From a virus: a stretch of DNA of 64,000 nt. How positions within the stretch are numbered: the stretch's first letter is position 1; each line of letters opens with the position of its first letter. The stretch spans positions 96,001-160,000 of IMG/VR virus record IMGVR_UViG_3300028197_000003; one strand, 5' to 3'. Below the pieces are notes generated by a model. The model did not search any database. It was not told the origin of the DNA and saw nothing but the letters and a program-made list of their open reading frames with translations. A program made the position numbers and the translations under genes. This document shows, one piece after another, positions 1 through 64,000 of the stretch.

Positions 1-148
1 TGATGCAGATGACGTTCTGTCCATCGGTGCTAATGCTGTTTCCTTGAATGGTGGCACGATCAAGGACAAAGGTACGAGCACTGTCTCTACTATCACAAAC
101 TCCGGCGCAATTGGTACTGCAGCAGGATCAATTACTGTAGTTGCATAA
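1..148 (+). CDS. 3' end of an upstream gene, probably a virion structural or fibre-like protein (partial)
   Basis: Frame 2 is open from the window edge: DADDVLSIGANAVSLNGGTIKDKGTSTVSTITNSGAIGTAAGSITVVA*, G/T/S-rich. Confidence 0.55.
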   Translation, partial: DADDVLSIGANAVSLNGGTIKDKGTSTVSTITNSGAIGTAAGSITVVA

Positions 149-155
149 TTTCTAA

Positions 156-536
156 ATGCGATTTGATGAACTAAATGATGACAATTATTTGCTCTTCGCT
201 ATAAAATATTACGAAAATCCTCTTGCGGCAACAATGGAGGATTTTCAAAATGATATGAGGCGGTTCAAATATATCAAAAGATTATTCAAAAAATATATGA
301 TTCAAGGAGGTGAACTAAAGTATCATCTAATTCTAAATCATCTTATTATTTGTTTCAATATCTTTGATGAAGGCGCTGTTCCTTTATTATTCTATAAGAT
401 AGATCGAGAGTATTGGTCAATGCTCAAAACATTTCTTATATTCTTGAATAGGATTCCAGAATACCCAAAATCTGGACTAGATGATCTACAAATTGATAAT
501 GAAGTATACTCTATACTAAATTCAATTGATGGATGA
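156..536 (+). CDS. conserved cyanomyovirus hypothetical protein
   Basis: 126-aa ORF (MRFDELNDDNYLLFAIKYYENP...) in its usual position upstream of primase. Confidence 0.8.
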   Translation: MRFDELNDDNYLLFAIKYYENPLAATMEDFQNDMRRFKYIKRLFKKYMIQGGELKYHLILNHLIICFNIFDEGAVPLLFYKIDREYWSMLKTFLIFLNRIPEYPKSGLDDLQIDNEVYSILNSIDG

Positions 537-711
537 CGCCAAGTTTCAAAGAATTCTAAATATTCTCAGAGAAGATGTACCCACGAATAGTATTTCGGGG
601 GGAAAAATTGCAGGTTCTCAAGAAGCTGGTGACGATCCTCCGGTACGGAGGAAAAAAAAGAAATACGCTTACTTAGGACCACGTTCACGTAAAACTTGGA
701 TGCCAAAGTGA
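529..711 (+). CDS. hypothetical protein
   Basis: Short ORF with basic C-terminus; ATG at 529 overlaps the previous gene. Confidence 0.65.
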   Translation: MDDAKFQRILNILREDVPTNSISGGKIAGSQEAGDDPPVRRKKKKYAYLGPRSRKTWMPK

Positions 712-1088
712 ATTCTGATCAAGTCAATAGCGCCATTCTAGAACGGTTAGAAAAAATCGTTATGTCTTTGCAGGATAATTCTGTAAAGATGGGCCAGTTA
801 CTTGCTGTTCATAATGAAAAACTTTCAAAACAGGATGAGATTGATTCTGTTTTGTTCTATAAGATTGACGAGCTCCGTTCAATGACGATGGAGGAGACTA
901 CTAAGATCAAAAATGGATGTGAACGTGACATTCGTCTGGTTGATCTGCGTCTTCGGTCAATTGAGAAGAAAATGTGGAGCATTGCTGGTGCTCTTACGAT
1001 CATTAGCATATGCGTTTCTCCTATTGGAGTAAGAATGTTTTCTCTATTGACACCTCAGTCCACTAGTGCTATGGTGACAGCGAAGTAA
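696..1088 (+). CDS. hypothetical coiled-coil protein with C-terminal hydrophobic segment
   Basis: 130-aa ORF; start uncertain (TTG696 or GTG708). Confidence 0.7.
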   Translation: MDAKVNSDQVNSAILERLEKIVMSLQDNSVKMGQLLAVHNEKLSKQDEIDSVLFYKIDELRSMTMEETTKIKNGCERDIRLVDLRLRSIEKKMWSIAGALTIISICVSPIGVRMFSLLTPQSTSAMVTAK

Positions 1089-1099
1089 GACACGGTAAC

Positions 1100-2071
1100 G
1101 TGCTCCACATTGATGCCAAATACATTGGCTTGGTATCAGCTCGTCTCGACAAGTTCAAACGTGTAAAGGATCATCTATACACGTTTCGGTGTCCTTATTG
1201 TGGGGACTCCAAGAAGAACAAGAATAAGACACGAGGATACTTATACCAAGTAAAGACTGACTACAACTTCAAGTGCCATAACTGTGGTGAGTCAAGGTCT
1301 TTTACATATTTCCTGAAAGACAGGGACCGTCAACTGTACGATCAGTACATTCTTGAGCGATATAAAGAAGGGATCACTGGTATTGGATCAGTTGCTCCTA
1401 ACTTTGTGTATACAGGTAAAAAACCAGTCTTCAAAACGAAGATGGACTTACCTAGAGCAACTGAAAATGTAGATTCTGCAAGGTATTTGACCAAACGTGG
1501 TCTAGATCCAAAGGATTATTTCTACGCTGAGAAGTTTCAGAGGTTCTGCAACACATACAAACCTACGTATGACAACATCACACGTGATCATGCACGTATT
1601 GTCATACCAATGTACAGTAAGAGTAAAAAACTAATCGGGTTTCAGGGGAGGGCGTTGGACAATTATGTGCAACCTAAATATCTCACCATGATGCTTGATG
1701 AGGAACATCCAAAGATCTACGGGTTAGATAAAATTGACAAAGAAGAGACCGTTTACGTCGCAGAAGGACCATTCGACTCCACTTTCCTTGGGAACTCTAT
1801 CGCTATGTGTGGTAGCGATGTTGACCTTGGCACTATGGATTATAAGTTCGTGTTCGTCTATGACAACGAACCCCGTTCCAGGGAGATCGTCTCTAAAATT
1901 GCTAAGACCATCGCAAAGTCATATCCGGTAGTTATTTTTCCATCATCAGTTCATGAAAAGGACTTGAATGACATGCATCTTGCTGGACATGATGTCCAAA
2001 ATCTGATAGAATCTAATACCTACAAGGGATTAGAGGCGACATTGAAACTTCAAACGTGGAAACGGGTATGA
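1100..2071 (+). CDS. gp61: DNA primase (T4 gp61-like)
   Basis: Zn finger CPYCGD...CHNC; TOPRIM motifs EGPFDS, YDNEPR, KDLND. Confidence 0.95.
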   Translation: MLHIDAKYIGLVSARLDKFKRVKDHLYTFRCPYCGDSKKNKNKTRGYLYQVKTDYNFKCHNCGESRSFTYFLKDRDRQLYDQYILERYKEGITGIGSVAPNFVYTGKKPVFKTKMDLPRATENVDSARYLTKRGLDPKDYFYAEKFQRFCNTYKPTYDNITRDHARIVIPMYSKSKKLIGFQGRALDNYVQPKYLTMMLDEEHPKIYGLDKIDKEETVYVAEGPFDSTFLGNSIAMCGSDVDLGTMDYKFVFVYDNEPRSREIVSKIAKTIAKSYPVVIFPSSVHEKDLNDMHLAGHDVQNLIESNTYKGLEATLKLQTWKRV

Positions 2072-4362
2072 GCAACGGCACCAAGGTAGTAAAGCGTAAC
2101 GGTTCTATTGAACCTCTAGACCTTGATAAGATGCATTTGATGGTAGAGAAGGCATGCGAGGGACTCGCTGGCGTATCTGCCTCACAGGTTGAAATCCAAT
2201 CAGGTATCCAGTTCTTTGATGGTATCAGCACTGCTGAAATCCAAGAGATTTTGATCAAATCTGCTTCAGATCTTATTTCTCTGGAAGTTCCTAACTATCA
2301 GTTTGTTGCTGCTCGTCTGCTTCTGTTTTCAATCCGTAAACAACTTTACGGTTTGATTGACGACATGCCTCCTATGCATGAACATATTTCTAAGTGTATT
2401 GGACTAAGTGTTTATGATACAAGCATCATAGATAAGTATAGTGACAAAGATATTGCCACACTTGATACTTATATTGATCATGACCGTGACTATCTGTTTA
2501 CTTTTGCCGGTCTCCGTCAAGTAGTTGATAAGTATCTGGTCCAAGATCGTAGTAACGGAGAAGTCTTTGAGACTCCTCAGCAAATGTACATGATGATTTC
2601 GGCAACTTTGTTTGCTAATTATCCACAAGAAACTCGTCTGTCATATGTCAAAAGATACTACGACGCAATCAGCAGACACAAGATCAACATCCCAACGCCC
2701 ATCATGGCAGGTGTCAGAACACCCCTGCGACAATTTGCTTCTTGCGTTCTTGTTGATGTTGCTGACACCCTCGACAGTATCTTTAGCTCTGATATGGCTG
2801 TTGGCAAATACGTTGCACAACGGGCGGGTATCGGCATCAACGCAGGTGCAATCCGTGGCATCAACGCTAAAATCAGAGGCGGAGAGGTTCAACACACAGG
2901 TGTTATCCCCTTCCTCAAAAAGTTTGAATCAACTGTTCGATGCTGTACACAAAACGGTGTACGAGGTGGGTCAGCAACTGTCCACTTTCCAATCTGGCAT
3001 CAAGAGATAGAGGACATCATTGTTCTCAAGAACAACAAAGGCACAGAAGACAATCGGGTACGTAAACTTGACTACTCAATTCAATTCAGCAAAATTTTCT
3101 ACGAGCGTTTCATCCAGAATGGAGAAATTAGCTTATTCTCACCGCATGATGTACCAGGTCTGTATGATTCCTTTGGTACTGATAGGTTCGATGATTTATA
3201 TGTGGAGTTTGAACGAGATGAGTCTGTTCCAAGAAAGACTATCGGAGCACAAGATCTAATCCTTACAATCCTGAAGGAGAGGGCAGAGACTGGTCGTATT
3301 TACATCATGAATATCGACCATTGTAATACTCATTCTTCGTTTACTGATAGGGTATCGATGAGCAACCTGTGTCAAGAGATTACTCTCCCCACAGACCCTA
3401 TTGAGCACATCGATGGAGCGGGTGAAATTGCTCTTTGTATCCTGTCTGCTATCAACGTGGGTACGGTGCGATCTGACACTGAACTGGAAGACTATTGTGA
3501 GTTGACTGTTCGTGCTTTAGATGAATTGATTGAGTATCAAGAGTATCCTGTCAAAGCAGCAGAAATTAGCACAAAAGCACGTCGCTCACTGGGAATTGGG
3601 TTCATTGGTCTGGCACACTATCTTGCCAGACTTGGATACAGTTATGATAGTCAAGAGGCATGGGAAGCAGTCCATCAACTGACGGAATCATTCCAGTATT
3701 ATCTCCTCAAAGCGTCTAATAAATTGGCAGAAGAGAAAGGTGCATGTGAATACTTCTCTCGGACTAAATATTCTCACGGTCAACTACCAATAGATCATTA
3801 CAAGCGTGATGTTGACGAGATTACAACTGCTGAATTGCAACATGATTGGGATAGTCTTAGGGTATCTATCTCGAAGTATGGATTACGGCACTCAACACTG
3901 TCCGCACAAATGCCTTCGGAGAGCAGTTCCGTTGTGTCAAATGCCACCAACGGAATTGAGCCCCCGCGTGATTGTTTGTCCATCAAGAAAAGTAAAAAGG
4001 GGCCTCTCAAGCAGGTTGTTCCCCAGTATCAACGCTTGAAGAATCAGTACACTCTTCTCTGGGAAATGAAAGGTAACCGAGGTTACATCAATGTGGTTTC
4101 TGTTATGCAGAAATTCTTTGATCAGGCAATCTCTGGTAACTGGTCTTATAATCCCAGTGACTATGACAACAACGAAGTACCGGTGTCTGTCATGGCAAAT
4201 GATCTTCTAACCACATACAAGTATGGTTGGAAAACTTCTTATTATCAAAATACAAATGACCTCAAGTCGGACGAGATGGAAGAACCGGCAGTAGATCTTG
4301 CAAGTTTAGTTGCTGCGATCCAAACTGAAGACGAAGAAACCTGTGAATCCTGTGCAATTTAG
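2068..4362 (+). CDS. nrdA: ribonucleotide reductase class Ia alpha subunit
   Basis: N-terminal ATP cone (VVKRNG), SNLCQEI catalytic motif, C-terminal CESCAI; no intein. Confidence 0.98.
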   Translation: MSNGTKVVKRNGSIEPLDLDKMHLMVEKACEGLAGVSASQVEIQSGIQFFDGISTAEIQEILIKSASDLISLEVPNYQFVAARLLLFSIRKQLYGLIDDMPPMHEHISKCIGLSVYDTSIIDKYSDKDIATLDTYIDHDRDYLFTFAGLRQVVDKYLVQDRSNGEVFETPQQMYMMISATLFANYPQETRLSYVKRYYDAISRHKINIPTPIMAGVRTPLRQFASCVLVDVADTLDSIFSSDMAVGKYVAQRAGIGINAGAIRGINAKIRGGEVQHTGVIPFLKKFESTVRCCTQNGVRGGSATVHFPIWHQEIEDIIVLKNNKGTEDNRVRKLDYSIQFSKIFYERFIQNGEISLFSPHDVPGLYDSFGTDRFDDLYVEFERDESVPRKTIGAQDLILTILKERAETGRIYIMNIDHCNTHSSFTDRVSMSNLCQEITLPTDPIEHIDGAGEIALCILSAINVGTVRSDTELEDYCELTVRALDELIEYQEYPVKAAEISTKARRSLGIGFIGLAHYLARLGYSYDSQEAWEAVHQLTESFQYYLLKASNKLAEEKGACEYFSRTKYSHGQLPIDHYKRDVDEITTAELQHDWDSLRVSISKYGLRHSTLSAQMPSESSSVVSNATNGIEPPRDCLSIKKSKKGPLKQVVPQYQRLKNQYTLLWEMKGNRGYINVVSVMQKFFDQAISGNWSYNPSDYDNNEVPVSVMANDLLTTYKYGWKTSYYQNTNDLKSDEMEEPAVDLASLVAAIQTEDEETCESCAI

Positions 4363-5530
4363 AAAAACTTCCGCCGACAAGAGTATGTCTGTCAAAGGCA
4401 TGACTGTGTTCAATGATACTTACGTGGACACTAAGACTCAACCAATGTTTTTTGGGGCACCTCTGGGTGTTCAACGATACGACTCATACAAGTATCCAGT
4501 CTTTGAAAAGCTGACCAATCAGATGCTTGGATACTTCTGGCGTCCTGAAGAGGTGTCCCTTCAGAAGGACCGTGGAGACTATAAGACTCTGCGTCCTGAG
4601 CAGAAGCACATCTTCACATCTAACCTGAAGTATCAGATCCTTCTGGACTCTGTGCAGGGTCGTGGTCCTGGTATGGCATTCTCTCCATACTGTGCTCTTC
4701 CTGAGTTGGAAGGTGCTATGAATGTGTGGCAGTTTATGGAGATGATCCACTCACGTTCTTACACTTACATCATCAAGAACATCTACCCAGATCCTGCTGA
4801 GGTCTTTGATACTATTCTGGATGACCAACGTATCCTGGCACGTGCTAAGAGTGTCACTAAAGCGTATGATGACTTCCTAGAAGTAGCAAATGAGTGGGGT
4901 GCTGGTAACATGTGGACAGCAGACTATGCTGATTCACCTACTGCTATCTACACTCGTAAGGAACTGAAGCGTCGTTTGTATCTGGCAATACAAAACGTCA
5001 ATATCCTTGAGGGTATTCGTTTCTATGTGTCTTTTGCTTGTTCATTTGCTTTTGGTGAACTGAAACTGATGGAAGGATCTGCCAAGATTATTTCTTTGAT
5101 TGCACGTGATGAGAACCAGCACACTGTACTGACTCAACAAATTATCAAGGCATGGCAGAAGGGTGATGATCCTGAGATGCTAGACATCATCAAAGAAGAA
5201 GAGCAAACCGTCACTGATATGTTTTCTAATGCAGTGGAAGAAGAGAAGGAGTGGGCACAGTATCTGTTCAAGGATGGCAGCATGATTGGTCTCAACGACA
5301 AACTCCTCGTCAAGTATGTGGAGTGGATCGCTAATAAGCGTATGCGTGCGATTGGTTTGAAACCCCTATACGACGCTCCAATCCATTCTAATCCTCTTCC
5401 TTGGACTGAGCACTGGATCTCTTCTAAGGGTCTTCAGGTCGCCCCACAGGAGACGGAGGTGGAGTCTTATGTCGTGGGGGGTATCAAGCAAGATGTTCAG
5501 AAAGATTCATTCAGTGGATTCCAACTCTAA
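4343..5530 (+). CDS. nrdB: ribonucleotide reductase class Ia beta subunit
   Basis: FWRPEEV, EMIHSRSY, EGIRFYVSFACSFAF, RDENQH; start GTG4343 is inferred. Confidence 0.97.
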   Translation: MNPVQFRKTSADKSMSVKGMTVFNDTYVDTKTQPMFFGAPLGVQRYDSYKYPVFEKLTNQMLGYFWRPEEVSLQKDRGDYKTLRPEQKHIFTSNLKYQILLDSVQGRGPGMAFSPYCALPELEGAMNVWQFMEMIHSRSYTYIIKNIYPDPAEVFDTILDDQRILARAKSVTKAYDDFLEVANEWGAGNMWTADYADSPTAIYTRKELKRRLYLAIQNVNILEGIRFYVSFACSFAFGELKLMEGSAKIISLIARDENQHTVLTQQIIKAWQKGDDPEMLDIIKEEEQTVTDMFSNAVEEEKEWAQYLFKDGSMIGLNDKLLVKYVEWIANKRMRAIGLKPLYDAPIHSNPLPWTEHWISSKGLQVAPQETEVESYVVGGIKQDVQKDSFSGFQL

Positions 5531-5533
5531 CTG

Positions 5534-6001
5534 ATGAAACGGGTGCAACTAACAACTAACTTTTATAAAAGAGTTCAAGGTTATTGGTCCCTAGATCTTG
5601 CTACATGTCATAAAGAAGCATTTGAGATGCTGAATGACATAGACAGTCCACTATTGTTGGAACTATACGCTTACTCTAATGATCATTATGTTGCTAAGAA
5701 TTGGAGTGGTAAAACTCTAGGTGAATGGTGGTGGGATAATCGATCACCTGAGTGGGCATATAAGTTTATGAATGATATGCATAATCTTTACTATGAATTT
5801 AGTAAGAGAACCTTAGTTCAGGATGGAGTGACTTATAGATTGTCTTATGTTGATATGCACCCTGGGAATGTTTTAGTAAACCAGCATGGTGTCCCAAAGG
5901 TTATTGATTATGATTCTATAGGTTGGGTCCGAGAAAAAAATATTACATATTATCAGGCAAAAGCTACATATGCTATATCACACTTCCTAGAATTAGAATG
6001 A
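5534..6001 (+). CDS. small kinase-fold/phosphotransferase-like protein (APH/Kdo-like)
   Basis: YVDMHPGNVLV catalytic-loop-like motif and KVIDYD metal-binding-like motif. Confidence 0.6.
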   Translation: MKRVQLTTNFYKRVQGYWSLDLATCHKEAFEMLNDIDSPLLLELYAYSNDHYVAKNWSGKTLGEWWWDNRSPEWAYKFMNDMHNLYYEFSKRTLVQDGVTYRLSYVDMHPGNVLVNQHGVPKVIDYDSIGWVREKNITYYQAKATYAISHFLELE

Positions 6002-6687
6002 AATTTTATTTTGATGGGGACTCTTTTACTTATGGTGGTAGTCTAGACAAAGTAGGTGCAGTTGCAGAAGAAGTTAGGTGGTCTAAGTTAGTATGTGATC
6101 ACTTTGGTGCTGAAGAAATAAACTTATCTACTGGTGGTGCTAGTAACGATGCAGTTATGAGGCATACGTTTAGTAGACCCACTACTGAGGTTCATGACTT
6201 TTATTTTTTTCAAACCACTATTCCTAGTAGAGGTGAGATTTTTGACCCTAAAACGCAGGGGTGGATGAAATATGGTCTGAATGAGGATGTAGAAACCAGA
6301 TGTATGGAACGATGGGGACCCATAGAAGGACCAAAATTTATACAGTGGATACGGTTTGGATTTAGTAGAGTCCATAATGAACATTATGGGAGGACTAAAG
6401 AAACTATTACATACAATGCATTGAAGTCTTACGTTGCATCTATAGGTCGAGCAAGAAGATCTTTCTTTAGTACGTTAGTGCGTTTTGAAAAAGACAAACC
6501 ATGTACTGATAATAAGTATGATCTGTATCACATAAACAAAATAAACAACTGGCCTAAGCATAAAGTTGTACCACCAGAACTATTGGTATATGATAAAATA
6601 CCCAACGATGGACACCCTTCTGTAGAAGGGCATAAGACAATAGCAAAATACGTTATAGATATAGTAACTGAAAGAATCAAAGATTGA
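5998..6687 (+). CDS. SGNH/GDSL hydrolase-like protein, copy 1
   Basis: FDGDSFTYG block I, GASND, C-terminal DGHPS; ATG5998 overlaps the previous stop. Confidence 0.75.
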   Translation: MKFYFDGDSFTYGGSLDKVGAVAEEVRWSKLVCDHFGAEEINLSTGGASNDAVMRHTFSRPTTEVHDFYFFQTTIPSRGEIFDPKTQGWMKYGLNEDVETRCMERWGPIEGPKFIQWIRFGFSRVHNEHYGRTKETITYNALKSYVASIGRARRSFFSTLVRFEKDKPCTDNKYDLYHINKINNWPKHKVVPPELLVYDKIPNDGHPSVEGHKTIAKYVIDIVTERIKD

Positions 6688-7376
6688 AGTTTTATTTTGA
6701 CGGTGATTCATTTACATATGGTGGGGGCCTCAAAAAAGTATTAGGTATAGATCCAGAAGATGTAAGGTGGTCTAAGTTAGTATGTGATCACTTTGGTGCT
6801 GAAGAAATAAACTTATCTTCTTGTGGTTCTAGTAACGATGCAGTTATAAGGCACATTTTCAGTAAACCTACTAGTGAGGTTTATGATTTTTATTTTCTGC
6901 AAACCACTATTCCTACTAGAGGTGAGTTTTTTGATCCTAAAACGCAGGGGTGGACAAGATATAGTTTTGGGAAGGGTATGAAGGAGAAATGTATATCTCG
7001 GTGGGGACCTATAGAAGGAGCAAAGTTTATACAGTGGATGGAGTTTGGATTTAGTAGAGTCTATAATGATCATTATGGAAAAACTAAAGAAACTATTGTA
7101 TACAATGCAATGAAAGCATACGTTGCATCTGTGGGTCGAGCAAGAAGATCTTTCTTTAGTACGTTGGTACCTTTTCAATGCACTGATAATAAGTATGATC
7201 TGTATCACATAGGCAAAAGGGACTGGCCTAAGGATAAACCTATGCCACCAGAACTATTGGTATATGATAAAATACCCGACGATGGGCATCCTTCTGTAGA
7301 AGGACATAAGACGATAGCAAAATACGTTATAGATATAGTAAGTGAGCGACTAAGTGATGAGGGTTCAGTCTGCTAA
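6684..7376 (+). CDS. SGNH/GDSL hydrolase-like protein, copy 2 (tandem paralogue)
   Basis: Same motifs; long stretches identical to copy 1; TTG start. Confidence 0.75.
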   Translation: MKFYFDGDSFTYGGGLKKVLGIDPEDVRWSKLVCDHFGAEEINLSSCGSSNDAVIRHIFSKPTSEVYDFYFLQTTIPTRGEFFDPKTQGWTRYSFGKGMKEKCISRWGPIEGAKFIQWMEFGFSRVYNDHYGKTKETIVYNAMKAYVASVGRARRSFFSTLVPFQCTDNKYDLYHIGKRDWPKDKPMPPELLVYDKIPDDGHPSVEGHKTIAKYVIDIVSERLSDEGSVC

Positions 7377-7692
7377 GGCAAAGGGTAGGAGACTACAACA
7401 GTGGGTGAGAGACATGCTCATCGAGATGTTAGAAGTACATCCTGAGGATGTTGAATCTAGATCTATGGGTGCGGGTGGTGAAGACATCATCATGGCACGT
7501 GCAGCTAGACAAAAGTTTCCTTTCTCAGTAGAATGTAAGAACACAGAAAAACTAAACGTCTGGGATGCGTATGACCAGGCATGTGCTAACTCTGGTGATT
7601 ACGAACCAATTCTCTTTATAAAAAAGAATGGCAGGAAACCACTCGCTATACTCGATGCGGAAAGCTTTATTAGATCCAACCGACATGAATGA
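7357..7692 (+). CDS. PD-(D/E)xK nuclease, Holliday-junction-resolvase-like
   Basis: AKAKGRRLQQ...GEDII...FSVECK motif pattern. Confidence 0.65.
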   Translation: MRVQSAKAKGRRLQQWVRDMLIEMLEVHPEDVESRSMGAGGEDIIMARAARQKFPFSVECKNTEKLNVWDAYDQACANSGDYEPILFIKKNGRKPLAILDAESFIRSNRHE

Positions 7693-7921
7693 TTGGAGGT
7701 ACTCTGAGGAACGAATGCTACTTCGTGCTGAAGTATTTCGTGCTCTTTCTCATCACCTAAATGATCATTGCAGACTCGTATATGAGTTTTGTCATGACTG
7801 GGTGAGTCAAGGTAATAAAACAACTATTGGAGTCGAGCAAAGATTCCAAGACTTCATCCGTGATTGTGCCGAAACTTTGTACACACTAACTCCTATTGAG
7901 GAACATGCAGAAAATCATTAG
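7685..7921 (+). CDS. hypothetical protein
   Basis: ATG7685 overlaps the previous gene; 78 aa. Confidence 0.6.
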   Translation: MNDWRYSEERMLLRAEVFRALSHHLNDHCRLVYEFCHDWVSQGNKTTIGVEQRFQDFIRDCAETLYTLTPIEEHAENH

Positions 7922-8111
7922 CATCATGTCGATTTTTTCATTCGCAACTAGTCTTGCTGTTGTCAGCACCGCTGGTTATGTGTATGTAAATAAAGACAAT
8001 ATCACAAACAACATCAAAGAGCAGGTCACCAAAGGAATTGAGGAAGCAATTGTAGGTCAAATGGATGTTCCTGCTTTACCTGAGACCACTGGAGGTGTTC
8101 TTCCATTCTAA
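7905..8111 (+). CDS. small membrane protein
   Basis: N-terminal hydrophobic helix; MQKIIS...GGVLPF. Confidence 0.65.
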   Translation: MQKIISIMSIFSFATSLAVVSTAGYVYVNKDNITNNIKEQVTKGIEEAIVGQMDVPALPETTGGVLPF

Positions 8112-8114
8112 ATA

Positions 8115-8621
8115 ATGCCAGTGTCTTTCTGGCATATGGACGACAAATCTAAGACTGAAGAAAAGAAAGTAGAAGATGCGAAAGTAGATAAGAATTGGTT
8201 GGGACAACCAAAAAAGGATAAAAAAGAAGAGAAAGAAGACCAAGAAGATCGGATGCTGGCATTGTCCACACTCGTTCGTCTTGGTATTCTTATTTGGTCC
8301 GGCGGAATTCTTACTCTTGCCTACATCAAACTACCTCCTGCACTAGGTATTCCTGAACAGAAACTTGATCCAACTTTTATCGCCAGTGTCTTTACTGGGG
8401 TTTTAGCTACCTTCGGGGTTCAGGCAGGCAAAAAAGCAAACGGTGCCAACGGTAGTGCTGGTATCAGTAAGGCAGATATGGAACGTCTTATTGAAGCAGC
8501 AGCACGTACTGCTCCTGCACAAACAATTCGGATTGAACAAGGACCCTTGACAATAGGAACACAACCTCCTACTGTGTCCGAAGATGGTGCTCCTCCAGTT
8601 GTACCTCCTAAAAAGTCATGA
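8115..8621 (+). CDS. conserved cyanophage membrane protein
   Basis: Two hydrophobic segments, LDPTFIASVFTG motif. Confidence 0.7.
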   Translation: MPVSFWHMDDKSKTEEKKVEDAKVDKNWLGQPKKDKKEEKEDQEDRMLALSTLVRLGILIWSGGILTLAYIKLPPALGIPEQKLDPTFIASVFTGVLATFGVQAGKKANGANGSAGISKADMERLIEAAARTAPAQTIRIEQGPLTIGTQPPTVSEDGAPPVVPPKKS

Positions 8622-8749
8622 ACCTTGCTGATATTTTGTTGTGGGCATCAATTCCATTTGTGCTCGCCACTATAGCCTTCGGACTTTATAGGGGCGAGAA
8701 CTTTTATTATGAGAGTGATAAGTACGATGGGAATGGAACCGCACACTAA
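8618..8749 (+). CDS. ndhP: NdhP-like subunit of NDH-1L (43 aa, absent from the ORF track)
   Basis: MNLADILLWASIPFVLATIAFGLYRGENFYYESDKYDGNGTAH: one TM helix plus a tail resembling the NdhP C-terminus (FYDTDxYHGNGSAH). Confidence 0.75.
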   Translation: MNLADILLWASIPFVLATIAFGLYRGENFYYESDKYDGNGTAH

Positions 8750-8888
8750 GAAAGAAGTGCAGGAAATGATTGATGCCGCCATGGCAAAGCACAATCGCAA
8801 TGCATCAGCTATTAGTATCGTCCTAGGATCTGTAGCTCTCATCGGTTATGCTGATGGAATGCTTCGCATTATTGAAAAAATCAAATAA
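8727..8888 (+). CDS. small membrane protein (53 aa, absent from the ORF track)
   Basis: MGMEPHTKKEVQEMIDAAMAKHNRNASAISIVLGSVALIGYADGMLRIIEKIK fills the gap between genes. Confidence 0.6.
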   Translation: MGMEPHTKKEVQEMIDAAMAKHNRNASAISIVLGSVALIGYADGMLRIIEKIK

Positions 8889-8889
8889 T

Positions 8890-9078
8890 ATGAATCACGT
8901 TGAAACTCAAGCATATAACTTTGCTATGTCATCATTCGCAAGAATGTATGGTGTTAGAACTATACAATCTAATTATGCTGTACGTAAATTTTGTCGTGAT
9001 TGGGCAACCTCTGGAAAATCTGCACCTTTAGGCACTCTTACGAAAGTTGATTTTTACTTTCGGGATTTGTGGGTATGA
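8890..9078 (+). CDS. hypothetical protein
   Basis: ATG 1 nt after the previous stop; 62 aa. Confidence 0.6.
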   Translation: MNHVETQAYNFAMSSFARMYGVRTIQSNYAVRKFCRDWATSGKSAPLGTLTKVDFYFRDLWV

Positions 9079-9302
9079 ATTTATTACTACGACCTCTTGA
9101 TAATCCATCTGATCCTGTATGGTCAGTGATTATCATGACGATCCTTGTTGTAGCTATGGCGATTTATAGTATTTACTATATAATAGGAATTGATCAGAGG
9201 GAAAGTGGAGATTCCAGGGATCAACGTCAATCCAGTGGGGATACGACGCCTACAGATCGGACAACTGGACATCAGGGACGCCACGATTCAGAAGATTCCT
9301 GA
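9075..9302 (+). CDS. small membrane protein
   Basis: Single TM helix; MNLLLRPLDNPSDPVWSVI. Confidence 0.6.
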   Translation: MNLLLRPLDNPSDPVWSVIIMTILVVAMAIYSIYYIIGIDQRESGDSRDQRQSSGDTTPTDRTTGHQGRHDSEDS

Positions 9303-9969
9303 TTGGGCACAGTCTACTCCACAAGCAATTCCAATCTATCCACCAGTCACTACACAGGTGGGGACGCCTATTGTCAATATTCCTGGTTGCGTTGAGGCAC
9401 ACAGAGACAGTAGTGAAAATCAAAATCTAAAGAATGAGGATAGAGAAGGCACGGTCACCTACTGTGATGCCGGAACACCTTCATTCACTCCTATTGATTA
9501 TGATAAAGACAATTTAGATATCACACAAAAGTCACCACCACCACCTATTATTCCTCCATCTAAAACACCGGAGCAGGAGACACCTGCACAACCTGGCATA
9601 CCAAAACGACCCACATGTCAGGAGGGTGAGAAATATAATGAGGCGAAGAAAGTTTGTGAAATTATAGTAGTTGAGGTTCCTGAAAAACAGATACCATGGA
9701 CTGAGCAGTATCTCCCTCCACTACCACTAGTAACTACTACCGCCTCAATCGCTGTAGTTGCGACGACTTCTGCACTGCTCGCAAAACCTCTCGCTGATCT
9801 TCTTTTGAAAGTGGTGAAACCTGTGACGAAGAAAGTGGTGAAGAAGATTGCTGCAATACGGAAGAAGGAGATCCCGGTACTATCTTTGTCTGCGAGGAGG
9901 GACGAGCAACGGGTACGGAACCAGGCGATCCGGACGTTGAAGTCTGCCCTCCGGCAAAGGAAGAGATAG
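9190..9969 (+). CDS. conserved cyanophage hypothetical protein, Pro-rich, with TM segment
   Basis: 259-aa ORF; IPGCVEAH...CDAGTPSF; basic C-terminus. Confidence 0.7.
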   Translation: MIRGKVEIPGINVNPVGIRRLQIGQLDIRDATIQKIPDWAQSTPQAIPIYPPVTTQVGTPIVNIPGCVEAHRDSSENQNLKNEDREGTVTYCDAGTPSFTPIDYDKDNLDITQKSPPPPIIPPSKTPEQETPAQPGIPKRPTCQEGEKYNEAKKVCEIIVVEVPEKQIPWTEQYLPPLPLVTTTASIAVVATTSALLAKPLADLLLKVVKPVTKKVVKKIAAIRKKEIPVLSLSARRDEQRVRNQAIRTLKSALRQRKR

Positions 9970-10753
9970 GTTGTGGAATTGTATGTCGGTGTCTTCTGAT
10001 AGCATCAACACTATCTACCACTACATCTGCACAGATTGCAGCATAGTGTGTTCCTGGTCTAAAATAAATTCCTGCCTTTTTCAATTCACCACAATTTTTC
10101 AAACGAGCAATCTCAAAGTCTAATCTTTTATTAGCAATCATTTGTTGCTGCATTTGTATCTGAGTATCTGCTGCTGACTTGCAACGTTCCTGTAGTCCAC
10201 CATCAAGTGGGAAAGATATTGTTGCAGATAAACCAAGACTGGTGCTGTAATTTCTAGTGTCACCAGTTCTTACTGGTTTCTTCCAGAGTTCTGACCCTGG
10301 ACTATCTGGTACACCATCACCAGTGATTTCCATGACAGTGATAGGCATGTCTGCACCATCTTCATAGGCACGAACAGTATCACCATCTGTGTTGGTATAA
10401 GTTCTATTATCATAATGTGATTCCCATGGCCAGTTCTTCACATTTTTTGTAACTTCTACTAACTGTCCTTCAAAATCTCTGTTGTCATACTGAGGTTCCA
10501 TGTAGTGTGTCTCAAATGGATCCTTATTATTACGAGCGTGAGTAATGAATGGTGTTATGTTAGCAGTAGGTCCTTGACAAGCAATTCCATTACCATATTG
10601 ATTAGTAATATAAGGACCTTGTAACACCTGAATAGCTTGGTTCGTAACCGAGCCAGAGCTATTAGCTATTGGACTTGCTGTTGCACTTACACCCCCTACA
10701 TCTCCCGCCAGTGTGGCAGGGGCAGTTGCAAGTTGAGTTAGACATAATACTAT
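9737..10753 (-). CDS. secreted protein, third gene of the minus-strand trio (start uncertain)
   Basis: Signal-peptide-like KYLYPIVLCLTQLATAPATLA, then GGVSATASPIANSSGSVTNQAIQVLQG; no ATG/GTG/TTG near the expected start. Confidence 0.7.
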   Translation of the reverse strand: MVLCLTQLATAPATLAGDVGGVSATASPIANSSGSVTNQAIQVLQGPYITNQYGNGIACQGPTANITPFITHARNNKDPFETHYMEPQYDNRDFEGQLVEVTKNVKNWPWESHYDNRTYTNTDGDTVRAYEDGADMPITVMEITGDGVPDSPGSELWKKPVRTGDTRNYSTSLGLSATISFPLDGGLQERCKSAADTQIQMQQQMIANKRLDFEIARLKNCGELKKAGIYFRPGTHYAAICADVVVDSVDAIRRHRHTIPQPISSFAGGQTSTSGSPGSVPVARPSSQTKIVPGSPSSVLQQSSSPLSSSQVSPLSKEDQREVLRAVQKSSQLQRLRR

Positions 10754-11202
10754 TGGGTAAAGATACTTGTGGTGTCGGTTACGCTGGTGACCTCCGTAAC
10801 CCTTTGGATTACAGTTTGATTCGAGATTCCCGGTCCTCGATATGTCTGAGTGAACTGAAACGCTTCTCCTGGATTTGTTATTTTGAATGCCGGATTGTTG
10901 TTGAAATTCAAAGCCGACTGGGTTGATGTTACTTGTCCTTCGACTCCCCCCATTGGGGTTACTGTCACTGTTGAGGTGTTGGCGGGGGGAGTGAGAGATT
11001 GTCCCCCGTTGTCCACGTTTGTCCCGGTTACTGAGTATTCCCATCCTGTTGAATAATCTATAGAGTTGATCGTTTCAGATACCTTTGAAGTAGTTTCCGT
11101 GTGACTGGTCATACTTCCCTGAGTGAAATTAGGGACCACAGGGACGGAATATACTGGTGAGGTTATACTAAGCAACGCCAATGCTGCTAGTATTTTATTC
11201 AT
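10750..11202 (-). CDS. secreted beta-rich protein
   Basis: Signal peptide MNKILAALALLSITSPVYS; T/S-rich mature part. Confidence 0.8.
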   Translation of the reverse strand: MNKILAALALLSITSPVYSVPVVPNFTQGSMTSHTETTSKVSETINSIDYSTGWEYSVTGTNVDNGGQSLTPPANTSTVTVTPMGGVEGQVTSTQSALNFNNNPAFKITNPGEAFQFTQTYRGPGISNQTVIQRVTEVTSVTDTTSIFTQ

Positions 11203-11697
11203 TTATCTAACCGTGATTTCAGTTACTACTTGTCCCGTGGCACTGGTGCCACCGCCGCCTGCGGTCAAACCAATTACGCCAGCACTTGTAATAGTACCTG
11301 CTAGATCACCAGCAACACCAATGGCAGTGCTAGTTTGATTTGAGTAAGAATTCACCGCACCAACAGCAGGAGCTGTAGTTACGATTGCATCCCCGGCGGT
11401 ATAAGAAGAACTAAAGGAGAAAGCACTCCCTGCAGTTTGTTGAGTTGCTGTAATTGATGGTGGCGCTGCAACACCATTAGACCCAACAGTTCCAAGACCA
11501 CCTACTACACCGGCAGTGGTGCCGTCTGAGGTGGTAACTCCGTTACCGGAGACACTGAGAGAGTTACCAATTCGCTGCACATTGGTTGCGGCAGCATCAA
11601 CTGTCAATTGAACTGATGATGTAATGCGGTGTGTCAGGTCTGCTCTAGCAGCACTACTCATACTGAGTAAAGCCACAATAAAAAGTAGACTTTTCAT
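11203..11697 (-). CDS. secreted G/S/T/A-rich protein
   Basis: Signal peptide MKSLLFIVALLSMSSAARA; low-charge, beta-rich mature part. Confidence 0.8.
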   Translation of the reverse strand: MKSLLFIVALLSMSSAARADLTHRITSSVQLTVDAAATNVQRIGNSLSVSGNGVTTSDGTTAGVVGGLGTVGSNGVAAPPSITATQQTAGSAFSFSSSYTAGDAIVTTAPAVGAVNSYSNQTSTAIGVAGDLAGTITSAGVIGLTAGGGGTSATGQVVTEITVR

Positions 11698-11759
11698 TGC
11701 ATACCCTTAGAAATTGTACCTAGTTTATATATGATATATAACAAGTGATCTTGATTACT

Positions 11760-12413
11760 ATGAAGATTTTTCTAGATACTGCTGACACAGATATTATCAA
11801 TCAGTATCTACCAACCGGGTTGATTGATGGGGTGACTACTAACCCTACTCTCATGCTCAAAAGTGGTAAATGTCCTGACGATGTTTATCAAGACCTAGCA
11901 GACATGGGTCTTCCTGACATTAGTATGGAAGTGGGTGGCAACGCCATGGAAATGCTTGAAGAAGGAAGACGTTTATCTACTAAGTTTGGAAAGTGTGCTA
12001 CTATAAAGGTACCTTGCACACCTGATGGACTTTGGGTATGTAAAGAACTCTCACGTGATCTCATCAGAGTCAATGTCACTTTGATTTTTGCTGCATCACA
12101 AGCAATCCTTGCTGCTAAAGCAGGTGCATATTATGTGTCCCCGTTCGTGGGTCGCTATGATGACAATAGTATCAGTGGTCTAGAACTTGTCCGTTCTATT
12201 GCTGAGGTCTATGGTCGCCAAGGTGTTCGTACTCAAGTCCTAGCAGCATCACTTCGTGATGTGTATAAAGTCTCTCGGTGTTTTTACAACGGAGCAAGCG
12301 TAGTAACGATGCCTCCAGCAGTGTTTGAAAAAATGTTCAATCATGTGCTGACGGATAAGGGACTAGAAATTTTTGATCAAAATTTGGAAGAAATTCGTAA
12401 TGCGAATCATTGA
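11760..12413 (+). CDS. talC: transaldolase (TalC/MipB family)
   Basis: MKIFLDTAD, GVTTNPTL, IKVP, VNVTLIF, YVSPFVGR. Confidence 0.97.
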   Translation: MKIFLDTADTDIINQYLPTGLIDGVTTNPTLMLKSGKCPDDVYQDLADMGLPDISMEVGGNAMEMLEEGRRLSTKFGKCATIKVPCTPDGLWVCKELSRDLIRVNVTLIFAASQAILAAKAGAYYVSPFVGRYDDNSISGLELVRSIAEVYGRQGVRTQVLAASLRDVYKVSRCFYNGASVVTMPPAVFEKMFNHVLTDKGLEIFDQNLEEIRNANH

Positions 12414-12951
12414 CTATGCTGTTTCTGAAGAACTAATTGATCTTTGCGTTCAAGAGATCGAGTCGAAGAAGAAACATGACTGCTGGGGTATCAGTAAGTG
12501 GAAATGGGGTGCAACCTTGATGACCTCTTCTATGAAGAGTTTTTGTCTTTCTGCAAAACCCTGTACGGATCTCTACAAAAGACTCCGTAACGAGACTTCT
12601 CCTTGGTTACCGTTTGTTCCTACTGCTATCAACTATCACGTATGGTTGCCTGGTTCTGGAATCAACTGGCACAATGATGGTGACTATGTTTATGGTGCCA
12701 CCCTTCACCTGAAGGACTGGCCACCTGAGCATGGTGGTATTTTTATGTGGAAAGAAAATGGGACTGACATCCTTCATTCCACGTACCCGAAAAAAAATAC
12801 AATGGTGATCAATGAGGGAGAGGAACGGCATGCTGTATCTCCTATTGTTGTTAGTGAAAAAGATGCAGGACTAAGAATGTCAGTTCAATTATTCTGCACT
12901 AGAGAAGCAGCACATCAAGCAAGAAGAAGTGGTGGAGGTAGAACTATCTAA
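12400..12951 (+). CDS. 2OG-Fe(II) oxygenase
   Basis: WHND...HGG...HAVS...RMSVQLF (HxD...H...R pattern). Confidence 0.8.
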   Translation: MRIIDYAVSEELIDLCVQEIESKKKHDCWGISKWKWGATLMTSSMKSFCLSAKPCTDLYKRLRNETSPWLPFVPTAINYHVWLPGSGINWHNDGDYVYGATLHLKDWPPEHGGIFMWKENGTDILHSTYPKKNTMVINEGEERHAVSPIVVSEKDAGLRMSVQLFCTREAAHQARRSGGGRTI

Positions 12952-13214
12952 TGGATTTCAAAGTAAAATGTTTGCAATGCAATACTGAGATTGAAGACAC
13001 TGGTAAGTTTCATACTTGTGGGTGTCCTAACGGTCTATCTTTTTGCAACGGTAAAATCACTGCTATGGATATGGGACTTGTGGTAGAAGTTCCCATTTAT
13101 AGGCAGGAATCCAAAGTGCATAAGCAAAGCAGTTACCTGTCTCCGGAAGATCTAAGTTTTCAAGAGAGGCGACGGGACCGAGATTTCAAAAAATTGTCAT
13201 ACGACGTACGATAA
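12951..13214 (+). CDS. small Cys-rich (probable Zn-binding) hypothetical protein
   Basis: CLQC...CGCPN motif. Confidence 0.7.
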   Translation: MDFKVKCLQCNTEIEDTGKFHTCGCPNGLSFCNGKITAMDMGLVVEVPIYRQESKVHKQSSYLSPEDLSFQERRRDRDFKKLSYDVR

Positions 13215-13217
13215 ATA

Positions 13218-13246
13218 TTGACAGGATCCTTTGGGTCCTTTATACT
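13218..13246 (+). promoter_or_regulatory. sigma70-type promoter
   Basis: TTGACA-17 nt-TATACT. Confidence 0.75.
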
Positions 13247-13267
13247 ATAGACAACTTTACTACCACA

Positions 13268-13495
13268 ATGTCCCGAGGAGTCTTCCTTTCCAAATTCAAG
13301 AACTATACTAAAATCTTAGTAGATGCAGTAGAGGAAAAAACCGATCTTGAATATGAGCATCCTTCTCTGTATGAAAATCTAATTTCTCACTACAGAGATC
13401 AAGAAGTTTATTTCTATGAAGACCAGGACAAAAACTACAATGTACTGATTGATAAGTTAGAATATGACCTTATGAATTCTGGCATGTGGGGATGA
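13268..13495 (+). CDS. hypothetical protein
   Basis: 75-aa acidic ORF just downstream of the promoter. Confidence 0.7.
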   Translation: MSRGVFLSKFKNYTKILVDAVEEKTDLEYEHPSLYENLISHYRDQEVYFYEDQDKNYNVLIDKLEYDLMNSGMWG

Positions 13496-13851
13496 AAGAG
13501 AATCGCCCTTGGGGTTGGTATGAAACTATTGAAGATGGATCAGACTACAAACTAAAAAAGATCTATCTGCACCCAAGACAACGTTTCTCACTCCAATTCC
13601 ACAGGAAAAGAACAGAACAGTGGATCGTAATTCAAGGTAGTGGTGTAATCACTTTAGGTCACGATGATCTTGAATGCAAACCAGGGGATAGTTTTACTAT
13701 CGGTATTGAACAACGTCATCGTGCTGAAGCAGGTGATGATGGACTTACTTTTTTTGAAGTACAAAGAGGTGAGTGTGATGAATGTGACATTGTCCGTATA
13801 GAGGATGATTACGGTCGCACTGGCAATTCAATTTTAGATTATTTGATATGA
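13492..13851 (+). CDS. mannose-6-phosphate isomerase type II cupin domain protein
   Basis: RPWGWY, FSLQFHRKRTEQW, HR, EVQRG...DIVRIEDDYGR. Confidence 0.9.
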   Translation: MKENRPWGWYETIEDGSDYKLKKIYLHPRQRFSLQFHRKRTEQWIVIQGSGVITLGHDDLECKPGDSFTIGIEQRHRAEAGDDGLTFFEVQRGECDECDIVRIEDDYGRTGNSILDYLI

Positions 13852-14795
13852 CTTACATGGTTACCGGCGGTGCCGGGTTTATTGGTAGTAACTTTTTACA
13901 TTTCCTCACTAAAAAAACGTCAGAACCTATTGTCGTACTTGATAATCTGACTTACGCTGGTGACATGAGATTTATTCCTGTTACTAAGCAGGTAAAATTT
14001 GAGTGGTGTGATATCTCAAATGAAGATCATGTATTGTTTCTATTTGAGAAATACCAACCCAAAAAGATCTGGCATTTTGCGGCAGAGAGTCACGTAGATA
14101 ATAGCATCGCCAACTATCGACCTTTCCTAGAGGCAAATGTTATAGGCACTATCAATCTCCTCAATGCTTCATTGAATACGGAGGTTGAAAAGTTCCATCA
14201 CATTTCTACTGATGAGGTGTATGGATCTCTGGAGTATGACGATACGGAACTCTTCACAGAAGAGACCCCATACAATCCTAAAAACCCATACTCTGCAAGC
14301 AAAGCAGCATCAGATCATTATGTCAAGACTTGGCATAATACATATGATCTTCCATACCTAATCACTAACTGTAGTAATAACTATGGTGTGCGTCAGCACG
14401 TAGAAAAACTTATTCCAAAAGTTATCGGTCGTGCAATGAGGGACGAGGTTACTTACATGTATGGGGGTGGTCAACAGATCCGTGATTGGTTGTATGTCAA
14501 CGATCATTGTGAAGCAATCTGGTCACTAGAAAAAGAAGGTGTAATCAATAACCATTTCAATATTGGTGGTGGTTGTGAAATGAGAAACATTGATGTGACT
14601 AAGAAAATCTTGGATCTTTTGAAAAAACCACATGATCTTATTGGGATATCCCATGAAAGACCTGGTCAAGACAAGCGTTATGGCATAAAATATGATAAAC
14701 TGACTAAGTGTACTGGGTGGAAACCCTGTACTGATTTTGATTACGGACTACGTGCAACTGTTTCATGGTACTTAGAAAGATGGGGACTGATCTGA
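13848..14795 (+). CDS. rmlB: dTDP-glucose 4,6-dehydratase
   Basis: VTGGAGFIGSNF, AAESHVDNSI, STDEVYG, YSASK, RPGQDKRY. Confidence 0.93.
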   Translation: MTYMVTGGAGFIGSNFLHFLTKKTSEPIVVLDNLTYAGDMRFIPVTKQVKFEWCDISNEDHVLFLFEKYQPKKIWHFAAESHVDNSIANYRPFLEANVIGTINLLNASLNTEVEKFHHISTDEVYGSLEYDDTELFTEETPYNPKNPYSASKAASDHYVKTWHNTYDLPYLITNCSNNYGVRQHVEKLIPKVIGRAMRDEVTYMYGGGQQIRDWLYVNDHCEAIWSLEKEGVINNHFNIGGGCEMRNIDVTKKILDLLKKPHDLIGISHERPGQDKRYGIKYDKLTKCTGWKPCTDFDYGLRATVSWYLERWGLI

Positions 14796-15619
14796 AGTCC
14801 TACAACAGTCCGGTCACTCTCTATGGTCCTGGTTTTGTAGGTGGTAGGTATGCTGAGATGTTTCCTGATACTTTGGTACAGGAACGCGATGAATACAAAC
14901 CACAATCTAAGAAGATTCTCTACATGATCTCTACGGTGGACAACTATAATGTTCACAAGGATCTCAATATGGATGTTGATACTAATCTTCGTCTTCTTTG
15001 TGATGTCTTACATCATTGTCGTAATGAAGACATTGAGTTCAACTTTATCTCCTCATGGTTTGTGTATGGTAAGGGGTGCGAGATTCCTGCCCATGAGTCA
15101 GATCATTGCAACCCAACTGGGTTCTATAGCATCACCAAGAAGTGTGCAGAAGATCTAATCAAATCATTCTGTGATGTATACAAGATGAAGTATCGCATTC
15201 TTCGTCTTTGTAATGTTATGGGAGATGATCCCAAAGCATCAAAACAAAAGAATGCAATCATGTGGATGATCAATCAACTAAAAGAGCACAAACCAATTGA
15301 TCTTTATGATCAAGGTAGTCACCGTCGTGATGTCATGCATGTTGATGACGTATGTCGTGCAATCAAAACTGTTATTTCTGAAGGTGATTTGAATGCCGTC
15401 TATAATATTGGGTCAGGTATACCCACTCCTATTGCTGATATTGTTGATACAGCAGTATCTGTCTTGACCAGTCGTTCTGCCATAGATATGATTGATCCTC
15501 CCAAGTTTCATAATGATGTCCAGACACAAGACTTTTATCTTGACACCACTAAACTTCAGGAATTAGGATTCAGACCAAGCATGGACACAGTTGAAATCGT
15601 GGAGTCGTTATGCTCGTAA
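14780..15619 (+). CDS. NAD-dependent epimerase/dehydratase (extended SDR)
   Basis: GPGFVG, SSWFVYG, YSITK, RDVMHVDDV. Confidence 0.85.
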   Translation: MGTDLKSYNSPVTLYGPGFVGGRYAEMFPDTLVQERDEYKPQSKKILYMISTVDNYNVHKDLNMDVDTNLRLLCDVLHHCRNEDIEFNFISSWFVYGKGCEIPAHESDHCNPTGFYSITKKCAEDLIKSFCDVYKMKYRILRLCNVMGDDPKASKQKNAIMWMINQLKEHKPIDLYDQGSHRRDVMHVDDVCRAIKTVISEGDLNAVYNIGSGIPTPIADIVDTAVSVLTSRSAIDMIDPPKFHNDVQTQDFYLDTTKLQELGFRPSMDTVEIVESLCS

Positions 15620-16911
15620 GAAAGAAAGTTGAAAACTTTATTGATGCCCTAGAGGCAGATGGTGAAAAACTATTTCCCTACATGGCAAACAGGGGATGGC
15701 AACCAGGTGATAACATTTACTATTCTGGTCCTTACTGGGACAATCAAGAACCTGCTGCCGCTATCACTACCTTACTCCAAGGTAAATGGTTGCCTGCTGG
15801 TGAAGAAGTCAACAAATTTGAACGTGCATTCTCTAAGCAGTTTGAGTTTGACTATTCTGTGATGGTGAACAGTGGATCATCTGCCAACCTGGTGATGATT
15901 GCTGCACTAAAAAAGTATTTTGATTGGCATGATGGTGATGAGATCATTGTCTGCACCTGTGGGTTCCCCACAACTATCAATCCCATCATCCAGAATGGTC
16001 TTACACCAGTCTTTGTAGATATCAACTATGGTGATCTCAACTGGGATCTTGATCAACTAGAGAGCAAGATTACTCCTAGAACTGTGGCGCTTTTTTCGTC
16101 TCCTGTTCTGGGAAATCCCTATGACTTCGATAAGTTCATCGAGATTGTCGATAGGAATAACCTGCGGTACATCGCTGACAACTGTGACTCGCTCGGTTCC
16201 AAGTGGCGTGGTGAGTTGCTTACCAAACATGCCGTCGCAGCGTCTTGTTCTTTCTATCCAGCGCACCATATCAGCACGATTGAAGGCGGGATGGTTTCTT
16301 CTAACATTGAGGAGATCGTTCAGATCGCCAGGTCTTTCGCATGGTGGGGGAGAGGTTGTTATTGTGTAGGAACCCAGAATAAATTGCCCAACGGTGTCTG
16401 TGGGCAACGCTTCGACCGCTGGTTGGAAGGGTACGATCAAGATGTCGATCATAAGTATGTCTTTGGCGTTCAAGGATACAACCTCAAGCCTGCCGACTTG
16501 CAAGGGTCTATTGGGTTGGTACAACTGACTAAGCAAAATGAGATACATAGCATCCGTCGTAGCAACAAAGCTAGACTTCACGAGATCTTCAGTCAGATTC
16601 CGGGTGCTCGGGTTATTGAAGAGAAAGAGCATGCAGAGACTAGTTGGTTTGGTGTTCCTATCGTCTGCGAAGAATATAAACACCGCCTCGTAAAATATTT
16701 AGAGAGTAATAAAGTCCAGACAAGGAACTATTTTGCTGGTAATATTCTAATGCATCCTGCATACCAACATATTGAACCTGCAAGCAATTATCCAAACGCA
16801 TGTAAGGTTTTAGATAATGTATTTTTTGTTGGATGTAGTCCTGTTATTACTGAACCTATGTTAGAATACATAGATGAGGTTGTTTCTAATTACATTTCTG
16901 AAAATTACTAA
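15610..16911 (+). CDS. rfbH: DegT/RfbH-like PMP-dependent NDP-4-keto-6-deoxyhexose 3-dehydrase
   Basis: VNSGSSANL; SFYPAHHI (His where aminotransferases have Lys); CYC...C cluster; RNYFAGN. Confidence 0.85.
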   Translation: MLVRKKVENFIDALEADGEKLFPYMANRGWQPGDNIYYSGPYWDNQEPAAAITTLLQGKWLPAGEEVNKFERAFSKQFEFDYSVMVNSGSSANLVMIAALKKYFDWHDGDEIIVCTCGFPTTINPIIQNGLTPVFVDINYGDLNWDLDQLESKITPRTVALFSSPVLGNPYDFDKFIEIVDRNNLRYIADNCDSLGSKWRGELLTKHAVAASCSFYPAHHISTIEGGMVSSNIEEIVQIARSFAWWGRGCYCVGTQNKLPNGVCGQRFDRWLEGYDQDVDHKYVFGVQGYNLKPADLQGSIGLVQLTKQNEIHSIRRSNKARLHEIFSQIPGARVIEEKEHAETSWFGVPIVCEEYKHRLVKYLESNKVQTRNYFAGNILMHPAYQHIEPASNYPNACKVLDNVFFVGCSPVITEPMLEYIDEVVSNYISENY

Positions 16912-18011
16912 TGGATAGACAAAAGCGAGCATTGGTCCTGGGTGCCGGTGGTTTCATCGGTAGTCATATGGTCAAGCGACTCAAGACCGAAGGGTATTGG
17001 GTTCGTGGTGTGGACCTCAAGGTTCCTGACTTCTCAGATTCAGTAGCGGATGAATTCATCCAAGGTGATCTGCGAGATTATACTTTTGTCGAACGTGTAA
17101 TTGAGTACAAGGGTGAACAGGGTAACTTTTATAACTCTGTTCCCTACCAGTACATCGACACCTTTGATGAGATCTATCAGTTTGCTGCTGACATGGGTGG
17201 TGCTGGTTACATCTTTACTGGTGAGCATGATGCAGATATCATGCACAACTCTGCAAGCATCAACTTGAACTTGCTGCAGTCAGTCTATAAATTCAATGAG
17301 ACCTTTGATGGTCGTGATAAAGAGTGGACTGTAGCAAATCGTCCTAAGAAAGATCAACCCACAAAGATCTTTTATAGTTCTTCTGCTTGCATGTATCCAG
17401 AGCACAATCAACTAGACCCCGATAATCCAGACTGCCGTGAAGAATCTGCGTACCCTGCTGCTCCTGATTCGGAGTACGGCTGGGAAAAACTCTTTAGCGA
17501 AAGACTTTACTTTGCTTACAACCGTAATCATGGGATTCCTGTTCGTGTCGCTCGCTATCACAACATCTTCGGACCTGAAGGAACCTGGGAAGGTGGAAAA
17601 GAGAAGGCACCTGCTGCAATCTGCCGCAAAGTCGCTTTCCTCCCGCTCCAAGGTGGAGCTATCGAGGTGTGGGGAGACGGCTTACAGACTCGTTCCTTCT
17701 TGTTCATTGATGAATGCATCGAAGCGACTTGGAGACTGATGCAGTCTGACTTCATGGGTCCTGTGAACATTGGATCTGAGGAGATGGTCACCATCAATCA
17801 ACTGGCAGAAATCACGGCGAAAGTTGCACGTAAAGATGTTACCAAGATTCATCTTGATGTTCCTCACACAGGTGTTCGAGGACGCAACTCCAACAACGAT
17901 CTAATTCGAGAGAAATTAGGTTGGGATTATTCTCAATCCCTTGAAGAAGGTATCTCTCTGACTTACAATTGGATCATTCAACAAATCGGGAAGAACCTTG
18001 AGGGATCATGA
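16911..18011 (+). CDS. NDP-sugar epimerase, GDP-mannose 3,5-epimerase-like
   Basis: GAGGFIG, AADMGGAG, SSACMYP, YGWEK, EKAPAAICRKV. Confidence 0.85.
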   Translation: MDRQKRALVLGAGGFIGSHMVKRLKTEGYWVRGVDLKVPDFSDSVADEFIQGDLRDYTFVERVIEYKGEQGNFYNSVPYQYIDTFDEIYQFAADMGGAGYIFTGEHDADIMHNSASINLNLLQSVYKFNETFDGRDKEWTVANRPKKDQPTKIFYSSSACMYPEHNQLDPDNPDCREESAYPAAPDSEYGWEKLFSERLYFAYNRNHGIPVRVARYHNIFGPEGTWEGGKEKAPAAICRKVAFLPLQGGAIEVWGDGLQTRSFLFIDECIEATWRLMQSDFMGPVNIGSEEMVTINQLAEITAKVARKDVTKIHLDVPHTGVRGRNSNNDLIREKLGWDYSQSLEEGISLTYNWIIQQIGKNLEGS

Positions 18012-18664
18012 ACACTACGTATAACTATGAACGCGATGCTCTGAAGTCTACTTTCACAGGGCACACTAAAGTTTTTGAAAATTTCTCTCAAGCATACCAG
18101 GATTTGTTTGTCCTAACTATGTTGAATGGAAAAAAGAATGGTAAGTATGTGGAGGTGGGTGCTAATCATCCCCAATCTTTGAACAATACTTTCCTACTTG
18201 AGACAGTATTTGGTTGGCGTGGTTTCTCTGTAGAGATTGAGCGTTCAATGTGTGAGGTTTTCAACGGAGACATGGCACGGCAGAACCAATGCTATGAAGC
18301 AGATGCCACTACGTTTGATTACTCCGAGGCAATCGCTAAAGAAAAGTGGCAGGGTCGTATTGATTACTTCTCTGTTGACTGTGAACCTCCTGAGGTGACG
18401 TTCAAGGCACTCAAAGCATTCCCTCATGATGAATTCCGTGCCAGCGTTATCACCTTTGAACATGACTCGTACAAGGACGGTGAGACTATCCGTGATCATT
18501 CACGTCAATTCTTAGAAGATCTTGGTTACCAACTGGTATGTGCCAGTGTTTGTAATGGTGGTAATTCTTATGAAGATTGGTGGGTTGATCCTACTGTTGT
18601 AAAAGAATCAGTTTGGAAACCCTTTGAGTGTGTTGATGTAGAAGCACGAAACATTTTGGTATGA
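18008..18664 (+). CDS. FkbM-like SAM-dependent methyltransferase
   Basis: SQAYQD, YVEVGA, IDYFSVDCE, YEDWW. Confidence 0.7.
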   Translation: MNTTYNYERDALKSTFTGHTKVFENFSQAYQDLFVLTMLNGKKNGKYVEVGANHPQSLNNTFLLETVFGWRGFSVEIERSMCEVFNGDMARQNQCYEADATTFDYSEAIAKEKWQGRIDYFSVDCEPPEVTFKALKAFPHDEFRASVITFEHDSYKDGETIRDHSRQFLEDLGYQLVCASVCNGGNSYEDWWVDPTVVKESVWKPFECVDVEARNILV

Positions 18665-19434
18665 AACTATCTCATTGGTATGGAAGACTTGGTAACAACA
18701 TTCAACAGTGTGCTGTTGGTTTGATGTGTGCTCAGGCATACAACACCGAGTTTATCCAACCCCTAGAGCACGAGATAATTCCTACCTTCACTGAAAAGTT
18801 TGGTGACACTAGAAGGTCTGGGTTTAGTAAATTTTTTTATTATGATGGACCATTCAGAGAAGTTCCGATCGAAATCGGTAAAATTTATACCGAGATCCGA
18901 TCGTTTTGTAAAACATATATCAGACCGCGTCTTGACCTCCCAAATGTGGAGGTGGATCCTGATTGCCTTGTTATTCATATTCGTAGTGGAGATGTCTTTG
19001 ACCGGGGGGTTGATAATCCTGGTCAATATGTCCCTAATCCTTACTGTTTTTATGGTGCACTACTTGAGAATTTTGAGAAGGCAATTGTCGTCACTGAACC
19101 TGACCGACACAATCCAATTGTTGAAGAACTCAGGTGGAATCCTAAGGTTACGATCCAATCTAAAAGCGTTGCGGAGGATTTTGCTACGCTAATGGCAGCA
19201 AAACATGTTGCTACGTCTGGAGTAGGGACGTTTGGTATTGCTGCAGCACTTTGTAGTGATAAAATTACTAATCTTTATTGCACAGACCTGTGTATTGGTG
19301 AACATCTAAATTATAAAATGCTTTATAATACGGATGTAGTCATCAATATGATGGTCCTGATGGACTATATCAAAACAGGAGAGTGGGCGAACACTAATGA
19401 ACAACGAGAGTTCCTCTTTAGTTACAAGGTATAA
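18661..19434 (+). CDS. GT11-like glycosyltransferase
   Basis: GRLGNNIQQ, IHIRSGD, GTFG. Confidence 0.65.
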   Translation: MKLSHWYGRLGNNIQQCAVGLMCAQAYNTEFIQPLEHEIIPTFTEKFGDTRRSGFSKFFYYDGPFREVPIEIGKIYTEIRSFCKTYIRPRLDLPNVEVDPDCLVIHIRSGDVFDRGVDNPGQYVPNPYCFYGALLENFEKAIVVTEPDRHNPIVEELRWNPKVTIQSKSVAEDFATLMAAKHVATSGVGTFGIAAALCSDKITNLYCTDLCIGEHLNYKMLYNTDVVINMMVLMDYIKTGEWANTNEQREFLFSYKV

Positions 19435-19939
19435 ACTCAAGGTTACTCATCAAAAACTGATTGAGAATCTGTGTCATGAGATGCCCTACTATTTTTTCAA
19501 GGACTGTGCCTACGGCAACGTAGACCATCCCTTGAGAAAAGAAATGAATCCTTACTTCAGTCATACGTTATTGCATGTCAAGGGCACAACGTCTGACTTT
19601 TTTTATAAGTTTCCATGGGATGAGATTGGTAAAGCAATCAACCTACCAGACAAGAAAATGTTCAGGGCACACATGACCCTGCAATATCCTAGACCCACTG
19701 CTGTGGGTGTACCTCACAATCCCCACGTTGATGACGACCGTCCACATGTAGTTGCACTCTATTATCCTAATGATTCTGATGGCGACACATACTTTTTTGA
19801 TTCATCTGGTGAAGTGATACATACAGAAGAACCTAAACGTGGTAAAATAATAGTGTTCAATGGCAGAACACTCCACTCCAGTTCTTCTCCCTCCTCTAAC
19901 GTACGCTTTTCTTTGAACATAAATTATGGCAGTCTATGA
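19397..19939 (+). CDS. 2OG-Fe(II) oxygenase-like protein
   Basis: PHVD...DGDT...HSSS...RFSLN. Confidence 0.7.
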   Translation: MNNESSSLVTRYKLKVTHQKLIENLCHEMPYYFFKDCAYGNVDHPLRKEMNPYFSHTLLHVKGTTSDFFYKFPWDEIGKAINLPDKKMFRAHMTLQYPRPTAVGVPHNPHVDDDRPHVVALYYPNDSDGDTYFFDSSGEVIHTEEPKRGKIIVFNGRTLHSSSSPSSNVRFSLNINYGSL

Positions 19940-20771
19940 TGTGTTCACGTTCTATAATGAACTGGACTTACTTGAACTAAGAATGAATATTCTTGGTAAC
20001 GAAGTAGATTATTTTGTTATCAATGAAGCTAATATTACTTTTACTGGTAAACAAAAACCTATGTACTTCTCCGAGAACCGTAAGCGGTTCAAGAAGTGGG
20101 AAGACAAGATCATTTATCATGAGACGATTGATGACAATCAAACGTTAGAAAATTTCTGGGAGAATGTTCCGTACCACCGGAGCATGATGGAAGATGATAT
20201 CTATAAACTGCCACTGCCATACCAACGTGCATGCTTCCATAAAGACAGTGCAATCTATGCTCTGCTAGGTAAGGTAAAGGATGACGACATCATCCTTACC
20301 AGTGATGCTGATGAAATTGCAAATCCTGAAGCATTGAAATGTATTGATGAATGGTTTGATCCTAGTAATCATTACGTTCTTACTGGTCCTCTTTATTACT
20401 ACTACCTCAACGTCAAGTGTGAAGACCAGTGGATGGGAACCAGAGTGTGTGATTTCAAAACACTGAAGACAATGAGTGTTGACAAACTCCGTCAGTCACA
20501 TCATGAGGCATATAAGATTGCTAACGCTTCATGGCATTGGAGTTTCTTCGGTGATGCAGACACGGTACGGCAGAAGATGGACGCCTATGAGCACCAGGAA
20601 AATAATAAAGAAGAGTTTAGGTCTAGTATGGAGGACAGGATCAAGCATAATTTAGATCCTTATGGTCGTAGTTATCTTTATCAACCTACGGTAGTTGATA
20701 TTGATGATAGTTTCCCTTCATATGTGAGGGCACAGAAGAATCGTAAACTGAAGAAGTTTGTGAAAGTATGA
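19926..20771 (+). CDS. GT17-family (beta-1,4-GlcNAc transferase-like) glycosyltransferase
   Basis: YDVFTFYNELDLLELR, SDADEI, WHWSF. Confidence 0.8.
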   Translation: MAVYDVFTFYNELDLLELRMNILGNEVDYFVINEANITFTGKQKPMYFSENRKRFKKWEDKIIYHETIDDNQTLENFWENVPYHRSMMEDDIYKLPLPYQRACFHKDSAIYALLGKVKDDDIILTSDADEIANPEALKCIDEWFDPSNHYVLTGPLYYYYLNVKCEDQWMGTRVCDFKTLKTMSVDKLRQSHHEAYKIANASWHWSFFGDADTVRQKMDAYEHQENNKEEFRSSMEDRIKHNLDPYGRSYLYQPTVVDIDDSFPSYVRAQKNRKLKKFVKV

Positions 20772-21673
20772 AACTGATTTCGGGACCAGCGGTTGCAGAT
20801 CTTTGTGACTACAGTTTTGGTGATCAAGCAGGCATGGTAGGAGGAGTCTATGGTGCCTTTATGAATGATGCTAATTCATCTAACACTGATTTCTTATGTG
20901 ATAAAGAGGTTATCAAACTATTCATTGATAATATCAGGTTGTATCACAGACCAATCAAGTGTGGTAATAAAAAAGATCAGGTGTGGATCAATGGTCTACA
21001 AAAACGTAATGATCTTATGAAACTCTGTGCTCATTATCCTGAGAAAAAATTTATAATTTTCTGCAACAACGAAGACACTCCTATCAATTCTGATATTGAT
21101 ATCCCCGACAATGTGTTGGGGATTTTTGCTGCAAATGCAGTGGGGTTCAAAGATAAATTATATCCATTTCCTTATGGTGTGGGTAGGAAGTTGAGTGCCA
21201 ATGATGAACGTCAAAGTATTCTCCACGCTGCTATGGAGAAGGATCCTAAACCTAAAAAACTACTCTACATCAATCATGCAGAGCACACTAACATCAGTGC
21301 ACGTGGCAACATCCGTGAAATCTTTAGCAAGTTACATTACGCCACGGTCGGGGAAGCGGTAAACTATCATACCTACGTGAGAGAGATTCAGAATCATAAA
21401 TTTATGATCTGTCCTCAAGGTAATGCAGTTGATTGTCACCGAAACTGGGAGGTTCTCTATCTAAAAAGGGTGCCAATCATGGTGAAAAATGATTACTTGC
21501 AAGAGTTGTATAAAAATTATCCTGTGTTATGGGTAGATGACTTTGGTAAGATCACTAAATCTGTGTTGTCGAATGCTCAAGATCTTTGTGACAAGGCTAG
21601 AAATATTGACACTAATCTGTTAGACTTATACTCGGTGTTCAACAGGGCAGTCAAACGTGCTAAAGATTCCTGA
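20768..21673 (+). CDS. exostosin (GT47)-like protein
   Basis: HKFMICPQGNAVDCHRNWEVLYLKRVPI. Confidence 0.7.
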   Translation: MKLISGPAVADLCDYSFGDQAGMVGGVYGAFMNDANSSNTDFLCDKEVIKLFIDNIRLYHRPIKCGNKKDQVWINGLQKRNDLMKLCAHYPEKKFIIFCNNEDTPINSDIDIPDNVLGIFAANAVGFKDKLYPFPYGVGRKLSANDERQSILHAAMEKDPKPKKLLYINHAEHTNISARGNIREIFSKLHYATVGEAVNYHTYVREIQNHKFMICPQGNAVDCHRNWEVLYLKRVPIMVKNDYLQELYKNYPVLWVDDFGKITKSVLSNAQDLCDKARNIDTNLLDLYSVFNRAVKRAKDS

Positions 21674-22328
21674 AGTTACACTGCTGATGCTAGCAGATGT
21701 TGACATACCAGAAGCAGTCTATGCGGTAAATAAATCATGTGAATCTATTGAATGGGGCGCTGTCAAATTTCTTGGCAGTAAAGGAAGACCAGAAGGTCTC
21801 TGTGATCAAGCACAGTATGAGAAAACTTATCCAATTCAAAGTATCAATGATTTCAATTTTTATTGCATATATAATTTTCTCAATCATATTCAGTCCTCGC
21901 ATTGCCTCCTTATTCATCCTGACGGTTTTGTTATTCGACCTTGGTTATGGGATAATTCGTGGTTACAATACGACTACATCGGTGCCCCGTGGAGAGACGA
22001 TCCAACCGCCTACCTCGACCCCTGGGGTAAGAACCAGCGGGTTGGGAATGGGGGATTTTCCTTACGTTCCAGAAAGTTATTACAAGTTCCCTCGCGTGTG
22101 ACTGTGCCTTGGGAAGTCAATGAAGGAGACTTTTATAAGCATATGAATGCTGGACTATATAACGAGGACGGAAACATATGTATCCACAATCGGCACCTTT
22201 TTGAGGAACAAGGATGCGTCTTTGCTCCAGTGGAAGTTGCCGCTAGGTTCTCTAAAGAGGTAGAGTGCCCAGAACACAAAGGTGTCGAGACCTTTGGTTT
22301 TCATTATCATTTTCAAGACATCCGATGA
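21657..22328 (+). CDS. DUF5672-like glycosyltransferase-associated protein
   Basis: HPDGFV, YDYIGAPW, VGNGGFSLRS, ED, FGFH. Confidence 0.75.
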   Translation: MLKIPEVTLLMLADVDIPEAVYAVNKSCESIEWGAVKFLGSKGRPEGLCDQAQYEKTYPIQSINDFNFYCIYNFLNHIQSSHCLLIHPDGFVIRPWLWDNSWLQYDYIGAPWRDDPTAYLDPWGKNQRVGNGGFSLRSRKLLQVPSRVTVPWEVNEGDFYKHMNAGLYNEDGNICIHNRHLFEEQGCVFAPVEVAARFSKEVECPEHKGVETFGFHYHFQDIR

Positions 22329-23116
22329 CAGTCAAATATTATCCTCTGTGGTGGAACCCTTGGCAAGACAAGCATCTTGATCTTGGCGATAAGTCTGTCA
22401 GCATTTCTATTGATAACCTTGATTATGATCCGCAAGCAGATGTAAAAATTCTGTTCTTAGCGGAACCATATTCAATCCTTCCTACGGTAACTGAGGGAGC
22501 ACTTCGTGGTGCTTATCATTTTGATAAGATCTATACGTTCACTCAAAAAATTATCGACACACACCCTCAAGCAGAATTGTTTGAGTGGGGATCTAGTTGG
22601 TTGAATTTTTCTGATCTTATTATTGATAAGGGTAACAACGTTACCTTTGTTACGAGTAATAAGAATCAAACTGTTGGACACAACATGCGTCTTGACATCT
22701 TTGAGATGCTCAAGAAGGTAGATGTATCTAATGGACTACAATACTATGCACATATGTCACCTCCTTTCCATCAACGGAGGAATGATTTCTTTGAGAACGC
22801 TAAGTTTCATATTACAGTAGAGAACTCTCGCCAACAGAATTACTTTACTGAAAAGGTTATTGATTGCTTTGCGTCAAAAACTGTACCCATTTACTATGGT
22901 TGTCCTAACCTTAGTGATTGGTTCAATATGGATGGTGTGATTGTATTTCATGATATGGAAGAGCTTGAACTTATCCTAAGACATCTGGATACTGAAATGT
23001 ATGATTGGAGAAAACCTGCAATCGATCAGAACTATGAAATTGCTAAGCGTTTCCATAGTGAAAACGATGTAGTGCCTAGACTTACAAATAAAATCAAGGA
23101 GTTTGTAGGGAAATGA
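22325..23116 (+). CDS. GT10 (fucosyltransferase)-like protein
   Basis: FHITVENS, YFTEKVIDCF, PIYYG. Confidence 0.7.
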   Translation: MTVKYYPLWWNPWQDKHLDLGDKSVSISIDNLDYDPQADVKILFLAEPYSILPTVTEGALRGAYHFDKIYTFTQKIIDTHPQAELFEWGSSWLNFSDLIIDKGNNVTFVTSNKNQTVGHNMRLDIFEMLKKVDVSNGLQYYAHMSPPFHQRRNDFFENAKFHITVENSRQQNYFTEKVIDCFASKTVPIYYGCPNLSDWFNMDGVIVFHDMEELELILRHLDTEMYDWRKPAIDQNYEIAKRFHSENDVVPRLTNKIKEFVGK

Positions 23117-23796
23117 GAGTAAGTTTTTGCATTCCTACGCATGATAAGAACCCTAGGTGCCAACAGTATCTGTTTGACATCTTTCATAGTCTGTCATTGC
23201 AGAAGGATATGAACTTCAATGTTTGGGTGTCTGATCATGGCACATCAAACAAAGTTCAAAGAGCATGTCAAGAGTATGATGATCTGTTCGAGATCAATTA
23301 TGTTCAGAACACAGAAAAGATAGGTAACATTTCTGCTAATACCAATAACGCTATGCGTTTAGCAGATGGTGACATCTTGAAAATTATCTTCAGTGATGAT
23401 ATGATTCTAACTAAGAATCTAAGTTCTGAACTTGACGCTACCTTTACTGAAGGAGTGGAGTGGGCAGTGACTGGATTTGCTCATACCTTAGATGATGGTA
23501 AGACTCACTACAACCCTAAGATTCCTGTCTATAACAATCGTTTGCTAGAGGGTGTCAACACTCTCAGTTCTCCATCTATTCTTGCTCTCCGTAATGGGTG
23601 TGAGGAATACTTTGATGAAGAACTTACTATGCTGATGGACTGTGACATGTACTATAGGTTGTATGAGAACTATGGGGAACCAAAAGTTCTTAGTCACTAC
23701 CACATCTCTAATAGAGAACACCCCCATCAAACACAACGTAAGTATGAGAACCTTATGCCTCAGGAGATTGAATATTTGAAGGAGAAGCATAAATGA
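23113..23796 (+). CDS. GT2-family glycosyltransferase
   Basis: VSFCIPT, VSD, NTNNAMRLADGD, FSDD, MDCD. Confidence 0.8.
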   Translation: MRVSFCIPTHDKNPRCQQYLFDIFHSLSLQKDMNFNVWVSDHGTSNKVQRACQEYDDLFEINYVQNTEKIGNISANTNNAMRLADGDILKIIFSDDMILTKNLSSELDATFTEGVEWAVTGFAHTLDDGKTHYNPKIPVYNNRLLEGVNTLSSPSILALRNGCEEYFDEELTMLMDCDMYYRLYENYGEPKVLSHYHISNREHPHQTQRKYENLMPQEIEYLKEKHK

Positions 23797-24581
23797 TTGG
23801 ATTCAATCACCTGGGTCGTCATGGTCGTCTGGGTAATCAGATGTTTCAGTATGCAGGACTACGTGGCATTGCTGCTAAGCATGGGTATGACTTCTGTATT
23901 CCTCCTAGCGATTTTCAAGACCAATGGACTGACCATCAATTGTTTGAGTGCTTCAAACTTACTGGACTAACGAATATTGCAGTGTGTCCTGGACCTTACG
24001 TACAGGAAGAACATTTTCACTTTGATAAGAACCTGTTTGACAACATGCCTGATGGGCATAATGTCTACGGGTATCTACAAAGCGAAAAATGGTTCAAACA
24101 TATTGAATCTGAAATCCGTGAGGACTTTGAATTCAAAAACAATATCAAAGAACCATGCCAAGAAATGATTGGTTCGGTTGACCGACCAATTGCTCTGCAT
24201 GTTCGGAGGGGTGACTACATAACTAACTGCGACAACCACCCTCCATGCACCAAGGATTATTATGAACGTGCCCTTTCGCACTTTGATTCTGACAGGACTG
24301 TCGTTGTTTTTTCTGATGATCCTGCTTGGTGTAACGAACAATTTGTAGATGATCGTTTTTTGATCTCTGAGGGTGGCGACAATGTTGCCGACCTCTGTAT
24401 GATGAGTCTATGTCACGACTTTATCATTGCTAACTCATCATTCTCATGGTGGGGGTCTTGGTTGAGTGCAAACTCAGACAAGACAATCATCGCCCCTAAC
24501 CGTTGGTTCGGTGACGGGTATACTAAAGACCACGACACCTCTGACCTTTACTGCCCTAACTGGAAATCTATCAATGTCTGA
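23793..24581 (+). CDS. GT11 alpha-1,2-fucosyltransferase-like protein
   Basis: GRLGNQMFQYA, GYLQSEKWF, HVRRGDY, FSDD, ANSSFSWWG. Confidence 0.88.
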   Translation: MIGFNHLGRHGRLGNQMFQYAGLRGIAAKHGYDFCIPPSDFQDQWTDHQLFECFKLTGLTNIAVCPGPYVQEEHFHFDKNLFDNMPDGHNVYGYLQSEKWFKHIESEIREDFEFKNNIKEPCQEMIGSVDRPIALHVRRGDYITNCDNHPPCTKDYYERALSHFDSDRTVVVFSDDPAWCNEQFVDDRFLISEGGDNVADLCMMSLCHDFIIANSSFSWWGSWLSANSDKTIIAPNRWFGDGYTKDHDTSDLYCPNWKSINV

Positions 24582-25536
24582 AACAATCCACCAAGAAGGT
24601 GTTGAAATTCAAGATCTTGGAATATACGAAGATCTTCAGATCCAACCGGTAAACTCCTGGGACCTGACTAAAACAACCTTCATCATTCCTTTGCGAATTG
24701 AAAGTGTTGATCGGATGCGTAACATCACGACAACACTAGTGTATCTTCTGCGTAATTTTGATACTCAGATCATTATCAAGGAACATGATGTTGAATCTAT
24801 TTTCTTGAAGAGTGTGGTGCCAATGCTTGATGAAGCATTGCCTCCTGAGAAGATGGAGAAGATTCATCATATCTTTGAGGAGAGTAATGATAAAGTCTTC
24901 CATAGGACTCGTTTGATCAACGACATGCTGATGTTGGTTGAGACCCCTGTGGTCTGCAACTATGACTGTGATGTCTTGCTGCCGATGAACAACTACATCT
25001 TGGCGCAGAATGCCATTCTAACCGGTTGGGTTCCCCCAAATGATCCTGAGGCAACTCCTGAACCTGTGAAGTGTGTCTATCCTTATGGGTGTGGAGACTA
25101 TCAGTACCAGTTACGAGTTACTGATGAGGACTGTACTCGGTTCATCAACAGCAACTTCAACTTCAATGCATTTGAGAAAAATGCAACTTTGTATGATGCC
25201 AAGTTTGGTTTCGTACAGTTCTTTGACACTAAAGAATACCTTCGATTGGGTGCAGAAAACGAAGGGTTTGTTGCTTATGGATATGAAGATGACGAACGTT
25301 ACAGTCGCTTCAATCTTTGTTCACAAGTGCTGCGTCTAAATGATTTGATCTATCATATGGAGCACCGTCGTACTCCTAACTCTTGGTTCAACAACCCTCA
25401 CATCGAAGAGAACCGTGCGTTGTGGGAAAAACTTGGCAACATGAGTAGGGACGCTATTGAAGAATATTATAAGGATCCCCTATACATGGTGTATCGTGGT
25501 GTCCGCAATGGCAAACGCCCTGGCACGGATGACTGA
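24574..25536 (+). CDS. GT7-C (galactosyltransferase C-terminal-like) glycosyltransferase
   Basis: FHRTRLIN, YDCD, GAENEGFVAYGYEDDE, YHMEH. Confidence 0.75.
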   Translation: MSETIHQEGVEIQDLGIYEDLQIQPVNSWDLTKTTFIIPLRIESVDRMRNITTTLVYLLRNFDTQIIIKEHDVESIFLKSVVPMLDEALPPEKMEKIHHIFEESNDKVFHRTRLINDMLMLVETPVVCNYDCDVLLPMNNYILAQNAILTGWVPPNDPEATPEPVKCVYPYGCGDYQYQLRVTDEDCTRFINSNFNFNAFEKNATLYDAKFGFVQFFDTKEYLRLGAENEGFVAYGYEDDERYSRFNLCSQVLRLNDLIYHMEHRRTPNSWFNNPHIEENRALWEKLGNMSRDAIEEYYKDPLYMVYRGVRNGKRPGTDD

Positions 25537-26329
25537 TAGGAATAAGTCTATCGACAAACTGAAGGGGTTCCCTAAAGTTCTTTGGATCAATCTAGACCGT
25601 GTGACCCAGAGACGGGAATACATGGAAGATCAATTGAACTACTGGGGACTCACTGATAACCACCGCATCAGTGGTATTGATGGTGATGAGTATGAGGACA
25701 ACCTGAAAGGTTCTGTACCTCATAATATGAACAAAGGTGAGATTGCATGTGTAATGTCTCACCTCAATGCTCTACGTTATTTTGTCGAAGAGACTGACCT
25801 AGATGAAATCTTCATCATGGAGGACGACATCGATCTCTCCACTGTCAAGCATTGGACTTTCACTTGGAAGGATGTTAGGAAGCGACTGCCCATCAACTGG
25901 GACTGCCTGCAACTAACCATCATCAATCCCAATGGGATTACTCTCAAGTTACATCAAAGGTTCATCAATGATTTCTCTGCTGCTGGTTACTTGATCAGCA
26001 GGCACCATGCAACCAAGGTCCTCCGGTGTCACCTCCGTGGCAACCAGTGGAAACTGGATCAGAACATCAGACCTCGTGCAGTTTCAGAGGATTTGATTCT
26101 TGACAGTGGTAAATCTTATTCTACTCCTTTGTTCAACTACAGATTAGACATGGGTTCTGCTATTCATGAAGAACACATTGACATCTTTCATAAGGGTAGT
26201 AATGAGGCATTAGCAGAGTTCTGGGAGAGAGATGCTAGAGAGCATACTGTCGATCAGATTATGGAACTAGATGAATATTGTGGTAGAATACCACCATCAG
26301 TGTATATGGAACACGCACAAAAGCAATGA
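25529..26329 (+). CDS. GT25 (LPS-biosynthesis-like) glycosyltransferase
   Basis: INLDRVTQRR, GEIACVMSH, IMEDD, SAAGYLIS. Confidence 0.85.
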   Translation: MTDRNKSIDKLKGFPKVLWINLDRVTQRREYMEDQLNYWGLTDNHRISGIDGDEYEDNLKGSVPHNMNKGEIACVMSHLNALRYFVEETDLDEIFIMEDDIDLSTVKHWTFTWKDVRKRLPINWDCLQLTIINPNGITLKLHQRFINDFSAAGYLISRHHATKVLRCHLRGNQWKLDQNIRPRAVSEDLILDSGKSYSTPLFNYRLDMGSAIHEEHIDIFHKGSNEALAEFWERDAREHTVDQIMELDEYCGRIPPSVYMEHAQKQ

Positions 26330-27072
26330 CAGACGAGATCCTGACGCAACCTGACTTTACTGAACCCTTTTTCTATGACCACATAGGTGTCTTTGAGAAC
26401 TTTGTGCGTTGGGAATTCTGTGATTCTTTACGTGAGGTTTTTGAATACTGGTACAACAAAAAGCATTTCGTAGGAGAATCCTCCGAACATTCAGTCACAA
26501 AAATTGGAGAAAATGATTTTACCATTGACCACTTCAATGATGGGGAGTCTCAATTTCCTAAAGGTGGCATGGGTCGTAAGGACCATCAACTTTACCTTGA
26601 AGTTTGTGACACGACGATGACCGCTCAGGTCAATCAAGCAATCGGTCAAGCATTTGAGATGTATGTACAGAAGTACAAAGGTCTTGTTGATTCTGCTGAT
26701 CCCATTTCTTCATGGACTTGTAAACTTCAACGTACAGATCCTGGCGGTGGATATCATGTATGGCATTGTGAGAATGGTAACTTCCTCTACCGTGACCGTG
26801 TGCTGACGTGGATGATTTATCTGAATGATATCCCTCCTGAGAATGGTGGCGGCACTGACTTCTATCACCAGGAGAAAACGTTCCATCCTAAGAAGGGAAC
26901 TATTGTTCTCTGGCCTGCTACTTACACCCACATGCACAGAGGTGGATTCCTTACAGGGGATGAATCTAAGTACATTGCTACTGGATGGTTCTTACGTGAA
27001 CCTGGTAACGTTACGAACCGTACAGTAAGCGAAGCAATGGGTAAATCAAAACCTGTGGACAACCTAAATTGA
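26326..27072 (+). CDS. 2OG-Fe(II) oxygenase
   Basis: YHVWHCE, YLND, GGGT, HRG, KYIATGW. Confidence 0.85.
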   Translation: MTDEILTQPDFTEPFFYDHIGVFENFVRWEFCDSLREVFEYWYNKKHFVGESSEHSVTKIGENDFTIDHFNDGESQFPKGGMGRKDHQLYLEVCDTTMTAQVNQAIGQAFEMYVQKYKGLVDSADPISSWTCKLQRTDPGGGYHVWHCENGNFLYRDRVLTWMIYLNDIPPENGGGTDFYHQEKTFHPKKGTIVLWPATYTHMHRGGFLTGDESKYIATGWFLREPGNVTNRTVSEAMGKSKPVDNLN

Positions 27073-29546
27073 TTTTTTATACGTGCATAACCAACGGATA
27101 CGACTCCATTCCTGACGCATATGTTGAGGAAGGTTGTCGGTATGTTTTGTTTCATGATGGAAGCATTCCTACAACCAAAGGACCGTGGGAGTACGTACAT
27201 CTTGATGATCTAAATGTAAAACTTCCCGACTGTCCTGTTAGGAAGTCATATGTTATCAAGCATGAACCGCATATATACTTCACACAGTCTTCTGATCTGA
27301 CTGTGTGGGTAGACGCAGCATATAATATAACCCTAGATCTGGTTGAATATAGTAGGAAAGTCTTTCGGCATCCTCATAGTTTTGTTGTACTACAAGAGCA
27401 CCCTGACCCCCGCAGTTTGCTTGAAGAGTTCAATAAGTTGTATGCCGAAGGATTTTCTGACAGTGTAGAAATTACCAAGATGTCTGAATGGATGCTTGGT
27501 GGTTATGATCCTTACCCTAAAAAGGATTACAAACAAACAATCAACTGCGTTGTCTGGAGACGTAACTTCCAAGAGAATAGGGAGTGGAACAGAGCGTGGG
27601 CACGGTGGTATAAGAGAGGTGTCAACCGTGATCAAATTGCTAGTGCACTTGCTGAGCATGAGACAGGACTGACAGCACTGCGTGTACCGATGCAGGTCAG
27701 TCTTGACAACACTAATAGGGTCAAGAAGTACGAAGAATCTTATAATATTGATCGACCAACCAACAAACAGATCACTGACTTTCAAAATAAATTAGTAAAA
27801 ATTTGGGACAGTGATATTAGTTCGATGTTGATGATGGCAGCAGTGCCCACTTTACCTCATGAATTTGGAGAAAGAATCAAACATATTCAATTGAATGTTT
27901 ATACATGTATTACTAATGATTATGATATCCCTCAGAATTTTTACTTTGATCCAAATGTAAACTATTGGATTTTCCATGATGGGAAGTTATCTGTTCCTGA
28001 TAGTCAAAAGATGTCAGGTTCTTGGAAGTATATTGATGTTTCTAATCTTGGGATTGATAATCCAAGAGAGTTGGCGTTCTATGTCAAAGCAAATGCTCAC
28101 GAGTTTTTTCCTCCTAACTCATATACAGTATGGGTTGATGGATGCTTTGATCATTCTTATGATTTTATTGAAAGATCTCTTGGATGTTTTCCTTTCTCGG
28201 TCCTGCGTCATGGAGGAGAGTTCTCATACTACGATGAGTTGTTGGAAGGATTTACTTGTGCTTTCTATAAGTACAACACAGCAGTCAACTACACCCTGTA
28301 TCTGGCATCGGCGGGATATGACTTTCTAAAATATTCTAGTCCACAGTGCTCTGTTGTCTGGAGACAGTTGACTCCGGAGGTAATTGAGTTCAATAAGAAA
28401 TGGTATGAGGAGGGGTATCTAAATCGAGATACGATTCCTTTTGATGCTGCTATACAGTTTACAGGAGTAACTCCCCGGTTCTATGATAACCGGGATGACT
28501 GTGGTATAAAATTTGGGTTCAACAATAAGAGAGGTAGACTCAAAAAACATGAGCAACTGGGTGATCTAGATCAATATAAAAAGGTAGATCAGTTCCTTAT
28601 GGAAGTTGATCGAGCGACTGGATATGAAGCAAAGTTGTTTTGTAAGTATAAACTCCATGAGTTTTACATGAAATACTATGGTATTGGTGGCAATTTAGGA
28701 CTGTCATTCAATACTTATCCTTATCAAGAAGGTGTCCGTGTTGATAAAAAATTAGTTGTCATCTATACATGCATTACTAATGGGCATGATGTGATACCAG
28801 ATAAGAATTACTATGATCCTGAAATAAGATACGTATGTTTTCATGATGGCACTATTGATACTACCAAGGGTCCATGGGAGTACATCAAATTAGATCTTGA
28901 TATTGAGTGTCCACGAGACTTAGCGTTCTATCCAAAGTGTAACCCCCATGAGTTTTTTGAGAAAGGAACTTACACTGTATGGGTAGACGGTTGCTTTGTG
29001 CATACCCGAGAGTTTGTAGAGAAGAGTTTGTATTCTTTTCCCTTCACCACACTTAGGAACATCAGCAAGTTCTCATACTATGATGAGTTGTTGGAGGGGT
29101 TTACTTGTGCCTTCTTCTCATACGAGGGGGGAATAGAGATTACTAAAGAACTAAGCACCACAAACTATAAGTTCAATAAGTATTCGAGTCCTCAGTGCTC
29201 AATTATATGGAGATATTTGTACGATGAGACTATAGAATTCAATGAGCAGTGGTATACTTGGAGTAAGAAAGGTATCAATAGGGATAGTATTCCCTTTGAT
29301 GCTGCTGTTCAATTGACTGGTACCAAACCTTTGTATTATGAGAACAGGACTGACTCTGGTATCAAGATGGGGTTCCAGCACAAGGTTGGTAGAGTCAAGA
29401 AGCATCCTCAGTATGGAGACAAAGATCAATATACTAAAGTGGATCAGTTTATCAAAGACCTTGAAAAATGGACTAAACTAAAACCACTTTTGTATATCAA
29501 GTACAAGTTTCATGAGTTCTATATGAAACACTATGACATCATATGA
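27069..29546 (+). CDS. DUF616/TOD1-MUCI70-like glycosyltransferase with three tandem domains
   Basis: Three repeats of YTCITN(G/D)..D, each with WVD and NRD/RDQ motifs. Confidence 0.75.
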   Translation: MIFYTCITNGYDSIPDAYVEEGCRYVLFHDGSIPTTKGPWEYVHLDDLNVKLPDCPVRKSYVIKHEPHIYFTQSSDLTVWVDAAYNITLDLVEYSRKVFRHPHSFVVLQEHPDPRSLLEEFNKLYAEGFSDSVEITKMSEWMLGGYDPYPKKDYKQTINCVVWRRNFQENREWNRAWARWYKRGVNRDQIASALAEHETGLTALRVPMQVSLDNTNRVKKYEESYNIDRPTNKQITDFQNKLVKIWDSDISSMLMMAAVPTLPHEFGERIKHIQLNVYTCITNDYDIPQNFYFDPNVNYWIFHDGKLSVPDSQKMSGSWKYIDVSNLGIDNPRELAFYVKANAHEFFPPNSYTVWVDGCFDHSYDFIERSLGCFPFSVLRHGGEFSYYDELLEGFTCAFYKYNTAVNYTLYLASAGYDFLKYSSPQCSVVWRQLTPEVIEFNKKWYEEGYLNRDTIPFDAAIQFTGVTPRFYDNRDDCGIKFGFNNKRGRLKKHEQLGDLDQYKKVDQFLMEVDRATGYEAKLFCKYKLHEFYMKYYGIGGNLGLSFNTYPYQEGVRVDKKLVVIYTCITNGHDVIPDKNYYDPEIRYVCFHDGTIDTTKGPWEYIKLDLDIECPRDLAFYPKCNPHEFFEKGTYTVWVDGCFVHTREFVEKSLYSFPFTTLRNISKFSYYDELLEGFTCAFFSYEGGIEITKELSTTNYKFNKYSSPQCSIIWRYLYDETIEFNEQWYTWSKKGINRDSIPFDAAVQLTGTKPLYYENRTDSGIKMGFQHKVGRVKKHPQYGDKDQYTKVDQFIKDLEKWTKLKPLLYIKYKFHEFYMKHYDII

Positions 29547-30484
29547 TCCTCTACACATCCATCACTAACGGATACTTTCAGTTGCCGCAATTGGATATTG
29601 ATTGTAGATGTGTTTGTTTTCATGATGGAAGTGTGTATGAGCAAGAAGGATGGGAACTAAAGTACATACCTGGGTTCTCATCTGATCCTATTCGTATGTC
29701 ACGTCTGGTAAAGATGATATGTCCATTTGATGAACCTAATGTTTACATTGATGCATCTAAATTACATACACTAAACAATAAATTTTGTGAAGTAAGTAAT
29801 TTTATTCTTTCTCAGGATACTTTTACTGTAATAGAGCATCCACATTCTCATACGTATCTTGAAGAGTGTGCTGAATATATTTGTAGAGGACTTGTTCCTT
29901 TCTCTGATGTGTATAAGTTCACGGTTGCTGCTGCGGAGGCAGGGTATAACTTCAAAGACTATCTGTCACCGCTATGTACGATCCTCTGGAGGAGGGGTAA
30001 GACTGACTTCGACCAACTCTGGTGGGACTGGTACTTGAAGGGTGGTAGGAGGGATCAACTGTCCTTTGCAGTGGCATTGCAGATGAGTGGTATGAAGTAT
30101 GAAACTATTCTTGCTAGAGAACTGATTGATGTATGGTCAGACGCTAGCGATGGTGGTGAGTGGTGGGCGAACAAGGGTGGTAGGTATGGTGCTAAGTATC
30201 ATGTCAATCCTGAGTGGGCAGTAGACATCCTATGTAATATGACAGGTCTGGAAAAGAACTCAAGGAACTATCGCTGTGCTGTCCTTACTGAAGATGATCA
30301 ACCTGTCTGGTTGTTTGGTGATATGTCAAATGATTTCGATTATAAGTACAGAAAATTGAACGTTTTGAATCCATATCACAGTCTTCTGTGGTATACCAAT
30401 AGAAAGACTGGTGTTATACGAAGACCGAGTCGAACTATTAGATCACACTTTGATGATCCATTCTTTTTCCCACACCCCATATGA
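29543..30484 (+). CDS. DUF616-like glycosyltransferase
   Basis: ILYTSITNGY, YIDAS, HPH, RDQLSF. Confidence 0.7.
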   Translation: MILYTSITNGYFQLPQLDIDCRCVCFHDGSVYEQEGWELKYIPGFSSDPIRMSRLVKMICPFDEPNVYIDASKLHTLNNKFCEVSNFILSQDTFTVIEHPHSHTYLEECAEYICRGLVPFSDVYKFTVAAAEAGYNFKDYLSPLCTILWRRGKTDFDQLWWDWYLKGGRRDQLSFAVALQMSGMKYETILARELIDVWSDASDGGEWWANKGGRYGAKYHVNPEWAVDILCNMTGLEKNSRNYRCAVLTEDDQPVWLFGDMSNDFDYKYRKLNVLNPYHSLLWYTNRKTGVIRRPSRTIRSHFDDPFFFPHPI

Positions 30485-31296
30485 TTATTTACACCTGCGT
30501 CACTAACGGATACGACAAATTCTCTGATGATCATTACTATGATCCCAGTGTCAGGTATGTTGCCTTCACAGATGGCACTGTTGATGTGCCAGAGAAATGG
30601 GAAGAGTATCCAATCAAAGTAGAAGAGGAGTGTCCACGTAGGAGATCTGCTCACCCCAAGATCTGCCCTCATCTTTATTTTGATGCAGGTGAGTCAGTGG
30701 TCTGGATTGATGGGTGTTATGTAATCACCAAAGAATTTGTAGAAACTTCTAAACGTATCTTGAGTCGTAGTAGTCAGACTCACATGATTCATCCTTGTCG
30801 CTTCAATTTTGTTGAGGAAGTGATGGAAGGTTACGTGTCCTCATTCAACACCAAAGCACAGATGGTGGAGATCATGGAGGCGTTGATGGAACTGAACTAT
30901 AACTTCAAAAACTATTGCAGTCCTGTACTGGCATCAATTTGGAGACATATTACTCCTGAGATCAGTAAGTTTGGTGACCTGTGGTGGAAGTATTCTTTGA
31001 TTGGTCCTAACCGTGACCAGATTTCTTTTGATACTGCACGTCAACTGACTGCATTACCCTGGCAGACAATAAAAAATCCACTAAAGGACCACTGGCCTGA
31101 GGTTGGTATTGATTTTGACCACCGAACAGGTAAGTTGAATCGCCTAGGAAAGCATCCCCAAGCAGGAGATCTGGAGCAGTACAAGCGTGAGAATGAGATG
31201 CTCAAGGAGATAGGTCGGTGCACTCGTATGATTGCAAGGTTGCACTACAAGCACAATTTCCAATCAATGATTGATGCAAACGTATTGAACCGATGA
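30481..31296 (+). CDS. DUF616-like glycosyltransferase
   Basis: IIYTCVTNGYD, WIDG, HP, RDQISF. Confidence 0.75.
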   Translation: MIIYTCVTNGYDKFSDDHYYDPSVRYVAFTDGTVDVPEKWEEYPIKVEEECPRRRSAHPKICPHLYFDAGESVVWIDGCYVITKEFVETSKRILSRSSQTHMIHPCRFNFVEEVMEGYVSSFNTKAQMVEIMEALMELNYNFKNYCSPVLASIWRHITPEISKFGDLWWKYSLIGPNRDQISFDTARQLTALPWQTIKNPLKDHWPEVGIDFDHRTGKLNRLGKHPQAGDLEQYKRENEMLKEIGRCTRMIARLHYKHNFQSMIDANVLNR

Positions 31297-32153
31297 TTAT
31301 CTACTCATGTATCACTAATGGATATGATGAGATACCGGATGAAAATTACTACGATCCTGATGTCAAGTATGTGATGTTCGCTGATGATACTGTTGAAAGG
31401 AAAGGACCGTGGGAGTTTCGAGAGATCCCATGTGATTATTCCTGTCCTCGTATCCGTTCTTCCTACGTCAAGATCAACCCTCATAAAGTATTTGATGAGG
31501 GTGAGGAGGTTGTTTGGATTGATGGTTGCTACATCATGACCGAACAATATGTAGAGAACTGTAAGAGATACTTTGAGAAGAGTTCTTTCACAGTCATCCG
31601 TCATGTAAACCGTTACACATACTACGATGAGATCTTGGAGGGGTTTATGTCCTCCATGAATACAAAGGAGCAGCAACTAGAGATTACCCGAGTCCTGAAG
31701 TGGATGAACTATGACTTCAAGAAGTACAGCAGTCCTGTGCTGGGATCTATCTGGCGTCGTCTAGAAAACTATGAAGAGTTTGGTGATCTGTGGTGGAAGT
31801 ATGCACAGATTGGACCTAACCGAGATCAGATTTCCTTTGATGCTGCCAAGCAGTTCACTAATAAGCAGATGACTTTCATCGAAGATGGTTGGCATGAACT
31901 ATGGAGAGACAAAAGAGGGAAGTATCTCCACAGAGCAGGAAGTTGTGGTATATTATTCGGACAGCAAGGAAAACAATACCGTCGCAAAAGGCATCCACAG
32001 GCAGGGCAACCTGACCAATGGACGAAGCGACGTGAGATCCTTGCCGAACTAAGAGAGATCACAGGATTACATCCTTTTGCTTTTGCAAAACATGATCACT
32101 CTGAGTTCGTTGAACGCAATGTGATATCTCCAACTTTGCCTTTACAAAGTTAG
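31293..32153 (+). CDS. DUF616-like glycosyltransferase
   Basis: IIYSCITNGYD, WIDG, RDQISF. Confidence 0.75.
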   Translation: MIIYSCITNGYDEIPDENYYDPDVKYVMFADDTVERKGPWEFREIPCDYSCPRIRSSYVKINPHKVFDEGEEVVWIDGCYIMTEQYVENCKRYFEKSSFTVIRHVNRYTYYDEILEGFMSSMNTKEQQLEITRVLKWMNYDFKKYSSPVLGSIWRRLENYEEFGDLWWKYAQIGPNRDQISFDAAKQFTNKQMTFIEDGWHELWRDKRGKYLHRAGSCGILFGQQGKQYRRKRHPQAGQPDQWTKRREILAELREITGLHPFAFAKHDHSEFVERNVISPTLPLQS

Positions 32154-32174
32154 GGATTCATGTTATACTAAATA
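32141..32174 (+). promoter_or_regulatory. psbA promoter: sigma70-type overlapping a late-promoter-like CTAAATA
   Basis: TTTACA-17 nt-TATACT with extended TGn; CTAAATA at 32168-32174. Confidence 0.65.
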
Positions 32175-32204
32175 GAAATACGTTACAAAGCGTAACGTAG
32201 TAAT

Positions 32205-32323
32205 GACCTCCCTTCAAACCGAGACCTATAGGGAGAATAAAAACGTCTCTAATACCTGTTGCTGAGGGTGTAACAGGAATATCTTACTAGTGTTCCCCGC
32301 ACTTTTACTTACCCTTTTCAATG
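32205..32323 (+). ncRNA. structured psbA 5' leader, PhotoRC-II-like
   Basis: Hairpin CCTGTTGC-TGAGGGT-GTAACAGG, second hairpin AGTGT-TCCCC-GCACT, GAGAC/GTCTC pairing, TACTTACCC before the ATG; recognised from memory of the cyanophage psbA leader motif, not tested with a covariance model. Confidence 0.55.
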
Positions 32324-33400
32324 TCTGCTACTTTACAACAACAACAATCCCAATCAGTCTGGAACGAGTTCTGTGATTGGGTCACAAGCACTAACAACCG
32401 TCTGTATGTCGGTTGGTTCGGAGTCCTCATGATTCCAACCCTGCTTGCTGCTACAATTTGCTTCATCATTGCATTCGTTGCTGCTCCCCCCGTGGACATC
32501 GACGGCATCCGCGAACCAGTTGCTGGTTCACTGATGTATGGAAACAACATCATCTCTGGTGCTGTTGTCCCATCTAGTAATGCAATCGGTTTACACTTTT
32601 ACCCCATCTGGGAAGCTGCCTCACTTGATGAGTGGCTTTACAATGGTGGTCCTTTCCAACTGGTAGTTTTCCACTTCCTGATCGGCATCTATGCCTATAT
32701 GGGACGTGAGTGGGAACTTTCCTACCGCTTGGGCATGCGCCCTTGGATCTGTGTCGCATACTCTGCTCCTGTTGCGGCTGCGTCCGCAGTATTCTTGGTG
32801 TACCCCTTTGGTCAAGGTTCGTTCTCCGATGCTATGCCTTTGGGTATTTCGGGAACCTTCAACTACATGCTTGTATTCCAAGCCGAACATAACATTCTCA
32901 TGCACCCCTTCCACATGTTGGGCGTTGCTGGAGTTTTCGGTGGTTCACTATTCAGTGCTATGCACGGCTCGCTTGTTACGTCCTCACTGGTTCGTGAGAC
33001 GACTGAAACTGAGTCACAGAACTATGGTTACAAGTTTGGTCAAGAAGAAGAAACGTACAACATCGTCGCTGCTCACGGGTACTTCGGTCGTTTGATCTTC
33101 CAATACGCTTCATTCAACAACTCACGTTCATTGCACTTCTTCCTTGCTGCATGGCCTGTTGTTGGCATCTGGTTCACTGCCCTTGGCGTGTCCACGATGG
33201 CGTTCAACCTGAACGGTTTCAACTTCAACCAGTCAATCCTTGATGGTCAGGGTCGCGTCCTGAACACCTGGGCGGACGTGTTGAACCGTGCAGGTCTTGG
33301 TATGGAAGTTATGCATGAGCGTAACGCACACAACTTCCCACTGGATCTGGCTGCTGTTGAGTCAACACCTGTTGCACTTATCGCACCTTCCATCGGTTGA
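32321..33400 (+). CDS. psbA: photosystem II D1 protein
   Basis: [22 protein letters not shown]; uninterrupted. Confidence 0.99.
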
Positions 33401-33422
33401 TAACACTTTCCTGTTATACTGT

Positions 33423-33448
33423 AGGGGTCTTAGGACCCCTATTTTTTT
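33423..33448 (+). terminator. intrinsic terminator after psbA
   Basis: AGGGGTC-TTAG-GACCCCT followed by A and T7. Confidence 0.85.
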
Positions 33449-33452
33449 GGAC

Positions 33453-33734
33453 ATGAATACTCGTCGCAATACTCTGCAACATCTTCGAGAACAGTGCAGA
33501 GACAAGATAAGAGAGGAAAATTCAAAGATTCAAAAGCATTTGAATCAACGTCTTCCTCCTCATATGGCTGCTGTATCTCCGAACGCAGTCGATATGAATA
33601 CCTTACAAGAAATCAATCTCTGTCTGGATAGACTTGTCATTGCAGAGGAACGTCTTAGAGTCATTGATCAATTTGACAATCAACTCACAAAAGATCACGA
33701 CGATCACCTAAACTACGACACTTACAGCAAATAA
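33453..33734 (+). CDS. hypothetical helical protein between psbA and psbD
   Basis: 93-aa ORF from ATG33453, ending 1 nt before psbD. Confidence 0.65.
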
Positions 33735-33735
33735 C

Positions 33736-34791
33736 ATGGTCGCCTCAACGCTTCAGCAACAACAACGGGGATGGTTTGATATCCTAGATGACTGGTTGAA
33801 ACGAGACAGATTTGTCTTCGTCGGCTGGTCTGGATTACTTCTCCTTCCCACTGCCTACCTGGCAATTGGTGGTTGGCTTACAGGAACCACCTTCGCTACC
33901 TCCTGGTACACTCACGGCATCGCCTCGTCGTACCTTGAAGGTTGTAATTTTCTTACCGCTGCAGTCAGTACACCTGCTGATGCAATGGGTCACAGTTTGC
34001 TTCTCCTATGGGGTCCTGAAGCACAAGGTGATTTTGTCCGCTGGATACAACTCGGTGGTCTTTGGGCATTCGTTGCCTTACATGGTGCATTCGCTCTGAT
34101 TGGATTCATGCTCCGTCAGTTTGAAATTAGTCGTCTCGTAGGAATTAGACCGTACAATGCTATTGCGTTCTCTGGTCCTATTGCTGTTTTTGTCAGCGTA
34201 TTCCTTATCTATCCACTGGGTCAGTCTTCATGGTTCTTTGCACCTAGTTTCGGGGTAGCAGCAATTTTCCGCTTCCTGCTGTTCCTCCAGGGCTTCCATA
34301 ACTGGACGCTGAACCCCTTCCATATGATGGGTGTTGCAGGTATCCTTGGTGGTGCTTTGCTCTGTGCAATTCATGGTGCTACAGTAGAGAACACATTGTT
34401 TGAAGATGGTGAACAATCAAACACCTTCAAAGCATTTGAACCTACTCAAGAGGAGGAGACTTACTCAATGGTCACTGCAAACCGTTTCTGGTCGCAGATC
34501 TTCGGTGTTGCGTTTTCTAACAAGCGGTGGCTTCATTTCTTTATGCTTTTTGTTCCTGTCATGGGTCTCTGGACATCTAGCATTGGGATTATTGGTCTGG
34601 CTTTCAATCTTCGTGCTTATGATTTCGTAAGTCAAGAGATCAGAGCAGCAGAAGATCCTGAGTTCGAGACGTTCTACACCAAGAACATCCTATTGAATGA
34701 AGGACTACGTGCATGGTTAGCACCTGCCGATCAGCCACATGAAAACTTCATCTTCCCTGAGGAAGTTCTACCTAGAGGTAACGCATTGTGA
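33736..34791 (+). CDS. psbD: photosystem II D2 protein
   Basis: [25 protein letters not shown]. Confidence 0.99.
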
Positions 34792-35189
34792 TTCAATCTC
34801 TAGGATTCTTACTACTTCGTATAGCGTTAGGCACTATGCTTATCCATCATGGATATGAGAAACTAGAGAACATTGAAAATTTTGCGGATGCATTTGTACG
34901 ACCATTGCATCTTCCATTCCCAATCGTCTCCTCATACTTCGCAGCATTCGCTGAGGTTGTGGGGAGTTGGATGGTTATCTGTGGACTCGGCACTCGTCTG
35001 GGTGCCTTGGCAATCTTAGGTACAATATCATTCGCAATTTATCATGCTCTAGCTACATCTGGATTCAACATCTACTTGTTAGAACTCTTAGTTCTTTACT
35101 GGGGAGGTACAGCATGTATCGTCCTCAGTGGTCCTGGTAATTTCTCGATAGACCATCTCATAAAACGAAGACTTCATGAATACCTTTGA
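34788..35189 (+). CDS. DoxX-family membrane protein
   Basis: LLRIALG...HGYEKL...EVVGS...GLGTRL...GPGNFSID. Confidence 0.85.
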
Positions 35190-35391
35190 ACTTATCCTTT
35201 ATTTTGTTTGCTTTGCAGTGCTTTCGGGCACTGCTTTTGCTATGATGTGGAGTAATATTCAATCTATTTCTATAGAGATGAATAAACCCCCTAAACCACG
35301 TCATCCTGAAGCACCACAAGCAGGAGAAGAAGTAATGTATGTTGATCTAACTAGAGAAAAACTAGAGGACCTTTACAAAAAGGACGAATGA
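35176..35391 (+). CDS. small membrane protein (DUF2973-like)
   Basis: TM helix followed by RHPEAP...L. Confidence 0.65.
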   Translation: MNTFELILYFVCFAVLSGTAFAMMWSNIQSISIEMNKPPKPRHPEAPQAGEEVMYVDLTREKLEDLYKKDE

Positions 35392-35594
35392 CTACATTAG
35401 TAATACATTTGGTAGCGTTTTGGAATGTTGCTGTCATGAACTGCATCCAACCCGTCAATTGGGAAGCATGTGCTCCAGTTCATGAATGGTTAGTGCCTGA
35501 TCTAATTGAAGGGTACAAACTATACACAGGTGATACACATCCCTATCAAACTGAGAAAGATTATCTAAATAATAATATATCGTCGCCGCTATAG
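35388..35594 (+). CDS. hypothetical protein
   Basis: 68-aa ORF with ATGA overlap. Confidence 0.6.
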   Translation: MTTLVIHLVAFWNVAVMNCIQPVNWEACAPVHEWLVPDLIEGYKLYTGDTHPYQTEKDYLNNNISSPL

Positions 35595-35627
35595 TCTCTG
35601 GCAAAATCTAGATGACTGTGCTATATT

Positions 35628-35654
35628 AGGGAGGTCTAACGACCCCCCTTTTTT
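35628..35654 (+). terminator. intrinsic terminator
   Basis: AGGGAGGTC-TAAC-GACCCCCCT followed by a T-tract. Confidence 0.75.
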
Positions 35655-36326
35655 ATGTTCAAATTTCTTCTGGCAGGGTTCCTGTTAGGCGGTTCTCTCC
35701 CTGCAATTGCGGAACCTCTCAAAGATAATGAGTATTACTCTATGCATTCTATGGGGTGTATGCTACTCGGTGAATGCACTGAAGGTGTAGAGAAAGTGTA
35801 CTCTTTGTTGGATGTATCATCTGAATACCCCAACCCAGAAAAGTTTACTGGAGTGACAGGTGAGTTCAACAATATGATTCACTCCTTGAATCAGATTGGA
35901 GTGAATGTATTCCTTGCGGATGAGAAGTATTTTCCAGTAGGACATCGTGGTGTCTATCATACTGTGAGTAATAACTTCTTTTTGAACAAAGCATTTATGT
36001 CACGCCCTGGTGTATTGATGAGTGTGATGAGACATGAAGGATGGCATGCAGCACAAGATTGTATGGCAGGAACGATTGATAATAGTTTGATTGCTATTAT
36101 TATGCCTGAAGATGATGTGCCAATGTTGTGGCAAGAGATGGTGAAGCGGGCATATATGTTGCAACCATCTGCAATTCCATGGGAGAAGGAAGCAATGTGG
36201 GCAGGTAAGACTGAAAACATGACTATGAATGCTCTTGCAGCATGTGCTGGTGGTAATATGTGGGAAGTATATGAACCGACTCCACTCACACGTCAATACT
36301 TAGAGGAGAATGGTTTTATTGAATGA
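35655..36326 (+). CDS. secreted zincin-like (HExxH) protein
   Basis: Signal peptide; MRHEGWHAAQDC. Confidence 0.7.
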   Translation: MFKFLLAGFLLGGSLPAIAEPLKDNEYYSMHSMGCMLLGECTEGVEKVYSLLDVSSEYPNPEKFTGVTGEFNNMIHSLNQIGVNVFLADEKYFPVGHRGVYHTVSNNFFLNKAFMSRPGVLMSVMRHEGWHAAQDCMAGTIDNSLIAIIMPEDDVPMLWQEMVKRAYMLQPSAIPWEKEAMWAGKTENMTMNALAACAGGNMWEVYEPTPLTRQYLEENGFIE

Positions 36327-36544
36327 TGGTTCAACAAATCAAATGGTTTTCCGCAACCATCATCCTCATCGCTATGGTTTTTCATGTGATGGGGTGGACT
36401 CCCTGGAATAGTATCCTCCAACTTGTAGGTGCTAGTGGTTGGACATACGTAGGATTCAAGTGGAAGGAACGTGCAATTATCATGAACTTCCTTCCACAGT
36501 TTTTCATCATCATCCCTGGTCTCATCTACCTGTTCTCTAAATAG
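36323..36544 (+). CDS. small multi-TM membrane protein
   Basis: Three hydrophobic segments. Confidence 0.65.
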   Translation: MMVQQIKWFSATIILIAMVFHVMGWTPWNSILQLVGASGWTYVGFKWKERAIIMNFLPQFFIIIPGLIYLFSK

Positions 36545-36562
36545 AGCAGGTATTTTTATGTC

Positions 36563-37888
36563 ATGTCGCCTTCAGTAAATCAACCATGGGATAAACTGAA
36601 AACATGTTTGGTTGGTAGATCATATCCTCCTGAATTTTATAGTTACATCAAGGATCCTAGGGCACGTGCTGGGATGGAAAGGATTGCACAAGAAACTGAA
36701 GAGGATTTTGTAATACTGTCCAATAAACTTATTGAGTTAGGCGTTGATGTAATTAGAACTAATATTTCTGACGACTGGAAGAAGGATCATAACTGGGGTT
36801 ACCGTGCCGATTATCCCTCTGCCATGATCCCTCGTGACCATACTATGGTTCTGGGAAACAAGTTATACATGCCGAATCATGATTATTTGGAGGATGTAAA
36901 TGTCGAACATATGCTCTATGCTATCCGGGACAATGCTGAGTACGCAAAAAATCAACCAGAAGCAGAAGTCCTTAGTGAGTATCTTTTAGATCTTGTCAAA
37001 CCTGGACGTGGTGCTAAAGGTCAGGCTGCTGCATCTAAAGAGGTTGTTGAGGAAGCACATAAGTTTTTGTCAGATGGAAAAGACTTTCCTATTCATTGGT
37101 TGATGCAGGTATTGCACGTTGATGATGTCACTAGATTGTGTGAGAGTGCTGCGACAAATACCATTGGCAATCCACGTCGAGTCAATAAAAAATACAATGA
37201 GTTTCAAGATGCAGAGAAGTGGTTCAAAGAACAGGGAGGAGAGGTTGTTTATAATTCGTATGTGAATGGTGCTTCGACAATCAAGTGTGGAAAGGATCTT
37301 TACTTTGCCATCAATAATATTCTTACTTATATCAATGAGGACTATGCTCTTGAGAAATGGCAGAAGATGTTCCCTGATTATAGAATCCATCCACTACATT
37401 TCCCTGGACATTCTGACGGATCATTGGCACCAATCAAACCTGGGTGCTTGATTAGTATTGGCGATGCAAAGCACACTGATATAACTTTCCCTGGTTGGGA
37501 TGTTTGTCAGGTCGTGGGTCAAGGTTGGTCTCAAGTAGAAGAGTTCACCAACATGAAACATTCATTACCAAATAATGGACGTTGGTATGTTGCTGGTGAA
37601 GAAAAAAATGATGCTCTAACTGATTTTGTTGAAACCTGGTTGAATGATTGGGTCATTTACGTTGAGGAGACTGTATTTGATGTCAACATGCTTGTGGTTG
37701 ATGAGCAGAATGTCATCGTCAACAACTACAATAAAGATGTTTTTGATTTCTTTGAGAAGCATGGTGTGACTGGGCACGTGGTCAACTTTAGGCACCGTTA
37801 CTTCTGGGACGGTGGACTACACTGTATTACTACTGACCTGGATCGCGAAGGAGAAAGACAGGACTTCTTCCCAGAGCGTTCTAAATAA
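36563..37888 (+). CDS. amidinotransferase-fold protein, copy 1
   Basis: QPWDKLKTCLVG, PRDH, GHSDG, FRHRYFWDGGLHCIT. Confidence 0.85.
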   Translation: MSPSVNQPWDKLKTCLVGRSYPPEFYSYIKDPRARAGMERIAQETEEDFVILSNKLIELGVDVIRTNISDDWKKDHNWGYRADYPSAMIPRDHTMVLGNKLYMPNHDYLEDVNVEHMLYAIRDNAEYAKNQPEAEVLSEYLLDLVKPGRGAKGQAAASKEVVEEAHKFLSDGKDFPIHWLMQVLHVDDVTRLCESAATNTIGNPRRVNKKYNEFQDAEKWFKEQGGEVVYNSYVNGASTIKCGKDLYFAINNILTYINEDYALEKWQKMFPDYRIHPLHFPGHSDGSLAPIKPGCLISIGDAKHTDITFPGWDVCQVVGQGWSQVEEFTNMKHSLPNNGRWYVAGEEKNDALTDFVETWLNDWVIYVEETVFDVNMLVVDEQNVIVNNYNKDVFDFFEKHGVTGHVVNFRHRYFWDGGLHCITTDLDREGERQDFFPERSK

Positions 37889-37906
37889 TGCAGATCTAAT
37901 ATTGTT

Positions 37907-39370
37907 ATGCCATCAGCATTCCAACCGTGGGATAAACTAAAAACGTGCTTGGTAGGTCGGTCATATCCTCCAGAGTTTTATAGTTACATCAAAAATCCCA
38001 AAGCACGTGCTGGGATGGAGAAAATTGCTCAGGAAACTGAGGAAGACTATCAAAAACTATGCGACAAACTAACAGAGTTAGGTGTTGAGGTAATTAGAAC
38101 TAATATTTCTGACGACTGGGAGAAGGATCATGACTGGGGGTACCGGGCTAAGTATCCCTCGGCAATGGTTCCAAGAGATCACCTTGCGGTGATTGGTGAC
38201 AAGTTATACATGCCGAATAGTGACTACTTGAAGAACGTTGATCTTCGCGAGATGATCAATGGTCTTCATAATCCAAACTGTAAGCATGAGTGGTTGCAAC
38301 CGGGTGCTGAGTTGGTTGCAGAGTTCATCCTCGACATGATGAAACCTGCTAGGGGTGTGAAGAATATGGATCCCATTGAGGAACTGCGTGATTTTTATCA
38401 CAACCATGGTTCACAACGTCGGGATGGAAATACTTATAGCATAAGCGGACTGTTGTCTGGGTTAGACCTGGCGGACATGGAGAGACTGTGTTTGAGTGCT
38501 GTTACTAATACAATTGGCGATCCTCACAGAGTCAACAAAGAATATAATGAGTATCAAGATGCAGAGAAGTGGTTCAAAGAAAAAGGAGGGGAGGTTGTTT
38601 ATAATCAGTACGTCAACGGTGCTTCAGTAATTCGTTGTGGTAGAGATCTATATTTCTCTATGAACAACATCATGAACCTTGCCAATCAAGATATGTTCAT
38701 GGAGAAGTGGGAGCGTCTGTTCCCTGAGTTTAGAAACCATCCTCTGTATGTTCCTGGACATGGCGACGGTTCTTTGACTCCAGTCAAACCAGGACTGTTG
38801 GTTTCTATTGCTAAAACTGAATTCTTTAGCGAAACTTTTCCTGATTGGGAGGTTGCACATATTCCGGGTGCTGGATGGAAACAAGTGGATGGTTTTCTGA
38901 AGATGAAGAAGAAAAATAAGGGACGCTGGTGGGTTCCTGGAGAAGAAGACAACGATGACCTAACGGAGTTCATCGACACTTGGTTGAACGACTGGGTAAT
39001 CTACGTTGAAGAGACTGTCTTTGATGTCAATATGCTTGTGGTTGACGAGAAGAATGTTATCTGTAATGGATATAACAAGACGGTCTTTGATGCCTTTGAT
39101 AAGCATGGAATTACAGGTCATGTCGTGAACTTTAGGCACCGTTACTTCTGGGATGGTGGACTGCACTGCATCACCCTCGACCTGGATCGTGAGGGAGAGA
39201 TGCAAGACTTCTTCCCAGAGCGTGGTGATGAAAGTTATGTCATCCAGGACCCAAGGAACGACAAGAAATCACCACTGTATAACAAGTGGGATGCTTACGA
39301 TAAGCAACGTCCTAACTTCAAAAAAGATCAGGAGATTAGGCAAAACCAAAATCAAGAATCAGTTTCCTAG
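37907..39370 (+). CDS. amidinotransferase-fold protein, copy 2
   Basis: QPWDKLKTCLVG, PRDH, GHGDG, FRHRYFWDGGLHCIT. Confidence 0.85.
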   Translation: MPSAFQPWDKLKTCLVGRSYPPEFYSYIKNPKARAGMEKIAQETEEDYQKLCDKLTELGVEVIRTNISDDWEKDHDWGYRAKYPSAMVPRDHLAVIGDKLYMPNSDYLKNVDLREMINGLHNPNCKHEWLQPGAELVAEFILDMMKPARGVKNMDPIEELRDFYHNHGSQRRDGNTYSISGLLSGLDLADMERLCLSAVTNTIGDPHRVNKEYNEYQDAEKWFKEKGGEVVYNQYVNGASVIRCGRDLYFSMNNIMNLANQDMFMEKWERLFPEFRNHPLYVPGHGDGSLTPVKPGLLVSIAKTEFFSETFPDWEVAHIPGAGWKQVDGFLKMKKKNKGRWWVPGEEDNDDLTEFIDTWLNDWVIYVEETVFDVNMLVVDEKNVICNGYNKTVFDAFDKHGITGHVVNFRHRYFWDGGLHCITLDLDREGEMQDFFPERGDESYVIQDPRNDKKSPLYNKWDAYDKQRPNFKKDQEIRQNQNQESVS

Positions 39371-39375
39371 AAACC

Positions 39376-39398
39376 GGAAAAAAAACTCGGGCAAAAAT
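39376..39398. repeat. dispersed motif GG-A(7-8)-C(C)TCGGG(G)C-A(5-6)-T, copy 1
   Basis: ggaaaaaaaactcgggcaaaaat. Confidence 0.7.
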
Positions 39399-39470
39399 CT
39401 GCCGCCCAGGTTTTTTTATGATACAATGATTAGTGAGAGATAATACTCAGATACATAACGTGTCTGCAAA

Positions 39471-39800
39471 TTGCAAATGAAGCCTTTATTTGTGCTAATC
39501 GCTTCACTGTTCCTTGCTTTACCTGCATGGGCAGTGGATGTAACGATGGGTGCTAATGGAAACCTAGTGTTTGATCCACCAGAGGTTACTATTTCTGCTG
39601 GAGAAACGATTCACTTTGAAAACTCTGCGTTACCTCCACATAATATTATTGTGGAATCTCGCCCTGATTTGTCAAGAGAGTCTTTGATGTTTGCTCCTGG
39701 TGAAGGACAAGATATCAAATTCGCTGATGCTGGTGACTATACCTATTGGTGTGGACCCCATAAATCTGCTGGTATGGTTGGTACTATTCACGTTCAATGA
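39471..39800 (+). CDS. petE: plastocyanin
   Basis: Signal peptide; PPHNI; [11 protein letters not shown] copper ligands. Confidence 0.95.
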
Positions 39801-40096
39801 ATCTTATGTTTACTGTCACTCTCAAAACTCCTGAAGGGGTTACTCATACAGTTGAATGTGCTGATGATCAATACATTTTAGATGCTGCTGATGAGGCAGG
39901 CATTGATCTTCCTTATTCATGTCGTGCTGGTGCTTGCTCTAGTTGTTCTGGTAAAATTGAATCAGGTACTGTAGATCAAAGTGATCAGTCATTCTTAGAT
40001 GATGATCAACTAGAAGCAGGTTTCTTGATGACTTGTGTCTCCTACCCCACGTCTGACGTTACTATTCTTACTGAGCAAGAGGAGTACCTTTACTAA
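39797..40096 (+). CDS. petF: plant-type [2Fe-2S] ferredoxin
   Basis: [13 protein letters not shown]...LMTCV. Confidence 0.96.
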
Positions 40097-40127
40097 ATAC
40101 CTCTGTATAACAGTCGTAAACATAGAG

Positions 40128-40427
40128 ATGTCGGTTTCTAAGAACTGTACTTCGCTTTCCTCCTCTGATGTTCGGAGTGAGTTGACAGTAGATCCTAATG
40201 GAAATATTGTCTTGGATGGCAGTGGTGAGGCGATTGATCGCTCTGATAAATCACCATCATGGCGGTTCCGTGAGCGTGTATGGAAACGCATTGATCGCGA
40301 ACAGCATGATGTTGGAATGGATTTCTATCGTAAGCAAGAACTTGCTAAGAAAGAAGTCAAAGCAGATCTTGAGTTTATGAATCGCGAGAAGGCCAAGAAT
40401 GGTTCTTATCCAGAGCGTCCTGAGTAA
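40128..40427 (+). CDS. hypothetical protein
   Basis: ATG40128 downstream of a late-promoter-like CTAAATA; 99 aa. Confidence 0.55.
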   Translation: MSVSKNCTSLSSSDVRSELTVDPNGNIVLDGSGEAIDRSDKSPSWRFRERVWKRIDREQHDVGMDFYRKQELAKKEVKADLEFMNREKAKNGSYPERPE

Positions 40428-40430
40428 AGA

Positions 40431-40459
40431 TTGACAAGACAGCACAGATATCTTATAAT
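40431..40459 (+). promoter_or_regulatory. consensus sigma70 promoter
   Basis: TTGACA-17 nt-TATAAT. Confidence 0.85.
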
Positions 40460-40480
40460 ATCTTAGTTAGTCGGTCTTTC

Positions 40481-40663
40481 ATGAAAAAGTATCAAGTAAA
40501 ATCACGTTGGTACTATTGGTTCTGGGGAATTGCCACGGTCTCAGTTGTGTCAGGTCAAATTTATGTTGGTACAGGCTACCGGTCCATGGCGCATGCTATT
40601 GGGTCGGTAGTTTCTGGTGTAGATGTTACTTTGATTATCCCTGATAATGATTCTTTATTCTGA
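40481..40663 (+). CDS. small membrane protein
   Basis: WYYWFWGIATVSVVSGQIYVG. Confidence 0.65.
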   Translation: MKKYQVKSRWYYWFWGIATVSVVSGQIYVGTGYRSMAHAIGSVVSGVDVTLIIPDNDSLF

Positions 40664-41222
40664 GAAGTGGGAACTTCCGGAAGGTACTATAAAAACTCTC
40701 AAGGAAAGATACGATGATTCTTTTTTCCTAAAGGGAGGAGAAGATTCGATTGAGAACAGAAAAAATTGGGGACAACATTACACTGGGTTTCATAAAAATC
40801 CAAACAATAAAGCACCAACTGTTGAAGGTAACTTTATTGATAAGGATCTCCTACAACTTTATGTCCCTAAACTAAAGAAAATCCTTGGTGACATTGGATT
40901 GCCCATGGGCAAAACCATTTACAGTTACAGTAGTATTTGGGGACAACTATATAAACGTGACCTTGAAGCGGTCATTGATGTTCACAATCACTACGAAGAT
41001 CCACGTCAATTGATTTCGTGGGTTCACTTTGTTGATGTCCCTGACACTAAACTGTTTTACTTTCAGGTTGGAGATAAAAAAATCTATCCTAAATGTCAAA
41101 AAACAGGTGACATTATCCTATATCCATCTTATGCTATGCATGGTGTGGACATGATGACTGAGGGGAAAGACCGCTTTGTTGTCGTTGGTAACATAGTAAA
41201 ACTCAACCAAAATCGCTGGTAA
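40647..41222 (+). CDS. putative 2OG-Fe(II) oxygenase
   Basis: DVHNH, SWVHF, GDIILYPSYAMHGV, RFVVVGN. Confidence 0.7.
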   Translation: MILYSEKWELPEGTIKTLKERYDDSFFLKGGEDSIENRKNWGQHYTGFHKNPNNKAPTVEGNFIDKDLLQLYVPKLKKILGDIGLPMGKTIYSYSSIWGQLYKRDLEAVIDVHNHYEDPRQLISWVHFVDVPDTKLFYFQVGDKKIYPKCQKTGDIILYPSYAMHGVDMMTEGKDRFVVVGNIVKLNQNRW

Positions 41223-41459
41223 ATGAAAGCAGTAATTTACTCGAAGAACGATTGTCAATGGTGTGATAGGGTTCGTCAACTGCTTGTGTCAGTTGATATT
41301 GAATACCTTGAGTATAAACTTGACAAAGATTTCACAAAAGATCAATTCTACAATGAGTTTGAGGAAGGTGCTACCTTCCCACAAGTCTCTATCAACAACA
41401 AAGCAATTGGTGGATGCAAAGAGACACTCCATCATCTTCAAACTCTGGAGATGATTTGA
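41223..41459 (+). CDS. nrdC: glutaredoxin
   Basis: CQWC, TFPQV, IGG. Confidence 0.92.
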   Translation: MKAVIYSKNDCQWCDRVRQLLVSVDIEYLEYKLDKDFTKDQFYNEFEEGATFPQVSINNKAIGGCKETLHHLQTLEMI

Positions 41460-41572
41460 TAAACAAGGGCACCCTTCTGATGTATAATAGAAGGAAACCC
41501 CGCTACAAACTAATACCTCTTCTCAAAATATTTGGCAAGAGATTTTCGCTACATATAGAAAGGGAGAATTAG
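41456..41572 (+). CDS. small basic peptide (38 aa, absent from the ORF track)
   Basis: TTG start overlapping the nrdC stop: LINKGTLLMYNRRKPRYKLIPLLKIFGKRFSLHIEREN. Confidence 0.4.
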   Translation: MINKGTLLMYNRRKPRYKLIPLLKIFGKRFSLHIEREN

Positions 41573-41573
41573 C

Positions 41574-41804
41574 ATGGCACTTGATCCAACTACTGTCTTT
41601 TTCGTAATGTTTGCAGTGATCATGCTACAAACAATTGCAATTGGTTTAGTGATTGGGTACCTAGTCCGTACTTACATCCACGATGTAACTCCCCAGTATT
41701 CTCACCCTGAGATGTTCGATGAGCATGGTAATCCTGTTGCCGACACTCTAATCTCTTTCCGATTTGAAGGTGAGACCCCCTACCTCGATGAATTTGAAGA
41801 CTAA
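41574..41804 (+). CDS. conserved membrane-anchored hypothetical protein
   Basis: TM helix followed by HPEMFDEHGN. Confidence 0.7.
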   Translation: MALDPTTVFFVMFAVIMLQTIAIGLVIGYLVRTYIHDVTPQYSHPEMFDEHGNPVADTLISFRFEGETPYLDEFED

Positions 41805-41806
41805 TT

Positions 41807-42262
41807 ATGGCAACGTCAAAACTTCCTAACAATCCTTTGGTCTCCGAACTGTTCAGAGCAGTACACGGTGCTAAGACTGTGGATAAAAAGGTTGAAATTT
41901 TAGAACAACACAAACGGGATGATGTAAAGGCAATCCTTATCTGGAACTTTGATAAAGGTATCAAGTCTGCTATCCCTGAGGGAGATGTTCCCTATAAGAG
42001 GAACGAGTCTCCTGCTGGTACTGATGGTCACACTCGTCTGGTGCATGAGTGGAGGTCATTGTATAACTTTATTCGTGGGGGCAACGACAAACTATCTCAG
42101 ATGCGCCGGGAAACCTTGCTGATTCAACTCCTAGAGTCACTTCATGCTGACGAAGCAGAGATTGTTACTCTGACTAAAGACAGTGAACTGCAGAGTAAGT
42201 ATCGTATTACTCGTAATGTTGTGGAGAAAGCATATCCTGAGATCAATTGGCGTGATAAGTGA
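41807..42262 (+). CDS. conserved T4-like hypothetical protein
   Basis: 151 aa; LIWNFD...LPEG-like motif, RRETLLIQLLESLH. Confidence 0.75.
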   Translation: MATSKLPNNPLVSELFRAVHGAKTVDKKVEILEQHKRDDVKAILIWNFDKGIKSAIPEGDVPYKRNESPAGTDGHTRLVHEWRSLYNFIRGGNDKLSQMRRETLLIQLLESLHADEAEIVTLTKDSELQSKYRITRNVVEKAYPEINWRDK

Positions 42263-43371
42263 AGTTTCTCATTGATCTAACAGATCATTGTAACTCCAAG
42301 TGTCCTCTATGTGCTAGGCATAAGACATCATATAATGATGAGGTTGCGGTGCTTGCACCTGACCCATCAATGAACCTGTCAAAGATTTCACTTGATCAAT
42401 GGAAGACATGGTTCCCACAAAAGACCCTTGAGAAGACAGAGTTGATCTACTTCCAAGGGTCTTTTGGTGAGCCAACATTGTGTGATGATCTGCTTGAGAT
42501 ATATGCCTATACTCTAAAGTCAAATCCCAATATTGTTTTCCAAATGAGTACCAATGGAGGCACTCGTGACGATGCATTTTGGGGAAGACTTGGTGCTCTC
42601 ATGGGAGCATCACATAAAGATAGTTTCCTCATCTTTTCTATTGACGGTCTAGAGGATACGCTGCAGCATTACCGCGTAGGTGTGGACTATAAGAAGGTGA
42701 TGAGGAGTGCTAAAGCATTCATTGCGGCAGGTGGTCCTGCTGTCTGGAGGATGCTAGTCTTCAAACATAACCAACATCAGATAAAAAGATGTAAGACGTT
42801 GAGTAAACTGTGGAAGTTCAAAGACTTTCAACATACTCGTGTCAATGATATGTATGACGCTAGTGGTCGTGGTGATGGTAAATTTACGTACTCATACAGA
42901 GATAAGGTGCATACCTTACAAGTAGCAGACGATCCTGACCATGTGTACCACCCAGACCCCGTAGCAGAGGACTCAGAGGTGGTGTGCCGCTATAAGCATA
43001 GCAAAGGTACTCCTGGTCAACTGAGGATCGATAGCAGGGGTGTGGTGCATGCCTGCTGCTTCCATCAGTCACGCCTTAGGTTCTTCTACCCTGGATATTA
43101 TATTGACAATGATCCTGATGCACCTGCTGTCTTCCGTGACATCAAAAACCCAAACAAGGGAGTGGGTGCAGAATACATGCAAAAAGTTTTCTGGGACAGC
43201 GTTATCCCTTTGATTGAAGAGCAGGGAGGTATCAAATCTATCTCATTGGAACACAAATCGTTACAAGAGGTGCTACAGACTCCCTTTTTCCAGCATACTC
43301 TGGTAGACTCTTGGAGTAGTAAACCACACATCTGTGCGGACTATTGTGGGAAGAAAAGACGTGTCGATTGA
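42259..43371 (+). CDS. radical SAM protein with C-terminal Cys cluster
   Basis: CNSKCPLC, GSFGEP, STNGG, SIDG; C-terminal C...CC...C...C. Confidence 0.85.
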   Translation: MKFLIDLTDHCNSKCPLCARHKTSYNDEVAVLAPDPSMNLSKISLDQWKTWFPQKTLEKTELIYFQGSFGEPTLCDDLLEIYAYTLKSNPNIVFQMSTNGGTRDDAFWGRLGALMGASHKDSFLIFSIDGLEDTLQHYRVGVDYKKVMRSAKAFIAAGGPAVWRMLVFKHNQHQIKRCKTLSKLWKFKDFQHTRVNDMYDASGRGDGKFTYSYRDKVHTLQVADDPDHVYHPDPVAEDSEVVCRYKHSKGTPGQLRIDSRGVVHACCFHQSRLRFFYPGYYIDNDPDAPAVFRDIKNPNKGVGAEYMQKVFWDSVIPLIEEQGGIKSISLEHKSLQEVLQTPFFQHTLVDSWSSKPHICADYCGKKRRVD

Positions 43372-43395
43372 TACTGACGTTCTTCTCTATATAAT
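43368..43395 (+). promoter_or_regulatory. sigma70-type promoter of the riboswitch leader
   Basis: TTGATA-16 nt-TATAAT. Confidence 0.65.
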
Positions 43396-43403
43396 ATAAC
43401 ATC

Positions 43404-43455
43404 ATGCGAATCGTTCATCCCCGTTGAGGGGACGCAAGTAAGTCGCGGAACGGAG
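43404..43455 (+). ncRNA. glutamine riboswitch-like aptamer 1 (variant)
   Basis: CGTTC(43412-16)/GAACG(43448-52); TCCCC/GGGGA stem; CGCAAGTAAG linker; GCGA/TCGC possible pseudoknot. Confidence 0.6.
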
Positions 43456-43645
43456 CCGTTCATCCCAATGCTTGAAATACTTCTGTATTCATCACTCACC
43501 TGTCAACAAGCTGATACAATCATGCTGAAGATGAAAGCAAACGAGAATCTCTCAAATGCTTTCAAGGTAGAGTTGATAGAGACCGTAAAGGAATCTACAC
43601 CAGAATGTCGCTGGTATTGGGACGCACACGACTGAAGGAACGGGG
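43456..43645 (+). ncRNA. glutamine-II (Downstream-peptide) riboswitch-like aptamer 2 with a 150-nt loop
   Basis: CCGTTCATCCCA...TGGGACGCACACGACTGAAGGAACGG matches the remembered CGUUCA-stem-CGCA..CGACUGAAGGAACG consensus. Confidence 0.7.
43468..43635 (+). CDS. 55-aa peptide nested within aptamer 2 (absent from the ORF track)
   Basis: MLEILLYSSLTCQQADTIMLKMKANENLSNAFKVELIETVKESTPECRWYWDAHD; GGAG 12 nt upstream. Confidence 0.7.
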   Translation: MLEILLYSSLTCQQADTIMLKMKANENLSNAFKVELIETVKESTPECRWYWDAHD

Positions 43646-43676
43646 ACTAAAAAACCCATCCTTTAGGAGACCTACA

Positions 43677-43841
43677 GTGAACACACTGACATTGATCCGG
43701 AATCAGATTGAAAAGGCAGCACGTCTTCATGACGCACAAATTGCTCACACTTCCTATCGTGGTGTGAAGTATGAATGCCTTGAAACTAATGAGGAAACTC
43801 ATGGTACCTTCTGCTATCGGGGTCGCACTTACACAAAGTGA
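43677..43841 (+). CDS. DUF4278-like small protein
   Basis: GTG start with AGGAGA Shine-Dalgarno; YRGVKY and YRGRTY motifs; lies downstream of the aptamers. Confidence 0.75.
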   Translation: MNTLTLIRNQIEKAARLHDAQIAHTSYRGVKYECLETNEETHGTFCYRGRTYTK

Positions 43842-43882
43842 AAAGTAAGATACATTTGCTAGTCAAATGATCTTGTATAACT

Positions 43883-43911
43883 AAGGGAAGGTTTGACACC
43901 TTCCCTTTTTT
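43883..43911 (+). terminator. intrinsic terminator
   Basis: AAGGGAAGGT-TTGAC-ACCTTCCCTT followed by a T-tract. Confidence 0.85.
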
Positions 43912-43921
43912 GTTTTATAAT
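43893..43921 (+). promoter_or_regulatory. consensus sigma70 promoter overlapping the terminator
   Basis: TTGACA-17 nt-TATAAT with the -35 box in the hairpin loop. Confidence 0.8.
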
Positions 43922-43927
43922 ACAACC

Positions 43928-44080
43928 ATGGAACGAGACAAACTCAAGATTATTGTTTCCGATTTGGAAATGCTTCTCAGTGCTCTCAAAGCAGAGGTCT
44001 ACTCTGATGTGGCGTCTTACCGTTTCGACGAGTGTGACCCTGTTGAGCAAAACTACGACGAAATTTACGAAGGTCCATGA
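43928..44080 (+). CDS. conserved small acidic protein (50 aa, absent from the ORF track)
   Basis: MERDKLKIIVSDLEMLLSALKAEVYSDVASY...; its stop overlaps the thyX ATG. Confidence 0.7.
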   Translation: MERDKLKIIVSDLEMLLSALKAEVYSDVASYRFDECDPVEQNYDEIYEGP

Positions 44081-44724
44081 CAGTAGAACTTATCAGTGTT
44101 ACTCCTGATTCTGAGCAGATGATGGCGTACATTGCTCGTGTGAGCAATCCTGCTAATCAAGAGAATGAAAAGTATTCTGGTCTACTAAAGTATTGTATCA
44201 AGCACAACCATTGGAGTGTGTTTGAGCAATCAACAATGACTTTGGAGATCTTTACAACTAGAGCAATCGCAGCTCAAATTTTGAGGCACCGCTCATTCAC
44301 ATTCCAAGAGTTTTCACAAAGATATGCTGACACTAAACTGCTGAAGGATAACATTCCTCTTCCTGCAATGCGTCGTCAGGATACTAAGAATAGGCAAAAT
44401 AGTATTGATGATTTGGATCCATATACTATTCAGAAATTGGAGTTACAGATGCAAACTCTATTCTCCTCTGCACAATCACTTTACAATCAGATGCTAGAGG
44501 AGGGTGTCGCAAAGGAATGTGCAAGAATGGTGCTTCCACTGTGTACTCCCACCAAAATCTACATGACAGGCTCATGCAGATCATGGATCCATTACATCAA
44601 TCTGAGGTCTGAAAACGGCACTCAGAAGGAGCACATGGACATCGCTCATGCATGTAAGAAGATTTTTATTGAACAGTATCCTTCTGTGAGTGAGGCATTG
44701 GAATGGGTAAAATCTGCGGAATAA
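44077..44724 (+). CDS. thyX: flavin-dependent thymidylate synthase
   Basis: HWSVFE, RHRSFTFQEFSQRY, ARMVLP. Confidence 0.96.
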   Translation: MTVELISVTPDSEQMMAYIARVSNPANQENEKYSGLLKYCIKHNHWSVFEQSTMTLEIFTTRAIAAQILRHRSFTFQEFSQRYADTKLLKDNIPLPAMRRQDTKNRQNSIDDLDPYTIQKLELQMQTLFSSAQSLYNQMLEEGVAKECARMVLPLCTPTKIYMTGSCRSWIHYINLRSENGTQKEHMDIAHACKKIFIEQYPSVSEALEWVKSAE

Positions 44725-45695
44725 ATCTGTCGCATAATGGATCTCTTGCCATCCTTGAGGATGGTGAGGTCCAATTCTACATTGAAGAAGAAAGATTGAG
44801 TCGTGTCAAGCGGGATAGGTCTGCTTTGACTGCTGCGACTCAATTTTTAGATGATTCTATTGGTGTGGTCACTATATGTGACTGCTATACCACATACAAT
44901 TTGAAAAAATACCTGTTTAGAACCAAGCAGGCAAACAAAATCATTGATCTAGTCAAGGAAAAAGGACTTCCTCTAAAAGATTATCGTGACAGGCATCATG
45001 AATGTCATGCAGCGAATGCATATTACAACTCTGAGTTCAAAGATGCTGCTGTCATCGTCATGGATGGTAAAGGTTCTTTGCACCATCATAAAGATCTGAA
45101 GTTCTGTGAGACTGAAAGTATTTTTGACGTAAACGACGGAAAGTTTGAGTCAGTCTTCAAACATTACTCTACGTTCTGGAGCGAAGATGAGTCTAACAAG
45201 TTAGGTTCTTCTTTCTGGGACGGTAAAAACTTTTACAGTAATAGGACCAGCGTTGGTCAGGCGTATCGTAGAGTGTCACGATACTGTGGGTTTGATGAAA
45301 CTGATGCTGGTAAGACCATGGGTCTATCCACGTACGGTGCAGCACCCATAGATCTATTTGAGATTGACAATGGGCATAGCGTGTGCTCTACTGAACTCAG
45401 TCCAGAAGGTAATACCACCAGGTATACTGGACATGAGTGGCACCCTGAAGACTTAGCATATCGACTACAAAAGTCTGCTGAGGAACATGCTATGTTCATG
45501 CTTGAGAAAGCATACGAGTTGACCGGTAAGGAGAACGTGGTTCTTACAGGAGGATTTTTCCTCAACTGTATTGCAAACCACCAGCTCCTAAAAACTGGTA
45601 TAAATTTGTATGTAGATCCCCTTGCTTATGATGGCGGTCTTGCCATCGGTTCTGCTCTATTAGAACATTATGAGAACACTGTACCTCGGTCCTGA
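44703..45695 (+). CDS. carbamoyltransferase, Kae1-like N-terminal domain (NodU/CmcH/TobZ family)
   Basis: HNGS, EEERLSRVK, HHECHA, MDGKG, GKTMGL, GGFFLNC, DGG. Confidence 0.88.
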   Translation: MGKICGINLSHNGSLAILEDGEVQFYIEEERLSRVKRDRSALTAATQFLDDSIGVVTICDCYTTYNLKKYLFRTKQANKIIDLVKEKGLPLKDYRDRHHECHAANAYYNSEFKDAAVIVMDGKGSLHHHKDLKFCETESIFDVNDGKFESVFKHYSTFWSEDESNKLGSSFWDGKNFYSNRTSVGQAYRRVSRYCGFDETDAGKTMGLSTYGAAPIDLFEIDNGHSVCSTELSPEGNTTRYTGHEWHPEDLAYRLQKSAEEHAMFMLEKAYELTGKENVVLTGGFFLNCIANHQLLKTGINLYVDPLAYDGGLAIGSALLEHYENTVPRS

Positions 45696-46266
45696 ATACG
45701 ATCTTTCTTTTGTTGATGGTGAGGATGTAACTTACAAAGATGTAGCAGACATCATCGCAGATAAAAAAGTAGTTGCAATGTTCCAAGGGAGATCAGAGGC
45801 AGGTCCTCGTGCTCTTGGAAATAGATCTTTGTTGTATGATCCTCGTGATCATGAGGCACAGAAGACCGTCAACCTAATCAAAAAGCGTGAGCACTGGAGA
45901 CCATTTGCTGCCAGTGTCATGCTTGAATATGCAAACGATTGGTTTGACATGCGTGGACTTGATGAGTCACCGTTCATGATGTATGCCATGGATGCACGTC
46001 CAGTTAGTTGGCATTTGATTCCAGGTGTCCTGCATATTGATAAGACTTGTCGTATTCAAACTGTTACTGAGAAACAGAACGAGCACTACTACAAACTAAT
46101 CCATGCATTTTGGGACAAGACAGGCATCCCAATGCTGTTCAACACCTCATTCAACCTGGCAGGTGAACCATTAGTAGAGTCTCCGCAGGATGCATTCAAA
46201 ACATTCTATGAGTCTGACATACCATACCTATACTTTCCAGAGGTCGGAAAGATAGTGCGAAAATGA
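45670..46266 (+). CDS. carbamoyltransferase, YrdC-like C-terminal domain
   Basis: GRSEAGPRALGNRS, KKREHWRPFA, RIQTV, NTSFN. Confidence 0.9.
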   Translation: MRTLYLGPEYDLSFVDGEDVTYKDVADIIADKKVVAMFQGRSEAGPRALGNRSLLYDPRDHEAQKTVNLIKKREHWRPFAASVMLEYANDWFDMRGLDESPFMMYAMDARPVSWHLIPGVLHIDKTCRIQTVTEKQNEHYYKLIHAFWDKTGIPMLFNTSFNLAGEPLVESPQDAFKTFYESDIPYLYFPEVGKIVRK

Positions 46267-47078
46267 CTTTTCATTTACGAAAAAGTGGGAAAAAAACTCG
46301 GGCAAAAAATTTGCTCCTAGGGTTGAACCTGTCTAATAACGGATCTGCTTGTCTACTTGAGGATGGTAAACCTGTTTGGTATCTGGAGGCAGAGCGTGTT
46401 TCCTATGTAAAGTATGACTATGATATCAGGTCTCTACTTGATATGTTACCTGAGGGAATAGATCATATTGCTTTAGCAGATTCCTTTTGGAAACGTGGTA
46501 ACAAGCAGGTTGATAACATCAAGATGTTGTCTGCTGTCAAGAGAAAGTTTCCTGGTGCTACACTGTATGACTACAGAAAAAAGCACCATATGACACACGC
46601 TGCATGTGGTTTCTACAACTCAGGATTTGAAACTGCCACTTGTATTGTGGTTGACTCTAATGGATCAAAAACACCTGAAGGTTTAGAGATAGAATCTATT
46701 TTCTTTGCTCCCACCTGGGGGGTAATTCATAAGACCATGTTCTCTCCTGATAATATTGGATTTGGTAGGAGATTTGAAGAGGCATGTATAGAATATGGAT
46801 GGCACTACATGGATGCAGGTAAGGTTATGGGAAAAAGTGTTTATAATTCTGAACCTGCCAAGTCTTTGCAGGCAGAGTGGGAGGAGAGGGTGTTAGAACT
46901 GATCCGTATGGCACCTACAACAAATATTGTCCTTGCAGGAGGATGTTTCTTGAATTGTGTAGCAAACTACAAGGCACTGGGAAGATTTCCTGATCATAGT
47001 TTCTATGCAGAACCACTAGCAAATGATGGAGGCACTGCCATGGGTGCTGCTTATTTGGCATATCATGGCATCAATTGA
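46263..47078 (+). CDS. second carbamoyltransferase Kae1-like domain
   Basis: EAERVS, HHMTHA, GKVMG, GGCFLNC, DGGTAMG; the true start may be downstream. Confidence 0.8.
   Translation: MTFHLRKSGKKTRAKNLLLGLNLSNNGSACLLEDGKPVWYLEAERVSYVKYDYDIRSLLDMLPEGIDHIALADSFWKRGNKQVDNIKMLSAVKRKFPGATLYDYRKKHHMTHAACGFYNSGFETATCIVVDSNGSKTPEGLEIESIFFAPTWGVIHKTMFSPDNIGFGRRFEEACIEYGWHYMDAGKVMGKSVYNSEPAKSLQAEWEERVLELIRMAPTTNIVLAGGCFLNCVANYKALGRFPDHSFYAEPLANDGGTAMGAAYLAYHGIN
46287..46314. repeat. dispersed A-tract motif, copy 2
   Basis: gggaaaaaaactcgggcaaaaaatttgc. Confidence 0.7.
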
Positions 47079-47856
47079 CATCTTAGATATCAGCGCATCT
47101 ATTGGTTGCAACCTTCAATGTAAGGGATGCAATCATTTCAGTAACTATTTTGCTCCTGGTAGTAAGGTAGACACTGACAGTTTGCTTGATGACATAGCAA
47201 CTCTATTGCCTAGAGTAAATATAGGTAGAGTGTCCGTCATTGGTGGCGAACCACTACTAAATCCCCGTTGTGAGGAGATTGTAAATGCATGTACAACACA
47301 CACTGATTCTCCTGTCTATCTCTATAGCAATGGTCTATTGCTCCTACAGAATGAAGCATGGATCAAAAAGAGTTTAGAGAATCCACAAATATTTCTTAGG
47401 ATTAGCATTCATCTACCAGAAGTAGAACAGATTATCAAAGAGTTCAACCACCCTAAGGTTCTTGTTACTGAGCATCATACTGGTAAAGATAGGTGGTTCA
47501 ACTCTATCAAAAAGAGAGATGGTAAGGTCTATCCTTACGAGCATAAGAATCCCGCAAAGAGTTTCAAGGTTTGTTCTTGTCCTAATGCACAGTTGTATGG
47601 GGGGAAACTGTGGAAGTGTCCCAACACAGCATTTCTGAGGGAACTATTATATGTGACTGATCAACAGAATGATCCTGAGTGGCAGGAGTATCTTGTCGAT
47701 GGTGTTCCTGTTGATTGTAGTGATGATGCATTGACAAAATTCTGTACTAATAGTAGACTCTCAGAAAGTGTATGTAACATGTGTACTGCCAAACCGATAA
47801 AGTTCAGTGCTGCACTGCAAGAACGGAGTAAACGAAAGGTTATTCCTTCAAAATAA
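47065..47856 (+). CDS. radical SAM protein
   Basis: CNLQCKGC, IGGEPLL, SNG; C-terminal CSCP...WKCP...C..C. Confidence 0.85.
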   Translation: MASIDILDISASIGCNLQCKGCNHFSNYFAPGSKVDTDSLLDDIATLLPRVNIGRVSVIGGEPLLNPRCEEIVNACTTHTDSPVYLYSNGLLLLQNEAWIKKSLENPQIFLRISIHLPEVEQIIKEFNHPKVLVTEHHTGKDRWFNSIKKRDGKVYPYEHKNPAKSFKVCSCPNAQLYGGKLWKCPNTAFLRELLYVTDQQNDPEWQEYLVDGVPVDCSDDALTKFCTNSRLSESVCNMCTAKPIKFSAALQERSKRKVIPSK

Positions 47857-47859
47857 ATA
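47853..47859 (+). promoter_or_regulatory. T4-type late promoter-like motif
   Basis: ATAAATA 17 nt upstream of the next ATG. Confidence 0.5.
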
Positions 47860-47876
47860 ACCAAAACTACCCTCAC

Positions 47877-48128
47877 ATGCCAACATATCCCGTAAAACAT
47901 CTGACTACCGGAGAAACAAAGGAATTGTCAATGAAAGTTGCTGACTATGATCAGTGGCGTAAAGAAAATCCCGATTGGGATAAAGATTGGTCTGCTGGTG
48001 TCTGTATGACCGTTAGTGGTACAGGCGATGTTTACAGTAGGACTGATGGCGGATGGAATGAAGTTCTATCAAAGGTTGCACAAGTTCCTGGTTCAAAAGT
48101 CAAACCCCAGAAAACCATACACTCATGA
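47877..48128 (+). CDS. conserved cyanophage hypothetical protein upstream of phoH
   Basis: MPTYPVKH...DGGWNEVLSKV. Confidence 0.75.
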   Translation: MPTYPVKHLTTGETKELSMKVADYDQWRKENPDWDKDWSAGVCMTVSGTGDVYSRTDGGWNEVLSKVAQVPGSKVKPQKTIHS

Positions 48129-48880
48129 CAGCACGTCGTAAGAAACTTTCTTCATCTGTTGGTGCTGGCATGACTGCCAAGCAAATGCGTCGTAAGAAAC
48201 CAATCAATTCTGAGTCGATGGTAGAAATTCTACCAATTACAGATAATCAGGAGACGGTATTCCAAAAGTACAGAGAAGATCAAAACCTATTTCTATATGG
48301 GTGTGCTGGTACTGGTAAAACATTCATCACTCTTTACCTGGCATTGAGAGATGTGCTTGATCCTTTGACGCATTATAACAAGGTAGTTCTTGTTCGGTCA
48401 CTGGTGTCAACCCGTGAGATTGGTTTTCTTCCTGGCGACCACGAGGATAAATCTGCTCTTTACCAAATTCCTTATAAGAATATGGTGAAGTACATGTTTG
48501 AGATGCCTACGGACAGTGACTTTGAAATGCTTTGGGGTAATCTGAAAGCACAGGAATCAGTGACGTTTTGGTCTACTAGCTTTATCCGTGGCACCACGCT
48601 GGATGATGCTATTATTATTGTAGATGAGTCTCAAAACCTAAATTTCCACGAACTTGACAGCATCATCACCCGTGTGGGTGAAGGTTCTAAGATCATGTTC
48701 TGTGGTGATGTAGCACAGACTGATCTTGTCAAGACCAATGAAAAAAATGGAATCTTAGATTTCATGAAGATTATCCAACGTATGTCAGAGTTTGATTCAA
48801 TCGAATTTGGCATTGACGATATTGTTCGCTCTGGACTTGTCAAGTCTTATATAACTAGCAAAATTGAACTTGGTATGTGA
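48125..48880 (+). CDS. phoH: PhoH-family ATPase
   Basis: GCAGTGKT, GFLPG, FIRG, DESQN, GD..Q.D. Confidence 0.95.
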   Translation: MTARRKKLSSSVGAGMTAKQMRRKKPINSESMVEILPITDNQETVFQKYREDQNLFLYGCAGTGKTFITLYLALRDVLDPLTHYNKVVLVRSLVSTREIGFLPGDHEDKSALYQIPYKNMVKYMFEMPTDSDFEMLWGNLKAQESVTFWSTSFIRGTTLDDAIIIVDESQNLNFHELDSIITRVGEGSKIMFCGDVAQTDLVKTNEKNGILDFMKIIQRMSEFDSIEFGIDDIVRSGLVKSYITSKIELGM

Positions 48881-49545
48881 TGTTTGACCATGTAGAATGT
48901 GATCTTCCGCGACTTCAGCGGAAGAATATTGAAGGAGTCCGTTTTTACACAGTCAATGACCGACCGATGGTGTCCATCACCTCGGTCACTTCTCATTGGA
49001 GTGCAAAGAAATTTGTCGAGTGGAGGAAACGTGTTGGTAATGAGGAAGCAAACCGCATTACTAAACGTGCTACTAGTAGAGGTACGGAATGTCACGAGTT
49101 GATCGAGACATTTATGCTCAACAAAGAGGTGGAGTATAAGAATCCTGGACCGAAAATGCTATTTCTCCAGGCAAAGAAAACATTACAAAATATAAATAAC
49201 ATATACGCATTAGAAAAAAGTCTCTACAGCGAGGAACTTGGAGTCGCAGGTACAGTAGATTGCATCGCTGAGTACAATGGAGAACTTGCAATCATTGACT
49301 TCAAAACATCAGCAAAACCTAAACCTAGGGATTGGATTGAAGGTTACTTTGTACAAGCAGCAGGATATGCTTGTATGTTCTTTGAACGTACTGGTATCCC
49401 CGTAAAAAAACTTGTCATTATCATGACATGTGAGAACGGAGAGGTGCAAGTGTACGAAGAGTATGATAAAATGAAATATATGAAACTTCTTGTTCAATAC
49501 ATCGAGAAATTCGTTGAAGAAAAAATCACAGCACTCCAAGTCTGA
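48877..49545 (+). CDS. PD-(D/E)xK (Cas4-like) exonuclease
   Basis: SITSV, RGTECH, AGTVDC, IDFKTS, QAAGY. Confidence 0.85.
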   Translation: MMFDHVECDLPRLQRKNIEGVRFYTVNDRPMVSITSVTSHWSAKKFVEWRKRVGNEEANRITKRATSRGTECHELIETFMLNKEVEYKNPGPKMLFLQAKKTLQNINNIYALEKSLYSEELGVAGTVDCIAEYNGELAIIDFKTSAKPKPRDWIEGYFVQAAGYACMFFERTGIPVKKLVIIMTCENGEVQVYEEYDKMKYMKLLVQYIEKFVEEKITALQV

Positions 49546-49546
49546 A

Positions 49547-49795
49547 ATGAAATCCATTTTGAAAAGTAAATTCTTGTGTCAAGACAAGTTTACTAATGAC
49601 ATTGAGAACATAGTAAAAAACAATGCTGAAATGAATTACATTGAGGCAATTTGTTTTTACTGCGAGTCAAACAACATTGAGATTGAATCTGTTTCTAATC
49701 TCATCACAAAACCTTTGAAAGAAAAACTCAAGGGCAATGCTATGACCCTAAATTACTTGAAGAGGACATCTAGGGCAAAGTTCTTTAGTATCTAA
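49547..49795 (+). CDS. gp33: late-promoter transcription co-activator
   Basis: YIEAICFYCESNNIEIESV...LKEKL; position before gp59. Confidence 0.8.
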   Translation: MKSILKSKFLCQDKFTNDIENIVKNNAEMNYIEAICFYCESNNIEIESVSNLITKPLKEKLKGNAMTLNYLKRTSRAKFFSI

Positions 49796-50872
49796 ATGGA
49801 TAAAAGAGAGTTCAAACTATCTCAGATCAAAAGTAATCTACCTGTAGATAAACTTCACAGAATATCTGAGAGTGTGGACTTTGTTAGATCACAGAAAGGA
49901 TTCTGGACAACTAACTTCAAACAGGTTACGCCTGAAGAGATTGCATCTCTTGAGTCAGAGCGACCTACCACAAGATTACTGAGTATCCATGTTATCAATG
50001 GGTGCAATCTTGCTTGTCGGGCATGTAATCACAACAGCAGTCTTCTTGGTATGAAGAGTGGTGTAGATATTGATGCTTTGATAAAAGATATCAAAGAATT
50101 TCTACCAAAAGTATATGTTTGGAGTCATATAAGCATTATTGGGGGAGAACCTTTACTTGAACCCCGCACCAAAGAGGTCGTAAAGGTCACTAGAGAGGTC
50201 GCAGAAGCAACGGGGCAGACCTGTAACATAAAACTGTTTAGTAATGGTTCACGCCTCATACAAGAGCAGGAGTGGATTGCTGATGAAATGTTGAAAGGTG
50301 TCAACTTCAGACTAACATTTCATAAACCCTGGTTTACTGAGTTAGGATCCGCCAACTGGGAAAACGCTGCAAAGTTTATTAGATATCTCCAGTCCCGCGA
50401 TGTGGACACTGATAACTTTCTTGAATTTAGTGAGGCATTCCGTCTGCTTGATGGTAAACCTAGGCAGTGGTTTGATCTTGTGCGTTATGAGATCAAGGAA
50501 GACCAGATCAAATACTATCCTTTTGAGGAAGGGAATCCTGAAGAAAGCTTTACACACTGCACGTGTCCCAATAGTCAGTTGTATAATGGACACCTGTGGA
50601 AGTGTCCCATGATCTCCTACCTCAGAGAATCGTTGGATGCCACAGATCAACTCAATGATCCTGAATGGCAGAAGTACCTGGCGTACAAACCAACTGACAT
50701 CTCTGCTTCCCCAGATGACATCCGAGCATCATTTGATGAGGTAAAAAAACCTCATGAGATTTGTTCTATGTGTCCCCGCAACCCTGTGTGGTTTACTGCA
50801 ACTGCACAATTGGATGCGAAATTGAAAAAAAACGTCGCAATGCATGATGAAGCAACCTATGACACCGTTTGA
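49796..50872 (+). CDS. radical SAM protein (paralogue of 47065..47856)
   Basis: CNLACRAC, IGGEPLL, SNG; CTCPNSQLYNGHLWKCP. Confidence 0.85.
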   Translation: MDKREFKLSQIKSNLPVDKLHRISESVDFVRSQKGFWTTNFKQVTPEEIASLESERPTTRLLSIHVINGCNLACRACNHNSSLLGMKSGVDIDALIKDIKEFLPKVYVWSHISIIGGEPLLEPRTKEVVKVTREVAEATGQTCNIKLFSNGSRLIQEQEWIADEMLKGVNFRLTFHKPWFTELGSANWENAAKFIRYLQSRDVDTDNFLEFSEAFRLLDGKPRQWFDLVRYEIKEDQIKYYPFEEGNPEESFTHCTCPNSQLYNGHLWKCPMISYLRESLDATDQLNDPEWQKYLAYKPTDISASPDDIRASFDEVKKPHEICSMCPRNPVWFTATAQLDAKLKKNVAMHDEATYDTV

Positions 50873-51458
50873 TACTTACAAAGAGTATCTTGCGTACAAG
50901 AATCATTTCTCTAAGGAGAAGTATGATTACTTTGTGTATGGTGGTAAGTCTAGAGCAAGTCTTGACTCATTCTACAAGAGGAAAGATAGGTACTTTTTTG
51001 AGAAGACATCAAGGAAGTACAAGGATGAGGATATCAGGAACTTCTTTCTTGCTAATTTTGTAAGCACCGATAATCCACAGGGTCTGTGGATTGGAAACAT
51101 TATTCGTGGGGGTGAGAGCATTTACGTTGCATGGCAGCGTCGTCAGCAGAGTTTGTTCTACAACTTCAAGAGCACAAACAAAACCATGTTGGAGCAGTAT
51201 GGGTTGCAAACATTTTTGGAACCTAAAGATGGACATCCTCCACTACTCAAGGAATACTTGGGAGGTAACCTTAGTATTGAGGAGGTAGTAATCTATGAGA
51301 AATTGTTTGGGTACTGCAAAGACTACGACAAGAAAATAGATGACCCTGTGTGGCATCAGATTGGTATGAAGGTCAAGAAGTATTTGCCATTTCTAAATAT
51401 TGATAAAGAAAAGTATCGTAAACAAGTAATTACTGAAGTAAACGATCAACTCCAATGA
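50859..51458 (+). CDS. gp59: helicase loader
   Basis: KNHF...YDYF..., FYKRKDRYFFEK, FFLANF. Confidence 0.85.
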   Translation: MTPFDTYKEYLAYKNHFSKEKYDYFVYGGKSRASLDSFYKRKDRYFFEKTSRKYKDEDIRNFFLANFVSTDNPQGLWIGNIIRGGESIYVAWQRRQQSLFYNFKSTNKTMLEQYGLQTFLEPKDGHPPLLKEYLGGNLSIEEVVIYEKLFGYCKDYDKKIDDPVWHQIGMKVKKYLPFLNIDKEKYRKQVITEVNDQLQ

Positions 51459-51784
51459 GCAACTTTTTTGAAAGCGATAATGTCCGCCGTGAAATGGAGG
51501 ACATCTATGAGATACAGAAGGATCTGTATAATGTCATTATGCAGTTCCCTGCTATGTCTGATGATGCTAAGTGGGAGCACATTGAAACTTTGAAGGAACT
51601 GCTGGAGAAACAGCAGATTATGTGGACTAGAGTCTCCTACTCAGAGGACCCTGAAGCAGTTGATATGAAGAAAAAGATTCAAGAGTCTGCCAAACAAATT
51701 GGGTTTGGTGTTTCGGATATGAATACTATCTTCGGCAACATGAAGAACACACTGAATCTAATGCAAACACAACTCAAAAGATAA
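51455..51784 (+). CDS. DUF1825-like conserved protein
   Basis: MSNFFESDNVRREM...LLEKQQIMWTR. Confidence 0.75.
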   Translation: MSNFFESDNVRREMEDIYEIQKDLYNVIMQFPAMSDDAKWEHIETLKELLEKQQIMWTRVSYSEDPEAVDMKKKIQESAKQIGFGVSDMNTIFGNMKNTLNLMQTQLKR

Positions 51785-52797
51785 TGGGAAAACTTCTAAG
51801 TGTGGGGTGTTCCCTTACTTATGGGTTAGAATTATCTCAAATGTATGCATTTAGAAAGTCTGATGTAGAGTCTATGACTGTCCCTATTCATAGAGATTCA
51901 TCGGTCGGTATACCTAAAAGTTATATTATTGAGGGAGAGAGTGATGTGTGTGATAAAGTTTTTTTAGATTCATTTCATGATCTAGAGTGTAATGAATATC
52001 GAAGATCTCATAGATGGGGAGCACTTCTTGCTGAGAAGATGGGACTTGAAGAGGTTTGTGTATCAAGACCTGGCAACTCTAATCATTCAATGTCAACTGA
52101 CATGGGAAGATATTTTTCAAATCGTAAAAAAAGAGAAGAAGTAGAATATGCGGTAGTTCAACTTACATTCGCTGATAGAGGTTTTGTGCCCTCTAGGGGT
52201 AAACATTTATATGACCTCCGTTATCCTTTTGATTTGATGAATTCAATGTATTCATCCAGTGGAGAACTATCAGATTATTATTTTGAGGGGGGTGGATATC
52301 TAAATGCCGCTTACACTTACAAGAAACTAAGAACAACTGCTACCATGGGAGATCTGTCGGAAAATCAGTATACACTAAATGATGAAATAAAAAGAGAGGG
52401 AAAAATGATAAAGGATTTTTATAGGAATATATCTAAATGTAGAGATGAATATTATGATGTGGGAACGTGGCAAGCACTATGGGCAATGTCTGGAATTTTC
52501 CAGTCCCATAATATTCCATATAAAATTTTTATGGTCCGTGATAATTTTGAGGACACTAATTATGGACGTAGTCTCCCTCCAGATCTTATTGTAGATGATA
52601 GATTGGGATTTGATTCACTTTTGAAAACCCCAGATAATTATAAGTATTTGTCAAACTTTCCTGGTTTCTGCCCTCCAGGAGAATATTTTGAGGTTAGGAA
52701 TAAAGAGGGTGTCCCTACGGCATCATATGGTATGCATCTAAGTCCAGAGGGTCATCAATATTGGGCAGATATTATTTTTGATCACATCAATAAATAG
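51784..52797 (+). CDS. divergent SGNH-like hydrolase
   Basis: VGCSLTYG, GNSN, MHLSPEGH. Confidence 0.6.
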   Translation: MGKLLSVGCSLTYGLELSQMYAFRKSDVESMTVPIHRDSSVGIPKSYIIEGESDVCDKVFLDSFHDLECNEYRRSHRWGALLAEKMGLEEVCVSRPGNSNHSMSTDMGRYFSNRKKREEVEYAVVQLTFADRGFVPSRGKHLYDLRYPFDLMNSMYSSSGELSDYYFEGGGYLNAAYTYKKLRTTATMGDLSENQYTLNDEIKREGKMIKDFYRNISKCRDEYYDVGTWQALWAMSGIFQSHNIPYKIFMVRDNFEDTNYGRSLPPDLIVDDRLGFDSLLKTPDNYKYLSNFPGFCPPGEYFEVRNKEGVPTASYGMHLSPEGHQYWADIIFDHINK

Positions 52798-52813
52798 TTT
52801 TTTATTGATTGAT

Positions 52814-53086
52814 ATGATCTCTGTTTTATTCGTCGGGAAAGTAAAGGAATTTACTGAAGAGTACGAAGCATACAATGAGACCCTAATGGATAGTGCACGA
52901 AAGATTCCAGGGTTTATTGACATGCAGAGTGAAATGGTTGATGGCATTGAAATTACCATCAGTCAGTGGAAAACTGAGGATGATGTGCGAGAGTGGGCAC
53001 GTGACCCAACGCATATGAAAGCAAAGAAAAGAGTGCAGAAATGGTACTATTGGTATCGAGCAAAGCATTTTAGTTCAAATCAATGA
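52814..53086 (+). CDS. ABM (antibiotic biosynthesis monooxygenase)-family protein
   Basis: IPGFI...ISQW...W...H...W pattern. Confidence 0.7.
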   Translation: MISVLFVGKVKEFTEEYEAYNETLMDSARKIPGFIDMQSEMVDGIEITISQWKTEDDVREWARDPTHMKAKKRVQKWYYWYRAKHFSSNQ

Positions 53087-53313
53087 TTGGCGAAGATGCA
53101 AACGAGTACCCTTTGTTTGAAGGGGATTGGTATGCAAGTATGAATTTGGGTATAAATGAGTGTAGAATGTTATATGACCATATAAACTATTCAATCAAAA
53201 TGTGGCCAGGTTCACCTGCCAGACCTCCGGAGGAGCAAGAGTACCTTCACCTCCTGAAGACCCGTCTGGCAGGCATTATCATGCAATACAACTTTGACAT
53301 GTTGGACATGTAG
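53083..53313 (+). CDS. hypothetical protein
   Basis: WPGSPARPPEEQEYL. Confidence 0.65.
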   Translation: MIGEDANEYPLFEGDWYASMNLGINECRMLYDHINYSIKMWPGSPARPPEEQEYLHLLKTRLAGIIMQYNFDMLDM

Positions 53314-53324
53314 TATTGGATTCC

Positions 53325-53353
53325 TTGACAGGGGATAAATAAACCGCTATATT
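53325..53353 (+). promoter_or_regulatory. sigma70-type promoter of gp32 with an embedded ATAAATA
   Basis: TTGACA-17 nt-TATATT; ATAAATA lies in the spacer. Confidence 0.75.
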
Positions 53354-53398
53354 ATGTAAGCGGTGACAATCTTACTAATCCACCGAATCTAATCCAAT

Positions 53399-54337
53399 AT
53401 GTCTTTTGCAGACCTCAAAAAGCAATCTCGACTTGGTTCTCTGACTTCTAAGTTGACCAAAGAGATTGAGAAGATGAATACCAGCGGATCTGGTAACACA
53501 GACGAACGTCTGTGGAAACTCGAAGTCGATAAGGCAGGCAATGGTTATGCCGTCATCCGATTCTTGCCCGCTCCCGATGGAGAAGAACTCCCTTGGGCGA
53601 AGGTGTGGTCTCACGCCTTCCAAGGACCCGGAGGTTGGTATATCGAAAATAGCCTGACCACCCTAGGACAGAAAGATCCTGTCTCTGAGTACAACCGTCT
53701 CCTTTGGAACAGTGGTACTGATAGTGACAAGGATTTGGCACGTAAGCAGAAGCGAAAGCTCTCTTACATTGCGAACATCTATGTCGTCAAAGATCCAACT
53801 AACCCCCATAACGAAGGACAAGTTTTCCTTTATAAGTTCGGTAAGAAGATCTTTGACAAAGTTTCTGCTGCCATGCAGCCTGAGTTTGAAGACGAAGAAG
53901 CAATCGATCCATTCGATTTTTGGCAAGGTGCGAACTTCAAACTGAAAGCTAAGAACGTTGCGGGTTACCGCAATTATGACAGCAGCGAATTTGCTGCCGC
54001 ATCTCCAGTGTTGGACGACGACGATGCCCTTGAGGCATTGTGGAAGAAACAACATTCTCTAGAAGAATTTACTCGCCCTGACCAGTTCAAGGCATATGGG
54101 GATCTAGAGAAGCGTTTGAATTCCGTGTTGAACAACGCACGCAAAGCGGTTGACCCAGAAACCTTCGATGAGGAGGAAGCAGCGGTCACAAAATCACGGC
54201 AGCAAATGGATGAGGAAGACCGTATCGTCAAAAAAAGTCCTGCCCTTGTTGAGTCTGTTGTCGCGACCGGATCAACAAATGCTGATGACTCAGATGACGA
54301 TGCCCTGTCCTACTTTCAGAGACTTGCCGAGAGCTGA
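53399..54337 (+). CDS. gp32: single-stranded DNA-binding protein
   Basis: DERLWK, AVIRFLP, HAFQGPGGWYIENS, KFGKKIFDK, acidic tail. Confidence 0.97.
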   Translation: MSFADLKKQSRLGSLTSKLTKEIEKMNTSGSGNTDERLWKLEVDKAGNGYAVIRFLPAPDGEELPWAKVWSHAFQGPGGWYIENSLTTLGQKDPVSEYNRLLWNSGTDSDKDLARKQKRKLSYIANIYVVKDPTNPHNEGQVFLYKFGKKIFDKVSAAMQPEFEDEEAIDPFDFWQGANFKLKAKNVAGYRNYDSSEFAAASPVLDDDDALEALWKKQHSLEEFTRPDQFKAYGDLEKRLNSVLNNARKAVDPETFDEEEAAVTKSRQQMDEEDRIVKKSPALVESVVATGSTNADDSDDDALSYFQRLAES

Positions 54338-54340
54338 GGG

Positions 54341-54907
54341 ATGAAGTTTTACAGCTTCAACGAGCTGATTGGAGTCTGGGATGGGGAACTCCCCATCCTG
54401 GACTTTTCTTTTAGGAAAATTTATGAATGGAAAGAAGAATTCCCTGAGTCAGAAGGTAATTCAAACATAGAAGGATGGCAACGCACCGGTATGCAGACCG
54501 ATGGAAGATTTACTCAATTGATGAATCTGATTGCTAGCAAATCACGAGAGTACATTGCTCATCATGATGTAAAACCACCTCGTCATGTGGAGGTTGTCCA
54601 TGCCTTTGCAAACATCAATGGACCTGGTGCATCAAACTGTATGCACCATCATACTTACGGTCAACTCAGTGGGGTGTATTGGTTGAAAGCACCACGTAAT
54701 AGTGGTAACCTTGTCATCATGAGTCCATTTCATAATCAATACTTGAATACCTCATGTGTATCTAAGATTGACCGTAATGCAATGGTCATTGAACCTAAAG
54801 CAAACACGGGGGTATTTTTCAATAGTAATTTAGTTCATTACGTAGATCAGAACCGATCGAAACATGATCGAGTGTCAGTGGCATTTCACGTTCTTATTCA
54901 CCCATAA
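54341..54907 (+). CDS. putative 2OG-Fe(II) oxygenase
   Basis: MHHH, SGVYW, FNSNLVHYV, RVSVAF. Confidence 0.75.
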   Translation: MKFYSFNELIGVWDGELPILDFSFRKIYEWKEEFPESEGNSNIEGWQRTGMQTDGRFTQLMNLIASKSREYIAHHDVKPPRHVEVVHAFANINGPGASNCMHHHTYGQLSGVYWLKAPRNSGNLVIMSPFHNQYLNTSCVSKIDRNAMVIEPKANTGVFFNSNLVHYVDQNRSKHDRVSVAFHVLIHP

Positions 54908-54908
54908 C

Positions 54909-54936
54909 GGGAAAAAAACCTCGGGGCAAAAATTGC
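54909..54936. repeat. dispersed A-tract motif, copy 3
   Basis: gggaaaaaaacctcggggcaaaaattgc. Confidence 0.65.
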
Positions 54937-54949
54937 TTCTATAGATTTT

Positions 54950-55498
54950 ATGTACAAAAATATTATCATTATAGAACAAAATATTGATGTAACTCCGTTT
55001 TTGGAAGAATTGAACCCAGATCATTGGGATTGGGTCTCACAACAAACTAGAAATAACTTAGGAGGAGATAAAAATCCATATGGGTTCTTACCTTTAGTTT
55101 GGGCAAAGGTCCAAAAAGGTGAAGATCCTCATGATGCGATGGGACAAGAAAAAACCGCACTCTACGACTTATATCCTAAAGTGCAAGAATTTTGGAAAAG
55201 GCACAATATCACTAAAACAGGCAGAGCAGCATTTTTCCGATTACAACCAGGAAAACGTGTTTTAGAGCATATTGATCGTGGGGAGTATTATAAGAAAAAA
55301 GACCGATATCACCTATCTCTACAGGGTACTTATTTGTACCGTGTTGGTGATGAATCTATGATTGTGCAACCAGGTACGTTTTTCTGGTTTCACAATAAAT
55401 TACCCCACGAAGCATTGAACGTGGGGAATGTTGATAGGTATTCATTGGTTTGGGATGTTCCTCATAGTCCCAACAACCCACATTTAGCGAAGTGCTAA
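54950..55498 (+). CDS. aspartyl/asparaginyl beta-hydroxylase-like dioxygenase
   Basis: LEHID.G.YY...RYH, WFHNKLPHEA.N. Confidence 0.8.
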   Translation: MYKNIIIIEQNIDVTPFLEELNPDHWDWVSQQTRNNLGGDKNPYGFLPLVWAKVQKGEDPHDAMGQEKTALYDLYPKVQEFWKRHNITKTGRAAFFRLQPGKRVLEHIDRGEYYKKKDRYHLSLQGTYLYRVGDESMIVQPGTFFWFHNKLPHEALNVGNVDRYSLVWDVPHSPNNPHLAKC

Positions 55499-56140
55499 AA
55501 GTCGAAGATTATCTCCTTTCTTCATTTTACGGTTGATATATTGACTAGAATCTTCATAGGTGAGGATATCTCTCATATCTTCCATGATAGTATCAATATA
55601 CATGGATTTGAGAGCGAAGATATTCCGTTTTGCATCATTCTTCTGAGTTTCATACTCTAAGTAACTTACCGAGGTTGTTCCTGTGTCGGTATAGTTTATT
55701 CCTTTATATGAATATGTAAATGTAGAATTACCATCAACTACAAGACCACTTTGCTGCAGCAGTTTATCTTCAGGATCACGTCGCTCAACAGTTTCATAAT
55801 GATGAACTTCTGCAAGTTGCTCAGGACTGTAGTTATTATCAATATAGCGTTGGAAATCCATTCCATTCATAGGCCATTCATCACGAATGTTCAAAATGTT
55901 GTTGGATAGTAAAATAATCCAATCTAACTCCGGATTTCCATATAAGATGTTCGCAACATTATCTGGGCGATCATCTCCACGAATTGAAAATCTATCAAAA
56001 GTAGCAGCTACTTGAAAAAAGTCATCTCTAATTTTACCTCTTTTGAAGATATTGGTGCTTTCAACGTAATCAGAACTAGAAGACCGATTATCAGAAAAAG
56101 AAAGTAAAGATACTTTAGGAAAATTATCGAAGTAAGCCAT
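55484..56140 (-). CDS. gp53: baseplate wedge subunit
   Basis: MAYF..FP, RPDNVA..LYG..ELDWIILLSN, EWP, HHYET. Confidence 0.88.
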   Translation of the reverse strand: MAYFDNFPKVSLLSFSDNRSSSSDYVESTNIFKRGKIRDDFFQVAATFDRFSIRGDDRPDNVANILYGNPELDWIILLSNNILNIRDEWPMNGMDFQRYIDNNYSPEQLAEVHHYETVERRDPEDKLLQQSGLVVDGNSTFTYSYKGINYTDTGTTSVSYLEYETQKNDAKRNIFALKSMYIDTIMEDMRDILTYEDSSQYINRKMKKGDNLRLLALR

Positions 56141-57621
56141 TAGAATCCGATGTCGTACTTGTTGATTTTGTTTTCGCCGCTAAGAGGACCTGTGTTGTCC
56201 ACTAAGTCTTCAATTGATGCTTCAGACGATTCATTATAATCGTCACTGAATAGTGGAGTAAGTTCAGTAAAACTAAGCATCATAACCGTTCTAACTGGTT
56301 GAGATACTGCTTTTTCATCTTGATATGATTGATATACTCCTTGATCTGTGTAGTTGAATCCAACATTAGTCAGAGCACAGATTTTGTGGATTGGGAGAGA
56401 TCTGATGCGGTTTTCTCCGTTGAAATATGAAATGCGAAATATATCTGGAGAACCGATAAAGATTCCGTTAGAGACTCTCGAAGGTAGCATACCTTTCTTG
56501 AAAAATCTAGATATTTGATTTACATTTATGGCATCTTCTTTGCTATTTGGAGCAAAGTCATACTTGAAAACAAAATTCCTCAATTTAGGACCTGAGAACA
56601 ACAACTCCATATTTGGATTCAAGACTTGACCATTTTTTCTGGCAATAAATTGTGCAGGATCAACGTTGATTCCTACCTTTGACAGAAGTATTTTGGCAAG
56701 TTGACCAGAAATTGCTTGGTTGGCACCACTGTTGGCGTCGCCTACTTGACCAGCAAGACCTTTCCCCGCACCCAGAATATCTTGTAGAGTTCCCCCCAAA
56801 AAACCAAACATATTATCATTACCCCCAAGAGTTTCAGAAAGTCTTTGTTGTGCTGCAATAAAACTACCTGCCTCAACCATATTGGCACTTCCCTGTCCCC
56901 AGTTCACTCCTTGACTAGACTGAAGGTCATTTGGAATTGGTAGAAAAACAGAACCCAGATATTCAGTGGCATTTCTACCTCTTGTTAGACCTTGAGTAAA
57001 AATTGTGCCTAAGTCCTGTGCTTGCTTGGCATTTGGAGCTCCATATTTGAATTTCTCAAGTTTCATAAAATCTTGAGAACCTTTCTTAGCATAAAGTGCA
57101 TCAGATGGATATCGTATGACCTTAGGTAATGTATTATTCTTTTCTTCCGGAAGTGATTCTGCAGGTGCTGCTGGATCTACAAAAGGAACAACTTCGAGTT
57201 CAGTCGCAAGCAGTCCACCGACATTACCTTCTAATAAAGCACTAGCGAGAACAGGTGGAACTATTGTAGATGCACTATACTCATCCTGTCCTGCATTATC
57301 GATCAAACGTTCTAAAGCCTTCCCGTCAAAAAGCTTAGATGCACCTGATAAGTTAGCAGCCGTTTCGAGTAGATCTAATTGATTATTCGCCAGTGCATCC
57401 TTGAATATTAGGTCCGATGCACGAACGATTCCACGTAAGAATTCAGGAGTTTGAAACTTTTCTTTTACGGTAGGTGAACTCAAATCTTGCTGTTTACCAG
57501 ATTCACTGTAACCTAATACTCTTGCCAATGTTTTATTTGCCCGAGTGCTAACAAATAAGTTACCATTGTCCCCAACTTTTTGGTTGCGAATACATTTACC
57601 GCCAATACATTCGTTGCTCAT
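56140..57621 (-). CDS. gp48: baseplate tail-tube cap
   Basis: NPNMELLF.GP.LRNF.F...F.P, C.LT, F.EL. Confidence 0.8.
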   Translation of the reverse strand: MSNECIGGKCIRNQKVGDNGNLFVSTRANKTLARVLGYSESGKQQDLSSPTVKEKFQTPEFLRGIVRASDLIFKDALANNQLDLLETAANLSGASKLFDGKALERLIDNAGQDEYSASTIVPPVLASALLEGNVGGLLATELEVVPFVDPAAPAESLPEEKNNTLPKVIRYPSDALYAKKGSQDFMKLEKFKYGAPNAKQAQDLGTIFTQGLTRGRNATEYLGSVFLPIPNDLQSSQGVNWGQGSANMVEAGSFIAAQQRLSETLGGNDNMFGFLGGTLQDILGAGKGLAGQVGDANSGANQAISGQLAKILLSKVGINVDPAQFIARKNGQVLNPNMELLFSGPKLRNFVFKYDFAPNSKEDAINVNQISRFFKKGMLPSRVSNGIFIGSPDIFRISYFNGENRIRSLPIHKICALTNVGFNYTDQGVYQSYQDEKAVSQPVRTVMMLSFTELTPLFSDDYNESSEASIEDLVDNTGPLSGENKINKYDIGF

Positions 57622-58043
57622 TTTTTGAGGGTGCCTTTACGATAAACAGTCTTAGGATCGATATCAATTTCAATGGAACCAAAGTCCCTAACAAATTGCT
57701 CAGAATCAAGGTTTACTGCCTTTTCCCACTCTTCTGTTGCAATTGTGAGAAAAGGACTGCCGACATAAGATTTTAGGTATTTATGAAACCCTCGCAATTT
57801 TGCTAAATCATTGCCAGAATCAATGTATCTCATTATTCCTAATCTATTCTCTGGTCTGTGATAATGTAGATTTACTCCCCAGAATATGGTTTGTCTTTCT
57901 ATTGCAATTATGTAGCACAGGGGATTACGATCATAGAATGGCATTTGCTCTGCTGTTTTCGCTGTATACTGAAACAGTGTAATTTTGCCTGGAATTGGTT
58001 TCCCTTCTAAAGTAGATTTTGGAAACTCATCTCTATATTCCAA
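57618..58043 (-). CDS. gp2: DNA end protector-like protein
   Basis: YTAK...PFYDRNPL, GVNLHY, HKYL. Confidence 0.75.
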   Translation of the reverse strand: MEYRDEFPKSTLEGKPIPGKITLFQYTAKTAEQMPFYDRNPLCYIIAIERQTIFWGVNLHYHRPENRLGIMRYIDSGNDLAKLRGFHKYLKSYVGSPFLTIATEEWEKAVNLDSEQFVRDFGSIEIDIDPKTVYRKGTLKK

Positions 58044-58464
58044 GTTCTTTCTCCGTCATGACTTGAAATTCCCATTTGCGGTCAGCACAGAAGTCTGTTG
58101 CTGCTTTCCATTTTGCCTGGTTTTTGGCATATTCAAGGGTTTCATAGAGATGTTTTTTTGTCTTCCGTTTTGTTGTTGGAGGAAGGCACTGCTTAGCAGG
58201 TTTGATCTCGATAATTTTTTCAAGAATGTTACCGTTCACATTCCGGTATCTGATGTAAAAGTCAGGAAAGTATCTACGAACACGTTTGGTTGTAGGATCA
58301 TAGTAAGGGATATGGAATTCTTCAGATGCCCAATTTATAATATTTTGATTTTTGTCGCAATAGACCATAAATTTACGTTCCCATAAAGAACGATAGATTA
58401 TGTTTCTAGAATCCCCTTTGTATTTCTTCGGATTCGACGGTCTATACCGACCTTGATAGGACAT
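58033..58464 (-). CDS. gp4: head completion nuclease
   Basis: YQGRY.P.NPKKYKGD, YRSLWE, YFPDF, IEIKP. Confidence 0.92.
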   Translation of the reverse strand: MSYQGRYRPSNPKKYKGDSRNIIYRSLWERKFMVYCDKNQNIINWASEEFHIPYYDPTTKRVRRYFPDFYIRYRNVNGNILEKIIEIKPAKQCLPPTTKRKTKKHLYETLEYAKNQAKWKAATDFCADRKWEFQVMTEKELGI

Positions 58465-58487
58465 ACATAGTATAACGGACCACTCTA

Positions 58488-58494
58488 TATTTAG
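58488..58494 (-). promoter_or_regulatory. late promoter-like CTAAATA for the gp4-gp2-gp48-gp53 operon
   Basis: TATTTAG on the + strand in the divergent intergenic gap. Confidence 0.55.
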
Positions 58495-58498
58495 AGGA

Positions 58499-59314
58499 AT
58501 GGCAAAAAAAGCATTAGTAATATCAGATAATGAAAGGAGAATCCTAAAAACTGAAGACCTCTACTTAGGCAGATCTAGAGCAGGAGGAATTGTTCCTGCG
58601 TTCAATAACATATATGATGTAACTATAGATTTTGGATCACCTGATGGTGAGTTATTGAAGCATATCAAAGATTCAGCTTTATACGAGACTAGTTTACCTC
58701 CTGGAAAGTATCTTTCATTATTTTGCTCAGAGGCACTTCTTCCTGGGAGTCAAATTCAAACTTCTAAAGTTGATGGACTCCGTCAAGGATTGTCACAATC
58801 ATATGCCCTGTATCGTAGATATCCTGATATCAACTTGACTTGGTATTCTCAAAGAGATTACTTTACTAATGATGTGTTCAATGCGTGGATGGAGTTTATT
58901 AGTCCTCCAGATTTTGGTACAGATAAAAAGTCGGATTTAGATACTAAATTGAAACAATATAATCCTAGTAGAAGGATGAGGTATCCTGATAGTTACAAAT
59001 GTGATCTTACAATCACCTCATTCAATCGGGAAAGGAAAAACCCCAGTTACATTACATATCATATTAGAAAAGCATTCCCCACTAATATAATTGCTGCACC
59101 TTTGGCATATGGGAAAGCGGAACTAATCAAAACTACAATATCCTTTGTATACGAAACTTATTATATTGATCGCCAGGGCAGTGATTCTGGTACCACTAAA
59201 AAAACAGATGGTGTTGAACCAGTAGCACCTCCAGAAAATGGTAACGCTGCCGCTCAGGGTGACCCACCAAGCTCAGGATCACAGATTCCGGGCAGCGTCA
59301 TCAACATCGCCTGA
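58499..59314 (+). CDS. tail-tube-fold baseplate protein (gp54/gp19-like)
   Basis: LFCSEALLPG, WME, YPDSY, FP, F.YE; position between gp4 and gp26. Confidence 0.65.
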   Translation: MAKKALVISDNERRILKTEDLYLGRSRAGGIVPAFNNIYDVTIDFGSPDGELLKHIKDSALYETSLPPGKYLSLFCSEALLPGSQIQTSKVDGLRQGLSQSYALYRRYPDINLTWYSQRDYFTNDVFNAWMEFISPPDFGTDKKSDLDTKLKQYNPSRRMRYPDSYKCDLTITSFNRERKNPSYITYHIRKAFPTNIIAAPLAYGKAELIKTTISFVYETYYIDRQGSDSGTTKKTDGVEPVAPPENGNAAAQGDPPSSGSQIPGSVINIA

Positions 59315-59320
59315 CCCCCT

Positions 59321-59327
59321 CTAAATA
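59321..59327 (+). promoter_or_regulatory. late promoter-like CTAAATA upstream of gp26
   Basis: CTAAATA in the intergenic gap. Confidence 0.55.
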
Positions 59328-59347
59328 TAATTACTGATTGACTTATT

Positions 59348-60073
59348 ATGCCACTTCCTAAGGTTGTAACACCTGTTTTTGAGGTAAACCTGCTATCTAC
59401 TGGGAAACCCGTTAGATATCGCCCATTCCTGGTCAAAGAAGAAAAAGCACTTCTAATTGCTCTTGAGAGTGGCAGCGATAAGAACATTATTTCTACAGTA
59501 AAAGATGTTCTAAAAGCATGTGTTGTCTCACGAGTCAAAATTGATACTCTTCCCTCATTTGATCTTGAATATCTATTTTTGAATATTCGAGGTAAATCTG
59601 TTGGTGAGACTGTAGAACTGTTAGTTACTTGTGCTGATGATGAGGAAGTAAAAGTTCCTTTGACTATTGAAATGTCAGAGATCGGACTTGATGTTCCTGA
59701 TGACCACACTGATACGATTCAACTTGATGGGGGCATCTCTATCAAAATGAAGTATCCATCTATGGATGAGTTTTTGAAAAACAACTTTAGTGTTGTTGAA
59801 GAAACTAATAAAGATCTCATAGAGGAGGCATTCAAAGCAGTCGCAAAGTGCGTTGACACCATCTATACGGAAGAGGAAGCATGGTCTTCTAGTGACTGTA
59901 CTCAAACAGAACTTGTCAAATTTATTGAGCAACTAAGTTCATCTCAGTTCCAACAAATTGAGAAGTTTTTCAACACCATGCCTAAATTGAAATATGAAGG
60001 TAAGGTAACTAATCCAAATACTGAAGTAGAAACTGATGTAATTGTTGAGGGTATGGCAAATTTTTTCGGGTAA
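59348..60073 (+). CDS. gp26: baseplate hub subunit
   Basis: MPLP, YRPFLVKEEK.LL, FDLEYLFL.IRGKSVGE, MKYP. Confidence 0.9.
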   Translation: MPLPKVVTPVFEVNLLSTGKPVRYRPFLVKEEKALLIALESGSDKNIISTVKDVLKACVVSRVKIDTLPSFDLEYLFLNIRGKSVGETVELLVTCADDEEVKVPLTIEMSEIGLDVPDDHTDTIQLDGGISIKMKYPSMDEFLKNNFSVVEETNKDLIEEAFKAVAKCVDTIYTEEEAWSSSDCTQTELVKFIEQLSSSQFQQIEKFFNTMPKLKYEGKVTNPNTEVETDVIVEGMANFFG

Positions 60074-60261
60074 TGCTGTATCACACGACTATTGATGTGT
60101 GCATGGAGATAAATTTTTCCCTCATGCAGCATCATAATTGGTCATTGAGTGATATAGAGAGTCTAATACCGTGGGAAAAAGAAGTATACATAAAGTATCT
60201 CACAAATTATCTTGAGAAACAAAAACTAGAGGCAGCACAGGAAGCAAATGCCGGATTCTAA
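60073..60261 (+). CDS. gp51: baseplate hub assembly catalyst
   Basis: LMQHH.WSL.DIE.LIPWE..VY. Confidence 0.85.
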   Translation: MLYHTTIDVCMEINFSLMQHHNWSLSDIESLIPWEKEVYIKYLTNYLEKQKLEAAQEANAGF

Positions 60262-61873
60262 CGTACAGTCTGTTACTCCCATGATTGCCCCATTGAGGGA
60301 CAAGGTGGAGCAACAAGCTGCAGCCTTAGAAGAAAATTCTGATAAAACAAATGTAAACATTCGGCGTTTGGGACGTATTGTCCTTGACATGGAAAGAATG
60401 GATGCTAGCATGAAGGTCATGCGTGCAGATATTCGGAAAGATATTGTAGCGAGACGGCGATATTACAATGAAGAGCGGAAACTCCTAAAGAAAGATATCA
60501 AGCAGACAGAGCAGCTTGGTACTATGTTCTTGGGGTTTAGAAGTGTTCTTGCTGCAGTATCTGGTGCAAGTGCCTTGCGAGAATTCTCTCAAGGTGATAT
60601 AGTGGGAGGATTGCAGGATAGTTCAATTGCGATTACCGCGATGCTTCCTGAAATTACAACCGCAGTATTGGGAGCAGTAGGTTTGGCATTAGGATTGAAA
60701 GGAGGCAGGCGCGGACCCCAAGGGGGACCTAAATCTGCTGTTCCTCGTGGAAAGATGGCAGGTCCTACACCAACTGCTCCTCGTGGAAAGATGGCAGGTC
60801 GTCTGGGTCTTCTGTCTTTGATACCACTAGCGTTGCTTGGTGGATCGATGTTGATGGGACGTGGAGATGGTGCAGATGAAAAAAGATCTGAAATAACTCA
60901 ACAGCAAGTTTTTGCCAGTAAAACGATTACTTCTCAAGATGTAGATTTTTTTAGTGCCACAGTTTCTAAATTTAGTCGGATAGTTTCTTCACTTTTAGGT
61001 AAAGAAATACAAGATCCTACTATCAATATAAAGAAAGATGATGATGGAAATATCATAAATCCAACCACACAGGATTCTAATAATACCAAAACTAAAACAC
61101 CACAAACTGGTCTACTTACTCGTGTAAACAGGACTGCTGATAGTGATGCTAAGAAAGAGGCACTTATTCAGTTAGTAAAGCAAGCTGAGGGAACTGCTGA
61201 TGCTGATGGTTCAGGATATAACAAATTTGTTGGAGGAGATACCAGCGTCAATATTACTGAGATGACTGGTACGGAAGTTATGATAGAGCAAAAGCGTCGT
61301 CTCGCTTCAGGCGAAGCTTACAGTTTTACTGATTCTACGGGAAGACGGCAGAGAAGTGCCGCTGTAGGGGCAGGTCAATTCCTGAAACCTGAACAGATAA
61401 TGCTCTCCATGAAATTGGATCCTGATAAGACCAAAATGACTGCTGAAGTTCAAGATCAGATGATTTTGCATTTAGCACGAAAAACCCGTAAGGTAAATGA
61501 ACAGGATGGGATTGATGGTCCTGAGATGGAACGTCTAGGTATGGAGTGGGCAGGGTTGACTTCATATCATGGGCAGAGAAATATTAGTGGTGCTCAGTCA
61601 ATTCAAAATTATAACAATATTTTGAATGATATTATGAAAGAAAGGGGTGAAGAAAAGAAAGAGGAAAAGAACCTTGACCCTTTGGGGGATCAATCATTTT
61701 TACCGAATATAGATCCTCCTGCTTCTAATGAACCACGAGTTGCCGCTCTGGCACCTGAACCACCATCTCCTGCATCAATTACAGTGGATCCTAATTCTAG
61801 GGGTACCACTGGGAGTGAGATTGCATCTTCAGCATTGTTGATTCAATATAACGTACCAGTATTGTTAGGATGA
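60248..61873 (+). CDS. tail/baseplate-associated protein with a lysozyme-like domain
   Basis: Coiled coil and G-rich region, then AEGT...GY...SAAVGAGQF...QD...EWAGL (lambda-lysozyme-like pattern). Confidence 0.65.
   Translation: MPDSNVQSVTPMIAPLRDKVEQQAAALEENSDKTNVNIRRLGRIVLDMERMDASMKVMRADIRKDIVARRRYYNEERKLLKKDIKQTEQLGTMFLGFRSVLAAVSGASALREFSQGDIVGGLQDSSIAITAMLPEITTAVLGAVGLALGLKGGRRGPQGGPKSAVPRGKMAGPTPTAPRGKMAGRLGLLSLIPLALLGGSMLMGRGDGADEKRSEITQQQVFASKTITSQDVDFFSATVSKFSRIVSSLLGKEIQDPTINIKKDDDGNIINPTTQDSNNTKTKTPQTGLLTRVNRTADSDAKKEALIQLVKQAEGTADADGSGYNKFVGGDTSVNITEMTGTEVMIEQKRRLASGEAYSFTDSTGRRQRSAAVGAGQFLKPEQIMLSMKLDPDKTKMTAEVQDQMILHLARKTRKVNEQDGIDGPEMERLGMEWAGLTSYHGQRNISGAQSIQNYNNILNDIMKERGEEKKEEKNLDPLGDQSFLPNIDPPASNEPRVAALAPEPPSPASITVDPNSRGTTGSEIASSALLIQYNVPVLLG
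60743..60800 (+). repeat. 22-bp direct repeat (period 36) inside a CDS
   Basis: cctcgtggaaagatggcaggtc at 60743 and 60779. Confidence 0.8.
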
Positions 61874-63672
61874 AGAATATAAAACCATTATCTAATATCC
61901 TCAAGCAGAGAAATACGGAAGCTTTTAGACTTTATGAAAGAAGTCTAAAACTGAAAAAAGAACTTGTCAAAAAGCGTGGCGAAGCGTTTGATAGGTTGAA
62001 GAGTGAACTTGCTATTTCTAAAGAAAAGGAAGGAGGAGGAGGACTCAATGGTTTATTAGGTTTAGGTGGTGCTGCCGCTACAGGCGGTCTTATAAGAAGT
62101 CTTAGAAATAGGTTTCTAAAACCAAAAGGTCCTAATGGTGGAGGACCTAAAGGTGGAGGACCTAAAGGTGGAGGACCTAGAGGTGGAGGACCTAGAGGTG
62201 GAGGAGTTACACCTGCTAATAAAATTGTTCCGAGTAAAGGTCTTAGGGGAGGTGCAGGTAAACCATCTGTGAGTGGTGGACTGAAGGGTGGTTTGCGAAT
62301 GGGCAAATTCAATGCCGCTGCAACAGTTGCACTGACAGGTGTCGATTATGGGTTACGACTCAATGATGGTCAGACACAAGTTCAGGCAACTTCTGGTGCA
62401 CTTAGCACAACAGCAGGTGGTTTGGTAGGTATGGCTGCTGGTGCCAAAGGTGGTGCTGTATTGGGTGCTGGTATTGGTGCCTTCTTTGGTGGAGTAGGTG
62501 CGGTTCCTGGTGCTGCTATTGGTGGTGTTTTGGGTGGTTTGCTAGGAAGTTTTGGTGGTGCAACTTTAGGTGCTGGCATTTCCGATAAAGTAACTGGCGT
62601 AGGTGCAGATGAGCGACGAAAGGAAGAAGAGAAAAAACAAAGACTTAGTCAAGTAAAGAGTAATTTTGGTGGTGCTATTGAGGAATTTGATAGTGCTTTA
62701 GATCGTTTTGCATTACTTGCAAGGAAAAAAATATATTTTATTGATGATGAATATATTATTGATCTGAATGATGATAATGATATCCGTGATAGTGCTAGCA
62801 GTAAAAATCAGGGACCCACGCCAGATCTAAACGGTGGTGGCAACGTATTTGAAGCAGAGATTGAAGGAAAGACTGAAAAACACTCTGGAGGAAACCGAGA
62901 GTTTAGGTATTCTCGTAGTTATACTCCTACTGGTATAGATTATGATAAAATTCCAAGCACACCTAGCAATAAGGTTGTGCCAACTGAGCAGTTACCTATT
63001 CTAGTCAGACCCCACATAGAGGAGTTTGACATTGAAAATACTAAGGAACAAAGAATTGATACTCCTTATGGAACACTAATTCGTAAACCTGCAACAGTAT
63101 TTGCTCCAGCAGGATTTATGTTTGTAAATAAGGATCGTCAAGAAGATAGAAGATTTAGGGCAGAACAGAGCATCAGATCTGCAGCCTCTACAACGACAGC
63201 TTTGGCTACTGCGGGGTTGACTGCTGCTGCAGCAGGTAAGAAGCGTAAAGGTTCTTCTAAACCTGTAGTTAGACCTGCTAAAGTTCAACCTAAAGTTCCA
63301 CCTAAAGTTCAACCTACTAATAATGTAGTCCCATCAAATCTAGGACCTAAGCCTGTCAAGAAGCCATCATCACCGGACATGCTTAGACCAAAAGTTGAAA
63401 CCTCAGTTCAACCTGCAATTCCAAATTCTAAAGATCTTTCATTTGCATCTTTGGCACCTCTTTATACTTCTGGTCAAGGATCCAATTTTTCTTCAATGGT
63501 TCTTCCTTTGCTTGGTGCTGGAATGTTCTTAGGTGGAGCGGGTAAAGCTAAAGAGAAGAGCATGCCATTTTTACCTCCTAGCTCTCCTTCTAAGAACATT
63601 AGTATGCCAAAAACTATCTTACCCTACTCTAAATACCTTGAGTATGAATCTTATATGAAGGTCTGGAAATGA
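61870..63672 (+). CDS. tape-measure-like or baseplate-associated protein, Gly-rich
   Basis: GG.IGG-type repeats, Pro/Lys-rich linker, location in the tail module. Confidence 0.6.
   Translation: MKNIKPLSNILKQRNTEAFRLYERSLKLKKELVKKRGEAFDRLKSELAISKEKEGGGGLNGLLGLGGAAATGGLIRSLRNRFLKPKGPNGGGPKGGGPKGGGPRGGGPRGGGVTPANKIVPSKGLRGGAGKPSVSGGLKGGLRMGKFNAAATVALTGVDYGLRLNDGQTQVQATSGALSTTAGGLVGMAAGAKGGAVLGAGIGAFFGGVGAVPGAAIGGVLGGLLGSFGGATLGAGISDKVTGVGADERRKEEEKKQRLSQVKSNFGGAIEEFDSALDRFALLARKKIYFIDDEYIIDLNDDNDIRDSASSKNQGPTPDLNGGGNVFEAEIEGKTEKHSGGNREFRYSRSYTPTGIDYDKIPSTPSNKVVPTEQLPILVRPHIEEFDIENTKEQRIDTPYGTLIRKPATVFAPAGFMFVNKDRQEDRRFRAEQSIRSAASTTTALATAGLTAAAAGKKRKGSSKPVVRPAKVQPKVPPKVQPTNNVVPSNLGPKPVKKPSSPDMLRPKVETSVQPAIPNSKDLSFASLAPLYTSGQGSNFSSMVLPLLGAGMFLGGAGKAKEKSMPFLPPSSPSKNISMPKTILPYSKYLEYESYMKVWK
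62137..62205 (+). repeat. 15-bp tandem repeat, about 4.6 copies (GGGPK/R)
   Basis: ggtggaggacctaaa x2, ggtggaggacctaga x2, ggtggagga. Confidence 0.9.
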
Positions 63673-64000
63673 AGAAGTGGTTGAATGCCTATGAAGCTAA
63701 GTCACTAAACATATTTCCAGAAGGTAAAGAACCATTTTCCTTGATTGGTCAGTTTCAAGGTCTTAGATATGAAGAAGGAGTTGGTAAAACCTTGAGGGTC
63801 ACTATTATGATTGCGGACACTTTTGGGTTGTCCCAAGCATTGCCGATCAGACCTGGAAATAAAATTGAGTTGCTGTTTACTCATCCTAGTGCTAAAGAAC
63901 CATTTGAGTTCTCTGCTAAAAAGAAGAATGAGTTGTTGATTGTAAATATTGCTGGTGAGAGTGGAAACTCAAAACGACACACTTATGTTTTGGAGTGCGT
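63669..64000 (+). CDS. tail/baseplate hub protein (5' part only)
   Basis: ATG overlapping the previous stop; MKKWLNAYEAKSLNIF... stays open to the window end. Confidence 0.6.
   Translation, partial: MKKWLNAYEAKSLNIFPEGKEPFSLIGQFQGLRYEEGVGKTLRVTIMIADTFGLSQALPIRPGNKIELLFTHPSAKEPFEFSAKKKNELLIVNIAGESGNSKRHTYVLEC

Follow-up and report, generated by a model that had tools for sequence, protein, structure and literature searches.

Why should a single tetranucleotide, TTAA, be missing from a long stretch of AT-rich phage DNA? The window analyzed here (the whole stretch, positions 1-64,000) corresponds to positions 96,001-160,000 of a complete virus record (G000), and the preliminary description had reported that TTAA is wholly absent from it, that AATT, TATA, ATAT, and GATC are common, and that several hundred TTAA sites would be expected by chance. 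Exact counting confirmed the absence. The TTAA-free segment spans the entire window (no strand assigned), with 0 sites versus 220 expected from a Markov model based on 3-mer and 2-mer content (z = -14.9, the lowest among all 4-mers), whereas the observed/expected (O/E) ratios of AATT, ATAT, TATA, and GATC were 0.96, 0.91, 0.90, and 0.99, respectively. The complete genome (192,351 bp) likewise contained 0 TTAA versus 695 expected. Two codon junctions that had been cited as examples of avoidance, Phe-Lys written as TTC AAA (positions 264-269, plus strand) and Ile-Asn written as ATA AAC (positions 6118-6123, plus strand), were checked in the sequence and are correct. The synonymous codons of the G000 coding DNA were shuffled 30 times, which gave 853 expected sites (minimum of 822; 167, 667, and 19 for the three codon frames), and none was observed in any frame; codon-pair bias was rejected as the cause on this basis. 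Avoidance of the TTA leucine codon was also rejected, as TTA is used 552 times in the genome. It is never followed by A, and this combination of frequent use and strict avoidance before A indicates that the constraint acts on the DNA word and not on the codon. Every TTAA context was lost, and one-mismatch words and TTSAA were abundant. Five independent assemblies (ENA, Logan, and JGI) from this phage population, with 99.6-100% identity to G000, contained 0 TTAA each and relatives at 78-92% nucleotide identity were likewise TTAA-free, which together rule out an assembly artifact.

The genome (41.4% GC, with an end overlap at position 192,210) is that of a T4-like cyanomyophage (Kyanoviridae), a class whose genomes, of 170-250 kb, combine the T4 core genes with cyanobacterial auxiliary genes; both gene sets are present in G000, at 192 kb. 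The window encodes nrdA/B, talC, psbA, psbD, petE, petF, an LPS/glycosyltransferase island, td, gp55, and gp32, the genome as a whole includes gp32, gp23, DNA polymerase, nrdA/B, psbA, psbD, talC, petE, and glycosyltransferase islands. Neither tRNA nor tmRNA genes were found. The best matches to gp32 were cyanophages (62-70% identity to P-SSM2, S-SKS1, S-SM2, and others), and identities this low mean that the phage has no close cultured relative. The PsbD sequence is 95% identical to PsbD from Synechococcus phages, which suggests Synechococcus as the host. Absence of TTAA is not a general trait of the family. Two sets of 80 control loci were gathered by use of gp32 and of a Dam-class methylase gene, without regard to the nuclease described below; none of the gp32 loci was TTAA-zero (median O/E of 0.94), and in the Dam-class set zero counts were confined to three close relatives.

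The full genome gives substance to the earlier argument that near-absolute purging implies a sequence-specific enzyme, for it holds a solitary Type II restriction endonuclease (REase)-like gene and lacks a beta-class methylase. A PADLOC scan of 73 unexplained G000 proteins returned one restriction-enzyme match, a PD-(D/E)XK REase-like protein of 176 amino acids (REase_II, PDLC03515, E = 1.5e-22) encoded on the plus strand at positions 187,741-188,271 (L008:15390-15920). The gene lies outside the window, 27.7 kb beyond its end, and no methylase gene comes after it. Glu50, Asp73, Glu82, and Lys84 are invariant across 58 homologs, in the arrangement of the E...D...(D/E)xK motif, and the structural model (pLDDT of 92.9) has a restriction-endonuclease-like fold, with I-Ssp6803I (Z of 11.3, rmsd of 2.5, 113 residues aligned), NhoI (Z of 10.0), Eco15I (Z of 7.5), Hjc, PvuII, and EcoRV among its fold matches. 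The protein belongs to the PD-(D/E)XK restriction-endonuclease superfamily. By sequence, it matches PDLC03515, a profile that names no source enzymes; sequence searches of Pfam, NCBIfam, and PDB gave nothing significant, and the ESM Atlas matches were unnamed clusters, mostly viral. A homodimer model scored 0.71 compared to 0.00 for the best control. Among solved structures, 20 of 30 homodimers and 1 of 23 single chains attained that mark, and the modeling runs agreed in at least 87% of contacts with a partner pLDDT of at least 86; these predictions lend support to a probable homodimer. The dN/dS values among methylase-less copies were 0.07-0.23, and, as judged from these sequences, the gene is intact and under purifying selection. 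The same protein is encoded on 12 public contigs, and the five of these that were inspected had no methylase gene after it. Among the top fold neighbors are both methyl-dependent enzymes and a homing endonuclease. Identity as a homing endonuclease of the I-Ssp6803I type which would call for a location in or next to an intron, an intein, or a conserved target gene and for a long recognition site, was rejected on the grounds that the gene is free-standing among small open reading frames, that its homologs are coupled to a methylase, and that the genome has no tRNA or tmRNA genes. Another candidate, the open reading frame at positions 79,187-79,705 beside the Dam-class methylase gene (positions 79,702-80,526), was rejected because phages in which TTAA is at or near its normal level carry homologs of 58-70% identity; the Dam-class methylase is itself also present in TTAA-normal phages. 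A promoter scan near the nuclease gene yielded 9 sites versus 7.2 expected, an uninformative difference.

In most viral homologs, the nuclease gene is followed directly by a translationally coupled gene for a beta-class DPPY methylase of 250-280 amino acids. A cognate methyltransferase of this kind, as a complete Type IIP restriction-modification (R-M) system must have, was present in 30 relative loci; neither the partner-methylase profile nor PF01555 matched anything in the complete G000 genome, so the G000 locus falls short of a complete Type II R-M system and would instead act like one half of it, protected by the absence of sites. The state of the methylase and the TTAA count varied together. 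The 30 loci with the nuclease and an intact methylase contained 606 TTAA versus 1906 expected (O/E of 0.32), none of them at zero, whereas the 10 loci with the nuclease and a dead or missing methylase contained 2 versus 611 expected and were at zero in 9 of 10 cases. Fisher's test gave p = 4e-8, a value that overstates the case because the loci are kin, with about four separate origins. Long stretches without TTAA were found in G000 (0/695), G010 (0/323), G006 (0/95), and G007 (0/196, 60 kb), the last two being fragments of 31-40% completeness whose methylase could lie in the missing part. The cultured Synechococcus phage S-ShM2, with a complete genome, has 0 of 590 expected sites, an enzyme of 31% identity, and no beta-class methylase. 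Methylase encoders keep TTAA (G008, 114/579; G009, 298/671; G012, 197/436; S-BM3, 76/552), including S-BM3, in which the methylase gene is unlinked to that of the nuclease and located elsewhere in the genome. The apparent exceptions mostly resolve, as the contig ends within the methylase gene in three loci and S-BM3 has its methylase gene at a distance; locus L131 (29 TTAA versus 68 expected), where the only nearby methylase is a different protein of 460 amino acids, is not fully explained. We also observed that G006 shares almost no genes with G000 and that G007 has 2 TTAA close to its contig end.

The closest relatives of G000, also at zero TTAA, retain a methylase remnant of 207 amino acids in which DPPY has become EPPS or EPPP, the SAM-binding motif is altered, and the target-recognition region is deleted; from these changes, the remnant is predicted with confidence to be catalytically dead. 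In the nuclease tree (midpoint root, with 12 near-duplicate or partial rows excluded), the dead-methylase pair is sister to a methylase-less trio that includes G000, both nest among carriers of the intact pair, and further methylase-less, TTAA-free cases occur elsewhere, for about four places overall. This topology suggests that the methylase passed from intact to dead to deleted. From the covariation, we infer that the nuclease cuts TTAA. The preliminary description had offered either a host restriction system or a phage-encoded TTAA nuclease as the source of the pressure, and the second of these is favored, as zero TTAA tracks the nuclease gene where the methylase is missing.

A different word provides a comparable case. 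The Synechococcus phage S-SM2, from which the TTAA-type nuclease is absent, contains 0 CTAG versus 299 expected, and its SSM2_066 is a lone Pfam RE_MjaI gene (E = 1e-46) in a genome without a beta-class methylase; where this gene has relatives at 78-80% identity, their locus also includes an SPPY methylase. The target of MjaI is CTAG (PMC11033074). That the word missing from S-SM2 is the known target of its nuclease family supports TTAA as the target in G000. The two genes are alike in being solitary REase genes with the cognate site at zero and no beta-class methylase, but they represent different, unrelated enzyme families with different sites. SSM2_066 carries a GenBank annotation as a restriction enzyme, and we found no paper that ties the gene to site absence.

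On this evidence, it is very probable that the phage carries a restriction system in which site absence takes the place of methylation, the lone nuclease having been retained and the methylase lost. The lineage would have acquired a TTAA-specific Type II R-M pair made up of the small PD-(D/E)XK endonuclease and its coupled beta-class DPPY amino-methyltransferase, and carriers of the intact pair would then have shed many of their own TTAA sites. Once TTAA reached zero in the G000 lineage, the methylase may have become dispensable, to decay in the sister lineage and be deleted in G000, with the nuclease kept. During infection the nuclease, probably as a homodimer and presumably expressed early, would cut any unmethylated TTAA-bearing DNA in the cell, with the host chromosome (for shut-off and nucleotide salvage) and co-infecting phages as its plausible targets. 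The phage's own DNA would be immune because it has no TTAA site. Any new TTAA arising by mutation or gene import would be harmful and removed by selection, which would explain why even accessory genes comply.

The best-surviving alternative, although an unlikely one, is that outside pressure came first, with a host MseI-like R-M system or the enzymes of other phages purging TTAA and the nuclease gene merely tolerated. TTAA is not the sole purged word in G000. A further 18 six-base palindromes are at zero (including AGTACT, TTCGAA, GACGTC, GTCGAC, and CTCGAG), their nonpalindromic variants are present, and no self-encoded enzymes for them were found in the genome; of the other cyanophages tested, most are missing 16-24 six-base palindromes, whether or not they carry the nuclease. 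Palindromes purged where no self-encoded enzyme was found indicate that complete removal of sites can also be the work of outside enzymes, and for this reason the alternative keeps some weight. In S-SSM4, TCGA and CCGG are absent and a PADLOC scan of 38 proteins revealed no enzyme for them. Phages are documented to avoid the Type II sites of their hosts: Rusinov et al. 2018 (PMC6286503) described the exclusion of palindromic Type II sites from lytic dsDNA phage genomes and credited it to host-encoded enzymes, with no mention of TTAA, cyanophages, or Synechococcus, whereas the candidate enzyme here sits in the phage itself. The 51 viral loci that have the methylase and no nearby nuclease are as expected for anti-restriction, but phage-borne nucleases would fit as the threat equally well. 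Against outside pressure, zero TTAA is confined to nuclease carriers or close kin, and the nuclease is still under apparent purifying selection. Pattern scans, of limited sensitivity and not exhaustive, detected no nuclease homolog in 185,579 GTDB genomes and no methylase homolog in cyanobacteria, which disfavors the host restriction system proposed initially; a plasmid search of limited sensitivity also returned no nuclease homolog.

It is more improbable still that the enzyme is modification-dependent and cuts methylated TTAA, or that it recognizes a related, larger, or looser site, with TTAA loss as a by-product. The methyl-dependent NhoI and Eco15I are among the top fold matches, and a distant nuclease subfamily occurs in S-SSM4, where TTTAAA is at 0 of 53 expected and TTAA is normal. 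The homologs are, however, translationally coupled to an intact methylase, as in a classical R-M pair, and the loss of all TTAA contexts alongside abundant one-mismatch and TTSAA words argues against another site. A bias in codons or in mutation, or an artifact of sequence processing, is effectively refuted. The TA dinucleotide is depleted in the window (O/E of 0.74), but 695-853 sites are predicted by the Markov and codon-shuffle nulls, and the independent assemblies, diverged relatives, and cultured phage are all TTAA-free.

If the phage does use its lone nuclease as a weapon to which its own DNA is immune, two benefits are about equally likely to be the main one, degradation of the host chromosome and exclusion of co-infecting phages, and both can hold. 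Degradation of host DNA is plausible; Prochlorococcus DNA contains 254 TTAA in 21 kb (O/E of 0.95), or ∼12 sites per kb. Among phages that might share the cell, TTAA is at normal levels in most other cyanophages. The 51 methylase-only viral loci, together with the lack of a detected cellular nuclease homolog, lead us to lean toward phage-phage conflict.

Orthodox Type IIP R-M systems for TTAA form the MseI/Tru9I class. The system proposed here resembles them in its small PD-(D/E)XK endonuclease (PDLC03515) with a presumed 4-bp palindromic target and, in the relatives, in the coupling of the nuclease to a beta-class amino-methyltransferase, but it is phage-encoded, the methylase is lost in G000, and protection would come from total site absence. 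The 186 positions of PDLC03515 match what we take to be the length of MseI, a similarity that we regard as a lead only. PacI from Pseudomonas alcaligenes, an HNH-type 8-bp cutter, is also a restriction enzyme without a methylase whose owner's genome is site-free; unlike that bacterial case, in which an 8-bp site is rare by chance, an AT-only 4-bp site with ∼700 occurrences expected has been purged from an AT-rich phage genome. Phage T4 encodes the host-DNA nucleases DenA and DenB and protects itself by hydroxymethyl-cytosine, and chloroviruses encode R-M systems. As in those viruses, a viral nuclease would act against non-self DNA in the infected cell, but self-protection would rely on sequence purging instead of base modification or methylation. 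Chlorovirus R-M is named in the title of PMC7248222. A literature search, with most subscription journals outside its range, found no report of TTAA purging or of solitary restriction enzymes in cyanophages.

Site absence alone, with no methylation or modified base, would constitute a third viral route to self/non-self discrimination, and its probable intermediates (intact, dead, and deleted methylase) are still visible across related genomes. The nuclease is a candidate sequence-specific enzyme for host-DNA breakdown or superinfection exclusion by cyanophages, and its presence implies a gene-transfer filter in which incoming genes must be TTAA-free. Zero-count words may offer a way to predict the specificities of uncharacterized phage nucleases, and the system is open to test in the cultured phages S-ShM2, S-RIM14, S-BM3, and S-SM2. 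Hiraoka et al. 2022 (PMC8919816) reported many methylases in marine myoviruses and found few matching host restriction systems, an open puzzle on which the present finding bears. We tentatively suggest, as a possibility that we would not yet favor, that site purging has repeatedly allowed marine cyanophages to make methylase-free weapons of restriction systems, with co-infecting phages as the main targets. On that broader proposal, phage-versus-phage restriction, and not host restriction, would explain why marine myoviruses have so many methylases and why 16-24 six-base palindromes are absent from their genomes, and would limit the genes that each lineage can acquire. The cases that could be counted are TTAA in G000 and S-ShM2, CTAG in S-SM2, and perhaps TTTAAA in S-SSM4. 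The degenerate word RGCY is also depleted in G000 (O/E of 0.27); it is the commonest methylated motif in marine viral genomes (PMC8919816), and its depletion is probably an effect separate from the loss of TTAA.

Window 13848-32153 is an 18-kb island whose genes are of nucleotide-sugar and glycosyltransferase-like types; TTAA was absent throughout, although the island resembles accessory DNA. In genomes G008, G009, and G012, which carry both the candidate TTAA-cutting nuclease and its intact partner methylase, TTAA was infrequent in the 20-kb block holding the R-M genes (3, 20, and 24 sites, respectively) and was higher outside that block, with up to 25, 84, and 98 sites, respectively. This distribution suggests either that the DNA that brought in the R-M module was poor in TTAA or that selection acts more strongly on the early region. 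Genomes of marine Dehalococcoidia/Chloroflexota (L300-L305) also contain members of the partner methylase family, 62-65% identical, unaccompanied by the nuclease; TTAA was near normal there. Two close relatives of the TTAA-free genome G000 encode a catalytically dead, 207-aa remnant of this methylase (L096:10528-11151 and L097:10528-11151), which G000 lacks. The reading frame of the remnant is still open and its dN/dS is 0.18 when the two lineages are compared; its sequence may therefore have been kept for a non-catalytic role, such as nuclease binding or regulation.

A distant homologue of the nuclease is encoded by S-SSM4 (HQ316583 18,296-18,829, corresponding to L141:2435-2968), with no adjoining methylase. 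The S-SSM4 genome contains TTAA at normal frequency and is devoid of TTTAAA (0 observed/53 expected), TCGA (0/327), and CCGG (0/130). Two methylases adjoin the orthologue of this homologue in P-SSM7, and TTTAAA is normal in that phage. Possibly, the specificity of the S-SSM4 protein has shifted to TTTAAA. The cultured phage S-SM2 encodes a lone MjaI-family nuclease (GU071095 50,147-50,674, L209:10147-10674), its genome has no beta-class methylase, and CTAG is absent (0/299).

A second candidate phage R-M pair lies at 79,187-80,526 of G000 (L005:9187-10526): the gene for a Dam-class methylase is overlapped there by a 172-aa open reading frame in which a D...E-M-K motif is conserved. This reading frame adjoins only some copies of the methylase. 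Over the whole G000 genome, including window 1-64000, 18 six-base palindromes other than those containing TTAA had zero counts, among them AGTACT (0/35), TTCGAA (0/19), GACGTC (0/18), and GTCGAC (0/15). Non-palindromic variants of these words do occur, and 16-24 six-base palindromes were missing from most other cyanomyophages tested. RGCY (AGCT, GGCC, and AGCC/GGCT) was reduced to 0.27 genome-wide in G000, a depletion common to most cyanophages tested; Hiraoka et al. 2022 (PMC8919816) found RGCY carrying m4C to be the most frequent of the methylated motifs in viruses.

Follow-up and report, generated by a model that had tools for sequence, protein, structure and literature searches.

Upstream of a small DUF4278/IF17-like gene in a T4-like cyanophage from the ocean, covariation indicates that the leader is one type-I (glnA-type) glutamine riboswitch with interlocked, nested pairing rather than two separate aptamers, and that it is built around a complete protein gene of 55 codons. 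The best explanation of this arrangement, which we hold with a confidence only a little above even, is a reciprocal switch with two outputs, in which the riboswitch would control the nested gene and the downstream gene in opposite directions. Comparison of relatives showed the anatomy of the leader, its conservation, and the coding status of the nested gene, and covariation showed the nested register. The window, i.e., the whole stretch of 64,000 nucleotides analysed here, is part of a complete 192-kb genome. The leader/nested-gene unit matched 415 phage records, 261 of which covered at least 80% of the stretch, and it recurs in hundreds of IMG/VR contigs as well as in no fewer than 261 cyanophage records of GenBank. 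The number of matching records and the fixed geometry place the arrangement far beyond chance. We found no published description of such a gene-in-riboswitch layout in the literature.

Every feature listed in an earlier, sequence-only reading of this DNA was present at its coordinates, and the whole leader folds with a z-score of -4.85. All parts lie on the plus strand. The outer P1 pairs the 5' strand CGUUC (43412-43416) with the 3' strand GAACG (43638-43642), a register also used by the type-I alignment of Rfam, and closes over 227 nt; out of 84 sequences, 83 or 84 retain each of its pairs (C-G, G-C, U-A, U-A, C-G). Directly after CGUUCA comes the P2 hairpin UCCCC-GUUGA-GGGGA (43418-43432), identified from the fold and the Rfam alignment, whose stem sequence and loop length vary in relatives while pairing is retained. 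The linking strand J2/3, CGCAAGUA (43433-43440), includes the 5' half of the E-loop (AAGUA, 43436-43440), is invariant in 56/56 and 85/85 aligned copies, and aligns to the type-I consensus CGGAAGUA. P3 completes the three-way junction between AAGUA and the other E-loop half, GAAG (43634-43637), by pairing AGUCG (43441-43445) with CGACU (43629-43633).

The P3 arm encloses 183 nt (43446-43628) that hold a second core-like module and the gene. The module has an inner hairpin, GAACG-GAGC-CGUUC (43448-43461, predicted stability -5.2 kcal/mol), with the motif GGAG (43452-43455) in its stem and loop. Of 85 sequences, 48 close this hairpin with G-C and the other 37 with C-G. It is followed by the P2' helix, formed by UCCCAAUGCU (43463-43472), which contains the start codon, and its partner in the minimum free energy (MFE) fold, GGUAUUGGGA (43613-43622). 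This helix has 10 bp in the MFE fold of the window; a core of 5 bp is conserved, and 16/56 sequences have U-A instead of C-G at its pair 4. The inner linking strand CGCACA (43623-43628) also provides peptide codons (A-H), and its sole change among all copies is A/C at one position. The second half-unit is split into CCGTTCATCCCA (43456-43467) and TGGGACGCACACGACTGAAGGAACGG (from 43618), and its CGUUCA and ACGCA, as well as the G after GAACG, are invariant.

The sequence-only reading had taken the leader for two tandem aptamers. The pairings it gave for the first one, CGTTC (43412-43416) with GAACG (43448-43452) and TCCCC (43418-43422) with GGGGA (43428-43432), can be found at these sites, but the aptamers do not each close on their own adjacent P1 strands. 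In the side-by-side register, 91.1% of the alignment cells are paired, nothing covaries, and 37 of the 85 aligned sequences fail to form the innermost P1 pair in either aptamer. In the nested register, pairing extends to 99.9% of the cells, both partners have changed in three pairs, and the covariation score is 0.091, compared with 0.029 +/- 0.004 in shuffled alignments (0 of 500 reached 0.091). When GAACG/CGUUC becomes CAACG/CGUUG, the CGUUG partner is present in 95/95 CAACG copies with varied linkers. The P1 changes compensate exactly for the nested register, and the tandem one is not supported. Furthermore, the E-loop halves meet only in the nested register, and this register is also the MFE fold of a relative devoid of the insert, ACG-2014f (L006). 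The P3 cells are 100% paired, with U-A to A-U and G-C to U-A changes in two variant rows and additional G-U variants. The pairing of GTCG (43442-43445) with CGAC (43629-43632), previously proposed as a pseudoknot, is real, since each of the three unique variant copies turns GUCG/CGAC into GACU/AGUC by compensatory changes at two pairs, and it is the P3 of the type-I model in Rfam. Its supposed competitor, GCGA (43406-43409) with TCGC, must be abandoned, as conservation is absent from the 8 nt that precede the first CGUUC.

A search of the whole window with Rfam at gathering thresholds gave no glutamine match, only PhotoRC-II. Below these thresholds, the first core matched RF01739 with 29.2 bits (gathering 35) and RF01704 with 27.8 bits (gathering 33), both with E about 1e-4. 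The window falls short of the RF01739 threshold because P3 encloses 183 nt. We used natural insert-free relatives in place of an artificially insert-deleted sequence, and ACG-2014f scored 41.1 bits with RF01739 in the nested register. The closing of the aptamer by P1, the position of P2, the three-way junction, and the location in the 5' leader of a DUF4278-like gene all fit type I, and the earlier assignment to glutamine riboswitches preceding such genes stands. Glutamine is the presumed ligand of this leader. The type-II fold does not fit: the P2 enclosing a GGAACG loop has non-canonical pairs in the RF01704 alignment. In known glutamine riboswitches, P3 projects to one side and the conserved nucleotides cluster in the core (PMC6698751).

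The nested gene (43468-43635, plus strand, phrog_504) was identified by ORF calling and conservation. It is complete and intact, and its product of 55 amino acids has two cysteines and ends in DAHD*. All 93 distinct nested peptides in the set first collected are intact, the insert lengths differ among copies by multiples of 3, and the diversity at the three codon positions is 0.417, 0.213, and 0.545. The pN/pS ratio is 0.28-0.56, there are 4-5 stops in the other frames, the two cysteines are invariant, and the AF2 model has three helices with a pLDDT of 77.6. Hence, by these sequence measures, the nested ORF is a real protein gene under purifying selection. The peptides diverge to below 30% identity, and the three families (phrog_504, phrog_13397, and phrog_6471) look like remote homologues. 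As to function, we found no Pfam domain and only PHROGs of unknown function, no match in the PDB with Foldseek (best E 4.8), and only unnamed clusters in the ESM Atlas.

The position of this gene relative to the RNA is fixed almost to the nucleotide. Our counts rest on about 237 non-redundant copies, including 209 with the ORF and 14 plain ones. The ATG (43468-43470) falls in the strand TCCCAAT (43463-43469), whose partner is ATTGGGA (43616-43622), and it is 4 nt into the stem in 203/209 ORF-bearing copies. The stop TGA (43633-43635) is inside the invariant CUGAAGG core, and a UGA or UAA is found at the identical core position in 200/209. The earlier observation of a 55-codon ORF that starts in a stem and stops in CUGAAG thus extends to the relatives. 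The A of the AUG closes P2' as pair 5 in 46/56 sequences. We considered whether a 10-bp P2' hiding the whole AUG was a general rule, and rejected it because it holds in the window and in only a subset of relatives. Most copies pair the A alone, which goes against the favoured explanation, and about a quarter to half of the copies pair all three bases of the AUG. An ORF of 65-75 amino acids also occupies the P2 loop of the outer module in 48 unique relatives, where the start offset is 4-5 in 44/48 and the stop is inside the 3' strand in 45/48. No copy has an untranslated spacer inside a gene-bearing loop, and a single U-to-C loss of the stop merely lengthens the nested ORF. The motif GGAG at 43452-43455, earlier called the Shine-Dalgarno (SD) of the nested gene, is indeed enriched with the ORF (159/209 ORF-bearing vs 1/14 plain copies). 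It cannot be obligatory, as a quarter of the ORF-bearing copies lack it.

The nested gene is absent from around 6% of the copies, which shows that it is dispensable for the riboswitch as such. The genome of S-H68, which is partial, lacks the entire outer 5' module and has the second unit only, an observation that is at odds with the favoured explanation. The exact 3' half of the leader was found in only 3 contigs labelled as genomes, all of them from metagenome-assembled genomes, which we judged to be mis-binned phages rather than cellular copies; one of them has 194 kb, the size of a phage genome. Similarly, a contig of 556 kb encoding the nested peptide was discarded as a cellular copy, since the surrounding genes are those of T4-like phages. 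A second occurrence of GAAGGAACGG in the genome (73473-73482, minus strand) was attributed to chance, as the partner motifs are absent.

The sigma70 promoter noted earlier is present ahead of the leader as TTGATA-16-TATAAT (43368-43395, plus strand, 11/12 consensus matches), and relatives have TTGAC(T)/TATAAT promoters at the same position. Its -35 hexamer is overlapped by a predicted NtcA-type box, read from the sequence as GTG-N8-TAC (43361-43374, plus strand). Among 231 unique relatives, 115 have a perfect GTA-N8-TAC at fixed upstream distances, compared with 3 of 231 in a control region. A hairpin resembling an intrinsic terminator and followed by a T run is found in the sequence at 43883-43907 (plus strand). 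The promoter with its NtcA-type box would therewith drive a mini-operon of two genes and about 500 nt. RNA-library contigs of relatives run from the leader through the nested gene into the beginning of the output gene, which shows presence and bridging only; since they bridge all three, these seem to form a single transcript. The contigs do not cover the region upstream of 43406, from which nothing follows, and they say nothing on transcript start, strand, or expression level. A joint between 43456 and 43615 in one RNA-library contig (X2) was rejected as a case of RNA processing because the same joint is found in genomic insert-free variants.

The downstream gene (43677-43841, plus strand, GTG start, phrog_545), identified by ORF and profile, encodes a DUF4278/IF17-like protein of 54 amino acids. 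It scores 19.9 bits with Pfam PF14105 (DUF4278), under the curated cutoff of 25.3, while 42 of 45 relatives match DUF4278 at E <= 0.01 and the P-TIM40 homologue is annotated as such. Every copy examined has two YRG motifs in this gene. The distance from the nested stop to the next start is 41-75 nt. In the window, a potential hairpin overlaps this interval. Its 5' strand, CUGAAGGA (43632-43639, plus strand), includes the stop UGA and the E-loop half GAAG. Its partner, UCCUUUAG (43659-43669, plus strand), runs into the Shine-Dalgarno AGGAG (43665-43669). The pairing of CUGAAGGA with 43659-43666 gives a hairpin of -15.5 kcal/mol (z = -3.5), and its core of 6 bp is paired in 56/56 copies. This folding suggests that CUGAAGGA may act as the anti-SD of the downstream gene. 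The strand is invariant, such that classical covariation is unable to prove the helix; the variants with a UAA stop carry a U partner in 25/25, a correlation that probably reflects one lineage. In hosts, C-GAAG is found with CUUC-G at the same place as the phage anti-SD pairing.

The closest known system is the glnA RNA (RF01739), exemplified by the gifB/IF17 leader of Synechocystis sp. PCC 6803 (PMC6212724), with which the phage leader shares the CGUUC/GAACG P1, the A followed by P2, CG(G/C)AAGUA, P3, and GAAG. Both sit before a DUF4278/IF17-like gene, and in both the complement of the 3' core strand lies immediately before the SD. The differences concern the third base of J2/3, which is C in the phage and G in the host, and P3. 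In the host, P3 forms a simple hairpin with about 10-30 nt, whereas the 183 nt enclosed by the phage arm include, besides an entire translated gene, another GAACG/CGUUC helix and another CGUUCA-stem-ACGCA unit. Among the marine picocyanobacterial host copies (hits in 42 of 121 genomes), we read 20 and found no ORF in any arm. Tandem glnA RNAs, which have been proposed to give sharper, more digital control (PMC2864571), also have two glutamine-core-like units in one leader. Unlike in these, the covariation seen in the phage points to four interlocked P1 strands (domain-swapped, nested), and a gene lies in one or both units. The type-II or Downstream-peptide motif (RF01704, PMC6698751) shares the CGUUCA-stem-CGCA core and the link to DUF4278 peptide genes in marine picocyanobacteria, but its P2 helix round the GGAACG loop is not formed in the window (27.8 vs 33 bits). 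Since a type-II aptamer can be assembled from two RNAs (PMC6698751), the long-range closure that we propose is plausible.

How could such a leader work? Previous works established the ON polarity of glutamine riboswitches and a model of occlusion of the ribosome binding site (PMC6212724, PMC6698751), and the ON switch was demonstrated experimentally for the host gifB leader (PMC6212724). Presumably, the phage leader shares this logic, and we infer both the ON polarity of the DUF4278/IF17-like gene and the polarity for the nested gene. In the absence of glutamine, CUGAAGGA would pair with UCCUUUAG and mask the SD of the DUF4278/IF17-like gene (OFF). Glutamine would pull GAAGGAACG into the E-loop and P1, freeing the SD (ON). 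P2 is a normal hairpin, and the P3 arm carries the second GAACG/CGUUC hairpin and the P2' stem closing round the 55-codon gene. As the gene begins at the closing pair of P2' and ends at the P3/E-loop junction inside the putative anti-SD, the folded sensor would bury its initiation region. Conversely, a ribosome finishing the gene would unzip P2', P3, and the E-loop, and then sit on the anti-SD. Given this geometry, with the gene inside the sensor stem, a ribosome translating this gene and a folded sensor must be mutually exclusive. When glutamine is scarce, the sensor would be open and the nested peptide would be made, with the IF17-like gene masked; when it is abundant, the sensor would close, which would lower the nested peptide and allow the IF17-like protein to be made.

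Two further considerations go against this explanation. A ribosome terminating on the anti-SD could unmask the downstream SD, such that the IF17-like gene would also be on at low glutamine and reciprocity would be blurred. In addition, the sensor folds only after the whole nested gene has been transcribed, and the first round of translation would therefore be unregulated.

The first of these effects is central to a concordant operon, in which a glutamine-stabilised sensor exposes the nested start, finishing ribosomes open the IF17-like SD, and both genes rise with glutamine and are off without it. We deem this fairly unlikely. It would account for a stop kept inside the anti-SD in 200/209 copies, as UGA or UAA, with a U-to-C loss just lengthening the ORF. 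It also fits the predicted ligand-free fold, where the GGAG (within a hairpin loop) and the downstream SD both lie in structured parts, and the fact that the glutamine riboswitches tested to date are ON switches (PMC6212724). Yet the inner hairpin and P2' belong to the folded, ligand-competent sensor, and glutamine should hence hide the nested start; a quarter of the ORF-bearing copies lack the GGAG, and a stop-to-start gap of 41-75 nt is long for tight coupling. It is unlikely that the nested gene is a mere passenger, placed in a tolerant peripheral loop by genome compaction, with a riboswitch regulating the DUF4278-like gene only and start/stop overlaps devoid of regulatory role. The stems that carry the gene are indeed peripheral, their loops measuring between 4 and about 45 nt in plain copies, and the plain and ORF-bearing forms are found together in all four combinations. 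The apparent remote homology of the three peptide families means that one ancestral insertion followed by duplication could explain the shared geometry with no need of selection for coupling. Against this, start and stop are fixed to the nucleotide in both arms at less than 30% peptide identity, no loop has an untranslated spacer, the GGAG in the loop of the inner hairpin goes together with the ORF, and a translated loop of 150 nt must physically disrupt the sensor, making a functional interaction unavoidable.

The two-stage scheme of the sequence-only reading, where one aptamer gates the peptide through its SD and an independent, gene-split neighbour gates the DUF4278 gene, appears very unlikely. 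Each half-unit does have CGUUCA-stem-ACGCA...GGAACGG and gives a low-scoring glutamine aptamer match by itself, the inner CGUUCA and ACGCA and the G that follows GAACG show the invariance of ligand-binding cores, S-H68 retains the second unit only, and tandem glnA RNAs have been reported (PMC2864571). However, at least 95 unique copies in total, including the 37 of 85 aligned sequences, break both innermost P1 pairs when read in this way, the covariation of P3 joins the two units, and neither has both E-loop halves by itself. We give hardly any credence to a decayed relic that senses nothing and is conserved by protein-coding and promoter constraints only. The scores of the window under the curated Rfam thresholds would agree with it, but the non-coding outer P1 5' strand, J2/3, P3 5' strand, and inner hairpin are invariant or covary in hundreds of copies, and insert-free relatives exceed the threshold. 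A bolder variant of the riboswitch built around the nested gene, possible but rather doubtful when all its parts are taken jointly, has two interlocked glutamine pockets that switch the two proteins in opposite directions while the ribosome resets the sensor. Its inner core would be permuted, with a circularly permuted strand order and a GAACG-loop-CGUUC hairpin replacing the long-range P1. If true, it would be a translation-coupled riboswitch with two outputs, by which the phage reads and rewires the nitrogen status of the host.

Translated ORFs inside regulatory RNAs have precedents. In mgtL, from the Mg2+ leader of Salmonella mgtA, and in trpL, translation of the ORF decides which alternative structure forms. 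These ORFs are very short sensing devices, of under about 20 codons, and we know of no function of their peptides on their own. The phage ORF, in contrast, has 50-75 codons, an invariant cysteine pair, a pN/pS of 0.28-0.56, and a three-helix model; unlike a leader-peptide attenuator, it encodes a member of a conserved family of folded proteins and takes up the whole loop of an aptamer stem. The group I introns of T4-like phages carry homing-endonuclease ORFs in peripheral loops and are similar in that a protein gene lies in such a loop of a structured RNA, where translation and folding interfere. They differ from the phage element, which would be a ligand-sensing leader and not a ribozyme, has a gene that is not a mobility enzyme, and includes the start and stop codons in its helices and core.

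Riboswitch aptamers are usually seen as compact non-coding modules that are rarely used by phages, and McCown et al. 2017 counted only two glutamine aptamers in cyanophage genomes (PMC5473149). Our results suggest that hundreds of cyanomyoviruses carry a glutamine riboswitch that escapes standard scans with covariance models owing to the translated gene within it. They also suggest, with the backing of covariation, a new aptamer topology in which one core lies within the P3 arm of another. The element would provide a natural system to study how a single RNA accommodates both the passage of ribosomes and folding that depends on a ligand. In the host, even homologues of the short kind are devoid of the C-terminal residues known for their contact with glutamine synthetase (PMC6212724). 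Finally, the arrangement points to two unstudied groups of small proteins, phrog_504/13397/6471 and phrog_545, as possible phage tools acting on host nitrogen metabolism.

The virus record is complete (192,351 bp, of which the window covers bases 96001-160000) and carries cyanomyovirus markers, namely PhotoRC-II RNA and ThyX in the window and T4-like neighbours in relatives. The PhotoRC-II RNA (RF01717) is full length at 32193-32290 (70.9 bits). Between a radical-SAM gene ending at 43371 and the following promoter, we found a self-contained unit: a promoter (TTGATA-16-TATAAT, 43368-95), a structured leader 3' of it, a nested ORF of 55 codons (43468-43635), a Shine-Dalgarno AGGAG (43665-69), an output gene of 54 codons with a GTG start (43677-43841), and a terminator (43883-43907). 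Every motif listed by an earlier sequence-only reading was found in its place when the sequence was re-read. The terminator hairpin overlaps a 12/12 promoter (TTGACA 43893-98, 17-nt spacer, TATAAT 43916-21), which lies within 43883-43921 and serves the next small gene (43928-44080).

A perfect GTA-N8-TAC site lies at fixed distances, starting 50-61 nt 5' of the outer CGUUC, in 115 of 231 unique relatives, compared with 3/231 for a control region. Host NtcA may therefore also control the promoter of the unit, as it does for gifB. In the window, an NtcA-type box, GTG-N8-TAC, is found at 43361-43374, overlapping the -35 hexamer.

At the Rfam gathering threshold, no glutamine family was found in the window. 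A permissive scan matched 43410-56 to RF01739 (29.2 bits, cutoff 35) and RF01704 (27.8 bits, cutoff 33), both with E ~1e-4. The phage ACG-2014f has an equivalent leader before an equivalent gene, with a GAAA tetraloop in place of the ORF, and this naturally insert-free leader scores 41.1 bits against the type-I model, above threshold. Such plain forms account for ~6% of the non-redundant copies. The match recovered in the insert-free relative and the sub-threshold matches in the window together uphold the glutamine-riboswitch identity proposed from sequence alone, and on these model matches we assign the leader to the glutamine riboswitches.

The leader contains two CGUUC and two GAACG strands, previously paired in order as two side-by-side aptamers. 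In the Rfam type-I alignment, the insert-free leader is instead one aptamer, with the first CGUUC facing the last GAACG, the first hairpin as P2 and AGU(CG)...(CG)ACU as P3; the ViennaRNA MFE structure of this RNA is the same. In the window, this nested register has P1 at 43412-16/43638-42, P2 at 43418-32, P3 at 43441-45/43629-33, and an inner GAACG/CGUUC hairpin at 43448-61. Scanning specifically for CAACG in the 3' strand of the inner hairpin gave at least 120 contigs, among them at least 99 unique copies. CGUUG was found in the inner 5' strand in 95/95 of those with an identifiable partner. In this class the linkers vary, while the outermost strands remain CGUUC (or CGUUU) and GAACG. Variants with GACU for GUCG in the P3 5' strand have AGUC in place of CGAC every time, so the GTCG-CGAC pairing noted earlier was correct and corresponds to P3.

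We compared the registers on an 85-sequence alignment enriched for variant classes, using search patterns that never included the partner strands. The side-by-side register pairs 91.1% of cells, with the innermost pair of both helices broken in 37 sequences, and shows no covariation in this alignment. The nested register pairs 99.9% of cells, has three pairs with changes in both partners (41 cells), and scores 0.091 against 0.029 +/- 0.004, the observed score being reached by 0/500 shuffles. The type-I loop E halves (AAGUA 43436-40 and GAAG 43634-37) are brought together only in the nested register. These rare natural variants settle the predicted fold as interlocked, not side by side, and the two-aptamer layout is not supported.

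The nested register also agrees with the solved structure, in which P3 is the helix projecting to one side, away from the conserved core (PMC6698751). By the covariation, the former "second aptamer" is the content of this arm. It retains every glutamine-core sequence element, i.e. the CGUUC/GAACG helix, bulged A, stem, ACGCA strand, and G after GAACG, all invariant rather than covarying, and for this reason may form a second pocket whose strand order is permuted. In the partial genome of S-H68 (L005 330-720), the 3' core and the inner CGUUCA are retained together with a nested ORF of 65 aa whose N-terminus resembles a signal peptide. The expected site of the outer 5' module is coding in this phage, which leaves the "second aptamer" register as the only one that could form. 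In locus L063 and four CAACG-class copies, the loop of the inner hairpin carries an insertion of ~60 nt (AGCGTAAGCAATTAGA...) after GAACGG and before the inner CGUUCA.

The region 43412-43841 matches 415 phage records (261 with at least 80% coverage), which list the ORF as a hypothetical protein (T4-GC 430, "gp197"). An exact-pattern scan of IMG/VR for the 3' core gave at least 120 contigs. In these copies the ORF that terminates in the core UGA is intact, with a length of 50-65 aa, and the differences in insert length between copies are divisible by three. The at least 93 distinct peptides share one architecture: a hydrophobic N-terminus, then two Cys separated by ~35-40 residues, and a DA(N/H)D tail dictated by the RNA core sequence. 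Diversity at codon positions 1, 2, and 3 is 0.417, 0.213, and 0.545, pN/pS is 0.28-0.56, and the other two frames contain 4-5 stops. The ORF is thus conserved, and its substitution pattern identifies it as a real gene. The family belongs to PHROGs of unknown function, with no Pfam domain or name in any source searched; the AlphaFold model has three short helices (pLDDT 77.6), for which no structural match was found.

The gene is positioned precisely in the RNA. Among ~237 non-redundant copies, 203/209 have the ATG starting at an offset of 4 nt in the 5' strand of the stem that hosts the gene, and 200/209 use as stop the U(G/A)A within CU(G/A)AAGG (175 UGA, 25 UAA); in 8 copies the stop is a UAG within the 3' strand of this stem. 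Locus L168 has CCGAAGG for CUGAAGG and has lost this stop, its ORF continuing for 5 more codons and ending at a UAA in the loop of the platform hairpin. The 5 bp of the flanking stem are maintained on either side of the ~150-nt insert, and pair 4 swaps from C-G to U-A in 16/56 sequences. Pair 5 is formed by the A of AUG in 46/56. The U and G are paired in only about half, so the 10-bp helix of the window (P2', 43463-72/43613-22) is a local extension. Another gene family, phrog_6471 (65-75 aa), fills the P2 loop in 48 unique relatives, including Syn19, with its ATG at offset 4-5 in 44/48 and its stop within the 3' strand in 45/48. The placement rule is common to both families, and stems with and without a gene are found in all four combinations. 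Profile comparisons gave 90% and 78% probability for two pairs of peptide families and a weak third, suggesting remote homologues aligned Cys to Cys.

The downstream protein has two YRG motifs in every copy examined and matches DUF4278 below cutoff in 42/45 members, in agreement with the DUF4278 gene expected there. A shorter double-YRG protein (47-56 aa, M..TYRG...YRG) replaces the MNTL...HDAQI type behind an equivalent riboswitch in six relatives (L007, L047, L058, L068, L071, L131).

Upstream of this gene, an invariant strand, CUGAAGGA (43632-39), has its complement in UCCUUUAG (43659-66), a stretch continuing into the Shine-Dalgarno. The resulting anti-SD hairpin (-15.5 kcal/mol, z = -3.5) has a 6-bp core paired in 56/56 relatives, with changes restricted to C/U opposite G. 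In UAA variants, U faces the A in 25/25, counted as one event because all share one context. Host picocyanobacterial type-I riboswitches differ from the phage leader in having a simple P3 without ORF, but resemble its platform in an equivalent C-GAAG/CUUC-G pairing adjoining their Shine-Dalgarno. In the published model, P1 stabilised by glutamine competes with an RBS-occluding structure, making an ON switch (PMC6212724; PMC6698751), which the phage platform appears to match. Long-form platforms, seen in about a quarter of relatives and not in the window, have an extra hairpin between riboswitch and Shine-Dalgarno, AACGGAUC[C-NNN]-GNRA-[NNN-G]AGAAGGUUAAU (Syn19, L010 906-935; S-CAM9, L008 953-985), whose stem covaries clearly (CAGC/GCUG, CUCG/CGAG, CACC/GGUG). 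In P-TIM40 (L009 1180-1374), a manA RNA (RF01745, 141.7 bits) lies directly 3' of the homologous riboswitch/DUF4278 unit, before talC.

Tandem glnA RNAs have been described (PMC2864571), and the cyanophage glutamine aptamers reported by McCown et al. 2017 number only two (PMC5473149). Full-text searches also returned the ON mechanism and occasional references to phage glutamine riboswitches, and no description of a gene inside a glutamine aptamer or of an interlocked register.

The nested ORF might be a passenger without regulatory role in the riboswitch, which we regard as quite improbable. The occurrence of GGAG in the loop of the inner hairpin follows that of the ORF (159/209 ORF-bearing versus 1/14 plain copies), but GGAG is not required. 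Marine metatranscriptome contigs of relatives bridge the leader, nested gene, and output-gene start; as contigs prove neither transcription nor ends, evidence for expression is weak. In the main rival, ribosomes terminating on the nested gene would unmask the downstream Shine-Dalgarno; we consider such concordant coupling unlikely. From the geometry of the leader, a ribosome at the nested stop would already have passed through and opened P2', P3, and the loop E strand, and would cover the anti-SD. Sensor closure would be possible only once the nested gene is fully transcribed, and a 30S subunit could occupy the nested AUG only with both P2' and the inner hairpin open. By these steps, translation of the nested gene and the folded sensor would be mutually exclusive. 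The leader is most likely a switch with two outputs: the nested peptide would be produced and the IF17-like output gene masked when glutamine is low, and the reverse would hold when it is high.
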